Shown: positions 1 to 55,461 of the stretch, piece by piece
How positions within the stretch are numbered: position 1 is the first letter of the stretch
Layout of the letters: the number at the start of each line of letters is the position of its first letter
Position numbers and translations under genes: made by a program
The notes under the pieces: model-generated
What the model was told of the DNA's origin: nothing
What the model saw: only the letters and a program-made list of their open reading frames with translations
Database searches by the model: none
DNA from: a virus
Taxonomy: Duplodnaviria > Heunggongvirae > Uroviricota > Caudoviricetes
Virus record (IMG/VR): IMGVR_UViG_3300025011_000017
DNA length: 55,461 nt
Reading direction: 5' to 3' (one strand)

Positions 1-465
1 ACTCTAAGTTTTTACATGCTTTACCATGCAGTTAATTTGGTAGGTTCTGACAACCTCGAAGTGAGGACTATTCGGCAATATCATACCGACATTGAATTAA
101 CAATGTTTAGTGAAGTTTTAGTGAAGTTTTAGGTCTTTCACCAAGACTAGTCGAATGAGTTTAACGTCTTCATTCCGACAAATTAATATGTGACTAAATA
201 AACGACTTCCCTAATCAATTATTTCACATGGTAGGTTTTTATCAGCACTCTAATCCACTATAAACCAACAGCCTAAAATTCATGGGAGTAAGGGAATATT
301 TGTAAAAGATTAATTCCCAATAATCTTTTACGATTGAGTTGCAAGCTTATATTGTATAATCATTTTACTAATAAAGCTTTACTTAAAATTCATAAAATGA
401 TATAAGTTTTATGAATGTCATTTCTGCATACAACTTACAAATTTGCTAGAAATGTTGGGAATCAT
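1..465 (-). ncRNA. Candidate large structured ncRNA downstream of the tRNAs, possibly cut by the window edge
   Basis: ORF-free; chain of hairpins (e.g. GTAAAAGATTA/TAATCTTTTAC 302-331, ATTCATAAAA/TTTTATGAAT 388-416) and loop complementarity (313-320 with 455-462). Confidence 0.5.
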
Positions 466-467
466 TT

Positions 468-542
468 TGGGGTGACTATCAAGTTACGATCTTGACTCTC
501 CAAATTCACAGTTTGGAATGTTACCACTACACCATAATCACC
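468..542 (-). tRNA. tRNA-His(GTG)
   Basis: Cloverleaf with G-1:C73, anticodon arm CCAAA-CTGTGAA-TTTGG, encoded CCA; atypical T-loop ATCGTAA. Confidence 0.9.
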
Positions 543-546
543 GTAA

Positions 547-622
547 TGGTAGACAAGATTGGATTTGAACCAATGACCGACGAGGTATAAGCTCGCAACT
601 CTAACCGCTGAGTTACTTGTCC
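547..622 (-). tRNA. tRNA-Ile(TAT)
   Basis: Acceptor GGACAAG/CTTGTCT, anticodon arm GCGAG-CTTATAC-CTCGT, T-loop TTCAAAT, ACCA end. Confidence 0.92.
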
Positions 623-647
623 ATGTTGTTTGCTTGACCACTTATTC

Positions 648-676
648 ATTATAGCACATTACTTTAAGCTTGTCAA
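648..676 (-). promoter_or_regulatory. sigmaA promoter for the tRNA operon
   Basis: TTGACA-17-TATAAT with spacer motif TAAAGTAATGT. Confidence 0.8.
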
Positions 677-788
677 GTCTTTTTTTAAAACTTTTTGTGT
701 TGAGGGACGATGTTGTATGACCGTCCCTATGTGCATCAACACTTTGTATTTTGAAGTGAGTGTCTTATGTTTTCTCAACCTCTATGTC

Positions 789-817
789 AGTATAACACAT
801 TACTTTATGTTTGTCAA
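789..817 (-). promoter_or_regulatory. second sigmaA promoter of the same class
   Basis: TTGACA-17-TATACT with spacer TAAAGTAATGT. Confidence 0.75.
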
Positions 818-825
818 GCTTTATT

Positions 826-1623
826 TTAAATTATTACTGCTAATCTTTTCTTAGCATTTCTTTTAATTAATGATTCACTTATCTTATTTTTTGTTTCCTC
901 AGAACGTGGTTTCATAACTTGTTTACTCCTAGATTCTCTCATTTTTTGACGAGTTTCCTCAGAGGCTAATTTACCTATTTTAGATTTACTCATTTTATCT
1001 CTTGTTTCGTCTGAATATACTCTTTGTTTAGCAATGTCTATAAATTTCATTCTAGTTTCTTCTGAAATTACTCTATTTTGAAGTGCATTTGAAATCTTAT
1101 TCTTTGCTGAATCTGACATTATCTTACCTAAATTACCTATGCTGATTTTCTTTTTAGTTTCTTTAGAAAGATGTTTGCCCAACCATGCTTTAGCATTATT
1201 TTTAGATATCTTAAACTTGTGTTCTTCTGATAATATTTTACCTTTATTAGATTCGCTATTTTTCTTTTTAGATTCATCAGATACAATTTTATTTTTACAA
1301 CCACCAGAATCTAAATTATAACCAAATTCTCTCATAGTAGACTTATAATTTTTAATCCAGTGTTTTTCACGCTCATCAATTAATTCAGAATCACACTTTT
1401 CAAGAAGAGTATATTCAAAATTATCAGCACCGTATTTATTATATGAATTCTGTAAATGTTTATTTATATGTTTGTTTTTTCTTAGCTCATTTTTGTGCTG
1501 TTTCCATCTGGTCAAAACAAATCTACTCTGACCAATATAAACTTTATTATTTATTATATTTCTTATTTTGTAAATACCACATAAGTTATTTAACAATGTA
1601 AAATCACCTCTTCTATTTTTCAA
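826..1623 (-). CDS. GIY-YIG homing endonuclease with NUMOD3-type repeats
   Basis: GIYKIRNIINNKVYIGQS motif; repeated SEETKKKIS-type units; real start may be TTG at 1596. Confidence 0.9.
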   Translation of the reverse strand: MKNRRGDFTLLNNLCGIYKIRNIINNKVYIGQSRFVLTRWKQHKNELRKNKHINKHLQNSYNKYGADNFEYTLLEKCDSELIDEREKHWIKNYKSTMREFGYNLDSGGCKNKIVSDESKKKNSESNKGKILSEEHKFKISKNNAKAWLGKHLSKETKKKISIGNLGKIMSDSAKNKISNALQNRVISEETRMKFIDIAKQRVYSDETRDKMSKSKIGKLASEETRQKMRESRSKQVMKPRSEETKNKISESLIKRNAKKRLAVII

Positions 1624-1696
1624 TAAAAAAGGTGACAGATAAACACCCTGTCACCAACTCCACATAGATATACAGTCTAAAGGAGTAAATATCATT

Positions 1697-1939
1697 TTAT
1701 ATAATAGGAATAAAATTTAATGTTTCTGAATATTCGGTATCCGTAATCCACCCATAAGCTAAAGCTAAATCTATTTGTGCAAGCGTAAAAGTTGTGGCTC
1801 CGTATTGTTCAACAGGGACGTAATAACCGTCTGCTACTCCAGGATAACCATCTCTTGCAGTTAATCTATTTGTTCCATATACATATATTGCTCTAGCGTA
1901 AGTCGATGTTCTAAATGGAAGAATTGAAGCTATTGCCAT
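1697..1939 (-). CDS. Hypothetical phage protein, XkdX-like C-terminus
   Basis: RBS AAGGTGA; GWITDTEY motif. Confidence 0.55.
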   Translation of the reverse strand: MAIASILPFRTSTYARAIYVYGTNRLTARDGYPGVADGYYVPVEQYGATTFTLAQIDLALAYGWITDTEYSETLNFIPII

Positions 1940-1961
1940 ATTATCACCTTCTTTTTTAAAA

Positions 1962-2285
1962 TTAAGCTATTTCAGGAAATACCGAAAATATATAATCCAT
2001 AAAATCTGAAGAAGTTTGATTTTGTGTTGCAATTTGTTCTTTTGATAATCTTATTTCTTCTTTTAAGGATTCAATTTCTTCATCTTTGGTTATTGGTTTT
2101 AATTCAGGATATTCTACAAAAACTTTATTTCCTTCTATTCCGTCTTCAAGTTTAAACCATCCACCATTAATTCCAGAAGGAAGTGATAGATTAGGCATCT
2201 CAACTTCTATATAATCTTCGTATGGATATTCAATAATGTCTAATATGAAGTTATTTTGATCTAACTTTAGATACCACTTCTTCAT
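1962..2285 (-). CDS. Hypothetical phage protein with C-terminal coiled coil
   Basis: ORF coupled to upstream gene; precedes XkdX-like gene. Confidence 0.6.
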   Translation of the reverse strand: MKKWYLKLDQNNFILDIIEYPYEDYIEVEMPNLSLPSGINGGWFKLEDGIEGNKVFVEYPELKPITKDEEIESLKEEIRLSKEQIATQNQTSSDFMDYIFSVFPEIA

Positions 2286-2455
2286 TATTCATCATCCTCA
2301 TCTTCATCTTCATCTTCATCTTTTGGAATAAAAGATGGACATGATTTAACTTCTATAACAGTGGGGATTTTAGTTTCAAATTTTGAAACTGTATCAGAAT
2401 ACTTACATGGTGTTGCAATTTTGCAATCTAAACAAATATATTTACCAACAATCAT
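2285..2455 (-). CDS. 56-aa Cys-containing protein with acidic tail (not in ORF track)
   Basis: RBS AAGGAG; MIVGKYICLDCK...DEDEDEDEDDE; stop overlaps next ATG. Confidence 0.65.
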   Translation of the reverse strand: MIVGKYICLDCKIATPCKYSDTVSKFETKIPTVIEVKSCPSFIPKDEDEDEDEDDE

Positions 2456-2473
2456 TTAATTAATCTACTCCTT

Positions 2474-3154
2474 TTATCCTATTAATGTGTCTGCCCAATT
2501 TGCAAGTTCTCCTCTAAAATTTTTAGTTAAAGATATAACTTTACAATATGGTTGATTCTTAAAATGTTCTGTATATGCTTCAAAACCACTTTTTGAGGAA
2601 GAAATATCAATTTGACCAGAATGACCAATCATAATTACTTTACAAGAATTATGTATACGAGTTAAAATTTTCTTTAGTTCGTTTACAGAAAAATTCTGGC
2701 ACTCGTCGATAATTATTGTAGTATCTTTAAGATTTGTTCCTCTAAGAAATATATGACTTTTTGGATAACACCAAATATTATCCATAATTACTTTAATATT
2801 TGATTTCTTTTTTGTTGCTTCACTTACTATAAATTCTTCATTATAAATACATTGCGAAGGATTTTCATTAATTTCTAAAAGCGCGTCTATCAAAGGTTGA
2901 TTATAGATAGATTCTTTTTCAGATTGAGTTCCTGGCCTAAACCCCATAGAGGATTCTTGTATAGGAGAAAATACATAAGTTAATGGTTTTCCTATAATTT
3001 TAGCACAAGCTACTGCAAGAGTTGTTTTTCCCGTACCTGCTTTAGCGTTTACTATTGTTAGTTGATTATCAAAGACACTGTCCACATATTCCCTTTGCTC
3101 AGAAGTGAGCTTTGGTTCAAATCCAAACAACAAATTGTTAACTGGTAGTGGCAT
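2474..3154 (-). CDS. phoH: PhoH family ATPase
   Basis: AKAGTGKT, GFRPG, FLRGTN, IIIDECQN, GHSGQID motifs. Confidence 0.9.
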   Translation of the reverse strand: MPLPVNNLLFGFEPKLTSEQREYVDSVFDNQLTIVNAKAGTGKTTLAVACAKIIGKPLTYVFSPIQESSMGFRPGTQSEKESIYNQPLIDALLEINENPSQCIYNEEFIVSEATKKKSNIKVIMDNIWCYPKSHIFLRGTNLKDTTIIIDECQNFSVNELKKILTRIHNSCKVIMIGHSGQIDISSSKSGFEAYTEHFKNQPYCKVISLTKNFRGELANWADTLIG

Positions 3155-3157
3155 AGA

Positions 3158-3943
3158 TTAGTCTCCTTTATTTATATTTTTTATATTTGTAACTACGTTA
3201 ACATTTACATCTAAAAAATACACATTATTTTCTTGTTCTAAATATAAAATCATATCATATTCATATGGTTTTATTATTTCATACTTATCATTGAGAAATG
3301 TAAATCTATTTTCAGTATCAACTGGACACCAACAAAATTTATAATCTTTACTTTCATCAATATAAGGTAATTCTTTATCACTTTCTTCAAAACAACTTAT
3401 TGAAATATCATTACCTTTACTACAAATATAATTAATTTTTCCAAATTCAATTTTCCAATCATGTCTATATATAGTGTTTTCTAAGTAAATATTTCTATTA
3501 ATTCTTAAAGAAGGCAAAACTCTTAAGGCCGCAAATCTGTGTGTTTTAGAATTTTTATATTTTCTTAATCCTATTTTACCTTGTTTTTTTATATTATTGT
3601 TTTTAAATTTATTAAGTATTTCAATAGCACTATCATCACTACATTTTACACCATCAAAAAATACTTCTTTATCTTTGCGATATTCAATCTGTCTTTCATT
3701 TAATATTTGATATTCTTCTTTTCTTTCAGAAAACGCATCTCCATAAAATAAATAACTTGCCATTGTATCTAGTGCAATTTTTACCTTTTGAGCATAACCA
3801 CCTTGTTTGCGTTTTTTATCTTCCCAGTATTCATTAAAATAACCTTCGTATTCTGAAATAATATTATTTACTAAAATAATTCTTTCATCATAATTTAATT
3901 TAAGATCTAATTCAATAGATTTATCTGGTAAAATTATTCTCAA
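3158..3943 (-). CDS. Hypothetical protein
   Basis: 261-aa ORF with RBS AAGGTGA. Confidence 0.7.
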   Translation of the reverse strand: MRIILPDKSIELDLKLNYDERIILVNNIISEYEGYFNEYWEDKKRKQGGYAQKVKIALDTMASYLFYGDAFSERKEEYQILNERQIEYRKDKEVFFDGVKCSDDSAIEILNKFKNNNIKKQGKIGLRKYKNSKTHRFAALRVLPSLRINRNIYLENTIYRHDWKIEFGKINYICSKGNDISISCFEESDKELPYIDESKDYKFCWCPVDTENRFTFLNDKYEIIKPYEYDMILYLEQENNVYFLDVNVNVVTNIKNINKGD

Positions 3944-4021
3944 TTTTTTATCACCTTATCTTTTACATATGTTAACATACATTTGAAATGATTCTCACTA
4001 ACCTTTATCCGTGGAGCCATG

Positions 4022-4069
4022 CTATTTGTCGCATTTGTGACAATAATCTTTAAACCCATCTCTATTTCT
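4022..4069 (-). repeat. Diverged copy of the last 48 nt of gene 5458-5925
   Basis: 40/48 nt identical to 5458-5505; reads RNRDGFKDYCHKCDK* versus RNKDGFKNYCHKCDK*. Confidence 0.9.
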
Positions 4070-4215
4070 ACTCCTTTTAATTTAGATAATTAATTATCTA
4101 ATAAGATTTGTTCTTGATTCATCGTATCTATTTTCATAATATTGCTATTATTACTAATATTTAATGTAATACTCTGCAAGCGTAAATTCGGATAAAGTCT
4201 ACCCTACATATTTTA
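4050..4215 (-). ncRNA. Putative TnpB omegaRNA (scaffold plus guide)
   Basis: Directly 3' of tnpB; CCGAATTTACGCTTGCAGAG...CGATGAATCAAGAA resembles Firmicute tnpB right ends; boundaries approximate. Confidence 0.65.
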
Positions 4216-4216
4216 A

Positions 4217-5398
4217 TCATACTACAATATATTCTTTAGTGTTCTTTATATTTATGCTTGCATTTTTATCTCTATCTATTATTATTCCACACTCTTTACA
4301 AATATATTTTCTATCTGATATTTTTAAATTTTTATTTATATTACCACATTTAGAACATAGTTTACTTGAAGGGAACCACCTATTTACAATTCTTAATTCT
4401 ATATTGTTCCATAAGCACTTATAAGTTAATTGTCTTCTAAATTCATAAAAATACTGTTCTGATATTGCCTTAGATAAATGACTATTCTTAATCATTCCAG
4501 AAATATCTAAATCTTCAATGGCTATATACTCTGGTTTGGATTTTACTAGAGCATTAGTAATATTATGAATATAATTTATGCGAATATCAGTTAATATTTG
4601 ATAAATAATTCTTATTTTAGACTCTATTTTTATAATATTTTGTGTTTTAATAAATTTTTTACCATTTTTATTCATCTCATATTTCCTAGAAACTTGTCTT
4701 TGTAATCTTTTTAACTTTTTCTTTAATTTTCTTACTTTATTAGATTTATTAATGTTTTTAAAAGGATTATCAATATTACTAACAATTGCTAAATCTTTAA
4801 CCCCTAAATCCACACCAATTCCTTCTATATTAATATCTGAATAGTTATTAGAATCTGCAATTTCGCATAATACTGAAACATAATATCTTCCTGCTTTCAT
4901 TGATACAGTTCCGCTAACAACTTTTGCATTGATTGGTATATAACCTTTTTCCTTTAATTCTATAAAACCTAAAGTTGGAATTTTAATTCTATGTCTTTCA
5001 ATAGTCCAATCTGATTTATGATTTTTAGGGAAATAAATTTTAACATCTTGATTATTTTTCTTTTTAAACTTAGGAAATTTAGACCGACCTTTAAAAAAAT
5101 TCTTATATGCAATTTCTGCGTTAATAATAGCCTTCTTCCTAGCTTTAGAACCACACTCATTAATCCACTTAAATTCTTCAAGAACTTTAATTTCATTATT
5201 TATATACTTATCAAAATCATTAGCATTTATAAATGACAATTTTTTATCAATTTCACCATTCTTAAATTTTTCATAAAGTTCTTTATTTTTTGCCAAATAT
5301 GAATTATATAAGAAGCGACATATACCTATAGATTGATTAATTTTAATAATATGTTTTTTATTCAATCTAAGTTCAGTTTTGAATCCTTTAAATATTAT
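4217..5398 (-). CDS. tnpB: TnpB RNA-guided endonuclease (IS605/IS607-type), no transposase nearby
   Basis: KGFKTEL N-terminus, GVDLG, IEDL, CSKC/CKEC zinc finger, DRDKNASIN; frame extends to ATA at 5398 behind AAGGAG. Confidence 0.93.
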   Translation of the reverse strand: MIFKGFKTELRLNKKHIIKINQSIGICRFLYNSYLAKNKELYEKFKNGEIDKKLSFINANDFDKYINNEIKVLEEFKWINECGSKARKKAIINAEIAYKNFFKGRSKFPKFKKKNNQDVKIYFPKNHKSDWTIERHRIKIPTLGFIELKEKGYIPINAKVVSGTVSMKAGRYYVSVLCEIADSNNYSDINIEGIGVDLGVKDLAIVSNIDNPFKNINKSNKVRKLKKKLKRLQRQVSRKYEMNKNGKKFIKTQNIIKIESKIRIIYQILTDIRINYIHNITNALVKSKPEYIAIEDLDISGMIKNSHLSKAISEQYFYEFRRQLTYKCLWNNIELRIVNRWFPSSKLCSKCGNINKNLKISDRKYICKECGIIIDRDKNASINIKNTKEYIVV

Positions 5399-5457
5399 GT
5401 CGATCTCCTTTTTTTGTGTTTGTGTTTGTGTTTAAAACATTTTTAATATTAGTAATT

Positions 5458-5925
5458 TTATTTATCACATTTATGACAATAGTTTTTAAATCCATCTTTA
5501 TTTCTGCCATCCATTCCAAATTGACTTTCTTGTTTAAAGGTTTTGCATCTTGTGCATTGTTTCCAATTTTCATTTGTTGGTAATTTGTCCCAATAGATAT
5601 ATTCGTATAACCAATTTTGTTTTGATTGATTTATTATTTTTGCAACACATGTCTTTAATATTTTAAAGATTGCTACATCTGTAACTCCAATGGAGTCTGC
5701 TATATCTAATTCCGTATAACCTAATTGATATAATTCTAATATCTTCTTAGTTCTTTCATTAAATCCGCATCCACTTATTAATAAGTCTAGATCAGCATAT
5801 ACACATACTGCTCCTATATCAAATTCCGTTTTAAATTGATATCTATATTTTAATAATCCTTTAATAGCTTTTTCATCACATAAATTAACTATATCCCATT
5901 CTACTTCTTTATTATCATTTGACAA
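5458..5925 (-). CDS. Sigma-region-4-like HTH protein with C-terminal zinc finger
   Basis: GYTELDIADSIGVT HTH; CTRC...CHKC. Confidence 0.65.
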   Translation of the reverse strand: MSNDNKEVEWDIVNLCDEKAIKGLLKYRYQFKTEFDIGAVCVYADLDLLISGCGFNERTKKILELYQLGYTELDIADSIGVTDVAIFKILKTCVAKIINQSKQNWLYEYIYWDKLPTNENWKQCTRCKTFKQESQFGMDGRNKDGFKNYCHKCDK

Positions 5926-6016
5926 TAATTATTTCCTCCTCTCTTAATTAATTAAACTTATTATATATTCAATACTTACTATAATTCGGTATTAAGTAAA
6001 CCTTCGGTATAAATCA

Positions 6017-6045
6017 ATTATACCATATTACTTTATACTTGTCAA
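6017..6045 (-). promoter_or_regulatory. sigmaA promoter, TAAAGTAAT-spacer class
   Basis: TTGACA-17-TATAAT. Confidence 0.75.
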
Positions 6046-6366
6046 GTGTTTTTATATTAATTATAGTAGAAATATTTTTATAAAATTAATTTTCCTTCTA
6101 TAATGCAATATATACGAAGTATATTATAAACATACATATAATACATTTTATTTTATCAATATAATAATCATTTAAAAATATTGAATAGTATGTATTTTTT
6201 CGTTAGAGAATAAGTAAAAACATATTATGCAAAAGTATAACATATCCTATATTACTGAAATCCAATGAGAGCCATGGAATAAGGTCTTCTTGTCACGCAA
6301 ATAGATTCTAGGTAGAAATACATTACCTAGAATTTTAACGTCTTAAAACGGCATTAAAAACAACTA

Positions 6367-6942
6367 TTATAATATATAAAATTTTTCAAAATATGCCTTT
6401 CTTTCCATCTTATTTTCCTTTTTATTTTTATGCCCTATATTTTTATTAATACTATTTGATTTATTATGAAGTTTAGTCTTTGTCCTCGAATCGGATTTAT
6501 TTTGTCCACTTATGGAATTACTTATTTCAGCAAAACCAGACAATAAGCCATCCTTGATTTTATCCTTAAAGAATTCAATTAATTTTTGCATTAAAACTTT
6601 AAAATCTAATTTGTAGTGAACAGTTGGGTTTCCGTGAATATCCTTAAAAACTCTTGTTTCTAAAATACCCATGCAACTAAAAAAATATCTAGCTTTATCA
6701 ACAGCGTATCTCGATAATTTAGCCACATCTTTCCAGCGCTTAGTAGGAATAGGTTCAAACTCCTCACGATCATCTGTCCAAAATATTAATTGAGACAAAA
6801 ATCTTGCGTTATCAAATGAGTCGTTTGAAAAAGGTACTAAATCACCTGCAACAGCTAATAAGGATGAATATCCTAATGATGTCTTTAAGAAGTCAAAAAC
6901 TTTTTGTTGGGCTTTCATATAAAAATTCCTCTTTTCTAGCAT
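6367..6942 (-). CDS. Putative replication initiator (winged-helix)
   Basis: FLSQLIFW motif, HTH-like segment, basic low-complexity tail, antisense-RNA-type leader. Confidence 0.5.
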   Translation of the reverse strand: MLEKRNFYMKAQQKVFDFLKTSLGYSSLLAVAGDLVPFSNDSFDNARFLSQLIFWTDDREEFEPIPTKRWKDVAKLSRYAVDKARYFFSCMGILETRVFKDIHGNPTVHYKLDFKVLMQKLIEFFKDKIKDGLLSGFAEISNSISGQNKSDSRTKTKLHNKSNSINKNIGHKNKKENKMERKAYFEKFYIL

Positions 6943-6960
6943 TTTTGATAGTAGCGATGC

Positions 6961-7085
6961 TAGACAAGGGTTTTAAAATGTAGTATACTAAAAAAGTAAT
7001 CAAACATTTTAAATATCTTGTCTTCTGCGAACTTCTTAGAACTTCACTTTGGTCGGTGTAGGGTTCTAGGAAGTTTTTTATTTTT
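6961..7085 (+). ncRNA. Putative countertranscript RNA antisense to the rep leader
   Basis: TAGACA-17-TATACT (6961-6989), then long hairpin with TTGGTC loop and T-run (7030-7085). Confidence 0.6.
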
Positions 7086-7215
7086 CAAGGCGTAGTTCAA
7101 ATGAACTAAATAAGGCAGTTTGAACATATTTATCTTTAAGAATACTTATTTCTACATTGATAATCAATTCTCCTTTATTCTATAAAATTTATTTTTTAAA
7201 AAGTGGTTTTACCTA

Positions 7216-7244
7216 TTGACAAATATAAAGTAATGTTGTATAAT
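7216..7244 (+). promoter_or_regulatory. sigmaA promoter of recombinase, TAAAGTAATGT-spacer class
   Basis: TTGACA-17-TATAAT. Confidence 0.8.
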
Positions 7245-7312
7245 TGTTTTATTACTTATTATACTAATTTAATTGGTAATTGAATATAATAAATCTAAAG
7301 GAGTGTGTTAAT

Positions 7313-8245
7313 ATGGAAAACTTAGCCGTAATACATACCTATGGTGATTTTGTAAATAAATTTTTATCAGAGAGTTTTGATAGTTTAAATACTAGAAGAC
7401 AATATCGTCATGCAATACTTGAATTTTTTAGAGTAAAAAATACATATGATATAAAAATGCATATGTTAAAAATTGTTACCGTATCTATCGCCAAAAATCA
7501 TATTCATTTATTAATAGAATCTGGATTAACGAGATCAACAATTATTCAAAAAAGAAGTGCCTTATCATCTTTATTTAAAGATGTAATAGGAACTTATGAA
7601 GGTGGAATAATTTTTGCAAATCCTTGGGAAAATATTACTATATCAAAAATGATTAAACAGAACGTTGAAAAAGAAGATGATTCACCACAAGGCTATATTT
7701 TAAAAACAAACGAAATTAAACAATTATTAGATGTGTCTCTTAAAGAAAATATGAGAGATAATTTAATAATAAGAATAATTTTAAATTGTGGTTTAAGAAG
7801 AGAAGAAGTTGGAAATATCAGATTTAAAGATTTTCATCAAATAGAAAACAAAAATGGAAAATTAGATTGGTATTTAAAAATATTAGGGAAAGGAAGAAAA
7901 AAAAGAGACGTCTATATAAACGAAAATTTGGTAGATGAATTTAGCAAACTAGGTAAGTTAGGTGGAAGTAATAAGATTATATTTTGTGGAAGATATAGTA
8001 CATTAGGTTTATCTGGAGATAGAATCAATAAGATTATAAAAATATATACTAAATTATCAGGATTGCCAAATGAGATAACGGCTCATGATTTAAGACATAC
8101 TAATATAACTCATTTAGCTATTGCGGGGGCCAGTATTCAAGAGTTACAAAAACATGCAGGACATTCATCGGTCAACACTACAATGAAATATATTAATCTT
8201 GTGAACGAATATGAAAATTCTGCGGCAAAATTAGTAACTTGGTGA
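7313..8245 (+). CDS. Tyrosine recombinase (XerC/D-like), catalytic set intact
   Basis: GLRREE, GKGRK, HDLRH, AGH, TTMKY; RBS AAGGAG. Confidence 0.93.
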   Translation: MENLAVIHTYGDFVNKFLSESFDSLNTRRQYRHAILEFFRVKNTYDIKMHMLKIVTVSIAKNHIHLLIESGLTRSTIIQKRSALSSLFKDVIGTYEGGIIFANPWENITISKMIKQNVEKEDDSPQGYILKTNEIKQLLDVSLKENMRDNLIIRIILNCGLRREEVGNIRFKDFHQIENKNGKLDWYLKILGKGRKKRDVYINENLVDEFSKLGKLGGSNKIIFCGRYSTLGLSGDRINKIIKIYTKLSGLPNEITAHDLRHTNITHLAIAGASIQELQKHAGHSSVNTTMKYINLVNEYENSAAKLVTW

Positions 8246-8314
8246 TTCTAAAAAGTATAAAACTGCTATACCTTTTAGGGTAGTGGTTTTAACTATTTGA
8301 AAGGGGATAATAAA

Positions 8315-9115
8315 ATGAAAAAAATGTTAATTATTGTATTAGGATTATCTATGTTTCTTGGAGGATGTTCTGCTAATACTACTAATCCAGTTACTCCAAG
8401 CAAAGAGACAATTAAAGTCGAAGAAAAAATTCCTGAATCGTATACTATTATGATGAAAAATCTTAAAGAACAAAATTTAAATTCAACCCTAGATTTTGCC
8501 AATTTAACAATTAAAGATTTTCCTGACTCCCCATATACTTACAACGCACATATTATTAGAAGTATAATATTATGTGGTAAAATACATCCCTATATAAATA
8601 TTAGCATATATATAAACAAAGGTATGGGACATATGGGAGCATTTATAAAAGATGGAGATATTGAGATATTAGAGGGTTATATTGCACAAATTGATAAATC
8701 AAATAAATCTATTAACATTCCATTGAATGAATCTTTTAACTATATTTTAACTAATTATAATTATGAAGCAAAATCTAATAAAATAGATTTTCCTACATCA
8801 GATATTAAAATGATTTCCAAAAAAGATTATAATGGGTTTAGTTGGTTTTCAGATGTTGGGTATCCAGTCCCCAAACAATCAGACTTTGATGAAATAATTA
8901 ATAATGTATCCCCGAAAGCATTTTATTTATATATGAACAATGTAGAAACATCAGGAGAAATTAATTATCCTAAATATTTTTTGATTGCATCATATGCAAC
9001 ATCAGACAAAGAGTTAGAGAAAAGATTATTAAATAAAGTTATAGAACTTACGGAAGAAGATAAATATAATGAATCTAGAATTGAAGCAGAAAAAGGTTTA
9101 AATAATTTATTATAA
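8315..9115 (+). CDS. Lipoprotein
   Basis: Signal peptide MKKMLIIVLGLSMFLGGC with lipobox. Confidence 0.8.
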   Translation: MKKMLIIVLGLSMFLGGCSANTTNPVTPSKETIKVEEKIPESYTIMMKNLKEQNLNSTLDFANLTIKDFPDSPYTYNAHIIRSIILCGKIHPYINISIYINKGMGHMGAFIKDGDIEILEGYIAQIDKSNKSINIPLNESFNYILTNYNYEAKSNKIDFPTSDIKMISKKDYNGFSWFSDVGYPVPKQSDFDEIINNVSPKAFYLYMNNVETSGEINYPKYFLIASYATSDKELEKRLLNKVIELTEEDKYNESRIEAEKGLNNLL

Positions 9116-9124
9116 AATTAGAAA

Positions 9125-9153
9125 TACCCTCTACTTTATGTAGAGGGTATTTT
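9125..9153. terminator. Bidirectional terminator between convergent genes
   Basis: TACCCTCTAC/GTAGAGGGTA hairpin. Confidence 0.75.
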
Positions 9154-9156
9154 AAA

Positions 9157-9843
9157 TTATATTAATAAAGGTAAGAGTTTTAATACTAACAGTGCAGTTC
9201 CGCTTAATATAAGCGTATTTCCGAAAAGCGTTATAGCTTGCGTTGTGTCGTTATTTGACGTTGGAACTGGCTTGTCATCTGGTAATTCATTTATATCTAT
9301 AAAGTTTCCTTTTATCACCTCCATATATTTTTGAAAATTATCATTATTCTTAAAGTGATCAATGATCTCCACTCTTACTTTTTCTTTTATATTACCTTCT
9401 GGAGTTATTTCCCTTTCATAGCTTAATATATCTTTAGAATTTGAATTTGAATTAGATCTATTATTAGCAGGAGATTTACCATTTTTCCAACGATCTTTAA
9501 TCCTAGTAGTAATTGCCTTAGAAATATTATCTATCTTTCCCCCATCTTTTCCTATTACAGAAGCGTTAATTTGATATCCTTCTGGAAGACCTATAACAAT
9601 TTGTTTATTTGGAACAATTTGTGACCACATATTCAAACTATAAGCCCCCATTTTAGGATCATTTTCAGACCAAAACAATACTGTTTGAGAAGGATTATTA
9701 CTTGGATAAGGATATAGATAAAATAAATCAGATGAAGAAGCTTGTGCTTTAAAAGGATTGGATAAACTTAGGCCAATCATAATAAGAATTGTAGCAATGG
9801 TAAGGGTTTGTTTAATAGAGGTTTTCTTTAAAACTATAATCAT
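9157..9843 (-). CDS. Exported protein with C-terminal membrane anchor
   Basis: Signal peptide ending AQA; hydrophobic C-terminus. Confidence 0.7.
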   Translation of the reverse strand: MIIVLKKTSIKQTLTIATILIMIGLSLSNPFKAQASSSDLFYLYPYPSNNPSQTVLFWSENDPKMGAYSLNMWSQIVPNKQIVIGLPEGYQINASVIGKDGGKIDNISKAITTRIKDRWKNGKSPANNRSNSNSNSKDILSYEREITPEGNIKEKVRVEIIDHFKNNDNFQKYMEVIKGNFIDINELPDDKPVPTSNNDTTQAITLFGNTLILSGTALLVLKLLPLLI

Positions 9844-9864
9844 ATTAAATTACTCCCTTCAATT

Positions 9865-10092
9865 TTAGGATTTTTCAACAACGATCCCTTTTAGTTTTAA
9901 AAATAAAAATTCTGCTTCTAAGATTCTAGATATAACTTCCCTATCTACTCCAGTTAATTTTAAAGTAAATTCAATAAGTTCTTCATCATCAAAAAACAAT
10001 TCCCTTTTAATAGAATCTTTAACAACATTTCTAATAATTTGCTTTTTTAAATTATCAAATAATTCATTAATCAAATTAATAACTCCTTTCAC
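9865..10092 (-). CDS. Small hypothetical protein
   Basis: In operon, RBS AAAGGAG. Confidence 0.6.
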   Translation of the reverse strand: MKGVINLINELFDNLKKQIIRNVVKDSIKRELFFDDEELIEFTLKLTGVDREVISRILEAEFLFLKLKGIVVEKS

Positions 10093-10097
10093 TAAAT

Positions 10098-10784
10098 TTA
10101 TTTAAATAAATACCTTAAGGGATCAACGGCCTTGCCTCCAAATCTGACTTCGAAGTGAAGATGTGAACCACTAGAATTCCCAGTATTACCTGAAAGAGCA
10201 ATAATATCTTTTACATGTACAAGATTCCATTTTTTAACTCTAATTTCTGAACAATGTGCATATAAAGTTTGAAACCCTCCTTCATGGTCTACAATGATGT
10301 AATTGCCATAAACGCTATTAGGATCTAATTTTATTTCACTTACCTTCCCTTCAAGAGTAGCAATAATAGGAGTCCCTGTATCGCAAGCAATATCAATTCC
10401 ATGATGGTTCGCTCCGTCAAAATATTGAGTTATAATTGGAGCCTTAATTCCAATTAGAGGAAATTCTAAATGCTTATCAAGTAATGTTGCTTTTGCTCCA
10501 AAATTTAAAATTGGAGAATTAAGAAATTTTGAGGCAAAAGTATTTGTGTCATCTCTTGCCTCTCCAACAACTTTAATAGCATTTGTTAAACTTTGCACAT
10601 CTTGACGAGCCTCTGACATACTTTGACCTATTTTAGAAAATCCTGGAAAAACGATCGAAAAGAAGAGAACTATAGCTACTGCTTTAAATATCCTAGCTAT
10701 ATACTTTTGACCTAGTTCATAAATGATTACATAAGTTATATACAAAGTCACCCCTGTCTTTATACAAGTAACAATGAACTCCAT
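10098..10784 (-). CDS. Membrane-anchored M23 peptidase with SpoIIIAC/AD-like N-terminal helices
   Basis: HHGID, LYAH, GNTGNSSGSHLHFE; two N-terminal TM segments. Confidence 0.85.
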   Translation of the reverse strand: MEFIVTCIKTGVTLYITYVIIYELGQKYIARIFKAVAIVLFFSIVFPGFSKIGQSMSEARQDVQSLTNAIKVVGEARDDTNTFASKFLNSPILNFGAKATLLDKHLEFPLIGIKAPIITQYFDGANHHGIDIACDTGTPIIATLEGKVSEIKLDPNSVYGNYIIVDHEGGFQTLYAHCSEIRVKKWNLVHVKDIIALSGNTGNSSGSHLHFEVRFGGKAVDPLRYLFK

Positions 10785-10798
10785 AGTAAATACACCTC

Positions 10799-10993
10799 TT
10801 AAAAACTAGAATAAGCTTTAACGATACCTGTTGCCTTTGTGATATCAACGAAAGCAAGAACTAAAACGGCAACTAAACATCCAAGTCTAACATATGGAAT
10901 ATACTCCCCCTTGCCAATCATGCGAACTATATGTTCAGAGCCAAAAGCAAATATAGCAATATCCAAATATTTTGTTACATTAGCATCAACCAT
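10799..10993 (-). CDS. SpoIIIAC-like small membrane protein
   Basis: 64 aa, two TM helices joined by GKGEY, ends VKAYSSF. Confidence 0.55.
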   Translation of the reverse strand: MVDANVTKYLDIAIFAFGSEHIVRMIGKGEYIPYVRLGCLVAVLVLAFVDITKATGIVKAYSSF

Positions 10994-11011
10994 AAAATTT
11001 AACCTCCTTAA

Positions 11012-11236
11012 TCAGACTTTACAATTTAAAAATTCCAAAATTTTAAATGAGTTATGACCATCAATTCTAAAACCATCTAAAAGATAATAAAAATCTTTAC
11101 CATGAGTTAAATCTAAACCGTAAGCAGTAAAAACATAATGGAGATTAACTGCCAATTTGTGAGAAATAAAAGCAAGTGCTAATAGTGGAATTAGTTTAAA
11201 AATATTTCTTACAATTTTATTCAAAATAATCACCAT
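11012..11236 (-). CDS. Small membrane protein
   Basis: In operon, one hydrophobic segment. Confidence 0.5.
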   Translation of the reverse strand: MVIILNKIVRNIFKLIPLLALAFISHKLAVNLHYVFTAYGLDLTHGKDFYYLLDGFRIDGHNSFKILEFLNCKV

Positions 11237-11284
11237 CCTAAATAATGATATAAATCAATAAGAAAAGACAATTTTAGATGGAAA

Positions 11285-12013
11285 TCAGGTAACTTTAGCT
11301 AAATTTAGTGCAATATTAGGATGTTTTTTATGTGCCATTTCGGTACATAATTCTTTAAGCTTAGAGATAGACATAACCTGTACTTTATACCCATAAACCT
11401 TTTCGTTTCGGACATGAGAAATTATTCGTTCCCTATCACCAGTAGTAACAATAATTAAACTAAAAGTCTGATCCATAGAAGGGTCTACCCAATAATAAGA
11501 TTTTCTGCTCTCCAATTTATCATCAAATATCTTTTTGAACAAAGTGTCATACTTAGGAATTTTGTCAAATCCATTCCCTGATTCTTCACGATGAAATTCA
11601 ATAAAATAAAAATGATTTTTAGAAGCATAGTCCTTAATTATCACAAAAGCATCAGGTTCAACGATTGGTTCATAGATACGAGGTTCAACACTGAAAGATT
11701 GTAACTTCATATCCTCATCATTTTTTAATTTAAAATAAGTATACATCCAGTTTACTCCGACCCTGTGTTCAACTCGTTTGGGTTGCTTCTCTAAGTAATA
11801 AAAATATGGGGTAAGCATCGAAAAACGATCTCTTTTAATTCTTTTAGATTTAACTAAATCTCTTAACTTACGACAACACATTTCATAGCTTACCTCTGGA
11901 CAAGTAAGTAAATGGATTTGATTGGTATCCATAACTGTTCTTGTCTCCAGAAGTCCTAGAATTTGCTGATCTCGGTAGTATCCCTTTGCGTGAGTAGATA
12001 TCTGTTTGGTCAT
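11285..12013 (-). CDS. Replication-relaxation family protein
   Basis: RDQQIL N-terminal HTH, EHRVGVN, EPDAF, FIEF, KIPKY; follows FtsK gene. Confidence 0.75.
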   Translation of the reverse strand: MTKQISTHAKGYYRDQQILGLLETRTVMDTNQIHLLTCPEVSYEMCCRKLRDLVKSKRIKRDRFSMLTPYFYYLEKQPKRVEHRVGVNWMYTYFKLKNDEDMKLQSFSVEPRIYEPIVEPDAFVIIKDYASKNHFYFIEFHREESGNGFDKIPKYDTLFKKIFDDKLESRKSYYWVDPSMDQTFSLIIVTTGDRERIISHVRNEKVYGYKVQVMSISKLKELCTEMAHKKHPNIALNLAKVT

Positions 12014-13280
12014 GTATATTAGCACCCCCATCATAATAAAATTTTTCTGGAATTTGATCAAGGTCATCTAAAAGAGAATTATATAACTTCTCATCCTCCT
12101 TACTCTCATCTGGATCTGGAAAATAAAGAGTTTGAATTTCTTCGCTAACATCCCATTCAAATATTGCTCTACCTGCAAACTTGGCTAGATTTGCCGCACG
12201 TCCATCCTTCATTGCCATACGAGCAGTATTTGCATCTGCAACACGCATACCTATGGTGGCCTCGAACATTGCTTGTAGATCCTTAAAAGATACTTTCTTA
12301 GAGATAGTATGTGAAGGACGTTGAGTTGCACCGATAATACAAAATCCTTGACTTCTACCTATGCTTGATAATTTCTGCAAGAGTGAAAATGCTTCTGGAC
12401 ACTCGTTGGCAAGTAATGCTAATTCATCAACAATAATAACAATAAACGGCATACCATCTTTATTTTTCTTCAACCAACCAGTAAACTTACGAGAATCATC
12501 ATTTTCCATAATCAATGCCCTACGTTCGTTTTCTTGGACAAGTTGTCGAAATAGTATTAATGATTCTTCTGGAGTTCTAGCATATACTCCTCCATATTTC
12601 TTAATCCACTTGAACTCTCCAATTTTTAAATCAATCATAGCAACAATAACTTTAGGATTTAATAAACGATTTTTATTTAATTTTAAAAGAGAATAAGCAG
12701 AGGAATGTAAAACATTAGATTTACCTGAATTTGGTATTCCTATAAGAAGTAAATTAATAATCTTTGATAAGTCTTTGACCAAAATTCCTTCAATAACAGT
12801 AAACCCTAAAGGTAAAGGAAGATGCATAGGATTTTTTTTCAAACTGGTGTAATCAGTAGGATTGAACTCATAGTTGTATTTCTTTTTTAGCCGTTTATTA
12901 GTGATAGTCATTTTGACTGATCTGCCTTCGTGTACTAATTGACACGATCCTCCAACCGAATCTGCAAAAGTTTGTTCATGAGACTCGAATTCTGAATAAG
13001 GTATATCTTCTGGAAGATGAATAATTAAAAGCCAAACAGTTTCAACATTTATAGAACGTGGTTTATATTTATGGACAAGCTTTTGGAGTTTGGTTGGGTT
13101 AGTAGGTTCTTCAGGATACAAGAGTATTCGTTTGTGGATAAATGGTTTCAGTTCACGATGCTTCCATATTCCATCAATAGAAGTTTCTACTTTCCCAACG
13201 ATTGCATGATGTAGGCGTTTTACTTTAGTTAATTCGGCGTGAAATATTTCTCCTATAAGGGTGCTATCATTGCACTTCAT
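11883..13280 (-). CDS. FtsK/SpoIIIE-family ATPase
   Basis: GIPNSGKS, IDLK, IIVDEL, GRSQG, ATQRP; RBS GGGGGAGG before ATG 13280. Confidence 0.92.
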   Translation of the reverse strand: MKCNDSTLIGEIFHAELTKVKRLHHAIVGKVETSIDGIWKHRELKPFIHKRILLYPEEPTNPTKLQKLVHKYKPRSINVETVWLLIIHLPEDIPYSEFESHEQTFADSVGGSCQLVHEGRSVKMTITNKRLKKKYNYEFNPTDYTSLKKNPMHLPLPLGFTVIEGILVKDLSKIINLLLIGIPNSGKSNVLHSSAYSLLKLNKNRLLNPKVIVAMIDLKIGEFKWIKKYGGVYARTPEESLILFRQLVQENERRALIMENDDSRKFTGWLKKNKDGMPFIVIIVDELALLANECPEAFSLLQKLSSIGRSQGFCIIGATQRPSHTISKKVSFKDLQAMFEATIGMRVADANTARMAMKDGRAANLAKFAGRAIFEWDVSEEIQTLYFPDPDESKEDEKLYNSLLDDLDQIPEKFYYDGGANIHDQTDIYSRKGILPRSANSRTSGDKNSYGYQSNPFTYLSRGKL

Positions 13281-13819
13281 TTGTTCAATACCTCCCCCAC
13301 TAGTTAGTTCATTAATATAGGTGTCGATTGTAAGTTCAAACGAACTATAGCACGGAATGGACAAGAAGAAAAATAACGAAGAAGAGAATTGAGATGTAAT
13401 ACTTTACATTTCAATTGTATGAAGATATCGGCTAGATATAACTTAAAGAGTAATTGTTAAATATTGGCGATGACAGACAATGTAAGCTCAAAAAATTGAT
13501 ATTAGCTTTAGAAAGCTTGGAAATGCTACATAATTTAAAGTGATAGAAAACTGAAATTATAATAGTAATAATAATAAAAAGATGATAAAGAAGTGGTAAA
13601 AAATAGAGGTGTGATAAAATAGAGAGGTGTGGTAAAATTATAGTTACACCCCCTTACCCCTGCCCGGTATCATTTTGAATTTGTTTGTATCCCCCTCTTA
13701 TTGATTATTGATATTGAATTTAACGTCATTTAAGGCCAAATAAGCTTGTTTTATTGCACTTGATAATTGACGTTATACGGACATAGGAATTTTAAGGCTA
13801 AGTAAGATTAATTCTTCAA

Positions 13820-13835
13820 TGTTCCACGTGGAACA
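13820..13835. promoter_or_regulatory. parS: parS (Spo0J/ParB site)
   Basis: Perfect palindrome TGTTCCACGTGGAACA. Confidence 0.88.
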
Positions 13836-13908
13836 TTATTTTAAACTTATAAGGAACATATGGCATCGAACGAAGGAAATAGAGTGAGATAATGGGAGAA
13901 TTTGAAAG

Positions 13909-13945
13909 ATGTTCATATGAACATAAAAAATGTTCATATGAACAT
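13909..13945. repeat. Two tandem 16-bp palindromes ATGTTCATATGAACAT
   Basis: Copies at 13909-13924 and 13930-13945. Confidence 0.85.
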
Positions 13946-14934
13946 GTTAGTGGTCGCTAACATTCTTTTTTAGGGTAACAGGCCAAAAAAGTTATGGTAT
14001 AATTCCATTATTATAATATTATAATTTAAGTATATTATAATATTAGTATATTATAAATCTATCATATACTAATACCCATTATTCTTTGATGTTCAAATAT
14101 ATACATATATTCTTATATATACCATAACCTTTTACCTATGTATTACTATACATCATAATGCATAATTATACTGTATATATATACACTACTATGTATAACA
14201 ATACATAACCATATACCTATACACAATCACATCTATTACAAAATACCAACTATTCCAATCCGAATATTAAAACTACTTATTATCACTATTACTATATATC
14301 ATGCCTATAATTACACTATCATCCATTAAATTTATCTATTGTATTATATAAGTGCAATATACATGCCAATAACATCCTGTATGCAATTGTTATGCCATTT
14401 AATTGATAACTATAATCAGTTAATACGCGTTTTCAGACGTTTTAAGCATATTGACCCATGTTGGCATATTTACACACTAAAACATTATTTTAGTCCAATG
14501 ACACAAAATTTTCAAAACTACCCACTAGGGGTATACTTTTTAGATACCCTATAGGGGTACATTGGCATATGTTTTGAATGAGATTACATGCCAAAAATAA
14601 CATTAAATTATGTTATTATAATCATATATATTATCAATGCCAATCTATCGCATCACCACTATTAAATTATACTATTATTATATAATTAATTACATATATC
14701 ATATTAAATTATGGTACAATAAATAATTATTATATATAAAACATTATCTTATAATATGATCTTTTTGGCTTATTTTGAGCATATTGGTACTATGTCAATA
14801 TCATTATCCAAACGTCTTAAACACCCCTTTTTGAGCGTTACAAACGATATTTACTTACTATCTTTTATCCTGCCAAAATACAAAGATCTTAGATAAAATT
14901 GATTATATTTTAATAATAAATTTTTTTTAAAAAA

Positions 14935-14962
14935 GAAGGATTATTTTAGATTTGTGGCGAAT
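14935..14962 (+). promoter_or_regulatory. sigmaH-type promoter
   Basis: GAAGGATTA-12-GGCGAAT matches RNAGGAWWW-11/12-RNNGAAT. Confidence 0.65.
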
Positions 14963-15343
14963 ACTATCTAGCGTAGGGATAACCTACAGGGTTTTATAGG
15001 CGCTAAATTGAAGAAAGGAGCACTGAAGTCGTTTAAGTGTTTTACAGCCCACGACGTTGTTCACGGCAGGGGACAATAAACGGGACGATATTTGACAATT
15101 TAATATCGAGATTATACTCTAATCGGAATACTAGGACGCGAACCGTATAAAGACCTTAGTTACTTGTCAAGCTACCATTGGTTAAGTGTATGACTACTGG
15201 AGATTACGCCACAATGCAGAGCAGAGCAAGAGAGTTAAGAGAGTAGGGGAAACGTACCAGAGAACAAAGAAGGGTATAATCGGTAGGACTATTTTAGTCT
15301 TACTTCAAGCATAGCAAAATTAAGTTTAGGAGATGTTTTTTAA

Positions 15344-15550
15344 ATGAGAAAAGCAATAATTAATACTAATAGAGGTTGGAAATCTTTGGACTGTCGATCA
15401 ACTTGCACAAAAGACGAACAAAAAATTTGTAAACATTTTGACTCCATGAGAAGAAATTTAAAAAGTGAGGGTGGGCTAGAAACCTGTAAATACATTAAAA
15501 ATGGATTGATAGAAATAAATGAAGAGTACCCTAAGTACTTAGAACAATAA
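15344..15550 (+). CDS. Hypothetical protein flanked by inverted repeats
   Basis: RBS AGGAG. Confidence 0.65.
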   Translation: MRKAIINTNRGWKSLDCRSTCTKDEQKICKHFDSMRRNLKSEGGLETCKYIKNGLIEINEEYPKYLEQ

Positions 15551-15592
15551 ATTAAAGTGCTATGCTTGAAGGTGGACTAAAATTAAAGGAGA

Positions 15593-15886
15593 ATGATAAA
15601 AATGGCTAAAAAATCTGAAACACAAATTTGCTATGATAACGCAAAATTAATCATTAGAATTATTTTATCAGTCGAAAAAAATGAAGACGATATACAAATG
15701 CATTTAGTAAAACAGTTTTATATGGCATTTCATAATGATAATATAAGATTAGCTTATAACATCATTAACGAGTCATTTAATCAAAATTTAATTGCGGGAT
15801 ACAAATATCTAGAATGTTGTAAACTATGTGAGGTTCGCGGTGAATTTTATGAAATAGCCATAAAAAATCCTTTAATTAATCTTTAA
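15593..15886 (+). CDS. Hypothetical protein
   Basis: RBS AAGGAG. Confidence 0.65.
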   Translation: MIKMAKKSETQICYDNAKLIIRIILSVEKNEDDIQMHLVKQFYMAFHNDNIRLAYNIINESFNQNLIAGYKYLECCKLCEVRGEFYEIAIKNPLINL

Positions 15887-15971
15887 TTTTAATTAGAAAA
15901 TACACTGGAACGTTTTACTTTGAATGTCCAGTGTATAAACGTAACTAAAATTAAGAAAGAGGAAAATTTAA

Positions 15972-16184
15972 ATGAAAGTATTCGATTTAATTATAACATT
16001 TTGTGATGGAAAACAAGAAACAACGTTATGGAATGAAAAAGCAGTAGAAAAAGTATTAGAACGGGTTAAAAATAATGGTTATATGGTACTAGAACACGAA
16101 ATTATTGAACGTAATGCAAATAAAAAAGAACTTGCAATCATGGAACGACACAAAAAATTAAATAACGATCTAGACAAACTTTAA
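15972..16184 (+). CDS. Hypothetical protein
   Basis: RBS GAGG. Confidence 0.65.
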   Translation: MKVFDLIITFCDGKQETTLWNEKAVEKVLERVKNNGYMVLEHEIIERNANKKELAIMERHKKLNNDLDKL

Positions 16185-16382
16185 GAGGGTTAAAATGCTA
16201 AGATTATTAAGAGATTATAAAATTTTATGCGAACAATTCGAATTATCCTTTGATTTTAAAGGGTTTAATAAATTTTTAACACATATGAAAAAATAATTTA
16301 TACTTGCGCTTATGCATTAAGGTTATATTATTGCAATCTTAATGCATTGTCGTAAATTAAATTATAGAAAGGATTTTTTAAA

Positions 16383-16574
16383 ATGATTGAAATTTATATC
16401 AGAAGTATTTGTGCCGAATGTGGAGAAGAATTAAGGGTTTTAGTAACATTAGAAAATTTTGACAGTAAATTTAACGACACAAAAACAACGTGCCACAATT
16501 GCAATTCAGAATTATTGATCACTGATACATTTTATGGCGATGAAGAATGCAATTTAATGAAAAGAGAAGAGTAG
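16383..16574 (+). CDS. Zinc-ribbon protein
   Basis: CAEC...CHNC; RBS AAAGGA. Confidence 0.65.
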   Translation: MIEIYIRSICAECGEELRVLVTLENFDSKFNDTKTTCHNCNSELLITDTFYGDEECNLMKREE

Positions 16575-16927
16575 CCATTATAAAAGGAGTTGTTAAAAAT
16601 GATTAAAAATAAGCAATACACTTTAATTAATAAACATGGAACAAAAACAGTTTTAATTTTTATTAAAACATTAAACAATATTCACACTTTTAAAAATTCA
16701 AATGGTGCAAAAGTCACGTTTTCTGATGATGATTTGAAAGAATTAAAAATACAATAGCGAGGAGGTGGCTAGTGTATCGGCAGGAAAATTTGAAAATACA
16801 GAAGTTAAGTGCAATATTACAATCATACCATAATACTAACTGATAATAATTTTTAATTTTAGGATAATATACCAAAGTTTATATTTTGGTATATTTTCGG
16901 TAAATTAAAGTTGAGAGAAGGTAAATT

Positions 16928-17149
16928 ATGGATATTATGAACGTATTAAGAAAAATGAATGAAGCAGTATTTCGGGTTGAAAGTAAACGTATATCTAAAC
17001 GTAACAAAAAAATCAAACATTCGATGCAATCTACAGAAAGCGAATTAGTAGAAACTATTACAAATTTAAAGAATAAAGGACATATTGAAATAGAGTTAAT
17101 AAAAATTAGAAAGTCATATAAGGAAAGGAAGATGGCAAATAAATTTTAG
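16928..17149 (+). CDS. Hypothetical basic protein
   Basis: RBS AAGGT. Confidence 0.6.
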   Translation: MDIMNVLRKMNEAVFRVESKRISKRNKKIKHSMQSTESELVETITNLKNKGHIEIELIKIRKSYKERKMANKF

Positions 17150-17224
17150 TTTGAACTTATGTCATTAAATTAAAATTTAATGACATATGTGTGAACTAAA
17201 AATTAAGAAAGTAGGTATTTTAAT

Positions 17225-18031
17225 ATGGCGAAAACTACTGCTAAATGCAAAGGACTCTGCAAACAAACTTATCCAGTAAAAATGATGAAAAAGATCGAAT
17301 CTCCTGGACACAATTATTTTTTTGTTTGTCCAGATTGTGCGACACGGGAGGAAAGCTATTACGACGAAAATGACAAATTGTCTCACAGAGAAAAAAAACA
17401 CGGCTTTACAGTATCGTATGAAGTCGAAACTGGAACAAGAAATGTTGCGTCAAATCTATTTTATGAATATGGATTTTTACCTACAGAGGACGGTTCAATA
17501 TGTGGGACTGAATGGAAAACGCCAATATATGTAAGTTTTAATGGTATCAAACAATTGCTTCGAAGCGTTGAAAAAGTTGGACTTTTTACAAATGACGAAG
17601 GCTGTCATACAAACATAGGCAACAAAAAATTGACTCCAGAAATGATAAAAGAAATACGTTATTCTCACATTGCGCTATTCAAACCTTTAAGCGATTATAT
17701 GTTAAAAAATCCTGAAGATGTTAAGCGCATATTCGGAAGGAATTTTAAATATTATGCACAAGCGTACCGAATAGATTCTAATCCATTACAACATGAGTTA
17801 TTTATAAATCTACAACATTCAACACATATAGAATTCAGAATTTGTAAATTTGTTACCGCAAATCAGCTCTTTAATGCTACAATGCTATGCCGCGAAATTG
17901 TAGGTTGTATAATAACAAACTATCTAGATTATCTTGTAGATTCTAGCGATGATGTATTGAGACGAAAATTAAGCGTAACTTCCAATAAGCTTATCAGTTT
18001 ATTTCAAAAGTATGCTAAAAAATCAGTTTAG
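17225..18031 (+). CDS. Putative amidoligase (COOH-NH2 ligase family)
   Basis: YEVE, EDGSI, EWKTP, GCHTN, IEFR motifs. Confidence 0.75.
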   Translation: MAKTTAKCKGLCKQTYPVKMMKKIESPGHNYFFVCPDCATREESYYDENDKLSHREKKHGFTVSYEVETGTRNVASNLFYEYGFLPTEDGSICGTEWKTPIYVSFNGIKQLLRSVEKVGLFTNDEGCHTNIGNKKLTPEMIKEIRYSHIALFKPLSDYMLKNPEDVKRIFGRNFKYYAQAYRIDSNPLQHELFINLQHSTHIEFRICKFVTANQLFNATMLCREIVGCIITNYLDYLVDSSDDVLRRKLSVTSNKLISLFQKYAKKSV

Positions 18032-18125
18032 TATAAAACAGATTACAAATATAAAGTAATAAATTATATTTGTAATCAATTTTATCCTAAAATGTAAAGG
18101 ATAAAAATTAAAATTTAAAGGGGGT

Positions 18126-18314
18126 ATGAAAATGAATATTAAAAGAATTGAAAAGTTTCCGTGTACTTTAGAACAAGTTATTGAGGTCTATATAAAATCT
18201 AAAATTAGTTGGTACAATTTTAGCGTCGAAGATAAAACTAAGGTTCGGAACTTATGCTGTGATCATTGTCAACGAAAATGTTGGCTAGGACATACTAAAA
18301 TTTATATTTATTAA
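18126..18314 (+). CDS. Hypothetical Cys-rich protein
   Basis: RBS AAGGGGG. Confidence 0.55.
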   Translation: MKMNIKRIEKFPCTLEQVIEVYIKSKISWYNFSVEDKTKVRNLCCDHCQRKCWLGHTKIYIY

Positions 18315-18917
18315 AGACTGAATTTTAAGGAGTTGCTTTAAAATGCAAAACAATAAGAAAATCATGGACTACTGCCACACCTTTTGTCCAAATTATGCGT
18401 GGATAAACGAGCAAAAAACTTGTATGAAAACAAAGTGTAGCCGTGAAAAACAAAAACTTGAATGGCAAAATAGAGATACAAACCGATTTGACAAAGGATA
18501 CTAAAAACTTAAAAAATGCTATGCTTTTATTAGGAGGGCATGTGCCCTCCTTTTCTTTTTGTTTAATATGTGAAATATATCACAACATCCTAGAATCGAT
18601 TCTAAGTCTTCATTTTAATCATATCTATATAACCTTTTAAAAAGTATTTTACTCTTAAAATAGATACCATTATGAGTCTTACAAAGGATTTTAATTAATC
18701 GTTCAAATTGACCAAAATAATTGCACGATATAAAAAATCTAATATTAAAATATCATTAAAAAATTAACGATGCCATTCTATTTAAAATTATCATATTTTA
18801 ATATCCGTTTTTATAAAATACCAAGCGAAAATTGTGAAATGTTTCACTAAATAAAAATTTTGATATTATAATATTATTATTTTGTGCAAAAAGAAAAGAG
18901 GATTTTTCAAATCCTCT

Positions 18918-19409
18918 TTAAAATAGTGGTGTATGTGGATCTGGATCTATTCTTGTCGAGCCATATGCAGTACGAATTCTATCCATGCTCCAGTTAGACT
19001 TTCCGCTCTTTATATAGTCTGATGGTTTCCAATACCAAGCTTTTTTCTTTCCTGCCCATGAAAAACCTGCTTGTTTAATAATTTCTTTGACCGCTTTTGT
19101 CTCGCCAGTTATCCAGACCCATGAACCGCAAATCTCAATAATTATGTTGGGAATAAATACCACTTTTGATATCACTTCGCGGAATCCGTCCATTATGTCA
19201 TGATGCTTATTCGCGTATTTGTCACTTTCTTCCCTTGGATGGTTTTTGACCCACTCAAAAGCATATTCGTATTCGATATTAATTTCCTTCATGTTTTCCA
19301 AATCTCCGTTGTGGTCTGGATGATGAATATAAACAAGTGCTTTATAAGCTTTTTTTAAGTCCCCAAGATTAGCATATTCTGCAAGATTGAACCATTTCAA
19401 TGTTTTCAT
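18918..19409 (-). CDS. DnaJ-domain protein
   Basis: LKKAYKAL...HHPD...MKEINIEY; C-terminal CGSWVWITG domain. Confidence 0.85.
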   Translation of the reverse strand: MKTLKWFNLAEYANLGDLKKAYKALVYIHHPDHNGDLENMKEINIEYEYAFEWVKNHPREESDKYANKHHDIMDGFREVISKVVFIPNIIIEICGSWVWITGETKAVKEIIKQAGFSWAGKKKAWYWKPSDYIKSGKSNWSMDRIRTAYGSTRIDPDPHTPLF

Positions 19410-19588
19410 AATTAATTCCCCCTTAATAATTTATCTATTATAGCTATTTTATCAGTTGACATATTATATGTCAATATACTTACTGACTTTATTTTAATGC
19501 ATATTATAATATTAAATTTATTCAATAAAATAAAATCAATATTATAATATCAATAATTTATTATAAAAAATAAGAGGAATAATTCCTC

Positions 19589-20026
19589 TTAAATAATTCC
19601 TTTCTCTTTTAAGCTAACGTGTTTTTCTTCTCCTATAATAACATGATCTAAAACCTGTATTCCCAAAATCTCCCCTGCATCAATCATACGTTTAGTTATT
19701 GTTATGTCTTCTTCGCTTGGCGTAGAATCTCCGCTAGGATGGTTATGGGCCAAAATAATTGCATTCGAATTAGCTAAAATTGCCGCTTTAAATACTTCGC
19801 GTGGGTGAACAATCGAAGAATTAAGTGAACCAACAGAGACAATATTTATAGCATTAACCTTATTTTTTGTATCTAAACACATCACACACAACATTTCTCT
19901 ATCTAAACCTTTCATAAAATCAACCATTATTTTATACGCATCGTATGGAGAGTTAACGGTATTTACTTCATAAAGTGCCGTATGATCTTTCACCATTTGT
20001 ATTTTAACGGTCTGAATTCTTTTCAT
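19589..20026 (-). CDS. radC: RadC-like JAB domain protein
   Basis: VHPREVFK, AHNHPSGDSTPSEED, LDHVIIG. Confidence 0.93.
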   Translation of the reverse strand: MKRIQTVKIQMVKDHTALYEVNTVNSPYDAYKIMVDFMKGLDREMLCVMCLDTKNKVNAINIVSVGSLNSSIVHPREVFKAAILANSNAIILAHNHPSGDSTPSEEDITITKRMIDAGEILGIQVLDHVIIGEEKHVSLKEKGII

Positions 20027-20430
20027 TATTAAGTCTCTCCTTTAAATTTAATTCATTATAACAATTTTATCATCAACATATTAATATGTCAATATAATTA
20101 TTTTATTTGATATTATAATACAATATGTATAAAAATTGCATATTATAATATCAAAATTATTTAAATAAAAGCAGGAGTTTCCTGCTTTAAGCTGAAATTT
20201 TTTCTATTTCTTGTTCTGCTATTTTTAACAACTTATCTCTTTTTATTTCTTCAAGAGGGGAAAGGTTAACTTTTATTAATAACTTAATAAGTTTATTATA
20301 ATCCGCTTCAAGCATTTTTATCAACTCCTTTTCATATAATAAATATATCATATTATTTTAGTCTTGTACATATAAACAAAAAACGATATTAAAATATTAA
20401 ATTTAATATAGAATAATGAGATAATAAATA

Positions 20431-21006
20431 TTATCCCATTATTCTATATCTTTCAAACGTAGAATTTGAATAGAATATACCATCCTTTTTGATCCAATCA
20501 TATCCTTCGAGCCACACTTCATTTTTGTCCATAATGGCAAACTTTGAATTTGTGCCATCAAAAATAGAGTTACCTTTAATTTTGTTTTTACTAATCTTGG
20601 AAAGATAGTCTTTAATGAATATTTGCGTATCGCTTAAATCATATCTTTTGTTAGTATTTTTACAGAAATTGATAATTCCATTATGAGCTATTCCAATTGT
20701 TGTTGAGAGTTCTAAAGCTTGTAGTTTTTTGATCGTTTTTGTCAAAGGAAAAGGATGAGTATTTTGTGGCGTTGATGCCCCTTGCGTTGCCCACCTGAAA
20801 TGTATAACTAAATCATTAGCATAAAAAATATATGATTTTATTTCTCGATAAAATTCGTTGAAGTTCATAAAACCTTTTTCGATTATTACCTTTTCGCCAT
20901 CGTTAAACATATAACCAACGCCATCGGGATTATTTTCAAAACATGTTTTTAAAATTGACTTGCTAGGTAAATTATGCCCCTTTGGCTTGTATACAATTAT
21001 ACACAT
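20431..21006 (-). CDS. Class II glutamine amidotransferase domain protein
   Basis: MC start, NPDGVG, HFRWATQG, HPF, AHNG, SDT. Confidence 0.88.
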   Translation of the reverse strand: MCIIVYKPKGHNLPSKSILKTCFENNPDGVGYMFNDGEKVIIEKGFMNFNEFYREIKSYIFYANDLVIHFRWATQGASTPQNTHPFPLTKTIKKLQALELSTTIGIAHNGIINFCKNTNKRYDLSDTQIFIKDYLSKISKNKIKGNSIFDGTNSKFAIMDKNEVWLEGYDWIKKDGIFYSNSTFERYRIMG

Positions 21007-21203
21007 TATATTCACCCCTTCTTAAGTTACTACATTTTATCATTATTGCATTCTAATGTCAATATAATTGCCCGTTATTAATTTTTAATATTAAAATACA
21101 ATAGAAATATTAATTTATATTACAATATTTAAAATTTTATTATTATAATATAATAAAATTTGATATTAAAATACTAAAATATTTACATAAAAAAAAGAGA
21201 ACT

Positions 21204-21830
21204 TTAGTCCTCTTCTTCCTCATTTTTTACATATATATCAAATGTTATATAGAATTGGCTTGTTTCAGCAATGTTAAAAATTATTTGAGCAAATTGATCC
21301 TTGAACTTATTATATAGTTTTTGTGGGTTGTCATTCATACCAGTATGCAATCCGTTCTGGTATGAATCATCAAGTTTTGCGAATCCTTTTTCAATCAGTT
21401 CGTCGCGAGTAAATAATACATTGGCTGTCAAAGGATTATTTGTAATATGCTCCAGGTATCCTTCAGGATTATCATGCATACATACACTACATTCCAAAAA
21501 ACCATCGCCAATCCAAAAATCTGGCGTCCAGCCATAGCAATCCGCTGACGTTCTAACCACTGAGCCACAACTACTACATTGAGAGTATTCGTCAGAATAG
21601 ACTACAATTATAATATCGTCCATTCTCATCATTTCTGTTAATTCGTCTTCGATACTTTTCAAAAATTCTTCTACTGCATCAGCTTGTTTCGAGTTTTCAC
21701 AGATTACATGAGTCAATTCGTGTTTATCTTCTCCAATGTTAACCCCACCATCGAAAAGACCATTATCTCGACAGAAACTATGCACCATTTCAACGACATC
21801 TAATTTGTCTAATTGAGCTATTTGATCCAT
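21204..21830 (-). CDS. Hypothetical acidic protein with zinc ribbon
   Basis: RBS GGAGG; CSSC...CSVC. Confidence 0.7.
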   Translation of the reverse strand: MDQIAQLDKLDVVEMVHSFCRDNGLFDGGVNIGEDKHELTHVICENSKQADAVEEFLKSIEDELTEMMRMDDIIIVVYSDEYSQCSSCGSVVRTSADCYGWTPDFWIGDGFLECSVCMHDNPEGYLEHITNNPLTANVLFTRDELIEKGFAKLDDSYQNGLHTGMNDNPQKLYNKFKDQFAQIIFNIAETSQFYITFDIYVKNEEEED

Positions 21831-22256
21831 TATTAATTCCTCCTTAAAATTCTTTATATCTTATTATATAGGAAATTCAATGTAATGTCAATATAATTAA
21901 TTTTAAATTATTTTTAATATTATAATATGAAATCTAAATAAAGAGAGTTAATCTCTTTATTTACTTCCTATAGTTATTATTTGAGTATAAAACATTAAAG
22001 CAACACAAATAAAAGCAATAAAATTGGATAAAATAAATTCTTGTTTCTTATTTAGCATTATTTTATTCTTGTGCAAAATAATTCCCCCTTTAGGATATAT
22101 ATTATCAACAAATAATAAGCATGTCAATATAATAAAATAGTGTATTATAATATATAGAATCTCATTTTTATTTCGTATTATAATATCATTAAAATAATGT
22201 AAAAAGAAAAAGGAAGACGTTTCTTCCTTTATATCCATGCATAATCTGCTTTATTA

Positions 22257-22310
22257 TGGTTTGCCGAAATGGGTTATACTTATATAGGAAAATTTAGTTT
22301 AGGCCACAAT
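22257..22310 (+). pseudogene. Inverted fragment paralogous to C-terminus of 23593-23844
   Basis: WFAEMGYTYIGKFSLGHN versus WFEEIGYTYIGKFSLGHN. Confidence 0.8.
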
Positions 22311-22335
22311 CGTTTGGCTCAACGCAAGATATTTA

Positions 22336-22563
22336 TCATTTTTTACTTATGCGATTATCTTCATAATAAATTAATTGTCTTACAATAACTATTACTACAT
22401 AAACAACTACAACTAATAATGTTAATATCCATAATGGACTTAATACCCACAACCATGTCCAAGTAATTATATTAGATAATTTTAAACCAATAAATAGTAT
22501 AGTTAATAAGCCAACAATTCCAGATCCTCCAGATGAATTGTTTTTATTAGACAATATATTCAC
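22336..22563 (-). CDS. Small membrane protein
   Basis: LFIGLKL...WTWLWVLSPLW pattern. Confidence 0.75.
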   Translation of the reverse strand: MNILSNKNNSSGGSGIVGLLTILFIGLKLSNIITWTWLWVLSPLWILTLLVVVVYVVIVIVRQLIYYEDNRISKK

Positions 22564-22954
22564 CTCCTTAAAACAATATTATCACTTTATATACATACTG
22601 TCAACATTATCTTATATTAATATTGAAATATTAGCTTAATTTGTTAAAAATAAAAGGGAAGTCTAAACTTCCCCTGTCCTGTATTTACATCCATTTTCTT
22701 CCGTCCAGTTAAAACAATACCAGCATGGACGAAAATCATTTAGAGTACAACCTTCTTTTTCAATTTGAATACTTTGCTTCATAAGCTATAACCTCTTTCA
22801 TTAATTTATTCTTATTATATTACTTATATCATTAAGTGTCAATATAAATAATTTTCTATATTATAATATAATAGAACTTCAATTTTATATTTTAATAACT
22901 GTATTGACATCGAAGCAATTCAGTGATAAAATAAATAAAAGGAGTTGAATTATA

Positions 22955-23185
22955 TTGGATAAAGAAAAACGTGTTAATGGTTGGAAGTGTGAAGAAAAAC
23001 ATGAGTTATGGTTATCTGAATACGATAAATATGTTTTGATGGATGAATTACAACTAAGGATATATAGTATTGAAGCATCTAGGAATAAAGTTGGTATTAG
23101 TCCTGACGATAAAAAAGCAGAGTCAAATAAACATATTGACGCAATTAATAGAATACTTATTCAACTAAGGGAGGAGTTAAAATAA
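22955..23185 (+). CDS. Hypothetical protein
   Basis: Promoter plus RBS AAGGAG. Confidence 0.65.
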   Translation: MDKEKRVNGWKCEEKHELWLSEYDKYVLMDELQLRIYSIEASRNKVGISPDDKKAESNKHIDAINRILIQLREELK

Positions 23186-23407
23186 ATGTTTGATAAGCGT
23201 TTTTATGATTTAGTTCGAGAAAACGAAGAGATTAATAAAAAAAGTGACCTTATAACCAAAGAATTTAGGGAAAGATATTTGAATCCCCTTATCGAAAAAG
23301 GTGACATAGAAGGGATAAAGGAATTTATTGTACAGGTAGGAAATGAATATTCTCGCTGGTGTGCAAGAGATGCATTATCAGATTTATTAGAAAAAGAAGG
23401 TAAATAA
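23186..23407 (+). CDS. Hypothetical protein
   Basis: RBS GGAGG. Confidence 0.65.
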   Translation: MFDKRFYDLVRENEEINKKSDLITKEFRERYLNPLIEKGDIEGIKEFIVQVGNEYSRWCARDALSDLLEKEGK

Positions 23408-23500
23408 TTGCCTTCTTTTTATTTTAAAACTTCATATTATAATATAATAAAACTCCGATTTTATTATTGTATTTTAATATAGAAAATTTTTTAAATATTA

Positions 23501-23534
23501 TAATATAATATAATATAATATAATATAATATAAT
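23501..23534. repeat. (TAATA)6 microsatellite
   Basis: Direct reading. Confidence 0.9.
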
Positions 23535-23592
23535 TTACATATTATAATATTAATAATATTCTACAAAAAGAAAAGAAGGGTTATTACCTTCT

Positions 23593-23844
23593 TTAACCAG
23601 TTTTAAATCTGTTGTGTCCCAAACTAAATTTTCCTATATATGTATATCCTATTTCCTCAAACCACTTGATCATCACATTAGCAGGATAACCGCTAAAATC
23701 GCCAGTAATAGGTATTTTTTTAGAACTGATTCTATAGCATGGCTTTCCGTTTTTGATGCCAGATATTAAGCTTGCATTATCCTTAGTAGATTCATTCTTG
23801 AAGGATCGAATGTTTAATTCGTGGAAAACATCGTCATTAGCCAT
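23593..23844 (-). CDS. Hypothetical protein
   Basis: RBS GGGAGG. Confidence 0.7.
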   Translation of the reverse strand: MANDDVFHELNIRSFKNESTKDNASLISGIKNGKPCYRISSKKIPITGDFSGYPANVMIKWFEEIGYTYIGKFSLGHNRFKTG

Positions 23845-24061
23845 AACATATAACCTCCCTAAATTTTGAAATACTTCTTATAAATATGCTAAAATTTAAA
23901 ACAAACTTATTCGCTCATTTGGCTCAATATAAGAAGTATTTTTCATTAACTTATTCTAACATTAAACGTAAAAGCTGTCAACATTATTTTATATTAGTAT
24001 TTTAATATAATTAATTATTGTATTTTAATATATAAAATTTATTATAAATAAGAAGGAGGTT

Positions 24062-24397
24062 TTAAACCTCCTCTAATAAATAAGAATTTTCTTCGGTATC
24101 ATTAAAATCAAGTTCCAAACTATCTTCTAATTCTTGCTTAACTTCTTTATCTAAAAAATCGCCATAGACTAAAAATCCTAATAATGTATTTCCCATGTCT
24201 TTTAATCCCCTATACAAATTACAGCCGCTTGAAAGGTCATTGCCTTTAAAAATCTGCGTTCCATTTAACTTAACTATATAATTAATAACCATACGATTTT
24301 CAGAATTAAGTCCTAATTCTTTTAATCCAATCTCTACTTTTCCGCATTTAAACCATGTCATATTATCATTCTCCATTATTTTCTTCCTCCTCTTCAC
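24062..24397 (-). CDS. Hypothetical protein
   Basis: ORF coupled to upstream gene; real start likely MENDNM. Confidence 0.65.
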   Translation of the reverse strand: MKRRKKIMENDNMTWFKCGKVEIGLKELGLNSENRMVINYIVKLNGTQIFKGNDLSSGCNLYRGLKDMGNTLLGFLVYGDFLDKEVKQELEDSLELDFNDTEENSYLLEEV

Positions 24398-24767
24398 ATT
24401 TAAACCAACCTATGCAAGCACCATCGTCTTCTGTGTTACCAAAATAATAGCCTTCAGGAGCAATACTATTGAAGAAATTATATATTCCTTCGTCCCATAT
24501 GTTGTTTGCTTCTTCCATTTCTTTTTCTGGTATTTTGATCAGCGAATAGTATTGATTGCGGAATAGAGGTGACAGCTTATCCTCAGATTCATCAGTATTT
24601 ACAAATACTCCTTCAATTTCATCTTTAAGAGCGGTTTTAAGTTCATAAGCAACAATAAGATCATAAGCTTTTGGAAGCAAATGAACAAGATTTAAAGTCC
24701 CATCTGATAATATATATCCTTCCTTAGAAATAATATCATTTTGAAGATTTTTTACTGTCATTTTCAA
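24366..24767 (-). CDS. Hypothetical acidic protein
   Basis: RBS AAGGGGG; APEGYYFG...DGACIGWF. Confidence 0.7.
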   Translation of the reverse strand: MKMTVKNLQNDIISKEGYILSDGTLNLVHLLPKAYDLIVAYELKTALKDEIEGVFVNTDESEDKLSPLFRNQYYSLIKIPEKEMEEANNIWDEGIYNFFNSIAPEGYYFGNTEDDGACIGWFKCEEEEENNGE

Positions 24768-24880
24768 TTTCCCCCTTTTTTATAAATATAACATGGTATT
24801 TAACAAGTGTCAATATAATTAAATTAAAAATATATTTCATATTATAATATATTAAATTATTCGTAATTAAAAAAAGGTTT

Positions 24881-25291
24881 TCACCTTTTTTTAAAACTAT
24901 AATCACGATAATGATCACGTTCTCTTTTTAAATATTCAATTTGTTTTTCGAGTGCTTCAGTCTTATTTCTATATTTATAAGATTCTCCAGAAACGCAAAA
25001 ATAATTAAGTCCATTTAAAAATGGTATATATTTATCTTTTGTTTCCAATTCAATAGTACAATCTAACATTTTATGAGCTTTATTTTTTTTGATACTTACA
25101 TAACTTATGTCATTCGCACCTATAACCAAATACCATTTTCTGGATAATTTATGGTTTATATATTTTTTTAAAAATCTTATATAATGTAGCTTAAAACTAA
25201 ACCATTTCGAACTTAGTTTTGCTAGACCAGTTTTTGGTTTTCCTAAATTTTCTAAATCAACGAGCATTTTTAAAACCTTTTTATCAAACAT
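24881..25291 (-). CDS. Hypothetical basic protein
   Basis: RBS GGGAGG. Confidence 0.65.
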   Translation of the reverse strand: MFDKKVLKMLVDLENLGKPKTGLAKLSSKWFSFKLHYIRFLKKYINHKLSRKWYLVIGANDISYVSIKKNKAHKMLDCTIELETKDKYIPFLNGLNYFCVSGESYKYRNKTEALEKQIEYLKRERDHYRDYSFKKR

Positions 25292-25589
25292 AATAAATTT
25301 CCTCCCAAATATTTTGTTTCATTAAGTATATAAAATAATGAGTTAATAGTCAATAAATTATATTTTTGGTATTTTAATATACAAATAAATTAGTTTGACA
25401 CAAGAATACAGTAATGTTATAATTACATATAATCAAATAAAGGAGTGGAGGAATGTTGAAACAATTTATTCTTGATCGTGCTAAACTCGAAACGCTACTT
25501 AGTATTATGAAAGAGCGTAATGTTAGTTTATTGGTTAATACCATTTATGAAGATGATTTACTTATTGTCGAGGATGAAAATCAAATTTT

Positions 25590-25943
25590 TTGTACAAGCA
25601 TTGCCATAAATTGAAAGGGGACTGCATTGTGAAATATAAAGTTGACATAGTTATTACCAATAGAAATACCTTTGAGCAGAAATTTATCGAAAAGGAATTC
25701 ACTGATCGAGAACAAGCAGAAGACTATAAGCAGGAAATTCTTGATGCTATGGATTTTAATGAATGTTCACATTGGTATAAAGTCATACCTATTAAAACAT
25801 GTTCGTGTGGTGAAGAAGTTGAATTATCAAGTTTTACAAATACATGCGATTGCGGAATTAATTATAATTTTAGTGGTGATATGTTAGCGGATCGAGAACA
25901 ATGGGGAAGTGAGACAGGAGAAAGGTGGCAAGATTGTTATTAG
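25590..25943 (+). CDS. Hypothetical protein with zinc ribbon
   Basis: CSCG...CDCG; likely GTG start 25629. Confidence 0.65.
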   Translation: MYKHCHKLKGDCIVKYKVDIVITNRNTFEQKFIEKEFTDREQAEDYKQEILDAMDFNECSHWYKVIPIKTCSCGEEVELSSFTNTCDCGINYNFSGDMLADREQWGSETGERWQDCY

Positions 25944-26129
25944 TGGATTAAAATCCACTAATTTTTTTATTTTTATTTATATTATATTAAAATATGTAAA
26001 ATATCATATTATAATACAATAGATATTTATATTTAAATATTGATTTAAAAGTATATTGACATTGCTATTGATATGTGTTAATATTAGAGCATCGAACACG
26101 AATTTTATTGCTTAAAGGAGGTTTAAAAC

Positions 26130-26330
26130 ATGCAGAAATTCTTTCTTATTTGTTTTGAAAATACTACGAAAGCAGTAGATATTATCCAAGCAAATTCTGA
26201 AAATGAAGCTATACAAAAATTTGCAAGTAATAGAAACGGAAATCTACATGAAGAAAATGGTATATTGTATTATAAACTTCCAAAATCAAATTATCGTTTA
26301 TATGCACTAAATAATAATCATGTAAGATAG
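26130..26330 (+). CDS. Hypothetical protein
   Basis: Promoter, RBS GGAGG. Confidence 0.65.
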   Translation: MQKFFLICFENTTKAVDIIQANSENEAIQKFASNRNGNLHEENGILYYKLPKSNYRLYALNNNHVR

Positions 26331-26362
26331 AATCCAGTTTCTATAATGAAAGGAGAATAATA

Positions 26363-26557
26363 ATGCAAAAAATCAATGAATATTCGAAGTTAATGCACTT
26401 TCAAACTTTTTTGTTTGATGATACGGATGAAGGATTTAATGAAATGGTAGAACATGAAGTAAAAATGAAATCTGAAGGATATGATATTGTAAATACAAAG
26501 TTGCAGGACGGTAAGCGTAGAGTTCATTATGTTAAAAGCAATATATTAGAGGGATAA
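26363..26557 (+). CDS. Hypothetical protein bounded by two ATARAA-N6-TTYTAT sites
   Basis: RBS AAAGGAG. Confidence 0.65.
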   Translation: MQKINEYSKLMHFQTFLFDDTDEGFNEMVEHEVKMKSEGYDIVNTKLQDGKRRVHYVKSNILEG

Positions 26558-26921
26558 AATACAATTTTTATAGCAGGTTTTATCATCCTGCTTATTTTTT
26601 TAAGTAAATTCATGATATTATAATATAAAGAAGAATTCACCTTTATATTATAATATCATGAGAATATATGTATTGACATATTTAGTTTAATATGATATAT
26701 TTATATAAAGAAGATTGAAAGAGAGGGCAAGGATAAAATATGATTGGAAGTACTAAAATTGGTGAATATGCACGAACGATTGAAATGTTAATGAAAATGA
26801 CAGATAAATCTAAAAAGGATGTTGCTTTGATATTATATTTTTTATACGATTCTCAATATAAGAGTTTAGATTTGAAGACAATGGCTGACTTAATCACAAA
26901 CAAACAATTGTAAATCATAAA

Positions 26922-27281
26922 ATGAAAGAGGTTATGAAAATGGAAAAACTAAAAGTTACTAAAAGGGAAATGAAAAATAGGTATAATCGAATTGTTAAAA
27001 TTGGTTATTGTGACGCTCAATATTTACTTACTTATGAAAACCCCATAGCTTATAGCACAAGATCAGAAGGGTGGGCGTGTGATTATTACGACATTGACGG
27101 AATATTGATTTCCACTGGTTACACTCCTTTAGATGATAAAAATATGAAGCATGATTTTAATCTTCTTCAAGAGTATGAGCAGAAGGCCAGAGTCATTGTA
27201 TTAGGCCAAGAAGTGCATGAAGAACAAAGGGAAAAAGTAACACAATTATTAAAGCAATTTATCAATGAAATTACGCTATAA
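26922..27281 (+). CDS. Hypothetical protein
   Basis: IGYCDAQYLL...YST...GWACDYY. Confidence 0.7.
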   Translation: MKEVMKMEKLKVTKREMKNRYNRIVKIGYCDAQYLLTYENPIAYSTRSEGWACDYYDIDGILISTGYTPLDDKNMKHDFNLLQEYEQKARVIVLGQEVHEEQREKVTQLLKQFINEITL

Positions 27282-27513
27282 AGGTAATAGGCAGGAGAAA
27301 AATCCTGCCCATTACTTTTAGGAGGATTTAAAAGATGGATTATGACAGCAAAAGAGATAAGCAAGCTGAATTGCTATTCACTGGAAAATGCGAAATTAAG
27401 AAAACTGAATTGGATGATTTTAAAAACTATCTAATTAAAACAAAAATAGCATTTTCATTTACCCAAGACAATCAAAAGTGCATTTTTAAATTAATTTAAG
27501 GAGGGAAATATTT

Positions 27514-27705
27514 ATGGATTTTAAAGACGCTATTCTTGATGGCAAACAAAAAATATTGGCATTTCAAGATGATGATGATGTATGTATTTGCAAAGAGTGT
27601 AGACAAGAAGTTGATGCTACATTAATCTGCATGAAGTGTTACAAAGAAATATGTCTTTCTTGCGCTCATATTAGTGGAAAAATACTTTGTTCAGACTGTA
27701 AATAG
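27514..27705 (+). CDS. Cys-rich zinc-binding protein
   Basis: Four CxxC; RBS GGAGG. Confidence 0.65.
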   Translation: MDFKDAILDGKQKILAFQDDDDVCICKECRQEVDATLICMKCYKEICLSCAHISGKILCSDCK

Positions 27706-27745
27706 AAAAGAAGGGACATTAAAACCCTTTAAAAGGAGTGGTAAA

Positions 27746-27985
27746 ATGAATATTGACAATATTGATAAATTGAAGTCTGAGGAAATGAAAAAATTACACG
27801 CTGAAAAAGAAGCATATGTAGATCATTACGAAGAAGAACAGAACAATTTTATTAATGCAATGACTGAAAAATATAATGTTAAAACTCTAGATGATTTTAG
27901 AAAACTTGCTAGTCTTAGAATATTTCCTGATTCTGTTAGTTTGGTATTCGCTTTTAAAAGATTTATGGATATAAAAGACAAATAA
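27746..27985 (+). CDS. Hypothetical protein
   Basis: RBS AAGGAG. Confidence 0.6.
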   Translation: MNIDNIDKLKSEEMKKLHAEKEAYVDHYEEEQNNFINAMTEKYNVKTLDDFRKLASLRIFPDSVSLVFAFKRFMDIKDK

Positions 27986-28337
27986 AATCATGTTTCTATT
28001 ACCTAAATAAAGGAGGGGAAGATCATATCTACTAAAAATGATTTAATTGAAAAATTATTTAGTCCATATATGTTATTTGGAAGAATGAAAAAAGGGACTG
28101 AAAAAGCTGAAATTATTAAAAAGGACTTGAAAAAACTTTCTATCGATACTTTATTAGAAATGATACTTTATGGAGAAAGACAACATTAGATTATAAATCC
28201 AATTTCTATAACGAGGCTAATATCCTCGTTATATTTTTAAAATAAAAATTTAATATTAAAATATATAAAAATAATTATATTGACAATTTTGTATATAAAG
28301 TTTATAATTTAAAATAAAAAAGAAAGGACAAGTAAAT

Positions 28338-28529
28338 ATGTGGAGATTAAAAAATATTGCAATGATATATTTAGGTAGTTTCTTTGCTTCACTTGGAATA
28401 TTTGGTACTATTAAATCTTTTAGTATGTTAAATATCTTAATTATTACCATTATTAATGGAACATTTTTTACTGCTCTTGGCTTTGTTGGTGAAAAATTAT
28501 TAACTTTTAAAGGAGAATGCTTAAAATGA
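28338..28529 (+). CDS. Small membrane protein
   Basis: Two hydrophobic helices. Confidence 0.55.
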   Translation: MWRLKNIAMIYLGSFFASLGIFGTIKSFSMLNILIITIINGTFFTALGFVGEKLLTFKGECLK

Positions 28530-28795
28530 GTACAAGTTATGGAGTTCACGGAATTAAACCTGCTGGTGATAAATGGCATAATATGAAGGCTGTTTATGAA
28601 GCTTGTATTTTTGCAAACGTAGAGGTTCCTAAAACTGTATGGGATTTCTTTGGCAATGAAGAACCTGATGATTTAGGAGTTAAAGTTAAACTCGAACCTA
28701 TCATTGAGCATGGCGATGGAGAATGTAATTATATAATCGATTTAACTAAAATTGACAAAAATATTCAACTCATTGTATTTTCTGCATCATGGTAA
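28517..28795 (+). CDS. Hypothetical protein
   Basis: RBS AAGGAG. Confidence 0.65.
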   Translation: MLKMSTSYGVHGIKPAGDKWHNMKAVYEACIFANVEVPKTVWDFFGNEEPDDLGVKVKLEPIIEHGDGECNYIIDLTKIDKNIQLIVFSASW

Positions 28796-29143
28796 AAAGA
28801 GGGAAAGCCCTCTTTTACTTTTTAATTTCATATTATAATATCATTTATTTATCTATGTCAATATAAATAAATATATGATATTAAAATATTAAAATAATAC
28901 TATATTGACATTGAAAATTCTATATGATATAGTAAGATAAATCAAAAAGAAAGGATTTGAAAGTGTTTACCCTCTTTTAGAAGGAGGTGCATTATGTTTA
29001 TTATAATTTTTATTTTTTTAATTGTTTGGATAATTTTATGTGGTTATAAAACATAAATATTTTCTGATAAATGTATTGACAAATATGCAGTAATGTATTA
29101 TACTTAGGATATTAGGAAAACAGATTTAAAGGAGTGGATTTTA

Positions 29144-30160
29144 ATGTTTACTCATACCCAAATGAACGTAACCGCGAAATGGTTTGCTAGAAATGAAGGA
29201 AAATTAAACTTCAACCATGTTATCCAACGCAATAAGGTCTGGACTCATTCCCAAAAAAGCAAGCTCATTCATTCTGCAATGGTTGGTTATCCTGTTCCTG
29301 ATTTTTACGTTGTCGAGCTTAACGATGACATTTTATGGTTTCTTGATGGCAAGCAACGTGGAACGTCATTCATCGAATTCATAAAAGGTGGCTTCGAACT
29401 TTCTAAAGATACTCCGCCAGTGGAAATTGCCGATGGAGAATGGCTTGAGGTAGCAGGAAAAAACTTTCTAGAATTGCCCGAAAATTTGAGGGATGAAATT
29501 AAGGACTGTGGCCTAAAAATCCATAAGTACAAAAATATGAAGGAACATGAAATATCCGAACTATTCCTTCGTCTTAATGGTGGCACACCGCTAACAAAAA
29601 TTCAGATCACAAGAGTAATTGCAGGAACAACTTTTATGGAATTTGTTCGTGCTGTAGCGGAGCAAAAATTCTTCCGCGAATTAATTGTGATATCAGATAA
29701 CGCCAGAAACAAATCCGTAGACGAAGATTTAATTCTTCAAACTATGTCTCTGGTATGTTCTGGAGATAAGTTCACAAGCTTTTCTGGCGATGATGTCCGT
29801 AAATTCGCTGAACAAAATAAAGAAGGCGTTTCCGAAGAAATGCAAGAAGTGATTTTTCATACAACCCTATATCTTGAAGAAGCTATTTCTGAAAAGCATA
29901 AAAAGCTTATCAAAGTAAATGTGCCAATCTTGTTCAATGTGGCGATTACAGCCCAAAAAGACAATGTTCCTGCCAAAGCTTTCGGAGAATGGTTGTTTAA
30001 TTTCCTTGATAATTACGCTCCTGGGGGAGAATATGGTAGTCACTGTTCGACTAAAACCGCAACAAAAGAGAACGTTTTAGGTCGCTTAAAAGCAATGACG
30101 AAGGACTATAATAACCTAATCGGAAAGTTCGTTGCAAAAACTCAGCAAGCCGCAAAATAA
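29144..30160 (+). CDS. DUF262 (ParB/Srx-like) domain protein
   Basis: QRNKVW, LIHS...GYPVP, LDGKQR, LFLRLNGG. Confidence 0.85.
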   Translation: MFTHTQMNVTAKWFARNEGKLNFNHVIQRNKVWTHSQKSKLIHSAMVGYPVPDFYVVELNDDILWFLDGKQRGTSFIEFIKGGFELSKDTPPVEIADGEWLEVAGKNFLELPENLRDEIKDCGLKIHKYKNMKEHEISELFLRLNGGTPLTKIQITRVIAGTTFMEFVRAVAEQKFFRELIVISDNARNKSVDEDLILQTMSLVCSGDKFTSFSGDDVRKFAEQNKEGVSEEMQEVIFHTTLYLEEAISEKHKKLIKVNVPILFNVAITAQKDNVPAKAFGEWLFNFLDNYAPGGEYGSHCSTKTATKENVLGRLKAMTKDYNNLIGKFVAKTQQAAK

Positions 30161-30876
30161 GGACTGTTAAATCAGTCCTTTCTTTTTGTATTTAAATGTG
30201 AAATAAATCACGTAATTATATTTTAATATCAATAATAATACTAATTATTATATTTAAATATAAACAATTAACCTTATTGACATTAAATCAAAAGTGGTAT
30301 ATAATGAGGTAATATTGAAAAGGAGGCTGATTTTCAAAGTGGCTCGTTGTAAAATATGTGGTAATGAGTTTAATTTGAAAAATGATAGTCCAGTTATAGT
30401 TTGTAAAGAACCGTTTTGTGTTTTTGAAATGACTGAAAGGATTATGAATAAAGAGCGAAGTAAAAAGCTAAAGTTTATAAGGAGATAAAATGAAAAAAGT
30501 AATTGTAGATTTTTTGCCAGATTGCGATATTTGCAAAGATAATGGCGAAAAATCTAAAGCAAATTATGATGCTAGGACAATTTCTGGAGTAGGGGGTGTT
30601 TAATAATTGTTTGAAGTAATTAAATTAAATGAGGACGAAATTCTTAAAGCGTGTATACTATATCTTTATGAAGAAAGGGCTATTTGTGCTGATAATGCAA
30701 AAATAGTTGTGAATAGAGATTTAATTGTTTCTGTAGAAATTGTAAGAAGCGAATAAGAAGAGAAATCTTCTTATTTTTTTATGCTAAACTATTATATTAA
30801 AATACTACATAAAAACTATATTGACATTGATCATATATTTTGATAAAATAAGTTAAATGAAAAAGGAGTTGAAGGA

Positions 30877-31356
30877 ATGAAGAATTTAGTGTTTGTGTAT
30901 GGTTCTTTGCTTGAAGGGTTGCACAATCATAGTGTATTAGGTAAGCATAAAAAATTGGTTGGAACTGGAAATATCAAAGGATTTAACATGTGGTCAATCA
31001 ACGATGCGTTTCCTGCTATAATGCCAGTAAGAAAGGGAATTATAGTTGGGGAAGTGTATGAGGTTGATGATGAAACTATGGTTGATCTTGATCGTTTAGA
31101 AGGTAATGGATTTATGTATCAACGCGAATTAGTATTTGTAAGAATGAAAGATAGTGAATTAATTAGAGCTTGGATTTATGTTTATATACGTCAAGATATC
31201 TCTAAAGGAATATGTCCATTTATTCCGAATGGAGACTGGAGAACGTATTTAGATATTATACACTCTAATCCTCCAATAATTGATATCAAAGAAAATGGCA
31301 AGGAGATAATTATTATTGATGGTGCAAAGCGTAGTCAGTCTCTAATGAAAGGATGA
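30877..31356 (+). CDS. Gamma-glutamylcyclotransferase (AIG2-like)
   Basis: FVYGSL, GEVY, LDRLEG, AWIY, GDW. Confidence 0.9.
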   Translation: MKNLVFVYGSLLEGLHNHSVLGKHKKLVGTGNIKGFNMWSINDAFPAIMPVRKGIIVGEVYEVDDETMVDLDRLEGNGFMYQRELVFVRMKDSELIRAWIYVYIRQDISKGICPFIPNGDWRTYLDIIHSNPPIIDIKENGKEIIIIDGAKRSQSLMKG

Positions 31357-31967
31357 TTATAAATGGCAAATACTATTTGGTTTGAAAAAATACTTAATAA
31401 ATTAAGTGATGATGAATTAGAGATTTTTATTAATACTCTTGAAAATATTTCTAATGAAAGGATTATTAAAATTATACAGAAAGTTAGAGGATAATAATAA
31501 AATAGTTCTATAGCAGGAGTTATCCTGCTTTTTGTTTCACAAATAAACTATCGTATTATAATATGTAAGATTAATTATATTGACTTTTTAGATTTAGATG
31601 ATATAATGTTAATAACGAATAAATTGATAACTTACTGAACGCTAAGTAAGGGAAAGAGGGATTTTTTTATGAAATATTTTATTAAAATGGATATCAATTC
31701 TCAACTTAAAGAATATCATGATTGTTTGAATTATTGTAAAGGTGCAGAAGATGTTATAAATGGAAAAGCTACTCCTGAAGAGGTAGCTAAAAATAATCCG
31801 TTTATCCAAGATATGAAACGTATTTTAGAAGAAAAAGGTGTAATTTAGACGTGTGGTTTATCTGCGCTTTTATACTTTGAATTATATTATAATATCTAAA
31901 AATAATTATATTGACACGTAGTGATCTTGGTGATATAATTAAAATAATAATGAAAGGAGTTTTAATT

Positions 31968-32366
31968 ATGAAATTAATTACCAATGAATCTTTAGTTTCA
32001 CCTTGCATATTTAAAAGAAAAGCTGATTCAAAGTGGGAGAAGGGTCTAGTATTTGATTCTGGCGATGCAGGTATTATTGATATGAATGGTAATATTCCTC
32101 CTGAAGAAAAAGGTATTTTTAATTGGATAAACGTATCTGAGCACACCACTTCCGATATGATCAAATTACTCTCGTTTGCAAATGTTCAAATTGATAAAAA
32201 CAAATATTCTAAAACTTGTGTTGCAAATTGTAATACTGATAAATGCAGTAAACAAAAGGGTTATAAATGTAAATGCATGGATTGTGAGCATGAGTCTGAT
32301 ACAGTTTGCTTAGCTACTAAGGAGGATACTTGTCCCTTATTTGGTTGTCCTAAATATGAGATATAA
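31968..32366 (+). CDS. Hypothetical protein, Cys-rich C-terminus
   Basis: RBS AAAGGAG. Confidence 0.65.
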   Translation: MKLITNESLVSPCIFKRKADSKWEKGLVFDSGDAGIIDMNGNIPPEEKGIFNWINVSEHTTSDMIKLLSFANVQIDKNKYSKTCVANCNTDKCSKQKGYKCKCMDCEHESDTVCLATKEDTCPLFGCPKYEI

Positions 32367-32399
32367 GAATTTAGCCTTTATATTTAGAAGGGAGATAGA

Positions 32400-32696
32400 A
32401 TGATGGTAAAAATAGAGATATTTAGAGTTGAATGTAAAAATGGTATTGGAACTGAACTGGAAAGGAAAGAGGAAACAGTTTTAAAGCTAAACGAAACGAT
32501 GATTGAAACACCGATAAAAAAAGTGTATTTAGCTCAAATCCAATATCCATTTGAAAATGGAGATTTTACTCCAATTGGTATTTATTCTTCAAGAGAAAAT
32601 GCTCAAAATGCAATAGACAAAAAAATTGATAGTTCTACTTATGATAAATCTATGTTGTCTAGCGATATTGATGAATATATACTTGATCAAGAATAA
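32400..32696 (+). CDS. Hypothetical protein
   Basis: RBS; GIYSSRENA motif. Confidence 0.65.
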   Translation: MMVKIEIFRVECKNGIGTELERKEETVLKLNETMIETPIKKVYLAQIQYPFENGDFTPIGIYSSRENAQNAIDKKIDSSTYDKSMLSSDIDEYILDQE

Positions 32697-33017
32697 AATG
32701 CGATTTTTATTATTAAGGAGGGAATATGAATAAGAAAGAAAAGTTTAAAAATGCTGTAGAGATTTTTAAAAATTCAGAACAAACATCAGAGGATTATCTA
32801 AATTTAATTATAGTTAGTATAAGCGTACTTAGATTTGGTGATGGATTATTATGGAGCGATATTGAAGAGATATTAAATGAAGTTATAAATAAATAGCGGA
32901 GTGATCCGTTATTTTTCTTTTATAAAATCATCATATTATAATATAGTAAAATAATTATATTGACGTATGTTATACATTATGATATACTTGAAGAAGTTAA
33001 ATAAAGGAGGTTAAATT

Positions 33018-33272
33018 ATGAAGTGTACAGCATGTGGTAACGAATGTTTTGAAGATGAAATATATCCGCAAGCAGTATTTTGGAATGATGAAAAGTGTAT
33101 CTGTGAAGAATGCTCAATAGATTTCGAAGAGATTAACGGAGTAATTCAATTTAGACAGGATTTGATTGACGATGGGTGCGTAGAACCAGTTTTCAAAGAA
33201 AAGACGATGGAGTTGTTGAAAATGAGTCGTATGTATGGAACTAAAGGAGCGTGGGAGTATGCCAAAATTTAA
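33018..33272 (+). CDS. Zinc-ribbon protein
   Basis: CTAC...CEEC; RBS GGAGG. Confidence 0.65.
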   Translation: MKCTACGNECFEDEIYPQAVFWNDEKCICEECSIDFEEINGVIQFRQDLIDDGCVEPVFKEKTMELLKMSRMYGTKGAWEYAKI

Positions 33273-33995
33273 AGAGACTAAATATATGCTTATTTTTAAT
33301 CAAGAGCAAGGTGTTTGGGAAAGAGTTGTGGAATGGACTAATAATTACCGCAAACTTCACAAAAAACCAATGGTACGAATGAGGAGTATTTATAAGGTAT
33401 GGTTAGGCAAAATTAAGTAGATATAGAATACGGTTTTTATTGCTAAAGGAGGTAAAACTAGTGATAATAAGCATACAAGTAGGTGAGCATAAAATACATG
33501 GAATAACGGAAAAATGCTATTCTATTGATGGGATTTGTGACAAATGTGGTTCATTTACAACGAAACTAACAACTAAATTTCCAGATGCCAAAAGTGGTCT
33601 ACATTGTCTGAAATGTATCGGAAAATAGAGGTATAAAATTCGGATTCTATAACTAAATGGAGGTATAAGTATGAAAAAGATAGTTTCAACTACCTTAATT
33701 GTTTATGATGAAATGAATGTCTTTTACAAAGAACTAGAGAGAAATATTGGTATTAATCAGGCTAAAGGTGAAGAGGTTGAAATTCAATATTCTCACAATT
33801 CCGTTGGAAACTCTTTTTCTGCTTTAATTTTAGGAAGGAAAGAAGTATAAAATTCAGGTTCTATTATTTAGCAGGTAAAACCTGCTTTGTTTTTTATTTA
33901 AATATAATCATATTATAATACTAATTAATATTTGCATTGACCATAAAGATAAAATAATATATAATATAGATAGTAAAAAGAAGGGGGCGAGTTGT

Positions 33996-34187
33996 ATGAA
34001 ACTTGAAATATTAGATGGAATATGGCAAGTACCAGTATATTCATCAGGCGGAGGAACTATTTGGTATAAAACTGAAGCGTTGACTTCCGAAGAAGCTAAA
34101 GAGAAAATTAAAATATTTATTGAGGGAAATCCTTATCTCTCAATGGCTAATAACATGGATGTTGTTCTATTAGAAATAGTTAGGTAA
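33996..34187 (+). CDS. Hypothetical protein
   Basis: Promoter and RBS. Confidence 0.6.
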   Translation: MKLEILDGIWQVPVYSSGGGTIWYKTEALTSEEAKEKIKIFIEGNPYLSMANNMDVVLLEIVR

Positions 34188-34665
34188 AATAAAAGCTTTA
34201 TATTAAAAGGAGGATAAAATGGAAGCTAGGGAATTGATATTAAAATTGGAATTATTGAAATTCAAAGTTGAACAAGGTATGAAAATTCACACCAATGAGA
34301 TTGACGATCTTGTAAATTATGTTGAGTATTACTTTGTGTAAGAATAAAATTTGATTCTATATTGCAAGGAGGCTAATTATGAATGAATTTGAAAATTGGT
34401 TAAAAGAAAGCTTTCAAACTCTTAAAGATGCTCTAAAAGAGACTAATGAAAAAGAAATGATTAAAGATAGACTTTACATGATGAATTTAGTATTAACTCA
34501 ATTAAATCAATTCACAAAATAGAATGGTTCTAAAATTATTTCAAGACAGGTTTACCTGTCTTGTTTTATTTAGTAAAAACAGTATATTTTAATATTAAAT
34601 TAAATCAAGTTTGACACAAGTGTAATAAAATGATATAATAAAAAGAAAAAGGAGTTGCTTATTAA

Positions 34666-35520
34666 ATGAAAAAAGATGATCTTAAAATTGTCAATGGGCA
34701 AGTAACAGTTTATTTAGATGGTAATGCTAATGATCGTGGTGCTTTTTCCTTTAAGGGAGTCACGATTGAAACTAAGCCAAACGTATTCTTTAAAGAATAT
34801 CTTGCTAATATCGATCAAAAAAATATTGGCTGTCTAAACATTGTTTCTCTTAGAGATTATATCTATAGTAAGTTACGTGTTCAAGCTGATTTTGATTTAA
34901 AAAATTATATCTCTAGACATATAAACGATATGGATTTTTACACTGAAAAAAATAGTTATGATGAACAAATATTTAAAATATATGAATGGGACGGAAAGTA
35001 TCCAGAAGTATCTAAGGAAATTAATTTGCAATTGCACAATGTAGCGAATGGTCTAATCAATTGCGAAATAGCTAATTCCCATTGTGTATACGATTTAATA
35101 CAAGATAGATTTGTAAGTATAAAATCTTCTACTTATCGTGATGCAATAGACGTTATTCCGCTAAACGTATTTTATGGATCTAGGGCTTTGAATAAAGTAA
35201 TTGCGGCAGAGCAATATAAAAGAGGAATAGCTCATAAAGCATTTACTGAAGTAATTAATTTAAGTAATTTTTTAGATGGTAAAAAATCTATTAAGATTAA
35301 ATTAAAGAATGGGGAAATACATGAGTTAAAAAATGCTCATGGAGTGAGCGTACAGCAATTATTGGAACTCACCAATGGAAAATTTTACTTATCGGATAAT
35401 TACAATATTTCACCAAGGTTTAACAAAAAAATAGAAGTCGAAGAATTAGAATGCCTACAATTTAGTAAGCATAAGCATTTTATTAACACTGATAACTTAG
35501 TTATAGAAGGAGTTGATTAA
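34666..35520 (+). CDS. Hypothetical protein
   Basis: 284-aa ORF, promoter and RBS. Confidence 0.75.
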   Translation: MKKDDLKIVNGQVTVYLDGNANDRGAFSFKGVTIETKPNVFFKEYLANIDQKNIGCLNIVSLRDYIYSKLRVQADFDLKNYISRHINDMDFYTEKNSYDEQIFKIYEWDGKYPEVSKEINLQLHNVANGLINCEIANSHCVYDLIQDRFVSIKSSTYRDAIDVIPLNVFYGSRALNKVIAAEQYKRGIAHKAFTEVINLSNFLDGKKSIKIKLKNGEIHELKNAHGVSVQQLLELTNGKFYLSDNYNISPRFNKKIEVEELECLQFSKHKHFINTDNLVIEGVD

Positions 35521-36137
35521 AATGATTTTAAATATTATGAATTTATCACAATTAAGCTTAAAGGAATTATGTTATTTTCATCTACAAATTAATTTAGAGA
35601 TATTAAAAAGGATTTGGTGGGTTATTCCATTATTATTATTAATAATAGGTTTTGCGTTTATATGGTATATGTATCCATATATATTTAAATGTAAACAAAA
35701 GAGGAATTAAAGATGGAAAAAATTTGTAAAAGATGCGGATTATCGACTTCTAATCCAATCTACTCCGATACCTATAAAGGATATATCTGTAAGGCATGTA
35801 AAAGGTATCTCTTAAACCGACTTCTATTTCACTAAAAGTTTTACTTGACAAGTTGAAAGTAAAGTTGTATACTTATTTTATCCCCTTCGGGTTTAGTAAA
35901 TTAATTTAGAAAGAGGTTGATTTAAATGAATTCTAAAATTGATAAAATCTTAAAATTACTTAGTGAGAATGCCGAAACAGGAAACTTATGTTTCAGTTTA
36001 TATAAAGATTTAATAGAAATGGTTTCTGAATTAAAGGTGGCTTAAAAACTTCAGATGTTGCGCTTTTACCTTTCTGCTTATAATGACGATTATGAGTAGA
36101 AAGGTAAAAAATATTCTAAAAGGAATGATATTATAAT

Positions 36138-36311
36138 ATGAAGAAAACTATTGGTATAATTAAACAAATTGATCTTGTTAAAAATTCGGCTAATAAGTTA
36201 AATAAATCCATGGAAGTAGTAAGGCAAGGAGTCGGCATACATAAAAGTAAGAAGGGTTACAGGCGAAGTAATAATAGAAAGGAAATTCTATTGTATTTTA
36301 ATATAGTATAA
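36138..36311 (+). CDS. 57-aa basic protein (not in ORF track)
   Basis: RBS AAGGA; GVGIHKSKKGYRR. Confidence 0.55.
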   Translation: MKKTIGIIKQIDLVKNSANKLNKSMEVVRQGVGIHKSKKGYRRSNNRKEILLYFNIV

Positions 36312-36431
36312 AATAATGTTTGACTTTGTCCGATAAAGTAGTATAATATAACCAATTAAAGAATATAAATATAAGTTATTCACTTTTAAACACGTATAAA
36401 GTAATGACTTATAAATTTAGGAGGAAAAGAA

Positions 36432-37832
36432 ATGTTAAATGCTATTGATCAAGTTAAAATTAAAACCTTACTTAGTGCTTTTGTTGGCAAAGAGACATTA
36501 AATATTGATCCGCTATTAATTCAGTGGTCGGAGGGGAAGAAGGATATTTTTGATTTACTTGGAGGATTAACCATTGAAAAACAATTTTCTGGTGAATTAA
36601 CAGATGATGCTGTCAGACAGTTATTTCAACAATTTAGATATGAAAATGATTATTTTGGTTATCATGTAAATAACTTTATGAGTGAGTTAACTGGAGAGGA
36701 AATTAAGAGCAATAAATGCATAAAGCATAGAAGTTATATGGAAGGATATAAAATTGGTCAGAAATTATCAAAATATCTAAATACTATCATAGAAGATGTT
36801 CCAAACTTTAGAGAGATTAAAGAAAAATTTAAAAGTAAAAGAGAATATTTTTCGATCAAATTTTCAATGTTTTTGCAATCATTAAAATTTGAGGGTATAA
36901 TGGTTATATCTATCGATCCACTTGATTATCTTACTATGTCGCTAAACCAAGCAGGATGGCATTCCTGCCACGATCAAAATGGTTGTCATAGAGCAGGAAT
37001 GTTAGCCTACATGGTTGATAAACATTCAGTGATAATGTATGTAAAGTCAATCAAAGACGTTGAGTATGAGCTTAACGGAGTTAAATTTGTTCATAATTCA
37101 AAAAAATGGAGACAAGTAAGTTATGTTGATATTGACACTCTTTCTACTATATTTTCTCGTCAGTATCCTGCTGATAACGAAAATGCTTGTAAGGTAGCAA
37201 GAGAGATGATGAGTGGTCAATTTTCAAAATTTATGGGAATTGAGGACAAGTGTACAATAACGGATAATAATGACAGAATATATGATATGGTAAAAGATTA
37301 CGATAGAGAAAGTCATGAATATATTCTTCATTACAATGATATTTTAAATATTAGAAGAAGATATTTCAGATTAAAGATGTCCCAAGGAGGATCTGACCCA
37401 AATATTGTAATTGGAAAAGTTCCATATTGTCCTGAGTGTGGAGATAGAAAATTAGATTATCCTAGTTTGTTATTGTGTAAAAAATGCAGAGGAGATTTAC
37501 ACATATGTCCTGATTGTGGAGAAGAAATTAATGGTAGAGGTAATTATGGTAATGATGATCATTATTACTGTAATAGTTGTTTTAGCGCTAATTTCTCACA
37601 ATGCCGTGATTGCGGAGAATATGTGAGATTGGATTCTGGAAGAAGATTAGATTCAAGAAGTGGAAGATTTATCTGTAATTCTTGTATAGAGCGAGATTAT
37701 ATTCCTTGTGAAAGATGTGGAGATACTATTAGAGAAACTGATTCTTATACTACTATTAGAGGAGTAAATTACTGTAGAGTTTGTTATATAGAAATTAGAA
37801 ATGAATCAGAAAATCGGGAGGTATCTGCTTAA
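36432..37832 (+). CDS. Phage protein with PLDYLTMS...WHSC domain and multiple C-terminal zinc ribbons
   Basis: 466 aa; eight CxxC; coupled to peptidase gene. Confidence 0.75.
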   Translation: MLNAIDQVKIKTLLSAFVGKETLNIDPLLIQWSEGKKDIFDLLGGLTIEKQFSGELTDDAVRQLFQQFRYENDYFGYHVNNFMSELTGEEIKSNKCIKHRSYMEGYKIGQKLSKYLNTIIEDVPNFREIKEKFKSKREYFSIKFSMFLQSLKFEGIMVISIDPLDYLTMSLNQAGWHSCHDQNGCHRAGMLAYMVDKHSVIMYVKSIKDVEYELNGVKFVHNSKKWRQVSYVDIDTLSTIFSRQYPADNENACKVAREMMSGQFSKFMGIEDKCTITDNNDRIYDMVKDYDRESHEYILHYNDILNIRRRYFRLKMSQGGSDPNIVIGKVPYCPECGDRKLDYPSLLLCKKCRGDLHICPDCGEEINGRGNYGNDDHYYCNSCFSANFSQCRDCGEYVRLDSGRRLDSRSGRFICNSCIERDYIPCERCGDTIRETDSYTTIRGVNYCRVCYIEIRNESENREVSA

Positions 37833-38740
37833 TGGAAAAAATATTTCGTATGTCAGAAAAAAAATTACTTAAATACCTTGCTCGTTTATTGGTGTCCAAG
37901 CAATATCAGTATGAAAATGTAATAAAAACAAAGGATTATGTTTATGCTGAAGGAAATATTCCAGTTATGCTTGTGGCCCACTTAGATACTGTTCACGCAT
38001 CGATGCCAACTCATATATTTCATGACAAAAACCAGAATGTTTTGTGGAGTCCTGAAGGACTTGGAGCAGATGATAGAGCAGGAGTATGGGCAATACTTCA
38101 ACTTATTACAGCTAAGCAAAAACCATATATCCTTTTTACCACACAGGAAGAAGTTGGTGGAAAAGGAGCATCAATTGTAATTAAAGAAATTATTGAAGCA
38201 CCTCCTGTCAATATGCTTATCGAATTTGACAGAAAAGGACATAACGATGCTGTATTTTATGATTGTGATAATCCAGAATTTACGTCATATATTGAAAAGT
38301 ATGGATTTGTTAAGAACTATGGTTCATTTTCTGACATATCTATCATTTGCCCTGCGTGGGGTATTGCAGGAGTAAACTTAAGTTCTGGATATTATAATGC
38401 TCATACTAAAAATGAGTATTTAAATCTTGATGAATTGAACGATGTAATTAGAAGAGTTAGAAACATGTTCAATAGTTTACCAAGCAAACAATTTGAATAT
38501 ATAGAGGAAGTAAAATTTTATGGTAAGTATGGTAGCTATTATGGAAAATGGGGAGAATCTGATGCCGCATGGGGTAAGGAACAGTATTGGAATTATTTTA
38601 AATGTACGGAATGCGGAATTACTAAAAGCTATTTCGAAGAATCAACTATAAGAGATGTATGTAAAACATGTTTTGATGATGTGTTTAAAATACCAGAAAA
38701 ACAAAAGCCAGTTATCTCAATTACTAAATATCAAAAGTAA
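37832..38740 (+). CDS. M28/M20-type zinc peptidase
   Basis: AHLDTVH, GADDRAG, EEVG, SD, YYNAHT. Confidence 0.88.
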   Translation: MEKIFRMSEKKLLKYLARLLVSKQYQYENVIKTKDYVYAEGNIPVMLVAHLDTVHASMPTHIFHDKNQNVLWSPEGLGADDRAGVWAILQLITAKQKPYILFTTQEEVGGKGASIVIKEIIEAPPVNMLIEFDRKGHNDAVFYDCDNPEFTSYIEKYGFVKNYGSFSDISIICPAWGIAGVNLSSGYYNAHTKNEYLNLDELNDVIRRVRNMFNSLPSKQFEYIEEVKFYGKYGSYYGKWGESDAAWGKEQYWNYFKCTECGITKSYFEESTIRDVCKTCFDDVFKIPEKQKPVISITKYQK

Positions 38741-38872
38741 AATTAAATGTATTAGATATTTTAAAAATATCTAATACATTTTTATTAATTTCTTAATATT
38801 ATAATACACAAAAAAATATATATTGACATTATATTTACTATAATATATGATATAATAAGGAGGGGAAATTAA

Positions 38873-39316
38873 ATGCATATTTGTACGAAATGCTTTCTGC
38901 CATACGATTTTAAACATAAAAATATGAGTGAATGTAATAAATGTGGTGGACATTCAGTAGACATTGATGACATATTGGTAGCACCAATTATTGAATTGTG
39001 GAGAAAAGGGTATAAAACTATAGCTTGTTGTAGCGGTCATTCTATTAATACAATAACTTATACTAATATATTATTTAAAAAAGGTATTGAATTGCCAGAT
39101 GTACCAAAAGGTTATGAAAAAATGATGTTTCGAGAACAAATTATGATATGTAGATATTTTTACAAGAATGAACAAAAAGAATTTATAACTGAACACAAAA
39201 AATTGAAAGATGGAATGAAATTAACTATATTAGAAAGACATATAAAAATACTTGAATCCATTAAATCACTAACTGATTGGGTAATAGAGCTACCAAAAAT
39301 AAAATTGGAGGATTAA
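38873..39316 (+). CDS. Hypothetical protein
   Basis: N-terminal CxxC pair; GYKTIACCSGH. Confidence 0.65.
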   Translation: MHICTKCFLPYDFKHKNMSECNKCGGHSVDIDDILVAPIIELWRKGYKTIACCSGHSINTITYTNILFKKGIELPDVPKGYEKMMFREQIMICRYFYKNEQKEFITEHKKLKDGMKLTILERHIKILESIKSLTDWVIELPKIKLED

Positions 39317-39317
39317 T

Positions 39318-39575
39318 ATGAAAACACTTAAAGAAATTAATGATATTTATGGTGAGTTAACTATTCAAGAAAGGAAACAAATAGTTAAATTTATTGCGAA
39401 TCCCAATGTAATAAATTGGTCAAATATTAAGGATATTATTGTTAAACCAAAAGTTACTATTCTAGATGCGTTAATTGCTACAAATCAGAAATATTCAAAA
39501 GATGGAGGTAAAAATAGAATCCCTTCTCCCATAGATGTATTAAGATGTATTAAGGAAGTTATATGGAAAGATTAA
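39318..39575 (+). CDS. Hypothetical protein
   Basis: RBS GGAGG. Confidence 0.65.
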   Translation: MKTLKEINDIYGELTIQERKQIVKFIANPNVINWSNIKDIIVKPKVTILDALIATNQKYSKDGGKNRIPSPIDVLRCIKEVIWKD

Positions 39576-39648
39576 ATTAATACTATTGACAGAGTTAAGC
39601 AATTAGTTTATAATATGTATATCAGGTAATATTTGAGGAGGTTATTAT

Positions 39649-40317
39649 ATGGAAATCAATCAAAAGATTATTGAAAAGATCAAAAAATTATTTAATTTAG
39701 CTCAAAACAACCCAAACGATAATGAGTCTCAAAGTGCTTTATTGCAAGCACAACGATTAATGGCGGAAAATGACATCGAACAAAGTCAAGTAGATCAAAA
39801 AGTAGTTGACAATACTAAAGAAGTAGTTCATGAAAACTTGACCAGTGAATCGAAAATAGTTTGGTATAAAAAGAGTTTAGCCTATGTTATTGCAGAAAAT
39901 TTTAGATGTAAAAACTATATCCAAAAAGGTTATGGTGGAGGACTAATGTTCTTAGGACTTAAAGATGATGTTGAATTGGCAAAAATGGTTTTTGAATTTG
40001 CTTCAGAATCAATTGAATATGGTGCGAATGCTTTTGTTAAAAAATACAAAAGTAATTATTATAATTATTCAGTTGGTATAAAGAATGATTATCTGCAAGG
40101 ATGGATAAATGGATTATCTGCTCAATATAAAGAGCAAGTTAATAAAAATGGTTGGGGGTTAGTATTAGTTAAAAATGCTTTAGTCGTACAAGAAATAGAA
40201 AAAATGAATTTCAGGAAAGGACAAGGAAGTTCTCATAATTCAAGTGGAAATAATAAAGCGAGAGAAACTGGATTTCAACATGGCAAATCTTTTTCTAGCA
40301 ACAAAAGAATTGGATAA
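39649..40317 (+). CDS. DUF2786-domain protein
   Basis: IIEKIKKLFNLA...NESQSALLQAQRLM; VIAENFRC. Confidence 0.8.
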   Translation: MEINQKIIEKIKKLFNLAQNNPNDNESQSALLQAQRLMAENDIEQSQVDQKVVDNTKEVVHENLTSESKIVWYKKSLAYVIAENFRCKNYIQKGYGGGLMFLGLKDDVELAKMVFEFASESIEYGANAFVKKYKSNYYNYSVGIKNDYLQGWINGLSAQYKEQVNKNGWGLVLVKNALVVQEIEKMNFRKGQGSSHNSSGNNKARETGFQHGKSFSSNKRIG

Positions 40318-40321
40318 TTAA

Positions 40322-40366
40322 TTTACATATAACTTATATCTTTTGGAGATATAAGTTATATGTAAA
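40322..40366. terminator. Long perfect hairpin (20-bp arms)
   Basis: TTTACATATAACTTATATCT / AGATATAAGTTATATGTAAA. Confidence 0.6.
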
Positions 40367-40414
40367 AAATTTAATTTTTATATTAAAATATCAAAATAAA
40401 GGAGGATATCAAAA

Positions 40415-40660
40415 ATGAACAAAATGACTTATTGGGAAAAAGACGGAGAGTTTTTATCATTAACTAGATATAGAACTTATGCAAAACGAGCATCAAGAGA
40501 AAAAATGCTTGTTTCCAATTATTTAATTGAATTGGGATATGTAAGTAAATTTTCGTCAGAAGTTCTAACTGGTAGACCGAAGAATAAACTTAAGAAGATT
40601 GAAAATAATATAGATCAAGTAATAATTAAAGACGGCAAAGTAAAAATTCAAGCAAGTTAA
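40415..40660 (+). CDS. Hypothetical protein
   Basis: RBS GGAGG; C-terminus resembles that of 42626-42898. Confidence 0.65.
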   Translation: MNKMTYWEKDGEFLSLTRYRTYAKRASREKMLVSNYLIELGYVSKFSSEVLTGRPKNKLKKIENNIDQVIIKDGKVKIQAS

Positions 40661-40756
40661 ATAAACTTGCTTTTTAATTATTCCTATTGACATTTTTAAT
40701 TCATTGTGATATTATATAGATAACGAAATAAAAGAAATTAAGGGGGAAATTAAACT

Positions 40757-41692
40757 ATGGCACATTTAATAGAATCTATGTATTCAGCAGGTCGCGTTCC
40801 CACATGGCACGGTCTTGGAACTATGGTAGATGAAGCACCTGACAGCGAAAGAGCGTTGGTTATGGCAGGTCTTAATTGGAATGTCGTACCCAAACCTGTT
40901 ATGGTTGGTGGGATCGTAGTACCAAATTATGTGGCTAATGTGCGAGATTCTGATAACAGTGTTCTAGGTATTATTTCTGAAAAGTATAAGATAGTGCAAA
41001 ATAGCGAAGCGTTTTCTTTCACTGACGAACTTCTTAGATCCAGCGATGGAGAAATTAAGTATGAAACAGCAGGTAGTTTAGCAGGAGGTAAAAGAGTTTG
41101 GATGTTGGCTAAACTTCCAGAGATTGAACTGGTTGGAGATAGAACAACTCCTTATCTTGTCTTTACGAATTCTCATGATGGAAAAGGTTCGATAAAAGTT
41201 GCTATTACTCCAATTCGCGTAGTTTGCCAGAACACTTTGAACTTAGCTCTTGACAAAGCATCAAGAAGTTGGTCTGCAATACACACTGGAAATTTAGAAA
41301 ACAAATTGAACGAAGCACAGCGCACTCTTGGGATGGCAAATCAATATTTAAGCAATCTTAAAGAGCAAGCTGAATTATTAGTGAATAAATCAATTACGGA
41401 CAATGAAGTAGCTGATTATATTAAGTTCTTAATTGATATTCCAGATAATGCAAGTGATCGTAAAAAAGAAAATCTTAAAGAAATGAGAAAGGGTTTAATT
41501 AGAAGATATACTCAAGCAGAAGATATTGCGAAGTTTAGAGGGAATTTTTGGGGCTTTTTGAATGCGACATCGGATTTTGCAACGCATTCTGCACCATTAA
41601 GATCAACTCCAACCTTTCAAGAAAAATTATTTGAGAAAACAATTAATGGTAATCCTTTAATAGATCGAGCATTTGAATTGTTTGCGGCATAA
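40757..41692 (+). CDS. DUF932 family phage/plasmid protein
   Basis: WHGLG, YETAGSL, NSHDG, TPIRVVCQNTL. Confidence 0.9.
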   Translation: MAHLIESMYSAGRVPTWHGLGTMVDEAPDSERALVMAGLNWNVVPKPVMVGGIVVPNYVANVRDSDNSVLGIISEKYKIVQNSEAFSFTDELLRSSDGEIKYETAGSLAGGKRVWMLAKLPEIELVGDRTTPYLVFTNSHDGKGSIKVAITPIRVVCQNTLNLALDKASRSWSAIHTGNLENKLNEAQRTLGMANQYLSNLKEQAELLVNKSITDNEVADYIKFLIDIPDNASDRKKENLKEMRKGLIRRYTQAEDIAKFRGNFWGFLNATSDFATHSAPLRSTPTFQEKLFEKTINGNPLIDRAFELFAA

Positions 41693-41734
41693 AATTTTAA
41701 AAAAGGAAAAAGGAGAGGGCAACCTCTCCTTTAA

Positions 41735-42442
41735 GTGAGGACAATGTATGAAGAAAATATAGAAAGAATATTTTATGATGATTGTAGAGAAAAGAAAAGA
41801 ACTGGAAATGGCGTTCATCATAGAGCTTTAAGGCTAAGAAAACATGAACATGTAGTTTTTGCAAATCTAAATCAGTTTGATAATAAACGCATTAGAGGAG
41901 CAGGAGTAATTAGAATAATGACTATTAAGGAGATGGAAATTATGGATATAATGGAAGAAATTTCAAAAGGTATCATTCCAAATACTGAAGAAATTGATAA
42001 ATTAGAATTTGATATTGCTCAAAAGGTTATTGCAGAATTAAGGAGGTTATATAGCAGTAAGGAGTTACAGCAAGCATGGAGTAATATGGCTGGCAATAAT
42101 AAGTTAAATGATTATTGTCTTAAATATCAAGTTGCAAAAGATAGGAGTAAAAATGTATTTGTGGGAGAGGAAGCATTAAAGTATGCTTCTAGATTTAAGA
42201 ATAACAAAAATCATTTAGATGAAATTAAAGAAGTAGTAATAGATCAAGAGGTTGAAGTTAATGAGCAATACGAAGAAATATCTAAAGATCCTGAAATTAT
42301 AATAAAAGAACAATATTCTTTTATGAATTTAAAAAAGATATATACGGCACAACAACTAATTAATTTCTTAGAAAGATTGACATTGTTTATTAATGAGGAT
42401 TCGAAATACGAAATTGATATTATACTTAAAGAAATTGAATAG
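41735..42442 (+). CDS. Hypothetical protein
   Basis: 235-aa ORF. Confidence 0.65.
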   Translation: MRTMYEENIERIFYDDCREKKRTGNGVHHRALRLRKHEHVVFANLNQFDNKRIRGAGVIRIMTIKEMEIMDIMEEISKGIIPNTEEIDKLEFDIAQKVIAELRRLYSSKELQQAWSNMAGNNKLNDYCLKYQVAKDRSKNVFVGEEALKYASRFKNNKNHLDEIKEVVIDQEVEVNEQYEEISKDPEIIIKEQYSFMNLKKIYTAQQLINFLERLTLFINEDSKYEIDIILKEIE

Positions 42443-42625
42443 ATTAACCAAAAGCACTAATTATTTAGTGCTTTTAGTTATAAATAGGGTATTATATGCA
42501 TATAATATTAAATGAAAAGTAACATATTAAAATGGAGAATATTGTCGTAAAAAGAAGGTTATTTAATTGACACATCTTTTTTATTATGTTATACTTTATA
42601 TAAAAAAAGAAAGGGAGTTTTAAAT

Positions 42626-42898
42626 ATGAATTATTATTCTTTTAATATGAATAAATATTATTCAAAAAATAATTTAGAAAAACTTGTAAATCATTTTGGT
42701 AAAACTATGTCTCCATTAAACTCTGTAATTGAAGCGAAAAAATTTTTTACGAATCCTAATTTCGATATTAATTTAATTAATATCTTAGATTTAAAAAGAG
42801 CTTATGGAAGACGTTTAAACGTAAAAGACAATGAGGCAAAAGATGTTATTAAGGAAATAATAATTTCTAATGGAAGAGTAAAAATTGGTGCAAAATAA
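42626..42898 (+). CDS. Hypothetical protein
   Basis: Promoter and RBS. Confidence 0.65.
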   Translation: MNYYSFNMNKYYSKNNLEKLVNHFGKTMSPLNSVIEAKKFFTNPNFDINLINILDLKRAYGRRLNVKDNEAKDVIKEIIISNGRVKIGAK

Positions 42899-42969
42899 TT
42901 AAAGTAATGTATATTTTTAGTATGGTTTGCATATACTACTAGTAAATCATATTAAAAGGGGGAAATAAA

Positions 42970-43902
42970 ATGGAAATGGAATCTATATTATTAAAAATGG
43001 AGGAATATCCTAAGCCTATTGGAGAATGGTCTAACGAGGATGCAGATAATTTCCTTAAAAATATTATTAAATCTACTTCGGCAAATACTATTCAATTATA
43101 TATCCATCTAATGCGTCAAGCTCATAAGTTTGTTTGCAATATACAGGGGAAAAATTATGTACAATTAAATCCTACCCATAGTTTAGAAGATTATGTAGAT
43201 TTAAATATGTTGCGTTCAGTAACATTGACAGAATACGAGTTCAATCAAGTAAGAAAAGAACTTAAATATGTTGATAATGATACTGAAGGGAATTACCGTG
43301 ATGTTGCTTTATTTGAATTAGCGTGGTATGGATTGAGTTCAGAAGAAATTAAATTTTTAAAAAAGGATGATATTAAAGAAACGGAGAAAGGAATTATTAT
43401 TGAAATATATAAAACTAAGAAAGGAGAAAAAGATAAAAAAGAACCAACAAGAGTACTAAATAGATCTATTATTATTGATGATCCTGAAATTGTAAAAGAT
43501 ATCTTAATGGCGAAGAAAGAAAATAGATATTATAAAGTTAGAAATTATGAAAGTAAAGATTTAATCATAGTAGATGAGATATATTATATCCCCAGTCCTT
43601 ATTTAATCAGAGGAATTAATAATGTAAAAGCAGATAAATTAAAAGAAAGGAAGGATAAACCAATTGCTCATATAGGTATGTTGATGTATAAACAACTAAA
43701 AAAGATTCAACTACCAGAAATTAATATAGATTTTGAACATCTTTCTGTTGAAGATATACGAAGATCAATGTTAATTAATCTTATTTTAAAAGAAGAGATT
43801 CCTATCTATTCTCTTAAAGTTATGCTGAATAAAAAAAGAGATGGAGATTTAATTTGGTTAAAATCAATTACGGATAAAATGGTTAAAGCAGGATTATTGT
43901 AA
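42970..43902 (+). CDS. Degenerate tyrosine-recombinase-fold protein (YopR-like regulator candidate)
   Basis: RDVALFELAWYGLSSEEIKFLK and EDIRRS boxes; catalytic Arg, His and Tyr not recognisable. Confidence 0.65.
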   Translation: MEMESILLKMEEYPKPIGEWSNEDADNFLKNIIKSTSANTIQLYIHLMRQAHKFVCNIQGKNYVQLNPTHSLEDYVDLNMLRSVTLTEYEFNQVRKELKYVDNDTEGNYRDVALFELAWYGLSSEEIKFLKKDDIKETEKGIIIEIYKTKKGEKDKKEPTRVLNRSIIIDDPEIVKDILMAKKENRYYKVRNYESKDLIIVDEIYYIPSPYLIRGINNVKADKLKERKDKPIAHIGMLMYKQLKKIQLPEINIDFEHLSVEDIRRSMLINLILKEEIPIYSLKVMLNKKRDGDLIWLKSITDKMVKAGLL

Positions 43903-44342
43903 TTGCCAGATTAAAATCTGGTATTTTTTTCTTTATTTTTCGACAAAATATTACATTAATATATCTTGACACATTAGTTCTATTTTGATATCATTGTGAA
44001 TATAAGAATTAAGTAAAAGAAGAGGGGAAATACATTTGCCAAATATTAATAAAAAGTATATCTACATATTCAGAATTAATGACGGAAATAGTACAAAAAT
44101 TTTTTCGGGAAAAGAATTGTCTCAAAGTGAATTAAGAAAATATAGAAAAACAATTGCAAGGTCTAGAAATATTCCCATTGAATCTGTGTCGGACGGTGTT
44201 TGTCAAGATTAAAATAATATAAATAGTATGTATAACAAAACATCATATTAAAATAACAACAAAAGTTGTTATTTTAATATATACAAGAGTAAAGTAATGT
44301 GGTATACTAAGGATATAAAATTAATTAAAAGAGGTGTAATAA

Positions 44343-44600
44343 ATGAAAAAAAGAATACCTTATTTATTTTATAAACGCGGAGATTATATTAATAATCCCA
44401 AAATTAATCAATTAGTATGGTGTTGTTATTCTAATTATATTGATATGAGAGTTGTTATAATTACTGGTGGGTCATATATGCGTTGGTGCTGGAAAGAAGT
44501 TTTTGAAGATGGTACTTTAGGTAACGAAGAGAGCGGAAGTGGACATTTTTATCAATATTATGGTAATTATAGTATTGAAACTAAAGTTATATTAAAATAA
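44343..44600 (+). CDS. Hypothetical protein
   Basis: RBS GAGGTG. Confidence 0.6.
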   Translation: MKKRIPYLFYKRGDYINNPKINQLVWCCYSNYIDMRVVIITGGSYMRWCWKEVFEDGTLGNEESGSGHFYQYYGNYSIETKVILK

Positions 44601-44644
44601 AATAAACATAGAAAAATATTTTATCGTATGTAAGGAGAAAAATA

Positions 44645-44839
44645 TTGAAGGTATTAGAAAAGTATTATACTAGCCATGGTTCCTATCAAGGGTTTTATAT
44701 TTTAGTATTTAAAACTAAATTGTTCTCTTTAAGTTGGTTTACAGATTGTGGTTCGTGGTTTTTGTATATTACTTTAGGAAAAACATGGGTAAGATTTAGT
44801 GACGCAGGATTTATAAAAGGCAAACACAAGAGCATATAA
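44645..44839 (+). CDS. Hypothetical protein
   Basis: RBS AAGGAG. Confidence 0.55.
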   Translation: MKVLEKYYTSHGSYQGFYILVFKTKLFSLSWFTDCGSWFLYITLGKTWVRFSDAGFIKGKHKSI

Positions 44840-44873
44840 AATTTATCTATAATTAATTTTTGGAGGTAGTTTT

Positions 44874-45089
44874 ATGTTGATATTTATTTGGAGTATATTT
44901 TTTGGAATATTAATTTCATTTTCGATTTATATCTCTTCTAAGCCTAAAAAATTATGCAAACATGAATTTGAACTTATTGATACAGAGGAAAAAGAAACCT
45001 TTAATGGTTTTTATTCTGATGAATATTACTTATATACTTATCAATGTAAATTATGTTTTAAAACTAGACATGTTGTTATTTATAAATAA
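44874..45089 (+). CDS. Membrane-anchored protein with CxH...CxxC
   Basis: RBS GGAGG. Confidence 0.6.
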   Translation: MLIFIWSIFFGILISFSIYISSKPKKLCKHEFELIDTEEKETFNGFYSDEYYLYTYQCKLCFKTRHVVIYK

Positions 45090-45115
45090 ATGCGTAATTG
45101 GAGGAGGAAATAACG

Positions 45116-45673
45116 TTGAAAAAATATGATATTGGTTTGCTTGTAGGACGCTTTAATGTATTTCATATTGGTCACAAATCACTTGCAGATTTAGCTTTAA
45201 CGATGTGTAATAAACTGTTAATATTTGTAGGTTCTGCACAAGAAAAAGGAACTCTACGTAATCCATTTTGTGTTTAAACAAGAATGGAAGTAATTAGACA
45301 AATATATCCAGAAGATAATGTAATAATTAGACCATTGCCTGACTTAACGACAGAAGATGATATTACTCCAGTTTGGGGAAAATATGTATTAATTAAAGCG
45401 TATGAAGTTCTTGGAAAATTACCTAATATGATGGTCTATGGCAATGATGAGTGCAGGTCAGGTTGGTTTGATCCAGAAGATATTAAAGATATGGCTGAAA
45501 TAGTTATACCACGTTCGGGAATTCCAATTTCAGCTACTCAATTAAGACAATTAATGGTAGATGATAATTGGCAAGAGTGGTGTAAATATCATAGTCCAGA
45601 ATTGCATAAATATTTTAATCCTTTAAGATTTGAATTAATGGGCTGTAATGATTATAAAGGAATGAATCAATAA
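45116..45673 (+). pseudogene. NMN adenylyltransferase-like nucleotidyltransferase with one in-frame TAA
   Basis: GRFNVFHIGH, VGSAQ, RNPF, ISATQLR; TAA at 45275-45277, same frame continues. Confidence 0.85.
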
Positions 45674-45676
45674 AAA

Positions 45677-46264
45677 ATGAAAGAGGTAATTAAAATGCAA
45701 ATATCAAAACATGCAATTGAGCGTTATATTGAGCGTACAATGGGTAAAACTGGAGCTGATTTAAAATTATTTATTGTACAAAATGAGGACAGAATTATTG
45801 AGCAAATTCAAAAATTATTTGATAGTGCTACTTTGCTATATGAAGGTAGATTAAAAGATCATGGATATGCCCAATCTTTTCTTAATAAAAATGGATGGGT
45901 GTTAGTTTATGATTCTAAGAATGATACCATAATTACAATTTATAAAGTAGATTGTGGCCTAGATAATGAATTTAATCAAATGTATGTTGATAAATACAGG
46001 GATAAAATATTAACAATGTTAGAAGAACTAGATAATAAAAATAAATCATTAAAAAAAGATCAGGAGGAAATGAGTGAAAAAATATCATGCAATGAGCAAA
46101 TAATAAGTCAATTTGAACAACAAATTAATTTGCTTAAAAAAGAAAATACTCTGGATAAAGATTATATGCAATTAGAAAGAGAAAAGATTAACTTATTTGA
46201 AAAATATATTAAATCTGAAATTGAGAAATTTATTGGTAATCCATTTTTTAAGATACAAGCTTAA
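45677..46264 (+). CDS. Hypothetical protein with coiled coil
   Basis: ISKHAIERYIER motif. Confidence 0.7.
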   Translation: MKEVIKMQISKHAIERYIERTMGKTGADLKLFIVQNEDRIIEQIQKLFDSATLLYEGRLKDHGYAQSFLNKNGWVLVYDSKNDTIITIYKVDCGLDNEFNQMYVDKYRDKILTMLEELDNKNKSLKKDQEEMSEKISCNEQIISQFEQQINLLKKENTLDKDYMQLEREKINLFEKYIKSEIEKFIGNPFFKIQA

Positions 46265-46286
46265 AACTATAAAGGAGCGAGTTAAA

Positions 46287-46583
46287 ATGAAAGACACTAA
46301 AGTAGTCATTGAAGAAAGAAATAAAATGCAAGAATGTGTTAAAAAGATAAGGAAGGAAATTGATTATGTAAGACCTAATGGTTCATGGGATACTATTCCT
46401 GCCGAAATTAGAAGATATCTTGGAAATCTATATCAATTAAAATTAAATTATGAGAATCAGATTAAAGGCATTAATTTTTGTTTAAATGAAGATTCAGAAT
46501 TAGATGATTATTGTTGGAATTATAGAAATCGAGATAGTGAATTACGAGATATTGAAGAATTTTTATTTAAAAATACAAAATAA
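46287..46583 (+). CDS. Hypothetical protein
   Basis: RBS AAGGAG. Confidence 0.6.
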   Translation: MKDTKVVIEERNKMQECVKKIRKEIDYVRPNGSWDTIPAEIRRYLGNLYQLKLNYENQIKGINFCLNEDSELDDYCWNYRNRDSELRDIEEFLFKNTK

Positions 46584-46650
46584 AAAGGAATTTTTTATTA
46601 TGATACATGGTATTTATAAAGAATTTAGTGCTATTGAAAGGAGAAATATA

Positions 46651-46845
46651 ATGGAAATTATATTATCTAGAGAAAATGTTATGGATATAGTTCTCGAACA
46701 CATGAGAAATTTAGGATATCCTATAACTGGAAATATAATTACTCGTTGTGATAGGAATTCGTTGATACATGTTAGAGTTGAAGTTAGTGACCTTAGGTGT
46801 GTACTACCATCACAAAAACTCGTATTTGGGATAAAAGAGCGATAG
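46651..46845 (+). CDS. Hypothetical protein
   Basis: RBS AAAGGAG. Confidence 0.55.
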   Translation: MEIILSRENVMDIVLEHMRNLGYPITGNIITRCDRNSLIHVRVEVSDLRCVLPSQKLVFGIKER

Positions 46846-46881
46846 AATTGGGGTTTTATACCTCATAGAAAGTAGGTAAAA

Positions 46882-47214
46882 ATGAAAGATTTAATTGATT
46901 GGAAATTTGACTTTGGTGAAAATATAATTATTATCAAAGTGCAAAGTTTAAAGTGTAAATCTATAAAATATGAACATGTATATACTACTAATGAAAAATA
47001 CCCATATTGTCATGAAGATGTGGTTGAAATGAAGAAAATTCGTAATGAATTGCGTGAAAAAGTGTCAAAAGAACATGAAAATATGCTTAGTGATTCAGAA
47101 CGAACTTTAAGGGATTTAATTTACGAAAGCGAACATTCTAAAGGTATTTTGACAACAGAAAAATTTATTAAGGAATACAGGAAAGAATTAATAAAATTAC
47201 TTAAAAGACTATAG
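46882..47214 (+). CDS. Hypothetical protein bounded by two repeat sites
   Basis: RBS AGGT. Confidence 0.65.
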   Translation: MKDLIDWKFDFGENIIIIKVQSLKCKSIKYEHVYTTNEKYPYCHEDVVEMKKIRNELREKVSKEHENMLSDSERTLRDLIYESEHSKGILTTEKFIKEYRKELIKLLKRL

Positions 47215-47263
47215 AATGTGAGTTCTATCTCCATAAAATATCTTATAAAGGAGAATTAGCAAA

Positions 47264-47500
47264 ATGAGATTTGATGAATGTAAAACATGTTTAAGTAGAG
47301 AGAAGGTAATAAGAAAAGTATCTGGAAATAATTGTGGACTATGTACTTCAGACGCTCTTTTGTGGACACCAAATCCTATCAAAATGATCGAAAAGCTTAA
47401 TGAAGATATAAATAATTTAATTGTTGAGCGAGATAAATATTTACGAGAAGTTGAGATAATTAATAAGTATGGTTTTTTGGTTACAAAGGTGCGAAATTAG
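47264..47500 (+). CDS. Hypothetical protein
   Basis: RBS AAGGAG. Confidence 0.6.
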   Translation: MRFDECKTCLSREKVIRKVSGNNCGLCTSDALLWTPNPIKMIEKLNEDINNLIVERDKYLREVEIINKYGFLVTKVRN

Positions 47501-47537
47501 GTTGGTGTAATCATAATGGAAGGAAGTCTAAATTTAA

Positions 47538-48182
47538 ATGAAATATGTTAAATATCCAAGAACTTTACATTTACCATGGTCTTTAGGTGTAACTAATGAT
47601 GATAAAGTTCTGAAAGATATATCACATTTTATTGGAAAAAGAGTGATTGTTACTGAGAAAATGGATGGAGAGAATTCAACTCTCTATCCAGATTATCTTC
47701 ATGCTAGATCAATTGATAGTAAGGATCATCCTTCTAGACATTGGTTAAAACAGTTGCATAGCTATGTAAAAGATGAAATACCTGAAGGATGGAGAGTATG
47801 TGGGGAGAATGTATTTGCTGAACATTCTATAAAATATGACTCTTTGTCTGCACATTTTATAGTATTTTCTATTTGGGACAATATGAATATCTGTTTATCT
47901 TGGGACGAAACTATTAAATGGATAAAATATCTAGGGTTGAATATTGTCCCAATTCTTTATGATGGAATATGGGATGAAAAGAAAATTAAAGAATGTTTTT
48001 TAGGTAAGTCAAAATTTGGGCAGGAACAAGAAGGATATGTAGTTAGACTTGCAGATTCATTTCATTATGATGGTTTTAGTAAAAGAGTTGCTAAATTTGT
48101 TAGAAAAAATCATGTACAGACAGATGATCATTGGATGCAAAAAGAATTAGTTGTAAATAAATTAATTAAAGGAGTGAATTAA
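47538..48182 (+). CDS. RNA ligase family protein
   Basis: KYPRT, TEKMDGEN, GEN, EGYVVR, AKFVR. Confidence 0.9.
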   Translation: MKYVKYPRTLHLPWSLGVTNDDKVLKDISHFIGKRVIVTEKMDGENSTLYPDYLHARSIDSKDHPSRHWLKQLHSYVKDEIPEGWRVCGENVFAEHSIKYDSLSAHFIVFSIWDNMNICLSWDETIKWIKYLGLNIVPILYDGIWDEKKIKECFLGKSKFGQEQEGYVVRLADSFHYDGFSKRVAKFVRKNHVQTDDHWMQKELVVNKLIKGVN

Positions 48183-48432
48183 TTGCCAGATATTATATAG
48201 AAACAAAATATAAAACTAATGATAAGAGGGAAGAGGTAAAAAATATATGCCTGACATAGCTAAATGCGAAGCTAAAAAATGTCCTAATAAATAAGGAGAG
48301 TTGTTATAGATATACAGCTATCCCTTCATATTATCAATCATATTTTGTTAACTTAGATTGGGGAGATGGAGAAGAAAATCCTTGTCCTTATTATTGGCCT
48401 AATGTATAAACAGTTATTGAGAGGTGAAATAA

Positions 48433-48639
48433 ATGTCGTTTATTAATATAAATAAAGTCACTTTAAATCATGAGAATGACGATGTTAGAAATCGCATGGG
48501 CGATGTAATGCTTTTATGTGCTTCACTTGTTTATGATGATCTGGTAAGAATAAAATACAAAGAAGCATTAAATGGTTTAAGCATGTTGAAGTCTTCTATT
48601 AATTCTCTAGAATATGTTTTAATGAAAGAATGTGATTGA
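48433..48639 (+). CDS. Hypothetical protein
   Basis: RBS GAGGTG. Confidence 0.55.
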   Translation: MSFININKVTLNHENDDVRNRMGDVMLLCASLVYDDLVRIKYKEALNGLSMLKSSINSLEYVLMKECD

Positions 48640-48974
48640 TAATGAGCAAAGAAGGATTACATTATCCTTTATATGTCGAAAGACCTAGTAAACAAATTGA
48701 TATAACCAAAGATCAATTTTACAAGCTTAGTTATATGGGATTAGCGTGTTTATGGTGTAGTTATGGTTTGGCTTTTCATTATCTTGAAAATGGAGATATT
48801 AAATTGTTTACTCATAATATTAGTTTGGTAGATAAATGTATGAATAATCATAGATTTAAAGGTATAATTTGGTACGAAAATGCGTCTACGGAGATGTATA
48901 TTTGCTATATACTTAAAGAATCAAAATTATTTAATACAATTATTAAATATTTTAGTGATTATTTAATGAAGTAG
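48636..48974 (+). CDS. Hypothetical protein
   Basis: Coupled ORF. Confidence 0.55.
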   Translation: MIMSKEGLHYPLYVERPSKQIDITKDQFYKLSYMGLACLWCSYGLAFHYLENGDIKLFTHNISLVDKCMNNHRFKGIIWYENASTEMYICYILKESKLFNTIIKYFSDYLMK

Positions 48975-49007
48975 AATTTTAATTCTATATTAATGGAGGA
49001 AGATAAT

Positions 49008-49862
49008 ATGAAATTAAAATGCAATTGTTGTGATGGTATTTATAATTCTCTTGATATTCATTTTACAAGTTCTTGTGACAATAGTTGTTCTCATTGTGTA
49101 GATAAATGTTTCAATGGTTTAAATATTTCTAAACCAGATGTTAAAGCAATCGTTAATACAATTATAAATAATCGAGAGGGTATAGATGATGTATTATTTC
49201 TTGGAGGAGAACCATGTTTATATCTTGATGAATTATTAGATTGTGTTTCACAAATTAAACAAAAAACTTCATTAAAAGTATTTGTTACTACTTCTGTTCC
49301 TAAAGTATGTAAAACAAATTATGATAAGTTTTTAAGATTATTAGATTTGCTTGATGGAATAAATTTATCAGTTCAACATTATAAAGAAAATGTGGCTGAT
49401 AAAATAAGAAATACAATTTCAACATATGATCGACAAGCTTTTTATAATTCTCTTCCTCAAAAGGATAAAATACGAATAAATTTAAATATTGTTAAGCCAT
49501 ATTTATATACTAAAGAAGATATTAGTGAATGTTTGAGACATTATGATTCAATGGGATTTAATTCTATTAAATTATCTGAAATACAACATGGTAAGGATGT
49601 ATTTGTTTCATTTGAAAATGTGTTTGGAATCTCTTTAAAATCACCATATTCGGATGGATGTCAAACATATTTAAATATGAATGAAATATTAGAAGGATTC
49701 AAAACTCCAGTTTTGTTAAAAAGATCATGCTTTATGTGCGAAGATACTTTAAAAGCCACTTTTAACGATGGTATTAAAGTAATTAGAAATTTATTTAAAC
49801 CAGTCGAAAATAAATATGGTGTAATTTATGAAAATGGGTTATTAACGAAAGGATGGATATAA
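49008..49862 (+). CDS. Radical SAM protein
   Basis: CDNSCSHC, GGEP; extra Cys CNCC and CFMC; RBS GGAGG. Confidence 0.92.
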   Translation: MKLKCNCCDGIYNSLDIHFTSSCDNSCSHCVDKCFNGLNISKPDVKAIVNTIINNREGIDDVLFLGGEPCLYLDELLDCVSQIKQKTSLKVFVTTSVPKVCKTNYDKFLRLLDLLDGINLSVQHYKENVADKIRNTISTYDRQAFYNSLPQKDKIRINLNIVKPYLYTKEDISECLRHYDSMGFNSIKLSEIQHGKDVFVSFENVFGISLKSPYSDGCQTYLNMNEILEGFKTPVLLKRSCFMCEDTLKATFNDGIKVIRNLFKPVENKYGVIYENGLLTKGWI

Positions 49863-49864
49863 TT

Positions 49865-49960
49865 ATGTACACAAAATTAGTAAAAATGATAGTTAAATTA
49901 CAAAGGCAGATGGCAGGACATTGTGGAGGAAGTTCTAGTGGTAGCGGTCATTGTTCGTAA
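49865..49960 (+). CDS. 31-aa putative RiPP precursor (not in ORF track)
   Basis: MYTKLVKMIVKLQRQMAGHCGGSSSGSGHCS; RBS AAAGGA; 2 nt after the radical SAM stop. Confidence 0.7.
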   Translation: MYTKLVKMIVKLQRQMAGHCGGSSSGSGHCS

Positions 49961-49980
49961 AAAATTAAAGGAGGTTTAAT

Positions 49981-50343
49981 ATGAAAATTGTAAAAAATCT
50001 TGTACAAAATAAAGAACCTATTTATATAGTTAAAATGTGTGGAGATTATAACGATGGAGATTATTCGTATTCTGAAGAAAAATTTACCGAATCAGAATTT
50101 AATGAAGTATCAGAGTGTTTATTAGAAGTCAATAAATTAGTAGGAAGAGATTATTTTAATGGGAATTATGGTTATGAAGATGTAGATGAGCATATTAGAG
50201 AGTTAAAAAGAAAATACAAAGTGGACTTTGATTTTCCTCTTGGAGATTCTGTATTAGATTATCCAATTTATAGTTTAGAAAGTTTAGAAATTGAATATAT
50301 TGATATCGATGGAAGGATATATGATATTGTTTTAGAAGACTAA
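49981..50343 (+). CDS. Hypothetical acidic protein
   Basis: RBS GGAGG; DYNDGDY. Confidence 0.7.
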   Translation: MKIVKNLVQNKEPIYIVKMCGDYNDGDYSYSEEKFTESEFNEVSECLLEVNKLVGRDYFNGNYGYEDVDEHIRELKRKYKVDFDFPLGDSVLDYPIYSLESLEIEYIDIDGRIYDIVLED

Positions 50344-50365
50344 TGTAATATTTAATTTTGAAAGG

Positions 50366-50644
50366 ATGATAAAAATGGAAAAAGATGTAGTAGTAGGTCA
50401 ATTAGCTCAAAATATTAAAGGTAAAGAATGGTTATATTGTGTTGTTACTAAAGTTTTTGATGATAGATGCGAAGTAATAAATGAACGCGGAAAAATTACA
50501 ATGGTAATGTTAAATAATACTGACGAGGAATTTACGGAAAAACATATTTCTGATGGCGAGGTACACTTTCTTTATCATAATAATAAACCTGTAATGGCAA
50601 AGAAAAGTATATTTGGAAGATATAAATTTGAGGTAAATAAGTAA
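50366..50644 (+). CDS. Hypothetical protein
   Basis: RBS AAAGGA. Confidence 0.6.
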   Translation: MIKMEKDVVVGQLAQNIKGKEWLYCVVTKVFDDRCEVINERGKITMVMLNNTDEEFTEKHISDGEVHFLYHNNKPVMAKKSIFGRYKFEVNK

Positions 50645-50677
50645 TAAAATTCCGATTCTATAACAAAAAGGAGTAAA

Positions 50678-51001
50678 ATGATGGAAAATATTAAATTTAT
50701 TACAGATTATAATTGTTCGGATATTCAATCACATTTCTCTAAATATTACGAAAGATTAACAAGATCATGTGAATTAAAACTTGTAGAAATTCATATGTGT
50801 GAAAATGGATTTGAATTGTTCAAAAAGAGCGTAAAAGAGTGTAATTGTAGAGGTTTATTGACAAAAAGTGGCTATATAGGCTATTTTAGTGGGATTAATA
50901 TTTTCTTTACAAAAGAATGTAACGATTTTGAGATTAATCAAGCAAAACTTATTTATTCCAATGGAAGCACTGAAGTCATAAATGTCTTTGAATTAGATTG
51001 A
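50678..51001 (+). CDS. Hypothetical protein bounded by two repeat sites
   Basis: RBS AAGGAG. Confidence 0.65.
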   Translation: MMENIKFITDYNCSDIQSHFSKYYERLTRSCELKLVEIHMCENGFELFKKSVKECNCRGLLTKSGYIGYFSGINIFFTKECNDFEINQAKLIYSNGSTEVINVFELD

Positions 51002-51210
51002 GATAAAATGCAAATTCTATAACTAAATAATTGTTTACAAGAGTAAAGTAATGTGATATAATATTCTTGAAAGGAGGAGGTTTTTATGTATTTTGGAATT
51101 AGTTTTGGAACGTTTGCGGAGTGGGTGTTAATATCTTTTGGAACTGGATTTGGAATCGGTACAGGTTTAGTGCTATATTTAAAAAGAAAGAAAAAGGGAG
51201 GTAATTAAAA

Positions 51211-51654
51211 ATGTTAATTGAAAAAATTAAATCTGATGCTCTTGAAGCACGTAAAGCTCGTAAAACTGAAGTCGCAACATTGTTAACAACTCTATATTCT
51301 GAAGCTTCTATGATAGGAAAGAATAGTGGAAATAGACAATCTATCGACAAAGAAGTATTACAAGTCATTGAGAAATTTGTTAAGAATGCTAATGAAGTTA
51401 AAGATATTCTCTTAGAATCTGGGAAAGATGCGAGTAATGTAATTTTTGAAATTGAAACATTAAGAGCATATCTTCCCAAACAAATGTCGCGTGACGAACT
51501 TCAAGAAGTAATAAAGTATATCATAAAAAGACTTGAAGAAAGTGGTAAACAAATAGGTAATGTTATGAGTAACCTTAAAGCTAATTACGGTGGATCATAT
51601 GATGGGAAAATGGCAAGTGAGATTGTAAAAAAGGAGTTAGCTAATGATATATGA
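51211..51654 (+). CDS. GatB/YqeY domain protein
   Basis: EIETLRAYLPKQMS, IGNVMSNLK...YDGK. Confidence 0.88.
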   Translation: MLIEKIKSDALEARKARKTEVATLLTTLYSEASMIGKNSGNRQSIDKEVLQVIEKFVKNANEVKDILLESGKDASNVIFEIETLRAYLPKQMSRDELQEVIKYIIKRLEESGKQIGNVMSNLKANYGGSYDGKMASEIVKKELANDI

Positions 51655-52015
51655 TTATAAAGATTTTGCAACGATATTACTAAAACAAGGGAAAAGAATA
51701 TCAAAAAACGGACAAAAATTACTAAGAAAGATAATGGAATGGAAAAAAATTGAGGATCAAAGGAGTAAATGAAATGAATCTAAAAATACGTCTTACATTA
51801 GCCGATATTGGTAAATTAATATTTGGAGGAAGTGTTTTAGTAACAGATCCGTATACTAATAATATCTATAGTATTTTAAAAGGAGAAGATACCGCAATTA
51901 CTAAAAATTAAGAACAAAATGTATTGACATATGTAAAGAATTAGTATATAATTATTAAAAGAAGTAGAGGTTAGTAAATTCTGATCTCTACTTTAATATA
52001 AAGGAGAAAAATTTA

Positions 52016-52516
52016 ATGAAAAGAAAAATTGTAATATATGCAGGTAGTTTTGATCCTATAACTAATGGTCATCTAAATATTATTGAACAAGCTTATGATA
52101 TGTTTGATGAAATAATTGTTGGAGTATTAATTAATTCACAAAAGAAATCTTTATTTACTATCGAAGAAAGAATAAATATGATTAATGAAGTTGTAAATCC
52201 ACTTCCTGATATTAAAGTGAAATCATTTGCAGGTGCTTTAATTGATTTTGCAAAGGAAGAAAATGCGTGTGCTATAATAAGAGGTTTAAGAAGTATATCA
52301 GACTTTGAAAGTGAATTACAACTAGCTTTAGTTAATAAATCGATCAGTAATGGAATATTAAATACTATATTTTTAATTCCAGATATTAATTATCAATTTA
52401 TTAGTTCTTCAATGGTAAAAGAGATTGCTAGATTAGGTAAAAAGATTTATGATTTTGTTCCTACAAGTGTAGCTGTAGAACTATACAAAAAAATAGGAGC
52501 GATTAAAAATGATTAA
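52016..52516 (+). CDS. coaD: Phosphopantetheine adenylyltransferase
   Basis: YAGSFDPITNGH, RGLRSISDFESE, ISSSMVKE. Confidence 0.93.
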   Translation: MKRKIVIYAGSFDPITNGHLNIIEQAYDMFDEIIVGVLINSQKKSLFTIEERINMINEVVNPLPDIKVKSFAGALIDFAKEENACAIIRGLRSISDFESELQLALVNKSISNGILNTIFLIPDINYQFISSSMVKEIARLGKKIYDFVPTSVAVELYKKIGAIKND

Positions 52517-52913
52517 TGTAGAGTTTTTAATGATTTCATATATTATTGGTTTATTTATGGATTGGATTCCTCAGTGGCAATGGCAAGCTGTAAATAAATC
52601 TAAATGGGGAAAGCAAGATAATAAATTATTAAGCTTTTGGGCAGTTTCAAGTCATTCGTTTATTTACGCTATATTAACCACAATTGTAACATTGTATTTA
52701 ATTAAAGATTTTTCAAGTCTTTATGTTGTATTTTTTACATTACTTATTTCTCATATAATTATTGACACTAGAATTATTGTAAAGTATATCATGAGATTTA
52801 AAGGTCTGGCATGGGAGCAGATATATGATTATCAGAACTATGGATTTATGCACATTGGAATAGATCATAGGTTGCATGAAATTGTATTACTGGTATTAGC
52901 AATATTTGTATGA
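52509..52913 (+). CDS. DUF3307-like membrane protein
   Basis: DWIPQ...K, HSFIY, SHIIID, DHRLH. Confidence 0.7.
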   Translation: MINVEFLMISYIIGLFMDWIPQWQWQAVNKSKWGKQDNKLLSFWAVSSHSFIYAILTTIVTLYLIKDFSSLYVVFFTLLISHIIIDTRIIVKYIMRFKGLAWEQIYDYQNYGFMHIGIDHRLHEIVLLVLAIFV

Positions 52914-52939
52914 TTTTTTAATAATGAGGTTATATAAAA

Positions 52940-53200
52940 ATGAATAAAATTGTTACCACTGTGGATTGGATTTTATCTACATGGATTTTTCCAACATTTA
53001 ATGAAAAAGAAAAAATATATTATAGTTGCCCACGTATTATTAATGATCTGCTTAATGAAGGTGAAATAAGAATTAATGGTAATAAAATTAAAAGTCTTTT
53101 TCAAGAAGTATATGTAGGAGATATTGTCTACTATAATGGAAAAGAGCATTGTTTTGATAAGAATGATTTGTTATGTGCTTGGTTAGGTAATAAATTATAA
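52940..53200 (+). CDS. S4-like small protein
   Basis: LLNEGEIRING...VYVGD. Confidence 0.55.
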   Translation: MNKIVTTVDWILSTWIFPTFNEKEKIYYSCPRIINDLLNEGEIRINGNKIKSLFQEVYVGDIVYYNGKEHCFDKNDLLCAWLGNKL

Positions 53201-53288
53201 ACATTTAAATGATAAAATAGATATTTTATTTTTTATTATTAGAGAATTGTAGTATAAAAGTATAAGAGAGTATGAAGGAGGTTTAAAA

Positions 53289-53492
53289 ATGGAACAGTTA
53301 TTTAAAATTGAAGAAAGAGTAAGAGTTAATGGATGGTGTGGTTCTGCTTTAGGAGTAGTTACAGGTATTAAATGGATTTATCACAATCGACTGGAAGAAT
53401 ACACTTGGGGTTATAGTGTAAAATATGATGATAAAGATGCAGGATTTAGTTTTATTTACATTCCTGAAGGATATCTAAGAAAACTACAATAA
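53289..53492 (+). CDS. Hypothetical protein
   Basis: RBS GGAGG. Confidence 0.65.
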   Translation: MEQLFKIEERVRVNGWCGSALGVVTGIKWIYHNRLEEYTWGYSVKYDDKDAGFSFIYIPEGYLRKLQ

Positions 53493-53526
53493 AACACGCA
53501 TTTTATAACATATTAAGGAGGTATAT

Positions 53527-53793
53527 ATGATAAATTACGATGAATTATTAAACCAATGGGCAGAGAAGATATATCAAAAAGCAGATACTTATAGAGATAA
53601 AGGGATATATGAGGAAAGTGGATCTTGGAAAGATGGTTATTATAAAGGTTTAGCAGAAGCTTATATAATGGCGATTACTGAATTAACCATGTTAGAGAAA
53701 AAGAGTAAATCAACTATATTAAAAGAAACAAATAAGCCTAAACGACCAAAACCATTTGATCTTATTAATAATCGTGGCGAAGTTATAAACTAG
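53527..53793 (+). CDS. Hypothetical protein
   Basis: RBS GGAGG. Confidence 0.65.
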   Translation: MINYDELLNQWAEKIYQKADTYRDKGIYEESGSWKDGYYKGLAEAYIMAITELTMLEKKSKSTILKETNKPKRPKPFDLINNRGEVIN

Positions 53794-53935
53794 GGATATC
53801 TGATAAATCGTTTAAAATATCGGATGGTAGAAAAAAGGGTCGAATAAATGGAGATAGGAAAAATGTTAATGAAGAGTGGATAAATGTTTTTTAGGTATAA
53901 AATCGCCATTTTAATATTAGAAAGGAATGATATAA

Positions 53936-54178
53936 ATGAGCAGACCACGACCAAATGAGATACGAGCAGAGCGTGAAGCACATGAAAGAGCAATAGAGCA
54001 GTATAGGTATGATCCATTTGATCCACACAAAAATTCACCTAAACGTACAATAATCGAAGATACTCCTGTCAAGAAGAGGGATGATACCTTAGATGACTAT
54101 CACAAACATCATTGTAGAGTGTGTGGTAGATATTGTCCATCATCAGTAAGTCCAAGAGGAACATGTGATTTTTGCTAA
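53936..54178 (+). CDS. Hypothetical protein with C-terminal zinc finger
   Basis: RBS AAAGGA; CRVC...CDFC. Confidence 0.6.
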   Translation: MSRPRPNEIRAEREAHERAIEQYRYDPFDPHKNSPKRTIIEDTPVKKRDDTLDDYHKHHCRVCGRYCPSSVSPRGTCDFC

Positions 54179-54217
54179 AAGAAATAGAATGATAATTCTA
54201 AAACTAGGAGGGATACG

Positions 54218-54404
54218 AATGTTATTAGTTAAAAGCTATCAACGACATATAATACACGCTGTAAATGAATCTGAGTCTATAGGGCGATTCCTCCCTCTTA
54301 CTATTTGTGGAAAAAGACCTAAACAAACTACTCACGAAGGAAGCAACTCGGATATAACTTGCAATGAATGTAAAACTATTCTAAAGCAGATAATAAAACT
54401 ATAA
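54218..54404 (+). CDS. Hypothetical protein (start approximate)
   Basis: RBS GGAGG before MLLVKS. Confidence 0.55.
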
Positions 54405-54587
54405 TTTGATAATTAAGAAGGAGTTTGATGCTATGAAGAAAATTATTGTCACAGAATTGGAATATATGCAGAGGTGGATTTTAGTAAAATAACTGAAATT
54501 GCGAAACGTAACGGATACGAAGTTGATGAAGATTTGGATTTAGTAGAAATAGAACGATAGTTTAATAGTCAGAAAGGAATTGATTGA

Positions 54588-54794
54588 ATGGATTTTGACA
54601 ATATGACAAAAGAAGAATTATTAAATTTTTTAAAAGAAAATTATATGAAATTAATTAATCCAATACCACATAGTCCAACATTTAAAGTTGGAAATTATTA
54701 CAGAGGTGAACAAACTGGAGAAGACGAGATAGAAGTATATGGAGATGTAATTTTATATTTAACATTTAAAGAAGCAGATGTATATTTTAGATAG
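54588..54794 (+). CDS. Hypothetical protein
   Basis: RBS AAAGGA. Confidence 0.6.
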   Translation: MDFDNMTKEELLNFLKENYMKLINPIPHSPTFKVGNYYRGEQTGEDEIEVYGDVILYLTFKEADVYFR

Positions 54795-54818
54795 TTCTAT
54801 AGAAAAGAGGTAATAAAA

Positions 54819-55010
54819 TTGGATAAAGAGATCAATATTGAGATAAGTTTTACTCCTCATCCTTGGGATAATGCTAAAAAACCTTACTTTTGGTGTATTT
54901 TAAAGTACAATACAACTTGGTATAATGCAGGGTGTGGTTGGGCTGAAAATCCTCAAATTGCTTGGGAAGAAGCTAATAAATATTATGAAAGATATATTAA
55001 AGCAAGATAG
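54819..55010 (+). CDS. Hypothetical protein
   Basis: RBS GAGGT. Confidence 0.6.
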   Translation: MDKEINIEISFTPHPWDNAKKPYFWCILKYNTTWYNAGCGWAENPQIAWEEANKYYERYIKAR

Positions 55011-55043
55011 AACCTTAAATCTATTGCGAAAGGGGTTATTAAT

Positions 55044-55346
55044 ATGGGTGAAGAGATTGCTATAAGAGAAATTGATCGTCTTAAACAAAAAATGGGTGAA
55101 GGAATTACCCTAGATGAAACATTATTTGAAGCACTAAATTGTAGTATTAAAGCACTTGGAAAACAAATACCAAATAAGCCAACTATTAAAACAATTAATG
55201 AAAAGGTAATAGATGTATTTTGTCCTACTTGCAACATAAAAATATTTAGATGTTTCCATGAAGAAGGTAAAGAAAAAACATGGAATTATTCTCAACAGTC
55301 TCATAAATGCTGTGTAGAATGTGGACAAAAACTAGGATGGGTATAA
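55044..55346 (+). CDS. Hypothetical phage protein with zinc ribbon, bounded by two repeat sites
   Basis: ALGKQIPNKP, CPTC, CVECGQKL. Confidence 0.7.
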   Translation: MGEEIAIREIDRLKQKMGEGITLDETLFEALNCSIKALGKQIPNKPTIKTINEKVIDVFCPTCNIKIFRCFHEEGKEKTWNYSQQSHKCCVECGQKLGWV

Positions 55347-55461
55347 AACCATAGTTTGGTTATTAAAAGGAGATTTGTAATGTTGACATTTGATGAGAGG
55401 TTTAAGAAAATTGAGAAGTATGTTAAATACCTATCCGATGAAGATTTCGGACAGTTACAGA

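Follow-up and report, generated by a model that had tools for sequence, protein, structure and literature searches.

Our analysis suggests that a tnpB gene sitting in the last codons of a phage regulator gene probably is, or recently was, an RNA-guided homing element that carries a replacement (rescue) end for the gene it occupies. The insertion point, a displaced gene end, a substitute gene end, empty alleles in related phages and an intact nuclease and scaffold can all be read from the DNA, and this layout is the one expected of a natural RNA-guided homing element. The window, i.e. the whole stretch of 55,461 nucleotides that was analysed, represents a temperate Firmicutes-type phage region; it is AT-rich (28% GC) and contains an integrase, PhoH and tRNAs. 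In groundwater metagenomes, contigs of up to 183 kb carry identical copies of the cassette locus, and among the related genomes and contigs compared the cassette was seen in one phage lineage only. The features of the locus are listed in Table 1.

Table 1. Features of the tnpB cassette and its surroundings, with positions in the window.
Feature	Position	Strand	Remarks
Sigma-70-type promoter	6017..6045	-	perfect 12/12, 17-nt spacer; upstream of target gene; kept in empty sister phage
Target gene, 155 aa	5458..5925	-	sigma region-4-like helix-turn-helix and C-terminal four-Cys zinc finger
TAM position, resident allele GGCAG	5504..5508	-	empty sister allele is GGGAG
Replacement (resident) gene end	5458..5503	-	15 codons including stop; carries two of the four zinc-finger Cys
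Spacer with ribosome-binding site AGGAG (5409-5405)	5396..5457	-	no recognisable homology to the usual intergenic region; slight likeness to an IS607 left end
IS607-type tnpB, ~392 aa	4217..5395	-	ATA start, aligned with the ATG of relatives
Guide-RNA scaffold / IS607 right end	4068..4210	-	5' hairpin 4204-4190, RAGATH-18 core 4180-4111, shortened 3' hairpin 4100-4083, terminal AGGAGTAG 4075-4068
Predicted 20-nt guide	4048..4067	-	mismatches at 13, 20 to empty sister allele and at 6, 13, 20 to resident allele
Displaced original gene end	4022..4067	-	no longer translated; 44/46 to empty allele L018
Original 3' intergenic flank	3944..4021	-	homologous to the flank after the gene in empty alleles; shuffle p < 0.0005 vs L016
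Downstream gene, 261 aa	3158..3943	-	no family; conserved; immediately after target gene in empty phages

The end of the target gene occurs twice in the window. The segment 4069-4022 (minus strand) is a repeat of 5505-5458, offset by 1436, and the last 48 nt differ at eight positions (4062, 4055, 4048, 4046, 4037, 4031, 4028 and 4022), five of them synonymous including the stop, exactly as the initial annotation had listed. A chance repeat was rejected, since the 47-nt core matches at 40/47 positions and the best ungapped match elsewhere in the window reaches 27/47. The self-match of the guide is 26/30 here; none of the 37 related elements with enough upstream DNA for this comparison exceeds 21/30, and the same layout was found in none of these 37 close relatives.

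Element-free alleles indicate which of the two copies is the original one. The sister-phage sequences L016, L017 and L018 have the same gene order without tnpB, and their gene body is 94% identical to that of the window. The gene end in L018 agrees with the downstream copy over 44/46 nt (96%) and then runs into the flank at 4021-3944, whereas the resident end matches the empty allele at 40/46 positions (five of the six changes synonymous) and is followed by sequence unrelated to the empty flank. Since end and flank of L016-L018 both match the downstream copy, the latter represents the displaced original, and the resident end is its substitute. It had been proposed from the window alone that the element sits in the 3' end of the gene with the original end pushed downstream, and that element-free relatives would end in a 4022-4072-like version followed by the 3944-4021 flank; such relatives exist and support the proposal. 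A distant ortholog (L008, 57% amino acid identity) is also empty. Cluster members, together with a homolog of the downstream gene, led to the empty alleles. No matches came from a metagenome scan with the target gene or from scans of viral contigs in which the target gene, the downstream gene and a degenerate pattern of the gene end were the queries.

Occupied and empty phages were found in the same samples, i.e. ERZ27254726 (L015 and L016) and 3300024999 (L007 and L018), which speaks for homing. Their coexistence would also suit a competition weapon, in which co-infecting sister phages lose yield or have their markers excluded because TnpB cuts their regulator gene, the cassette itself being copied rarely. 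The flanks beyond the target gene are only 70-88% identical between the window and the sister phage and may limit repair, and a precedent exists in the intronless homing and marker exclusion of phage homing endonucleases (PMC13565253; PMC11620839). However, the homology arms that abut the cut site are much closer (the gene body, and 96% for the displaced end) and would favour copying, and such a weapon is compatible with homing rather than exclusive of it. We consider this explanation improbable as a substitute for homing.

The target gene encodes a probable phage transcription regulator. Its product matches phrog_5767 (sigma factor) with an E-value of 4.6e-19 and is 29% identical to a phiCD211 protein, while a fold search gave nothing at E <= 0.001 and weak sigma-4 fold matches only. 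The zinc-finger cysteines C124, C127, C150 and C153 are invariant among 28 homologs, and as C150 and C153 lie within the last 15 codons, a plain insertion at this site would break the finger. The gene is the first one behind the promoter at 6017..6045, from which one transcript likely covers the target gene, tnpB and the guide RNA. This promoter belongs to an inverted repeat of 37 nt with 89% complementarity (6009-6045 and 7216-7252), which represents two divergent near-consensus promoters flanking a 183-aa replication-initiator-like gene; similar promoter copies lie at 627-689 and 768-830.

The nuclease is an IS607-type TnpB, as indicated by its closest solved structure, the ISFba1 TnpB (8IAZ, E 8e-103, compared with 3e-43 for ISDra2), and by its RAGATH-18 RNA. 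Its nearest relatives are IS607 elements, 73-80% identical, many of which have a serine-recombinase tnpA. The likeness to ISDra2 suggested by the initial annotation thus pointed to the wrong family, and an IS200/IS605 enzyme of the ISDra2 type, with an AT-rich TAM (TTGAT) and a reRNA overlapping the coding sequence, was rejected because the junction is of the GGGAG type, RAGATH-18 lies outside the gene and ISFba1 is the closest structure. The claim of an intact RuvC D-E-D triad was confirmed: D194, E292 and D374 are present (codons at 4810, 4516 and 4270; residues numbered from the Lys codon at 5389), and so are the four zinc-finger cysteines of TnpB. The claimed absence of tnpA also held, as tblastn found no serine-recombinase tnpA in the 55-kb window (the contig has ~183 kb in total); loss of tnpA is common in this IS607 clade. 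The conserved IS607 right end is present, whereas nhmmer with a left-end profile did not find an IS607 left end at the site, where the likeness is weak and anchored only. The tnpB gene starts with ATA 9 nt after AGGAG, and non-ATG starts (ATA or ATT) were also seen in the relatives L108 and L134. A short ACACAA-type tandem repeat lies at 5414-5433 (minus strand) in the spacer before the ribosome-binding site.

The register of the guide could be set by comparison with related elements. RAGATH-18 scores 55.2 bits at 4180-4111 (gathering threshold 44.9), downstream of tnpB and outside its coding sequence. The scaffold aligns end to end with 12 relatives, its helices are kept through compensatory changes, and its 3' hairpin is shorter than theirs. 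In 42 related elements a conserved ...GCAG-type ending is followed by unrelated flank. Their last nucleotides are ...AAAGGAGCAG or ...TAGTAGCAG; the first of these types aligns with ...AAAGGAGTAG at 4077-4068 of the window, hence the guide starts at 4067 and not at 4072 as first proposed. The four mismatches originally counted between the 20 guide nucleotides and the resident copy (positions 1, 3, 11 and 18) become three in the corrected register (6, 13 and 20). The two mismatches to the empty allele, at 13 and 20, are both a guide G opposite a target T, and the alignment therefore predicts that the sampled empty allele is a suitable target, if not a perfect one. Another target in the window was rejected, as only a 4-mismatch site without a TAM was found.

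The insertion motif is G-rich. Among 18 left junctions of the clade 16 read AGGAG and two TGGAG, and these agree with the measured TAM of the ISFba1 family (PMC11061315). An ISFba1-type TAM is AGGAG or GAGGG, and the empty site here reads GGGAG, which resembles the clade motif and is the presumed TAM of the window's TnpB. The TGGAT first named as TAM, by analogy to TTGAT, does not agree with this motif; the pentamer adjacent to the resident end is GGCAG. Elements of the clade (L101-L156) insert directly behind AGGAG, in many cases a ribosome-binding site, and their left ends vary widely in the first 4-7 nt.

The resident copy is predicted to be doubly protected from its own nuclease. The change at 5506 (TAM -3) is synonymous and gives the rarest Gly codon (9/156). 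In ISFba1 any single TAM change abolishes cutting (PMC11061315) and single guide mismatches at positions 1-13 impair it, and the -3 guanine is the most strictly read TAM base of CboTnpB (PMC10690162). Given this strictness, the resident copy is probably protected by the synonymous -3 change together with the seed mismatch at position 6, and not by the feature named initially. One might instead suppose that the RNP only binds, at the resident copy or the region of its transcript, and in this way tunes the operon as TldR repressors do; 110 nt before tnpB, this operon holds a near match to the guide. We regard this as very improbable, and a TldR repressor was rejected, because the RuvC triad is not inactivated, whereas TldRs lack it (PMC13622181); moreover the resident TAM is broken at -3 and the seed is mismatched.

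One TAM-contacting residue of the nuclease is changed. The ISFba1 contacts K80, K83, N61, N62, Y117 and N121 are kept in the window's TnpB, and N122 is replaced by His (codon 5020); residues were matched by HMMER alignment, with the offset checked on Y117, F103 and R130-H131-R132. N122 of ISFba1 bonds the A at TAM -5, where the target of the window's element has G. His at this position occurs in one of 120 homologs, the window's own protein, and Asn-Asn in 99. Among close relatives with a readable junction, a base other than A at -5 was found in two of three elements with Gly at the reader and in none of 20 with Asn (p 0.012), and the two Gly-reader elements lie on different branches. The His-for-Asn reader thus appears to fit a nuclease tuned to one site, a correlation drawn from small numbers, and general protein-DNA chemistry suggests that His could read G at -5. 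Gly at the reader occurs in L114, L117/L118, L123 and L143, two of which sit after TGGAG; L051 (Asp-Ala) and L152 (Asp-Arg) sit after GGGAG. All of these are natural TAM variants.

The divergence around the site is uneven. Of 11 genes compared between the window and the sister phage, the target gene shows the lowest pS (0.22, others 0.36-0.65), which suggests recent DNA exchange near the site; phage mosaicism alone can also give such a value. Between the substitute end and the empty allele 6/16 degenerate codons differ, against 16/126 in the gene body (Fisher p 0.02) and 1/14 in the displaced end, while a single bin of 23 codons in the gene body, with 7/22, equals the substitute end in divergence. 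The displaced end differs from the empty allele by one synonymous and one non-synonymous change, i.e. at the level of coding DNA although it is untranslated. The four distal changes of the substitute end move towards preferred codons and hence need no selection. This pattern fits an old cassette with a right flank refreshed by recombination, and a recent insertion repaired with foreign DNA would look the same.

The substitute end might be derived from the left end of the transposon itself. It lies where a left end would be expected, and against 18 IS607 left ends it scores 30.6, compared with 17.6 for the empty version and 11.4 for the guide version (p 0.0005 under an AT-matched null; p 0.037 given the protein). 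However, this signal is modest, nhmmer gives no IS607 left-end match for the substitute end, and the outgroup L008 scores 22.3 against the left ends and shares three codon states with the substitute end. The substitute end may therefore be a remodelled IS607 left end, a captured older foreign allele or an old local duplicate.

We tentatively propose that the cassette is a domesticated IS607 TnpB acting as a cleave-and-rescue homing element between phages, with the TAM reader retuned from Asn to His, one fixed target in a regulator gene, and an immune substitute end possibly from the transposon's own left end; this full scenario is possible, and less secure than homing as such. In homing as such, the more probable reading, an IS607 element would have inserted at GGGAG^ in the last 15 codons of the zinc-finger regulator gene, removing two zinc ligands; tnpA would have disappeared from the lineage, and a substitute gene end would have been acquired on the left of the element. 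With the displaced original end as the source of its guide, TnpB would cut the alleles of related phages that lack the element when both phages share a cell, 16-22 nt beyond the TAM as ISFba1 does. The break would be repaired by homologous recombination, in which the gene body forms the left arm and the displaced end together with the downstream gene (3158..3943) the right arm; this would copy the cassette and leave a working gene, while the substitute end would escape cutting through the synonymous TAM -3 change and the mismatch at guide position 6.

Homing has to be weighed against a repaired relic. In the latter case an IS607 insertion broke the gene, one recombination or rearrangement restored the end and removed tnpA, and TnpB and its RNA are decaying passengers that cut no circulating allele. 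The mean dN/dS of TnpB to its relatives is ~0.10, within their own range (0.05-0.13), and its frame is open although the synonymous distance exceeds 1 to every relative. These values argue against a relic, as do the covariation in the scaffold, the unique change at the TAM -5 reader that matches the unusual -5 base of the target, and the non-coding displaced end that has diverged no more than coding DNA. On the other side, TnpB alone departs from otherwise invariant columns at five positions, more private changes than in any other member of the set (0-4), and among its substitutions Ser replaces R301, which touches RNA in ISFba1. Its branch is 0.20, compared with mostly 0.05-0.12 in relatives. 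These changes, the ATA start, the two guide mismatches (13 and 20) to the only empty allele sampled among close phages, and the restriction to a single lineage favour a relic and count against homing. The longer branch and the tnpA loss common in the clade further favour a relic, and the diverged gene-body bin and the selection-free distal codons further count against homing. The guide match in itself needs no selection, because the guide of any IS607 element is the sequence right of its insertion. We judge a relic rather unlikely and retain homing, which is further favoured by the divergence of the substitute end, the kept TAM contacts and the low pS of the target gene.

A second phage genotype (L007/L014) is identical to the window from 11925 to ~2100, cassette included, and diverges abruptly near 2061. 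A free-standing GIY-YIG/NUMOD3 endonuclease gene lies at 826-1623 (minus strand), directly upstream of tRNA-Ile (547-622) and tRNA-His (468-541); it is absent from the sister phage (L016/L017), and L007/L014 has a 461-aa DUF4379 gene at the same place, so that the slot has three states. A GIY-YIG gene next to tRNAs resembles T4 SegB, which is also beside tRNA genes. The tRNA at 547-622 (minus strand) has the anticodon TAT, unusual in bacteria, which reads ATA; tnpB also starts with ATA, possibly by coincidence. Many intergenic palindromes (40-95 nt) and dispersed repeats were observed in 17000-33000, e.g. 26610-26661, and 22778-22872 with 31881-31972, and are probably repeated early promoters or operator sites.

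If our reading is true, the cassette would represent a third way for a TnpB element to live in a needed gene, besides harmless insertion sites and self-splicing: the gene is rebuilt in DNA and the displaced piece is turned into the guide. In nature it would correspond to engineered drives equipped with a recoded rescue, and the His variant would add a naturally TAM-shifted member to a family of compact genome-editing nucleases. The case is unusually easy to test, as both alleles, the exact junction and a candidate residue for TAM specificity are in hand.

Homing by TnpB of IS605 and IS607 elements, restorative and non-restorative, is established: the guide is the sequence right of the element, the empty site is cut and repaired by recombination, and TnpA is dispensable for spread among plasmid copies (PMC10690162; PMC11870625; review PMC13565253). 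These elements simply interrupt their site; the locus studied here instead has a rebuilt, intact near-copy of its target next to the nuclease, and self and non-self therefore differ by substitutions in TAM and seed. The closest enzyme is the ISFba1-type IS607 TnpB (Ren et al. 2024, PMC11061315; PDB 8IAZ), which shares the downstream RAGATH-18, the AGGAG-type junctions seen in the clade and most TAM contacts. Unlike ISFba1, the window's element has no tnpA or clear left end, with a substitute host-gene end there instead, and it has an ATA start, a His at the TAM -5 reader and the target motif GGGAG. IStrons (CboIStron, PMC10690162) likewise place an IS607-derived TnpB in a gene without destroying it; they restore the gene by RNA self-splicing, whereas this locus restores it in DNA with a spare end. 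An IStron was rejected here, since no group I intron match was found in 3900-5600 at E <= 1 and only ~110 nt separate the junction from tnpB.

The same layout is known from the gene hybrids of mobile ORFs in fungal mitochondria (Allomyces macrogynus atp6; Glomus atp6, atp9, cox2 and nad3), where a gene core is followed by a foreign C-terminal piece, an endonuclease gene and a displaced native piece closer to the alleles of relatives (PMC3630166). The window likewise has a substitute C-terminal piece upstream of tnpB and a displaced native piece downstream of it that element-free relatives match. The cassette is like these elements but no member of them, because its nuclease is a TnpB: the gene hybrids use protein-guided LAGLIDADG or GIY-YIG enzymes, whereas TnpB is guided by an RNA whose guide part is templated by the displaced end itself. 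Free-standing phage homing endonucleases (T4 Seg/Mob, intronless homing; PMC13565253) also cut a conserved neighbour gene of co-infecting relatives with their own allele protected by substitutions; unlike the window's cassette, they are protein-guided and without a duplicated gene end or transposon origin. A literature search, with most subscription journals outside its range, found no published description of a TnpB cassette with a substitute gene end. The enzyme and the RNA themselves belong to a described family.

Follow-up and report, generated by a model that had tools for sequence, protein, structure and literature searches.

A phage translocation operon with SpoIIIAC-like hairpins suggests that phages of clostridial spore-formers may move their genome into the spore

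Described systems and the phage operon

A phage "DNA translocation operon" has been described in 0305phi8-36 (orf200-207), SPO1, GBSV1 and Gamma/Wbeta; Pathria 2012 proposed that it serves cell-to-cell spread, and a phage from which a comparable operon had been deleted showed no change in its plaques (PMC3357382). One of the families concerned, PF13814, corresponds to the MOB_C relaxase class (PMC5357655, PMC12857230), and a SpoIIIE homologue is a marker of the Bacillus Bastille-like phages (PMC4528723). Judged from its sequence, the module analysed in our study is a variant of the operon of Pathria 2012, whose function is itself a proposal (PMC3357382). In both, a MobC-related relaxase adjoins an anchorless translocase and separate membrane protein genes (PMC3357382); our module differs in that its membrane parts are putative SpoIIIAC homologues, whereas the Bacillus hairpins tested are unrelated or VirB2-like, in its optional fused M23 peptidase and surface protein, and in its clostridial hosts. 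The upstream hairpins of Bacillus phages gave no SpoIIIAC link in a very thin alignment, and in Andromedavirus-type phages a VirB2-like pilin occupies the membrane slot.

The window is the whole stretch of DNA that we analysed (55,461 nucleotides), and it forms part of a genome of ~180 kb. A previous sequence-only reading had described one operon encoding an FtsK/SpoIIIE ATPase, a Replic_Relax protein, a 64-aa two-helix protein, an M23 peptidase and an exported protein. All of these parts (the ATPase, a wHTH-nuclease, the 64-aa hairpin, the M23 peptidase with its N-terminal hairpin and the 228-aa protein) lie on the minus strand at the positions claimed, and the operon holds two more ORFs, of 74 aa and 69-75 aa:

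13820..13835, no strand assigned: parS-type perfect palindrome, Spo0J consensus minus one mismatch
11883..13280, minus strand: FtsK/TcpA-type ATPase, 465 aa (PF01580, E 2e-11)
about 11285..12013, minus strand: Replic_Relax / MOB_C-type nuclease (PF13814, 26.9 bits)
11012..11236, minus strand: orphan ORF, 74 aa, in a lineage-specific 228-bp insertion
10799..10993, minus strand: two-helix membrane hairpin, 64 aa (family HHalign to SpoIIIAC)
10098..10784, minus strand: hairpin-M23 fusion (PF01551, E 5e-30)
9865..10092, minus strand: accessory ORF, 69-75 aa, present in 9 fetched loci only
9157..9843, minus strand: surface-anchored protein, 228 aa, without known family (alignment A4)
9121..9153, no strand assigned: bidirectional intrinsic terminator that closes the operon

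The existence of the operon is confirmed, and purifying selection acts on it, with dN/dS values of 0.05 for the nuclease, 0.14 for the 228-aa protein, 0.17 for the ATPase and 0.29 for the 69-75-aa accessory ORF. The Replic_Relax ORF overlaps the 3' end of ftsK. The insertion carrying the 74-aa ORF, which has no relatives among the fetched loci, is missing from an 82%-identical relative (L006/L018). Across relatives, the orientation and neighbours of the module vary; its conserved core consists of the ATPase, the nuclease and one or two hairpins, and not every module has the M23 peptidase, the 228-aa protein or parS. FtsK, the nuclease and M23 were the neighbours of the hairpins in all loci mapped. 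The earlier remark that no VirB4-like gene is visible agrees with our results, since the longest ORF in the window (493 aa) is too short for VirB4, and none was found in three related, incomplete phage records.

The motor and its nuclease

The ATPase starts at an ATG with a GGAGG ribosome binding site, and its Walker A, Walker B and arginine finger are intact (alignment A1). PF01580 is its sole match: neither an N-terminal membrane domain (4TM) nor a gamma domain was found, and alignment A1 is devoid of a hydrophobic N-terminus. Among solved structures, those nearest to it belong to a DNA translocase coupling protein (6O1W/X/Z, E 2e-22), which we take to be TcpA, and to FtsK (E 8e-20). A scan of genome contigs returned generic FtsK only. 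These features point to a soluble FtsK/TcpA-type dsDNA translocase that has no membrane anchor of its own. It shares a motor domain with intact motifs with chromosomal FtsK/SpoIIIE and pCW3 TcpA; unlike them, it is devoid of the N-terminal transmembrane and gamma domains, is partnered by a MOB_C-type nuclease and is not accompanied by a VirB4-type T4SS.

The nuclease scores above the PF13814 cut-off of 25.3 bits, and 12 of the 14 members of its family match this model. Its predicted structure (pLDDT 87) combines an N-terminal winged helix with a PD-(D/E)xK nuclease fold and resembles FokI (E 3e-4) and the nickase Nt.BspD6I (Z 9.1, rmsd 3.7, 133 aligned); residues D124, E142, K154 and Y158 are invariant. 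In the catalytic triad motif of MOB_C, D-x(6-17)-E-x-E, the D and the first E are invariant, the third position is variable and a later E is nearly invariant. Family score and modelled wHTH-nuclease fold both make this protein a probable member of MOB_C, and the same fold is common to the MOB_C relaxases pAD1 TraX and CloDF13 MobC. It differs from these relaxases in its second acidic catalytic position, which is H/T/N/D rather than E, and in its partner, which is FtsK-like rather than VirD4-like, and no oriT was identified; the search for conserved oriT-like repeats upstream of the modules gave none and nothing significant.

The hairpins, the M23 peptidase and the surface protein

In HHalign comparisons with SpoIIIAC, the 64-aa family reaches 91-94% over 59-60 columns and the second family, formed by the N-terminus of the M23 protein, reaches 93%; the alignments span the full length (57-60 columns), and no reversed or column-shuffled control scores above 15, against 41. 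These values are comparable to that of the true SpoIIIAC-SpoIIIAD paralogy (95%). Both phage families independently place SpoIIIAC first, and the second also matches the N-terminal half of SpoIIIAD (74%). The HMMs of the hairpin families, which give reciprocal hits with SpoIIIAC, rank it above every other multi-TM ORF and, in a blind search of a 3-Mb genome, recovered the host's own spoIIIAC. Every hairpin member falls below the curated SpoIIIAC cut-offs: the best TIGR02848 score is 27.7 bits (cut-off 56.65) and that of Pfam PF06686 is 18.9 (cut-off 24), with an E of 2.7e-6 against TIGR02848 for L013, a member of the 64-aa family. The 64-aa protein of the window alone gave no SpoIIIAC match in single-sequence searches of Pfam, NCBIfam, PHROG and the Atlas, and its link to SpoIIIAC appears only at the level of the family. 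The SpoIIIAC pattern that had been noticed by eye in this protein stands for its family but not for the single sequence or by the curated cut-offs, and the similar N-terminal helices noticed in the M23 protein form a second SpoIIIAC-like family. At this family level, both hairpins are probably remote homologues of SpoIIIAC.

Two other identities were considered. A VirB2/TrbC pilin was rejected (HHalign 3% or less with the member alignments of PF04956 and PF18895), and the 64-aa family gave 1.4% or less against pilins. A hairpin of NrfD matches the 64-aa family at 85-90%, a competing match for this family only; it was judged a decoy because it gives 0.5% with SpoIIIAC and 5% with the second hairpin family, and it is only part of a 300-aa protein.

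The two hairpins usually stand in tandem, as in spoIIIAC-AD, and the second occurs free of M23 in at least 8 relatives. The tandem AC/AD-like hairpins of equal size and the M23-fold neighbour are common to the phage module and the SpoIIIA-SpoIIQ complex (PMC2703783). The phage module differs from this complex in its ATPase, which is FtsK-type rather than PilB/VirB11-type, in an M23 peptidase that is not specifically SpoIIQ, and in that neither the subunits AA, AB and AE-AH nor a sigmaE promoter was found with it; in the mapped loci, the hairpins lie outside any spoIIIAA-AH context. The SpoIIIAC link of a phage translocation operon appears to be new; our literature search on this combination, made largely among freely available papers, returned general sporulation-genomics papers only.

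The M23 domain has complete catalytic motifs (HxxxD and HxH) and is joined to the second hairpin through a helical linker. It scores 65.7 bits with the SpoIIQ model NF053738 (cut-off 250), seven other M23 models score higher, and it is absent from most genome-borne modules; the suggested parallel with SpoIIQ is not upheld by this model. The 228-aa protein, which had been read as exported, has a signal-peptide-like N-terminus and also a C-terminal hydrophobic anchor (alignment A4). It has no match in Pfam, PHROG or NCBIfam, and its poor structure model (pLDDT 53) gave no fold match.

Hosts, flanking elements and possible sites of action

The module has so far been restricted to spore-former hosts, as the sequence-only reading had proposed to check: spoIIIAC/AD is present in 22/22 host genomes with the nuclease, compared with 127/151 (84%) in the phylum sample, a count that is not independent evidence because the host genomes are related. 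The related ATPase-nuclease pair in cultured phages comes from Bacillaceae in 23 of 26 records, and the Staphylococcus-labelled phages that also carry it look Bacillus-derived. Many modules lie in integrated prophages and others in virulent phages; integrated prophages enter the spore as part of the chromosome in any case, which counts against a dedicated spore entry.

The parS-type site, a perfect 16-bp palindrome, lies 540 bp upstream of the ftsK start, and no second site of this kind occurs in the window. The palindrome is kept (15/16) in the 82%-identical sister phage, but almost none of the other modules has one next to it, so that parS, correctly noted beside the module here, flanks it in this lineage only and was rejected as a general feature. 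Host-type parS on phage DNA is also found in phi29, which reportedly uses host machinery only for spore entrapment (PMC2731898), whereas here the motor is phage-encoded and the parS lineage-specific. A Rep-like gene and an Xer-like (tyrosine) recombinase adjoin the module in the window, and several relatives carry ParA or ParM next to the module. With an empirical clostridial sigmaE matrix built from 16 spoIIIAA promoters, 1 of 37 module upstream regions was detected at p<0.05, with no conserved promoter; CATA-N3-T boxes occur in 16 of the 37 (11.4 expected, not significant), a CATACAAT box with a spacer of 13 nt lies at -141 in the window, and sigma70_r2 had no match in four related phage records.

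Taken as a whole, the gene set suggests that phages of clostridial spore-formers may move their genome into the spore. Our best reading, which we hold tentatively and at somewhat less than an even chance, is a phage-encoded, membrane-docked dsDNA translocation unit acting at sporulation membranes. The nuclease would bind a site on the phage DNA, nick or cut it and pass it to the hexameric motor. The hairpins would supply the missing anchor or a pore, or else tether the motor to the host's SpoIIIA-SpoIIQ complex in the membrane of the mother cell that surrounds the forespore, and M23, where present, could locally thin the septal peptidoglycan. In this way, phage DNA would reach the forespore after entering the doomed mother cell or replicating there, and parS in this lineage would add polar positioning via host Spo0J. 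The narrower proposal that the SpoIIIAC-like subunits insert into the mother cell-forespore channel or mimic it, with the genome pumped into the forespore after septation, is possible but doubtful. For the earlier idea of a machine that moves DNA across the septum or between cells, the SpoIIIAC homology, the intact pump and nuclease, the purifying selection and the spore-former hosts are favourable; a specific match to SpoIIQ, a sigmaE promoter shared by the modules and parS as a general feature found no support. If spore entry is true, it would be active rather than passive entrapment, and the module would be, as far as could be found, the first home of SpoIIIAC homologues outside spoIIIA operons; action at the forespore would change the view of phage persistence in spore banks. 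A four-gene unit of AC-like hairpins and a DNA motor offers a small test system for what SpoIIIAC/AD does, how the SpoIIIA-SpoIIQ channel arose and why many Bacillota phages carry the FtsK-relaxase pair.

The main rival, which we consider rather doubtful yet plausible, is VirB4-independent passage of phage DNA from one vegetative cell to another, or mobilisation by a helper T4SS. A MOB_C relaxase would then work with a TcpA-like coupling protein, the hairpins would be the pore, M23 a wall hydrolase and the 228-aa protein an adhesin, and the SpoIIIAC homology would reflect shared pore-subunit ancestry rather than a shared place of action. This agrees with the relaxase class of PF13814 (PMC5357655, PMC12857230), with a conjugative coupling protein as the structure closest to the ATPase, with the pilin in the membrane slot of the Andromedavirus-type phages and with the spread proposed by Pathria 2012 (PMC3357382); a surface-anchored protein and a catalytically complete M23 could suit a mating junction. 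It is weakened by hairpins that are not pilins and by the lack of VirB4 (in the window and three related phage records) and of oriT-like repeats, and it leaves the spore-former bias unexplained. Streptomyces TraB/Spd likewise combines an FtsK-like motor and small membrane proteins without VirB4, but TraB works without a relaxase and contains a membrane anchor and a DNA-reading domain of its own (PMC12857230). Sequence alone cannot separate spore entry from cell-to-cell transfer.

Host interference or exclusion, in which the hairpins would poison or retune the SpoIIIA-SpoIIQ channel and so alter sporulation, or the motor-nuclease would degrade incoming or host DNA, is unlikely. FtsK/HerA-superfamily ATPase-nuclease pairs are known from defence systems, the nuclease model has a FokI-like fold, and SpoIIIAC homology occurs without the remaining channel subunits; however, the hairpins are not conserved on their own but tightly together with the nuclease and the DNA motor, and the deletion of the comparable operon left plaques unaffected (PMC3357382). 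Quite unlikely is the maintenance of extrachromosomal prophages, in which motor and nuclease, together with recombinase, Rep and Par, would clear the division septum of phage DNA or resolve this DNA there, a reading that suits the adjoining and flanking genes named above and is also given in PMC9658697, but that needs neither M23 nor a surface protein and fits poorly with the variable orientation and neighbours and with modules in integrated prophages and virulent phages. The named hosts are Desulfitobacterium and Desulfosporosinus, and the culturable Desulfitobacterium hafniense Y51 carries one such module.

Operon layout and conserved core

The ATPase, Replic_Relax protein, hairpin, M23 peptidase and further protein that the sequence-only reading had assigned to one operon were all located on the minus strand, beginning with two overlapping genes:

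13280-11883, minus strand: FtsK_SpoIIIE ATPase, first gene of the operon
about 12013-11285, minus strand: Replic_Relax protein (the nuclease), overlapping the end of ftsK

These are followed by an orphan 74-aa ORF (a 228-bp insertion relative to the 82%-identical sister phage), the 64-aa hairpin protein, the M23 protein with its two-helix N-terminus, a 69-75-aa ORF and a 228-aa protein, 3' of whose gene a bidirectional terminator closes the operon. Relative to the sister phage, dN/dS is 0.05-0.29 for the ATPase, nuclease, M23, 69-75-aa and 228-aa genes, and the 64-aa protein is identical; in sister contig L018 the hairpin gene (L018:6280-6552) is frameshifted to 90 aa, possibly through an assembly error. 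Matches to the window DNA came from groundwater metagenome contigs 145-183 kb long. No structural phage gene was identified within the window; the elements carrying the module are phages, given their phage-family genes and the structural genes of relatives.

About 30 partly redundant viral or metagenomic loci with differing backbones (ParA or ParM neighbours, serine recombinase, tyrosine integrases) share the gene order ATPase, nuclease, hairpin, M23, 228-aa protein. Of 112 genomes from one clostridial class, 16 have the nuclease; a phylum-wide sample gave 7 of 401. ATPase and nuclease occur in 27/27 genome-borne loci, the small hairpin in about 19, a second hairpin without M23 in at least 8, full M23 in 7 and the 228-aa protein in 4; therefore, the core is motor, nuclease and hairpin(s). 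The module is real, conserved and known in kind: Pathria et al. described the phage DNA translocation operon of which it is a variant, and deleting that operon gave no laboratory phenotype (PMC3357382). Homologues of spoIIIE in phages, like the idea of entrapment, are already published (PMC4528723, PMC10294663). No reports of SpoIIIAC homologues on mobile elements were found in the literature searched; the novelty is a testable link between a phage DNA translocation module and the sporulation channel.

Among related loci (L267-L286, L309-L314), the ATPase is often preceded by an HTH_3 gene of 70 aa and a small RHH-like one, which may regulate the module or serve as its DNA adaptors. One subfamily (L275-L278, L283) has no hairpins and encodes an exported protein of ~102 aa 3' of the nuclease; similar proteins coexist with hairpins elsewhere (L269:6116-6547, L279:7528-7929).

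Motor, nuclease and accessory elements

The ATPase retains both Walker motifs (A and B) and the arginine finger, has neither a membrane nor a gamma domain, and is nearest among solved structures to a DNA translocase coupling protein (6O1W/X/Z, which we take to be TcpA; cf. PMC12857230) and FtsK. PF13814 comprises the MOB_C relaxases (PMC5357655), which are PD-(D/E)xK nucleases (PMC3424549, PMC12857230). The confidently predicted nuclease structure (pLDDT 87) joins a winged helix to a restriction-nuclease fold resembling FokI and Nt.BspD6I; D124, E142, K154 and Y158 are invariant in the family alignment, and the third acidic position is variable. Upstream of the module, no oriT-like repeats were found and the repeat test was not significant (lag 12 best in 11/37 regions). 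Tandem 12-bp repeats directly precede the ftsK RBS in L170 (upstream of 875) and L171 (upstream of 7001).

M23 catalytic motifs are preserved. A specific likeness to SpoIIQ was not supported, the protein scoring lower on the SpoIIQ model than on seven other M23 models. The parS reported beside the module is a perfect palindrome (13820-13835) with one mismatch to the Spo0J consensus, the only such site in the window, and is kept in the sister phage although the surrounding DNA diverged; however, it lies next to none of the other modules scanned, and one related phage has a near-parS site elsewhere. Two 14-bp palindromes like a shortened parS (13910-13923, 13931-13944) are missing from that place in sister phage L006. 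With a sigmaE matrix trained on 16 spoIIIAA promoters, no conserved site was found upstream of the modules; a CATAC-type -10 box lies at -141 in the window and about -185 in one clade, with weak enrichment across the family (16/37 upstream regions vs 11.4 expected). VirB4 was not found in three related phage records, all incomplete.

Relationship of the hairpins to SpoIIIAC

The resemblance to SpoIIIAC, noticed by eye, emerged at family level but not for the window's 64-aa protein by itself, which had no match in profile searches. Against SpoIIIAC and SpoIIIAD (AC, AD) reference alignments built from genomes, the 64-aa family aligned end to end with AC in HHalign (94%, score 40.7), with the true paralogues AC and AD as yardstick (95%, 43.4) and reversed or shuffled controls at 15 or less. 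Pilin families score 14 or less, and a pilin identity was rejected. Among 564 multi-TM ORFs, the family HMM put 30 SpoIIIAC proteins ahead of all the rest, and it recovered the host's own spoIIIAC from a genome searched blind; reciprocally, the AC HMM pulled out phage members among AD proteins. One member matches TIGR02848 (E 2.7e-6, best among 18,950 models), also the sole NCBIfam match of three second-hairpin members (E 0.03-0.09).

A competing match to the 64-aa family (85-90%, on par with AC when the alignments are equally deep) came from an NrfD-like protein, so identified by eye, through its N-terminal hairpin. Once the alignments were broadened, the second hairpin family (the M23 N-terminal part and stand-alone relatives) scored 93% against AC and 74% against the N-terminal half of AD; its match to the first family was 88-92% and to NrfD 5%. 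Since this family matches AC and not NrfD, and NrfD gave no match to AC, triangulation favours AC as the true relative. The homology is probably real; as judged from these profiles, the hairpins are SpoIIIAC homologues and, by cut-off, not SpoIIIAC family members. In NrfD-like membrane anchors (L287-L290), the N-terminal hairpin resembles the 64-aa family, not SpoIIIAC.

Host range and site of action

Carriers that could be named are Desulfitobacterium hafniense Y51, in a prophage region, and a Desulfosporosinus MAG; the host of the window phage is presumptive. All 22 nuclease-bearing genomes have spoIIIAC/AD, against 127/151 in the phylum sample, a modest support for a spore-former association because the genomes are related to each other. 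In cultured phages the related ATPase-nuclease pair is almost confined to Bacillaceae, and a few Staphylococcus-labelled phages bear it. Mycobacteriophages, too, have members of the wider ATPase family, there without an adjacent relaxase-sized gene.

An intact motor, a nuclease fold, AC-like hairpins and co-conservation form the observed base of a mechanism in which the nuclease would pick and open phage DNA, the hairpins would give the anchorless motor its anchor or pore, and M23 would remove wall. At sporulation membranes, the payoff would be phage DNA rescued from the mother cell; we tentatively favour this site because of the AC homology and the host bias. Cell-to-cell transfer, somewhat less likely, would fit the relaxase, the ATPase's coupling-protein similarity, the surface (228-aa) protein and the VirB2-like protein that takes the hairpin's place in Andromedavirus-type phages (PMC9658697). 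Host interference seems improbable, and prophage maintenance slightly more so.

A plasmid-like prophage state is suggested by two genes beside the module (6367-8245), both kept in the sister phage: one is Rep-like (PHROG DnaD/O-like, E 2e-7), the other encodes an Xer-like tyrosine recombinase. A lipoprotein gene (8297-9115) is convergent on the operon, and in many relatives (L220, L267, L271, L272, L280, L313) unrelated genes for lipoprotein-like or exported proteins lie 3' of the module. An IS605-type TnpB without transposase (4217-5365) is missing from sister phage L018, and phrog_5767, a family labelled sigma factor, is matched in its C-terminal part by 5458-5925 (E 5e-19).

Follow-up and report, generated by a model that had tools for sequence, protein, structure and literature searches.

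The window, a stretch of 55,461 nucleotides, comes from a groundwater phage of ~180 kb that is SPbeta-like (MrpR-encoding), an affiliation indicated by the MrpR/SroF-like protein encoded in it (Table 1). The source data are contigs from four DNA runs of a single groundwater study. Across its accessory region the window carries a short dyad, ATARAA-N6-TTYTAT, in which inverted arms flank a 6-bp centre, hereafter the spacer. Exact matches number 18, against 0.60 ± 0.85 in shuffled sequences (shuffle maximum 5), which rejects a chance origin and bears out an earlier estimate of fewer than one chance match per window. All 13 exact copies listed by the sequence-only reading were found where it had placed them, as were its near copies, six with one mismatch and two with two. 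Five exact copies and one near copy (26091, one mismatch) are additional to that list. The exact copies at 22154, 22871 and 23447, in the leftward part, are probably genuine, and those at 36274 and 41759, which lie inside ORFs and have spacers starting with a purine, are probably chance matches. The excess is specific to 6-bp spacers (23 copies versus 2–8 for other spacer lengths). No exact copy occurs in positions 1–22,000, the part with PhoH, the integrase and Relax/FtsK.

Most sites are located between a stop codon and the next ribosome-binding site, away from promoters. In exactly 12 of the 21 sites listed, the TAA/TAG of the left arm doubles as stop codon, in agreement with the earlier count of about 12, and another six sites lie 3–15 bp downstream of one. 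The slots between sites contain one to several genes, some with their own promoter and terminator. Sequence logos give a full site of ~11-6-11 bp with weakly conserved outer arm bases, and the window sites have only 10–12 bp in common among themselves. By contrast, spacers are all different (29 of 29 curated window sites, without duplicates). The polarity derived from the pyrimidine at the first spacer base is rejected, since the last base is a purine in 17 of 22 curated sites and the sites are thus mostly symmetric. Folding of the 28-mers is weak (0 to -4.5 kcal/mol), and searching Rfam with the sites gave no match; a terminator or RNA hairpin is rejected.

Table 1. Dyad sites, slots and integrase-fold proteins of the window
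Feature	Position	Strand	Motif start, match	Remarks	Basis
Xer-like protein	7313..8245	+		short tyrosine recombinase, intact R-K-H-R-H-Y set; candidate enzyme only	sequence
Site TCTCAT	22149..22176		22154, exact	leftward part, adjoins promoter	motif match, context
Site CTTCAA	22866..22893		22871, exact	leftward part	motif match, context
Site CTCCGA	23442..23469		23447, exact		motif match, context
Site CACGAA	26086..26113		26091, 1 mismatch		motif match
Site TCCAGT	26322..26349		26327, exact	stop codon in left arm	exact match
Site TACAAT	26549..26576		26554, exact	stop codon	exact match
Site TCATGT	27977..28004		27982, exact	stop codon	exact match
Site TGCGAT	32688..32715		32693, exact	stop codon; spacer also in sister phage L326	exact match, comparison
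Site TACGGT	33418..33445		33423, exact	spacer also in sister phage L327	exact match, comparison
Site TTCGGA	33628..33655		33633, exact		exact match
Site TTCAGG	33842..33869		33847, exact	stop codon	exact match
Site TAAAAG	34179..34206		34184, 2 mismatches	degenerate; stop codon	motif match
MrpR/SroF-like protein	42970..43902	+		integrase fold without catalytic residues; not a candidate catalyst	sequence
Site TTGGGG	46837..46864		46842, exact	stop codon	exact match
Site TGTGAG	47206..47233		47211, exact	stop codon	exact match
Site TTTTAA	48966..48993		48971, 1 mismatch	stop codon; upstream of radical SAM and peptide module	motif match
Site TTCCGA	50639..50666		50644, exact		exact match
Site TGCAAA	50998..51025		51003, exact		exact match
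Site TAGATA	53207..53234		53212, exact	spacer also in strain L331, flanks unrelated	comparison
Slot TAGATA to CACGCA	53235..53483	+		67-aa gene; unrelated 79-aa gene in L331	comparison
Site CACGCA	53484..53511		53489, exact	stop codon; spacer also in L331, flanks unrelated	comparison
Site TCGCCA	53892..53919		53897, 1 mismatch		motif match
Site TGATAA	54179..54206		54184, 1 mismatch		motif match
Site CTATAA	54388..54415		54393, 1 mismatch	first base is start of L325 homology (L325 spacer differs at 2 positions)	comparison
Site CGATAG	54544..54571		54549, 1 mismatch	assembly-dependent, read as CAATAA in two further assemblies of this phage; common to L331, L329, L325	comparison
Site CCTTAA	55002..55029		55007, 1 mismatch	stop codon; spacer also in L331, flanks differ	comparison
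Slot CCTTAA to CCATAG	55030..55337	+		100-aa gene; unrelated 148-aa and 58-aa genes in L331	comparison
Site CCATAG	55338..55365		55343, 2 mismatches	L331 homology resumes at first base (100%), ends inside next site, TAGTAA, beyond window	comparison

When relatives were aligned, breakpoints of gene gain and loss did fall in the sites, as the sequence-only reading had anticipated. L331, another strain from the same sample, has the spacers TAGATA, CACGCA, CGATAG, CCTTAA, CCATAG and TAGTAA in the same order as the window. Five of these six pass a strict filter, a number reached in 1 of 20,000 null draws, two of the five flanking one common block and therefore not being independent. In two slots the cargo of the two phages is unrelated. 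The common block itself, 317 bp long and 98.7% identical, begins with the first base of site 55343 and runs on into the following site, and at its TAGTAA end the left arms of window and L331 differ. L329 and L331 have in common an upstream flank and the spacer TGAAAG, followed by different downstream genes. Moreover, contig joints in the source runs coincide with sites 54393, 54549 and 55343. A chimeric gene is present at 54464, one sign that mosaicism also arises at other joints.

The same dyad is found in SPbeta as TAAAA-N6-TTTTA in 34 copies, and five SPbeta-family genomes scanned whole have 30–36 exact dyads each, versus 1–2 for the control. The arms are near-symmetric and lineage-specific, TAG..ATARAA in the window phage and TCT..TAAAA in SPbeta. 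In a comparison of 10 SPbeta-family genomes, 133 of 458 starts and 94 of 477 ends of homology lie inside the interval around a site, which makes up 1.3% of sequence. Gene ends with a site are breakpoints in 78% of cases, versus 40% of those without, so much of the mosaicism uses other joints. The spacer is identical in 82 of 97 swaps with the same upstream flank and in 86 of 105 with the same downstream flank (168/202, 83%; the counted pairs lack phylogenetic independence), compared with 257 of 41,693 pairs of unrelated sites (0.6%); in about 10% of swaps the spacers are mismatched. Identity across swapped pairs spans about positions -1 to 16, a 16-bp core, while the outer arms stay with their own flank, and six four-gamete quartets position crossovers inside sites. 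Crossovers thus map to the core with the spacer kept, a pattern that microhomology recombination predicts as well. Spacer order is conserved across the ten genomes, none of which has a duplicated exact site.

In published laboratory evolution of SPbeta and phi3Ts, homology of 400 bp or more accompanies 15 of the 17 junctions (10.1101/2020.05.06.055103, Suppl. Table 1). The remaining two map to spacer-matched sites, TATTCC (N1) and TGCATA (junction 7, 30 bp). On the SPbeta side N1 starts exactly at the first shared base, whereas on the phi3Ts side 14 bp separate it from the site. By a rough count, ~5 of about a dozen collinear short stretches shared by SPbeta and phi3Ts are sites, so these two junctions cannot separate site-specific from microhomology recombination. 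In the laboratory hybrids Hyb1-3 and PP526179 crossovers are within kilobase-long identical blocks and cannot be mapped.

Taken together, the sites are very probably crossover points, and most likely act as built-in, addressed ones for gene swapping between phages; judged from its distribution, each spacer behaves as an address. The best explanation overall, with a probability of roughly 0.65, is spacer-matched cassette exchange by a predicted Xer-type tyrosine recombinase in SPbeta-like phages. The recombinase would bind the arms, and strand exchange would require a matching 6-bp overlap. Exchange would occur between two phage genomes in one cell, a prophage and a superinfecting phage, at the same address: a single crossover would yield a hybrid phage, two neighbouring crossovers would replace the cargo of a slot, and unique centres would protect the genome against self-deletion and scrambling. 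Catalysis by a tyrosine recombinase is likely, and a phage-encoded enzyme more so than host XerC/D. We also lean, with less assurance, towards a dedicated and undescribed system in SPbeta-like phages across Bacillota, in which one tyrosine recombinase and ~30 orthogonal spacer-coded sites would exchange ordered accessory slots between phages and explain their mosaicism, the window being a distant variant with its own arms. The logic is that of engineered recombinase-mediated cassette exchange with heterospecific lox/FRT sites, where arms are identical, spacers differ and only matching spacers exchange; engineered systems use two or three spacers, and in nature the phage would use about 30. Searchable literature yielded no description of the dyad; a mention in Lazarevic 1999 or Brady 2023 is possible. 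The usual account of phage mosaicism is recombination, illegitimate or homologous, with selection acting as the filter. Programmed, address-coded exchange would be another account, and strains already available for the model phage SPbeta allow it to be tested directly. If true, it would explain the traffic of small genes (anti-defence and others) among SPbeta-like phages with gene order undisturbed, and its recombinase, provided by nature with dozens of orthogonal sites, could serve multiplex DNA assembly.

Alternatively, the dyads might bind a dimeric phage regulator or DNA-organising protein, such as a SroD/SroE-like repressor, breakpoints arising secondarily by annealing at 16–20 bp of identity at a gene boundary and the spacer being kept as part of the shared stretch. 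Spacer matching is equally predicted by such microhomology, and a relaxed single-strand annealing recombinase, the Sak4-like YorG, is on hand in SPbeta. Furthermore, integrase folds have become repressors in SPbeta-like phages (MrpR/SroF; PMC10516654), and the window encodes an MrpR/SroF-like protein at 42970. The laboratory hybrids also show short in-gene exchange patches away from sites. The H-x-x-R motif reads H-x-x-K in two relatives and in YopP (SroD) itself, which Brady et al. 2023 reportedly describe as an auxiliary repressor. We nevertheless regard a regulator as unlikely, because the sites avoid promoters, 11-6-11 is the size of recombinase core sites, in line with the recombination-site geometry that had been recognized from the inverted arms, and a strict 6-bp, genome-unique, order-conserved centre with flank turnover would be left unexplained. 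The known operator also differs. Like the dyad, the SPBRE/SroF (MrpR) operator is AT-rich, intergenic and repeated in phages of this group, and an integrase-fold protein binds it, but it is a non-palindromic A-tract box of 15–26 bp, present at about 10 promoter sites and bound by a monomer (PMC10516654; 10.1101/2025.11.27.690993). In phi3Ts an SPBRE can adjoin a dyad yet is distinct from it, and identity of the two is rejected, as sequence and number differ.

The sequence-only reading had favoured an integron- or Tn916-like system, in which promoterless one-gene cassettes leave as circles and integrate at any site whatever the core. Integrons (IntI, attI/attC) do resemble the window in having accessory genes delimited by recombination sites at the gene ends, the swaps with mismatched spacers fit such a system, the neighbouring spacers at 54184-55343 resemble each other, and in L331 the spacer CAATAA occurs twice around three genes, as expected of the footprint of an integrated circle. 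This reading is nonetheless very improbable: attC hairpins, attI, Pc, IntI and an adjacent integrase are all absent, order is kept rather than shuffled, both in the ten genomes and between window and L331, most swaps are spacer-matched, spacers do not repeat among the curated window sites or the exact sites of the SPbeta set, and slots hold one to several genes, sometimes with signals of their own. Least probable is an RNA-level signal at gene ends, a processing or RNA-binding-protein site, which the earlier reading had offered as its alternative. It would suit the position before the next ribosome-binding site and the many overlaps with stop codons, but it fares poorly given the weak hairpin energies and the empty Rfam search, and position-specific 6-mers that mark DNA crossovers are not explained by an RNA loop.

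Spacer-matched exchange can be set beside several known systems. Boundary or linker sequences of lambdoid phages are repeated intergenic elements where accessory genes shuffle. The PeSL cassettes of T4-type phages are similar in this respect, but PeSLs are long promoter-terminator repeats that recombine by homology and excise mini-circles (PMC2839356), whereas the window sites contain neither promoter nor stem-loop terminator and are individually addressed. Also similar in form are the pdif (dif) modules of Acinetobacter plasmids, which have many 28-bp sites with 11-bp arms and a 6-bp centre bracketing accessory genes, are mobile, are served by host XerC/XerD, and are reported to recombine between molecules (PMC6449649). 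As with pdif, modules bounded by window-type sites occur in different contexts. By contrast, pdif arms are asymmetric (XerC and XerD) and plasmid-borne, whereas the phage sites lack an XerD-type arm, often contain a stop codon and form, at ~30 per genome, a fixed ordered series of addresses; their likeness to B. subtilis dif, which is possibly not the dif of this phage's host, is limited to one arm and to the inner 5 bp. Chromosomal dif of B. subtilis is likewise a 28-bp, 11-6-11 site, and its inner left arm has a terminal TAGAA, a feature of about half of the window left arms too (PMC3025954). It is, however, single-copy with a fixed centre and serves dimer resolution, unlike dozens of phage sites with different centres.

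Intact tyrosine recombinases are encoded in every motif-bearing genome checked. The window protein at 7313-8245 may, tentatively and on sequence grounds, be the enzyme acting on the sites, a role we consider doubtful. Its best PDB matches are XerA, XerH and XerD, and a match to IntI4 covers 60 residues only. The gene is ~14 kb from the nearest exact site, and IMG/VR contains no relative. The best annotated match is a protein of phage Amboise (31%), which is without such a motif. In the recombinase tree, which singles out no partner enzyme, it falls outside the YopP clade, the one found alongside the TAAAA form.

No annotated phage matches the window at the DNA level. A scan of bacterial genomes for the dyad gave 16 isolated single matches, probably due to chance, and no host assignment. 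RNA-ligase loci are unrelated to the window and lack the motif. The window FtsK and Relax proteins have no tblastn match in five reference phages; a similar FtsK/Relax neighbourhood in phage PBC2 is seen by annotation only. The radical SAM module travels among phages without the window dyad. Finally, co-occurring ~230-kb phages have single genes in common with the window at 70–87% identity, and in them the dyad is mostly absent.

The site array is real. Exact copies of the motif ATARAA-N6-TTYTAT number 18 in the window, compared with 0.60 expected from shuffled sequences, in agreement with the estimate of the sequence-only reading that fewer than one exact match per window would arise by chance; with one mismatch, 34 copies are found against 11.2 expected, and an excess over other spacer lengths is seen solely at 6 bp. 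All 21 sites listed in that reading are correctly placed, and its figure of about 12 stop codons in left arms holds as well: in 12 of them the upstream gene's stop codon lies within the left arm, suggesting that cargo and site have co-adapted over a long time. In six more the stop codon precedes the site by 3–15 bp, and a ribosome-binding site or terminator follows downstream. Additional exact copies occur in the leftward part of the window (table), and two others within ORFs are probably due to chance. The array runs on past the window end, where a different assembly of this contig adds seven more sites. Spacers are all different among the 29 curated sites. Outside the core motif, the logo of 38 sites displays weaker conservation (G at −3 in 55%, a pyrimidine at +20 in 98%, T and A after that), so that the arms extend to ~11 bp. 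The pyrimidine at the first spacer base had been taken as a mark of polarity; in 17 of 22 sites a purine at the last base is its counterpart, so that it confers none.

Coordinates of features in the window
Feature	Position	Strand
Two tRNA genes	471-622	minus
IS605/Cas12f-like TnpB with adjoining RAGATH-18 RNA	4111-5925	
Tyrosine recombinase, lipoprotein-like gene and convergent M23 peptidase/Replic_Relax/FtsK block	7313-13364	
Additional exact site copies, leftward part of the window	22154, 22871, 23447	

A second form of the dyad, TAAAA-N6-TTTTA, is present in 34 copies in SPbeta and in 30–36 copies in four relatives (control, 1–2), and its arms reach 11 bp as well. It is the top spaced palindrome found de novo in SPbeta, Geobacillus E3, Bacillus PBC2 and a groundwater phage and, weakly, in C. 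difficile LIBA2945; in phage Amboise it is not the top one. Among ten SPbeta-like genomes, homology starts cluster at the left arm's first base and homology ends at the right arm's last one, with 133 of 458 starts and 94 of 477 ends inside a site window that covers 1.3% of the sequence. Breakpoints are about twice as frequent at gene ends with a site (78%) as at those without one (40%). Where one flank is swapped, the spacer is identical in 82 of 97 and 86 of 105 pairs compared with 0.6% for unrelated sites, counts that are descriptive because the pairs are non-independent events. In swapped pairs, the 16-bp core is the common block and the outer arms travel with their own flank. For six spacers, two upstream and two downstream flanks occur in each of the four possible pairings, which requires crossover inside the site. 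Spacer order is identical in all ten genomes and no exact site is duplicated; a single address carries seven upstream and five downstream flank versions.

Similar swaps are found among the window's own relatives. Contig L331, from the same sample, is otherwise mostly unrelated to the window, yet TAGATA, CACGCA, CGATAG, CCTTAA, CCATAG and TAGTAA follow in the same order in L331 and in the window with its extension. Slot TAGATA-CACGCA holds a 67-aa gene in the window and an unrelated 79-aa gene in L331, and slot CCTTAA-CCATAG one 100-aa gene versus two unrelated genes. Window/L331 homology resumes with base 1 of site 55343 and ends within the next site (317 bp, 98.7%); homology to contig L325 begins with base 1 of site 54393, the spacers differing by two bases. 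L331 and a third contig, L329, have an upstream gene and spacer in common and different downstream genes. One spacer is present twice in L331, with three genes between the copies. Orthologous junctions in the sister phage retain TGCGAT and TACGGT. Gene gain and loss at the sites, as the sequence-only reading proposed, is borne out by L331 and L325, and contigs assembled from the source runs have joints at 54393, 54549 and 55343. Some breakpoints lie elsewhere: one is at 54464, and the radical SAM module reaches 96% nucleotide identity in phages with different junction sequences. The former joins the parts of a chimeric gene remnant (54421-54548) derived from two genes seen in L325 and L331, which may have arisen naturally or through chimeric assembly of co-occurring strains. 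The 53897 spacer, TCGCCA, is the reverse complement of TGGCGA (L331:1345), which holds a comparable position in the site order, reflecting either inversion or chance.

Laboratory recombinants of SPbeta and phi3Ts provide two further junctions. Dragos et al. (10.1101/2020.05.06.055103) tabulate 17 junctions, 15 with at least 400 bp of homology; coordinates were converted via one of the long ones. On the SPbeta side, ‘non-homologous’ junction N1 starts exactly at the first base of an 18-bp stretch shared with phi3Ts at the TATTCC site, and its phi3Ts coordinate ends 14 bp before that site, within an A-rich tract. In both parents, the TGCATA site lies within junction 7 (30 bp). These two cases suggest that sites act as joints without flanking homology; the part of the article's text consulted contains no mention of the motif.

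Tyrosine-recombinase core sites usually need identity in the overlap. Co-resident phage genomes would accordingly exchange DNA at matching addresses, and unique spacers would guard a genome against deleting parts of itself. In their inverted 11-6-11 geometry the sites match dif and further core sites of tyrosine recombinases (PMC3025954). The array is probably a spacer-addressed recombination system with a putative enzyme. The candidate recombinase 7313-8245 has all six catalytic residues and falls outside the YopP clade in the recombinase tree; four genomes contain both that clade and the TAAAA form. Host XerC/D is a possible enzyme. The main rival explanation is a protein-binding dyad secondarily exploited by microhomology recombination: since a large fraction of the short collinear SPbeta/phi3Ts matches are sites, the two laboratory junctions leave the mechanism unnamed.

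Among known systems, pdif modules (PMC6449649), and likewise engineered cassette exchange, are closest in working to the spacer-addressed system, but the window sites do not have the arm identity of pdif. Nor do the sites belong to PeSL or SPBRE, and the window system does not group with integrons; the integron-like interpretation is not supported. A published description was not found in the searchable literature, in which coverage of SPbeta papers is incomplete. The window contributes arms of a divergent type and slot swaps at strain level, together with the mapping to sites of two laboratory junctions.

The source contig, up to 183 kb, comes from groundwater metagenomes, and the window encodes PhoH, GIY-YIG, tRNAs, FtsK, Replic_Relax, DUF932, RNA ligase and many small genes. 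We take the sequence to be from a large SPbeta-like phage with a putative low-GC Bacillota host. The TnpB/RAGATH-18 element is missing from the sister phage at that position, the recombinase block is kept in sister phage L201, and PBC2 has, by annotation, a comparable integrase, relaxase and NTPase neighbourhood. A near-copy of the dyad (7182-7199, one mismatch) lies upstream of the recombinase promoter, similarly in the sister phage, and could be an autoregulatory site or a mere A/T run. The product of 42970-43902 is similar, by comparison and tree, to MrpR, an integrase-fold repressor of SPbeta. A second dyad, ATATT-N2-AATAT, has 31 copies versus 4 at other spacings (14032-49678, e.g. 26029, 28253, 31884, 32933), often 27 bp ahead of a TTGAC −35 box; it is probably an operator for a repressor on promoter cassettes that recur, and the MrpR-like protein may be what binds it.

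The radical SAM gene and, after it, a gene for a 31-aa peptide that terminates in a GHC-linker-GHC motif (48993-49960 for both) form a candidate phage-borne RiPP module, and the pair is kept in many phage contigs among unrelated neighbours. In L204-L234 and L219-L225, other large phages, recurring junction sequences of their own lie at the same gene boundaries around it, perhaps representing further system variants with degenerate arms.

What the first reader, a model, noticed from the sequence alone, without database searches (positions are those of the whole stretch)
48971..49960. Phage radical SAM plus unannotated GHC-repeat peptide: candidate new RiPP
Seen: immediately after the radical SAM gene is MYTKLVKMIVKLQRQMA-GHCGGSSSGSGHCS, an amphipathic leader-like half and a Gly/Ser core with two GHC motifs, behind its own RBS. 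The enzyme has extra cysteines (CNCC, CQ, CFMC) but no obvious RRE or full SPASM domain. The pair begins right after a cassette-type site (48971). Known: radical SAM maturases form Cys thioether and His-carbon crosslinks. Inference: a two-gene phage RiPP with no transporter, perhaps acting inside the cell.
Basis: partly seen in the sequence, partly recalled or inferred. Interest (0 to 1): 0.72.

Follow-up and report, generated by a model that had tools for sequence, protein, structure and literature searches.

The report
Phage radical-SAM enzyme with cysteine-motif peptide
A large groundwater phage carries a compact iron-sulfur "radical SAM" enzyme followed at once by a 31-residue peptide with two Gly-His-Cys motifs, and because the same pairing (split or fused) sits beside almost every relative of the enzyme in other phages, it is very probably an undescribed virus-borne system that chemically modifies a cysteine-bearing peptide tail.

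Summary
A 284-aa radical SAM gene (49008..49862; the 289-aa reading from 48993 is less likely) is followed 2 nt later by a 31-aa ORF (49865..49960): an amphipathic N-terminal half, then GHCGGSSSGSGHCS.

The pairing is not chance. In 70 of 72 related phage loci (28-89% enzyme identity, including Lak megaphages) an adjacent ORF ends in a small-residue-rich tail with at least 2 Cys. About 0.5% of ORFs meet that test by chance.

- Tail type (xHC, GCH, GGC/GRC) follows the enzyme clade.
- One locus has two tandem peptide genes.
- 16 distant homologues carry the tail fused to the enzyme's C-terminus.
- No other neighbouring gene is shared by all clades, and none of the window's own neighbours recurs in any other locus.
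- The enzyme has no SPASM domain and no RRE. It does have three further conserved Cys (C8, C218, C241), so a 3-Cys auxiliary cluster is likely.

Best reading (about 0.6): an enzyme-substrate pair that modifies the tail cysteines. The chemistry is unknown, with a thioether crosslink as first guess. Main rival (about 0.2): the tail is a docking or relay arm of an enzyme that acts on something else.

Six literature searches found no description of it. This scan has already reported the same family on at least 8 other genomes, with the same reading.

The parts
48971..48988 (+). Gene-end inverted repeat GTAGAA-N6-TTCTAT. It is a near copy of the window's ATARAA-N6-TTYTAT motif, and its TAG is the stop of the upstream ORF. 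It marks the upstream boundary of the unit but is not part of the enzyme/peptide pair.
   Evidence: 18 exact copies on + strand vs 0.6 expected; 7-bp hairpin, weak, z -1.4.
48996..49000 (+). GGAGG ribosome-binding site of the radical SAM gene, 7 nt before ATG 49008.
   Evidence: Read directly from the sequence.
49008..49862 (+). Radical SAM enzyme, 284 aa (alternative start 48993 gives 289 aa).
   Evidence: Pfam PF04055 38.7 bits and PF13353. 943 homologue clusters, nearly all 284-286 aa. AlphaFold2 model pLDDT 96 with a radical SAM fold.
49074..49097 (+). CX3CX2C (C23, C27, C30): ligands of the SAM-binding [4Fe-4S] cluster.
   Evidence: Invariant in 53 homologues.
49029..49031 (+). C8 of the invariant N-x-C-D motif, a candidate auxiliary-cluster ligand.
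   Evidence: Invariant in A1 and at least 90% conserved in A2.
49659..49661 (+). C218 (G-C, just before a beta-strand of the C-terminal hairpin), a candidate auxiliary-cluster ligand.
   Evidence: Invariant in A1 and A2. Secondary structure.
49728..49730 (+). C241 (R-S-C, just after the second hairpin strand), a candidate auxiliary-cluster ligand.
   Evidence: Invariant in A1 and at least 90% conserved in A2. Secondary structure.
49848..49856 (+). AAGGATGG Shine-Dalgarno-like stretch for the peptide, embedded in the enzyme's K-G-W codons. This gives translational coupling.
   Evidence: the same arrangement is seen in the related loci, where the peptide's start codon lies within a few nt of, or overlaps, the enzyme's stop.
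49865..49915 (+). Leader-like half of the peptide, MYTKLVKMIVKLQRQMA: a basic amphipathic helix pattern with a conserved M-[YFW]-T-[KR] start.
   Evidence: Conserved across the HC clade.
49916..49960 (+). Core GHCGGSSSGSGHCS plus stop. The Gly-His-Cys motifs are at 49916..49924 and 49946..49954.
   Evidence: The motifs are invariant and the spacer length varies (2-12 residues) in related loci. 6 synonymous vs 1 replacement change against locus L004.

Best explanation
This is a self-contained, virus-borne enzyme-substrate pair.

How it would work:
- The 284-aa radical SAM enzyme carries the SAM-cleaving [4Fe-4S] cluster on C23/C27/C30. It probably carries a second cluster on C8/C218/C241, which would leave one iron free.
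- The peptide is made by coupled translation right behind the enzyme. Its basic amphipathic N-terminal helix docks it on the enzyme, and its flexible Gly/Ser-rich C-terminal tail feeds into the active site.
- There the Gly-x-Cys units are modified by radical chemistry. The most likely single reaction is hydrogen abstraction next to a cluster-bound cysteine thiolate, giving a thioether (sactionine/ranthionine-like) crosslink or another Cys-centred change.
- No protease or exporter belongs to the unit, so the product would act inside the infected cell or be freed on lysis.

Shown here: the genes, the motifs, the conserved pairing, the co-variation of tail type with enzyme clade, and the fused forms.
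Inferred: the auxiliary cluster, docking by the leader, and that the tail is the substrate.
Unknown: the reaction and the biological role.
For: 1. Pairing: 70 of 72 homologue loci, from 28 to 89% identity and including Lak megaphages, have an adjacent same-strand ORF ending in a Cys-motif tail. It lies downstream in 68 and upstream in L078 and L080. The chance rate of such ORFs is about 0.5%.
2. Only these two genes travel together across all clades. None of the window's neighbours recurs in any of the other 70 loci.
3. The evolutionary pattern is that of a precursor peptide.
   - The leader start M-[YFW]-T-[KR] and the xHC motifs are conserved, while the spacer varies in length and sequence.
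   - Motif number ranges from 2 to about 9.
   - Locus L032 has two tandem peptide genes, each with its own GGAGG.
   - The core is under purifying selection.
4. Tail type (HC, CH, GGC) clusters on the enzyme tree (0 of 500 shuffles as low; quick tree).
5. 16 distant homologues have the tail fused to the enzyme's C-terminus with 5-60 residue linkers, so tail and enzyme must meet physically.
6. Three extra Cys are invariant and flank a beta-hairpin, as in Twitch/SPASM domains.
7. Structural neighbours include the peptide maturases SuiB (Z 17.5), CteB (16.1), SkfB (15.4) and ChlB (15.4).
8. From established knowledge: in CteB an auxiliary cluster with an open site binds the substrate cysteine.
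Against: - No modification has been seen.
- The enzyme has no RRE and no SPASM domain.
- Its closest sequence relatives among solved structures are nucleotide-acting viperins (E 6e-17, core only) and MoaA. Structural matches tie between peptide maturases, viperin, MoaA and PFL activase, so the fold does not pick a substrate class.
- Fused forms and 90-166 aa partners fit a permanently attached functional tail as well as a substrate.
- The fused tail is disordered in the AlphaFold2 model (pLDDT below 50), so there is no docking evidence.
- No acceptor residue is shared by all clades.
Confidence: 0.6

Rival explanations
1. The Cys-motif tail is not a substrate but a working part of the enzyme. 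It would be a flexible arm, docked through its helix or covalently fused, that relays electrons, sulfur or a metal ion, or supplies the fourth ligand of the auxiliary cluster. The radical SAM enzyme would then act on another molecule, for example a nucleotide, given its viperin-like core.
For: - 16 natural fusions place the tail at the enzyme's C-terminus, some with only 5-14 residue linkers.
- The partner-to-enzyme ratio is fixed at 1:1 by translational coupling.
- The closest sequence relatives act on nucleotides: viperin-like E 6e-17, PADLOC pVip 42.7 bits, MoaA.
- Only Cys, a C-terminal position and small flexible residues are universal.
- From established knowledge: C-terminal Cys-bearing arms of this sort exist in class I ribonucleotide reductase, thioredoxin reductase (GCUG) and MerA.
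Against: - Motif number varies from 2 to about 9 and can be odd (3 or 5 Cys), and spacing is free.
- Two tandem, different peptide genes follow one enzyme in L032.
- The motif flavour changes between clades (HC, CH, GGC).
- These are traits of substrates, not catalytic elements.
- No second conserved gene hints at another pathway.
- Fused enzyme-core proteins are known for a true RiPP class (borosins; own knowledge).
Confidence: 0.2
2. The targets are phage proteins, possibly virion parts, whose Cys tails are cross-linked or hardened by the enzyme. On this reading the 31-aa peptide here is a minimal form of a structural or accessory protein rather than a free bioactive peptide.
For: - In the GGC clade the partner is a 90-166 aa protein with a helical N-terminal domain.
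- In 15 of the 17 loci of the PnuC-sharing group the next gene, about 100-450 nt downstream, is a gp25-type baseplate wedge protein (Pfam GPW_gp25 1.9e-11).
- Radical SAM thioether crosslinks on whole Cys-rich proteins are now documented (CrpC/CrpA, PMC13692751).
Against: - In the window and in the whole HC clade the pair lies among small non-structural genes with changing neighbours.
- A 27-36 aa product with a 17-aa helix is an unlikely virion part.
- The gp25 adjacency is confined to one set of related phages and may be plain synteny.
Confidence: 0.1
3. The enzyme is an activase that places a stable glycyl (or thiyl) radical on the Gly-rich peptide, by analogy with pyruvate formate-lyase activase and its small 'spare part' protein.
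For: Some sources label homologues 'organic radical activating enzyme' or 'PFL-activating enzyme'. PFL activase is a good structural match (Z 16.3, rmsd 3.2 over 205 residues). The tail is Gly-rich.
Against: - Scores to activase models lie far below their cut-offs (TIGR02494 20 bits vs 174; YjjW 28 vs 250).
- The tails have no RVxG-type motif.
- A 30-residue disordered peptide cannot shield a glycyl radical (own knowledge).
- Activases lack the three extra conserved Cys.
Confidence: 0.03
4. The small ORF is a chance reading frame and the enzyme works alone.
For: It is short, low in complexity, and matches no family in Pfam, NCBIfam, PHROGs or PADLOC.
Against: It is conserved next to the enzyme in 70 of 72 loci against a 0.5% background. 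The core shows synonymous-biased change. It has a conserved start and ribosome-binding site. Fused forms exist.
Confidence: 0.01

Closest known systems
Sactipeptide and ranthipeptide systems (CteB/CteA 'SCIFF', PapB/PapA, SkfB/SkfA, AlbA/SboA)
   Same: A radical SAM enzyme sits next to a short precursor with an N-terminal recognition part and a Cys-bearing, small-residue-rich core with repeated motifs. CteB and SkfB are structural neighbours (Z 16.1 and 15.4). A 3-Cys auxiliary cluster with a free iron would fit the CteB-type binding of a substrate cysteine (own knowledge).
   Different: - No SPASM domain, no RRE, only 284 aa.
- PapB model score is 15 bits against a cut-off of 340.
- No acceptor residue is shared across clades, and there is no protease or exporter.
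- The family is almost entirely viral.
- Fused enzyme-tail forms exist.
CrpC/CrpA of Methanococcus voltae (PMC13692751)
   Same: A radical SAM enzyme installs thioether (ranthionine) crosslinks on a Cys-rich protein encoded beside it. This is a precedent for the 90-166 aa partners of the GGC/Lak clade.
   Different: CrpC has a SPASM domain with two extra clusters and an RRE (abstract and section headings). It is archaeal and has no detectable specific relationship to this family.
Viperin / prokaryotic pVip
   Same: Best sequence match of the radical SAM core: profile vs PDB E 6e-17 over positions 16-188, PADLOC pVip 42.7 bits, and a similar overall size.
   Different: - The C-terminal 100 residues do not match.
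- Viperins have no extra conserved Cys and no peptide partner.
- NCBIfam NF038283 scores 35.7 bits against a cut-off of 180.
His-Xaa-Ser system maturase HxsC (TIGR03977)
   Same: The NCBIfam model hit by most family members (51 of 53, best E 2e-11). By its NCBIfam description it is a radical SAM maturase of a system named for His-Xaa-Ser repeats. That it is partnered with a repeat peptide, and that this system is uncharacterised, is my own knowledge.
   Different: Scores are far below the cut-off (18.7 vs 267.9 bits for the window protein). The Hxs system has two radical SAM enzymes, and its peptide has no Cys motif (own knowledge).
Borosins (OphMA-type fused and split forms)
   Same: The target tail occurs either as a separate peptide or fused to the C-terminus of its own modifying enzyme. 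This comparison rests on my own knowledge and was not tested here.
   Different: Borosin enzymes are SAM-dependent N-methyltransferases, not radical SAM enzymes. There is no sequence relationship.

Membership tests
Radical SAM superfamily | CX3CX2C cluster motif | tested here: met
   C23-X3-C27-X2-C30, invariant in 53 homologues.
Radical SAM superfamily | Pfam PF04055 above its gathering score, and a radical SAM fold | tested here: met
   38.7 bits vs 29.5. AlphaFold2 pLDDT 96. 140 PDB radical SAM matches at E <= 0.001, Z up to 17.5. GGEP motif invariant.
SPASM-domain radical SAM enzymes | C-terminal 7-Cys SPASM motif binding two auxiliary clusters | tested here: not met
   No SPASM hit in Pfam. 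Only three conserved Cys lie outside the core, and only two of them in the C-terminal part.
Twitch-type radical SAM enzymes (one auxiliary cluster) | Beta-hairpin domain after the core whose flanking Cys bind one extra cluster | tested here: inconclusive
   C218 and C241 flank predicted strands 219-222 and 235-238, and C8 is a third invariant Cys. MoaA, SkfB, BtrN and SpeY align over the whole model range. Cys-Cys distances could not be read and no iron was measured.
RiPP system (general) | Precursor gene with recognition part and core next to the modifying enzyme | tested here: met
   70 of 72 loci. The leader start is conserved and the core motifs are conserved with variable spacers.
RiPP system (general) | RiPP recognition element (PqqD-like domain) in or beside the enzyme (common, not obligatory) | tested here: not met
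   No such Pfam or NCBIfam hit. The protein consists of the core plus about 90 residues. No conserved extra gene.
RiPP system (general) | Post-translational modification of the core | not testable with these tools
   Needs co-expression and mass spectrometry.
Ranthipeptide/sactipeptide maturases (PapB, CteB) | Score above the curated NCBIfam cut-off | tested here: not met
   NF047865 scores 15.2 bits vs 340. Only 7 of 53 members give even a weak hit.
Viperin family | Score above the curated cut-off, including the nucleotide-binding C-terminal extension | tested here: not met
   NF038283 scores 35.7 vs 180 and TIGR04278 17.2 vs 450. The alignment to viperin structures stops at profile position 188 of 287.
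His-Xaa-Ser system (HxsC) | Score above the curated cut-off | tested here: not met
   TIGR03977 scores 18.7 bits vs 267.9. There are weak hits in 51 of 53 members.
Glycyl-radical enzyme activases | Score above the curated cut-off | tested here: not met
   TIGR02494 20 vs 174, TIGR02493 19 vs 232, YjjW 28 vs 250.

The most novel reading that the evidence does not exclude
A virus-specific class of peptide or protein-tail modification whose chemistry is not the known sactionine/ranthionine type. A minimal radical SAM enzyme with a single open auxiliary cluster would convert terminal Gly-x-Cys units (split or fused to itself) into a new Cys-derived group, for instance a metal-binding or redox-active one. 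Phages from about 57 kb up to 550-kb megaphages would use it during infection, for host takeover or counter-defence.
Probability: 0.3. Interest if true: 0.85.

Novelty: new variant of a known kind. Interest (0 to 1): 0.68.

Why it matters
If the tail is modified, this would be a large RiPP-like family that is essentially confined to viruses. It has 943 clusters at 90% identity and 187 at 50% identity with E below 1e-10, and it occurs in Lak megaphages.

The enzyme is unusually small and lacks the usual peptide-recognition and SPASM domains, so it would be a simple model for how radical SAM enzymes grip and modify cysteine peptides.

It would also add a new kind of phage accessory function. What a virus gains from a modified His/Cys peptide (a metal binder, an inhibitor of a host target, or a hardened protein tail) is an open question that can be tested directly. 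The two genes are short and self-contained, so a co-expression test is cheap.

Tried and rejected
The flanks of the most distant database homologues could be read only through IMG/VR loci.
The single-protein scan gave one locus, an uncultured Clostridium MAG, also with a GHC peptide.
- No whole genome is held for the window.
- No RNA holder is listed.
- The peptide and eight longer partners match nothing in Pfam, NCBIfam, PHROGs or PADLOC.
- Six literature searches found no paper on this pairing. The NAD jumbo-phage paper does not mention radical SAM.
- An AlphaFold2 model of a natural fusion (P0241) left the tail disordered, so it gave no docking information. Model coordinates cannot be read, so Cys-Cys distances for the auxiliary cluster were not checked.
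- The promoter/terminator scan around the pair did not exceed shuffles, and no intrinsic terminator was found. Hairpins at the gene ends are weak.
- megablast of the region against GenBank phages gave no match.
- Rejected readings:
  - Viperin, MoaA, NrdG/PFL activase, QueE, HxsC: all far below family cut-offs.
  - His-carbon crosslink as the shared chemistry: His is absent from the motif in the GGC clade.
  - A functional link to PnuC/NadR: seen in one group of loci only, probably synteny.

Full report
**What is in the sequence**

The region holds two closely packed + strand genes.

- The first is a radical SAM protein. CDNSCSHC is a CX3CX2C motif, and Pfam Radical_SAM (38.7 bits, cut-off 29.5) and Fer4_12 both pass.
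- The ORF can be read from 48993 (289 aa). A GGAGG at 48996-49000 sits 7 nt before ATG 49008, and almost all homologues and the database copies of this very protein have 284 aa. I therefore take 49008..49862.
- Two nucleotides after its TAA, ATG 49865 opens MYTKLVKMIVKLQRQMAGHCGGSSSGSGHCS (31 aa, to 49960).
- The AAGGATGG stretch that could serve as the peptide's ribosome-binding site lies inside the enzyme's last codons (K-G-W). That implies coupled translation.
- The peptide matches no family in Pfam, NCBIfam, PHROGs or PADLOC. The exact 31-aa product has been called, unnamed, in JGI and ENA assemblies on contigs up to 183 kb, and near-identical cluster members on contigs up to 277 kb.
- The DNA occurs in groundwater metagenomes of one study. 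The window is AT-rich, about 28% GC.

**Is the pairing more than chance?**

A tblastn against GenBank phages found the enzyme only in Lak megaphages, at about 36% identity. IMG/VR scans with the protein and with an alignment of 53 diverse homologues gave 12 and then 72 loci. I read the flanks of 72 loci: the window, 67 IMG/VR loci, one Clostridium MAG and three Lak records.

- 70 of the 72 have, on the same strand and touching the enzyme gene, an ORF that ends in a tail rich in small residues with two or more cysteines. The last Cys lies 0-3 residues from the C-terminus.
- 68 of these ORFs are downstream. In L078 and L080 the partner is upstream and ends just before the enzyme starts.
- Only L063 and L073 lack one.
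- My automatic criterion caught 56 loci. The other 14 were recognised by eye because their tails have fewer Gly/Ser, for example GHCVHGHCSE and GCHEIETGCH.
- The same criterion is met by 3 of 615 window ORFs, the peptide included. Across the fetched loci it is met by 93 of 5165 ORFs, real partners included, which leaves a background of about 0.5%.
- Against the closest relative (89% enzyme identity) the core differs by six synonymous changes and one replacement.

**Shape of the family**

- Size: 943 clusters at 90% identity match the enzyme. In the 50% library 187 clusters have E below 1e-10.
- Distribution: the ESM Atlas neighbours are 100% viral. One member is named 'radical SAM protein [Clostridium perfringens]' on a 157-kb contig.
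- A quick maximum-likelihood tree shows three enzyme clades (SH-aLRT only, long branches flagged).
  - HC clade (29 rows; a 30th HC row, L047, branches separately): 27-62 aa peptides with a conserved M-[YFW]-T-[KR] start and 2-4 [G/S]-H-C motifs.
  - GGC clade (15 rows including Lak): partners of 51-166 aa, most of them 89 aa or more, with a helical N-terminal part and 2 to about 9 G-G-C or G-R-C units, ending in Cys.
  - Mixed clade: HC or G-C-H motifs.
- Tail type is clustered on the tree (0 of 500 shuffles as low).
- L032 has two different peptide genes in tandem, each behind its own GGAGG.
- 16 of the 150 listed distant representatives carry G-C-H or G-H-C motifs fused to the enzyme's own C-terminus, with linkers of 5 to about 60 residues.
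- In L009/L023 a frameshift at the enzyme's 3' end joins it to the peptide frame. This may be an assembly error, or it may be the route to fusion.

**What travels with it**

- All-against-all clustering of flank ORFs found no gene shared by all clades apart from the enzyme.
- None of the window's neighbours recurs in any other locus. These neighbours include an RNA ligase, a YqeY-like protein and small unknown genes.
- One group of 17 loci has PnuC beside the pair: most of the GGC clade, plus the long-branch loci L073 and L080. NadR-like genes lie upstream in 14 of them and a gp25 baseplate wedge gene shortly downstream in 15. I read this as synteny within related phages.
- No protease or exporter is part of the unit.

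**The enzyme**

- Invariant residues in 53 homologues are N6, C8, D9, the three cluster cysteines, GGEP, P98, S121, E191, C218 and C241. C218 stays invariant and C8 and C241 stay at 90% or more when the fused clade is added.
- The AlphaFold2 model is confident (pLDDT 96). It places C218 just before, and C241 just after, a beta-hairpin that is followed by a helix. This is the layout of Twitch/SPASM auxiliary-cluster domains (the comparison is from my own knowledge).
- Three ligands would leave one iron open, as in MoaA or in the CteB cluster that binds its substrate's cysteine. I could not verify this in 3D because coordinates are not readable.
- Fold searches give tied neighbours at Z 15-17.5: SuiB, GDGT-MAS, viperin, MoaA, PFL activase, CteB, SkfB, ChlB.
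- By sequence profile the radical SAM core is nearest to viperin-like enzymes (E 6e-17, positions 16-188 only), then SuiB, YydG and MoaA. PADLOC pVip scores 42.7 bits.
- Every curated NCBIfam model is far below its cut-off. The one hit by most members is HxsC, in 51 of 53.
- There is no SPASM domain and no RRE.

**Reading**

- For a substrate:
  - the strict adjacency and the coupled translation;
  - the conserved docking-type helix;
  - the variable number and spacing of motifs;
  - the tandem precursor genes;
  - the co-variation of tail type with enzyme clade.
- On the fusions: they prove that tail and enzyme meet. They fit a self-modifying enzyme (as in borosins), but they also fit a permanently attached functional arm. 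That is my main rival.
- On the chemistry: Cys is the only universal residue, so the chemistry must centre on it. His cannot be essential across the family.
- First guess: a thioether crosslink, by analogy with sactipeptide and ranthipeptide maturases and with CrpC/CrpA, which cross-links a whole Cys-rich protein (PMC13692751). PapB can even link Cys to a C-terminal residue (PMC12373016). Nothing here shows this reaction.
- The AlphaFold2 model of a natural fusion left the tail disordered.

**Novelty and earlier notes**

- Six full-text searches found no description of this pairing.
- This scan has already reported the same family on at least eight other genomes with the same conclusion. This window is therefore a further member, not a first sighting.
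  - the explicit tally against a measured background;
  - the three-clade tree;
  - the list of 16 fused representatives;
  - the invariant Cys triad;
  - the PnuC/NadR/gp25 neighbourhood of the GGC clade;
  - the HxsC lead;
  - the 'functional arm' rival.

**Verdict**

This is an undescribed, mainly viral variant of the radical SAM plus Cys-peptide theme. Its reaction and its role are both unknown.

Noticed in passing
window 22154-53506 (18 sites; near copy at 48971): ATARAA-N6-TTYTAT occurs 18 times, all on the + strand, against 0.6 expected from shuffles. Many copies lie at gene ends. The pair studied here sits between the near copy at 48971 and the exact copy at 50644.
   Followed up: partly
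L049-L063, L073, L080, L082 (e.g. L049 740-2495 and 3798-4187): In this group of 17 loci (most of the GGC clade plus the long-branch loci L073 and L080) a PnuC (NMN_transporter, 1e-41) gene lies beside the enzyme/tail pair. A NadR-like gene (cytidylyltransferase + AAA_28) is also upstream in 14 of the 17, and a gp25-type baseplate wedge gene follows about 100-450 nt downstream in 15 of them.
   Followed up: partly
L016 3502-4746 (closest relative of the window, IMGVR_UViG_3300025030_000047): A second, unrelated 414-aa radical SAM protein (Pfam 2e-23) directly follows the GHC peptide there. The window has a 120-aa unknown gene (phrog_29711) at that place instead.
   Followed up: no
L009 / L023 (IMGVR_UViG_3300029706_000244), 3' end of the enzyme gene: A frameshift relative to sister contigs joins the enzyme's reading frame to the peptide's, giving an apparent enzyme-peptide fusion. 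This is either an assembly error or a snapshot of how fused forms arise.
   Followed up: no
P0172 (695 aa representative): A homologue with two Radical_SAM stretches. The family's domain occupies residues 388-675, behind another radical SAM domain.
   Followed up: no
window 47538-48182, 51211-51654, 52016-52516: Auxiliary genes near the pair: an RNA ligase (Pfam 3.6e-32; phrog_24030), a YqeY-like protein (2e-19; PHROG label 'tRNA amidotransferase'), and an ORF with the GSFDPITNGH signature of phosphopantetheine adenylyltransferase (by eye only).
   Followed up: partly
window 48636-48974: The 112-aa ORF just upstream of the pair has a sub-threshold LAGLIDADG_1 hit (E 0.022, 16 bits vs 23), possibly a remnant of a homing endonuclease.
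   Followed up: no
L018, L019, L023, L041 about 3555-5620: A conserved 685-687 aa protein with no Pfam match follows the peptide in one sub-clade of human-gut-type contigs.
   Followed up: no
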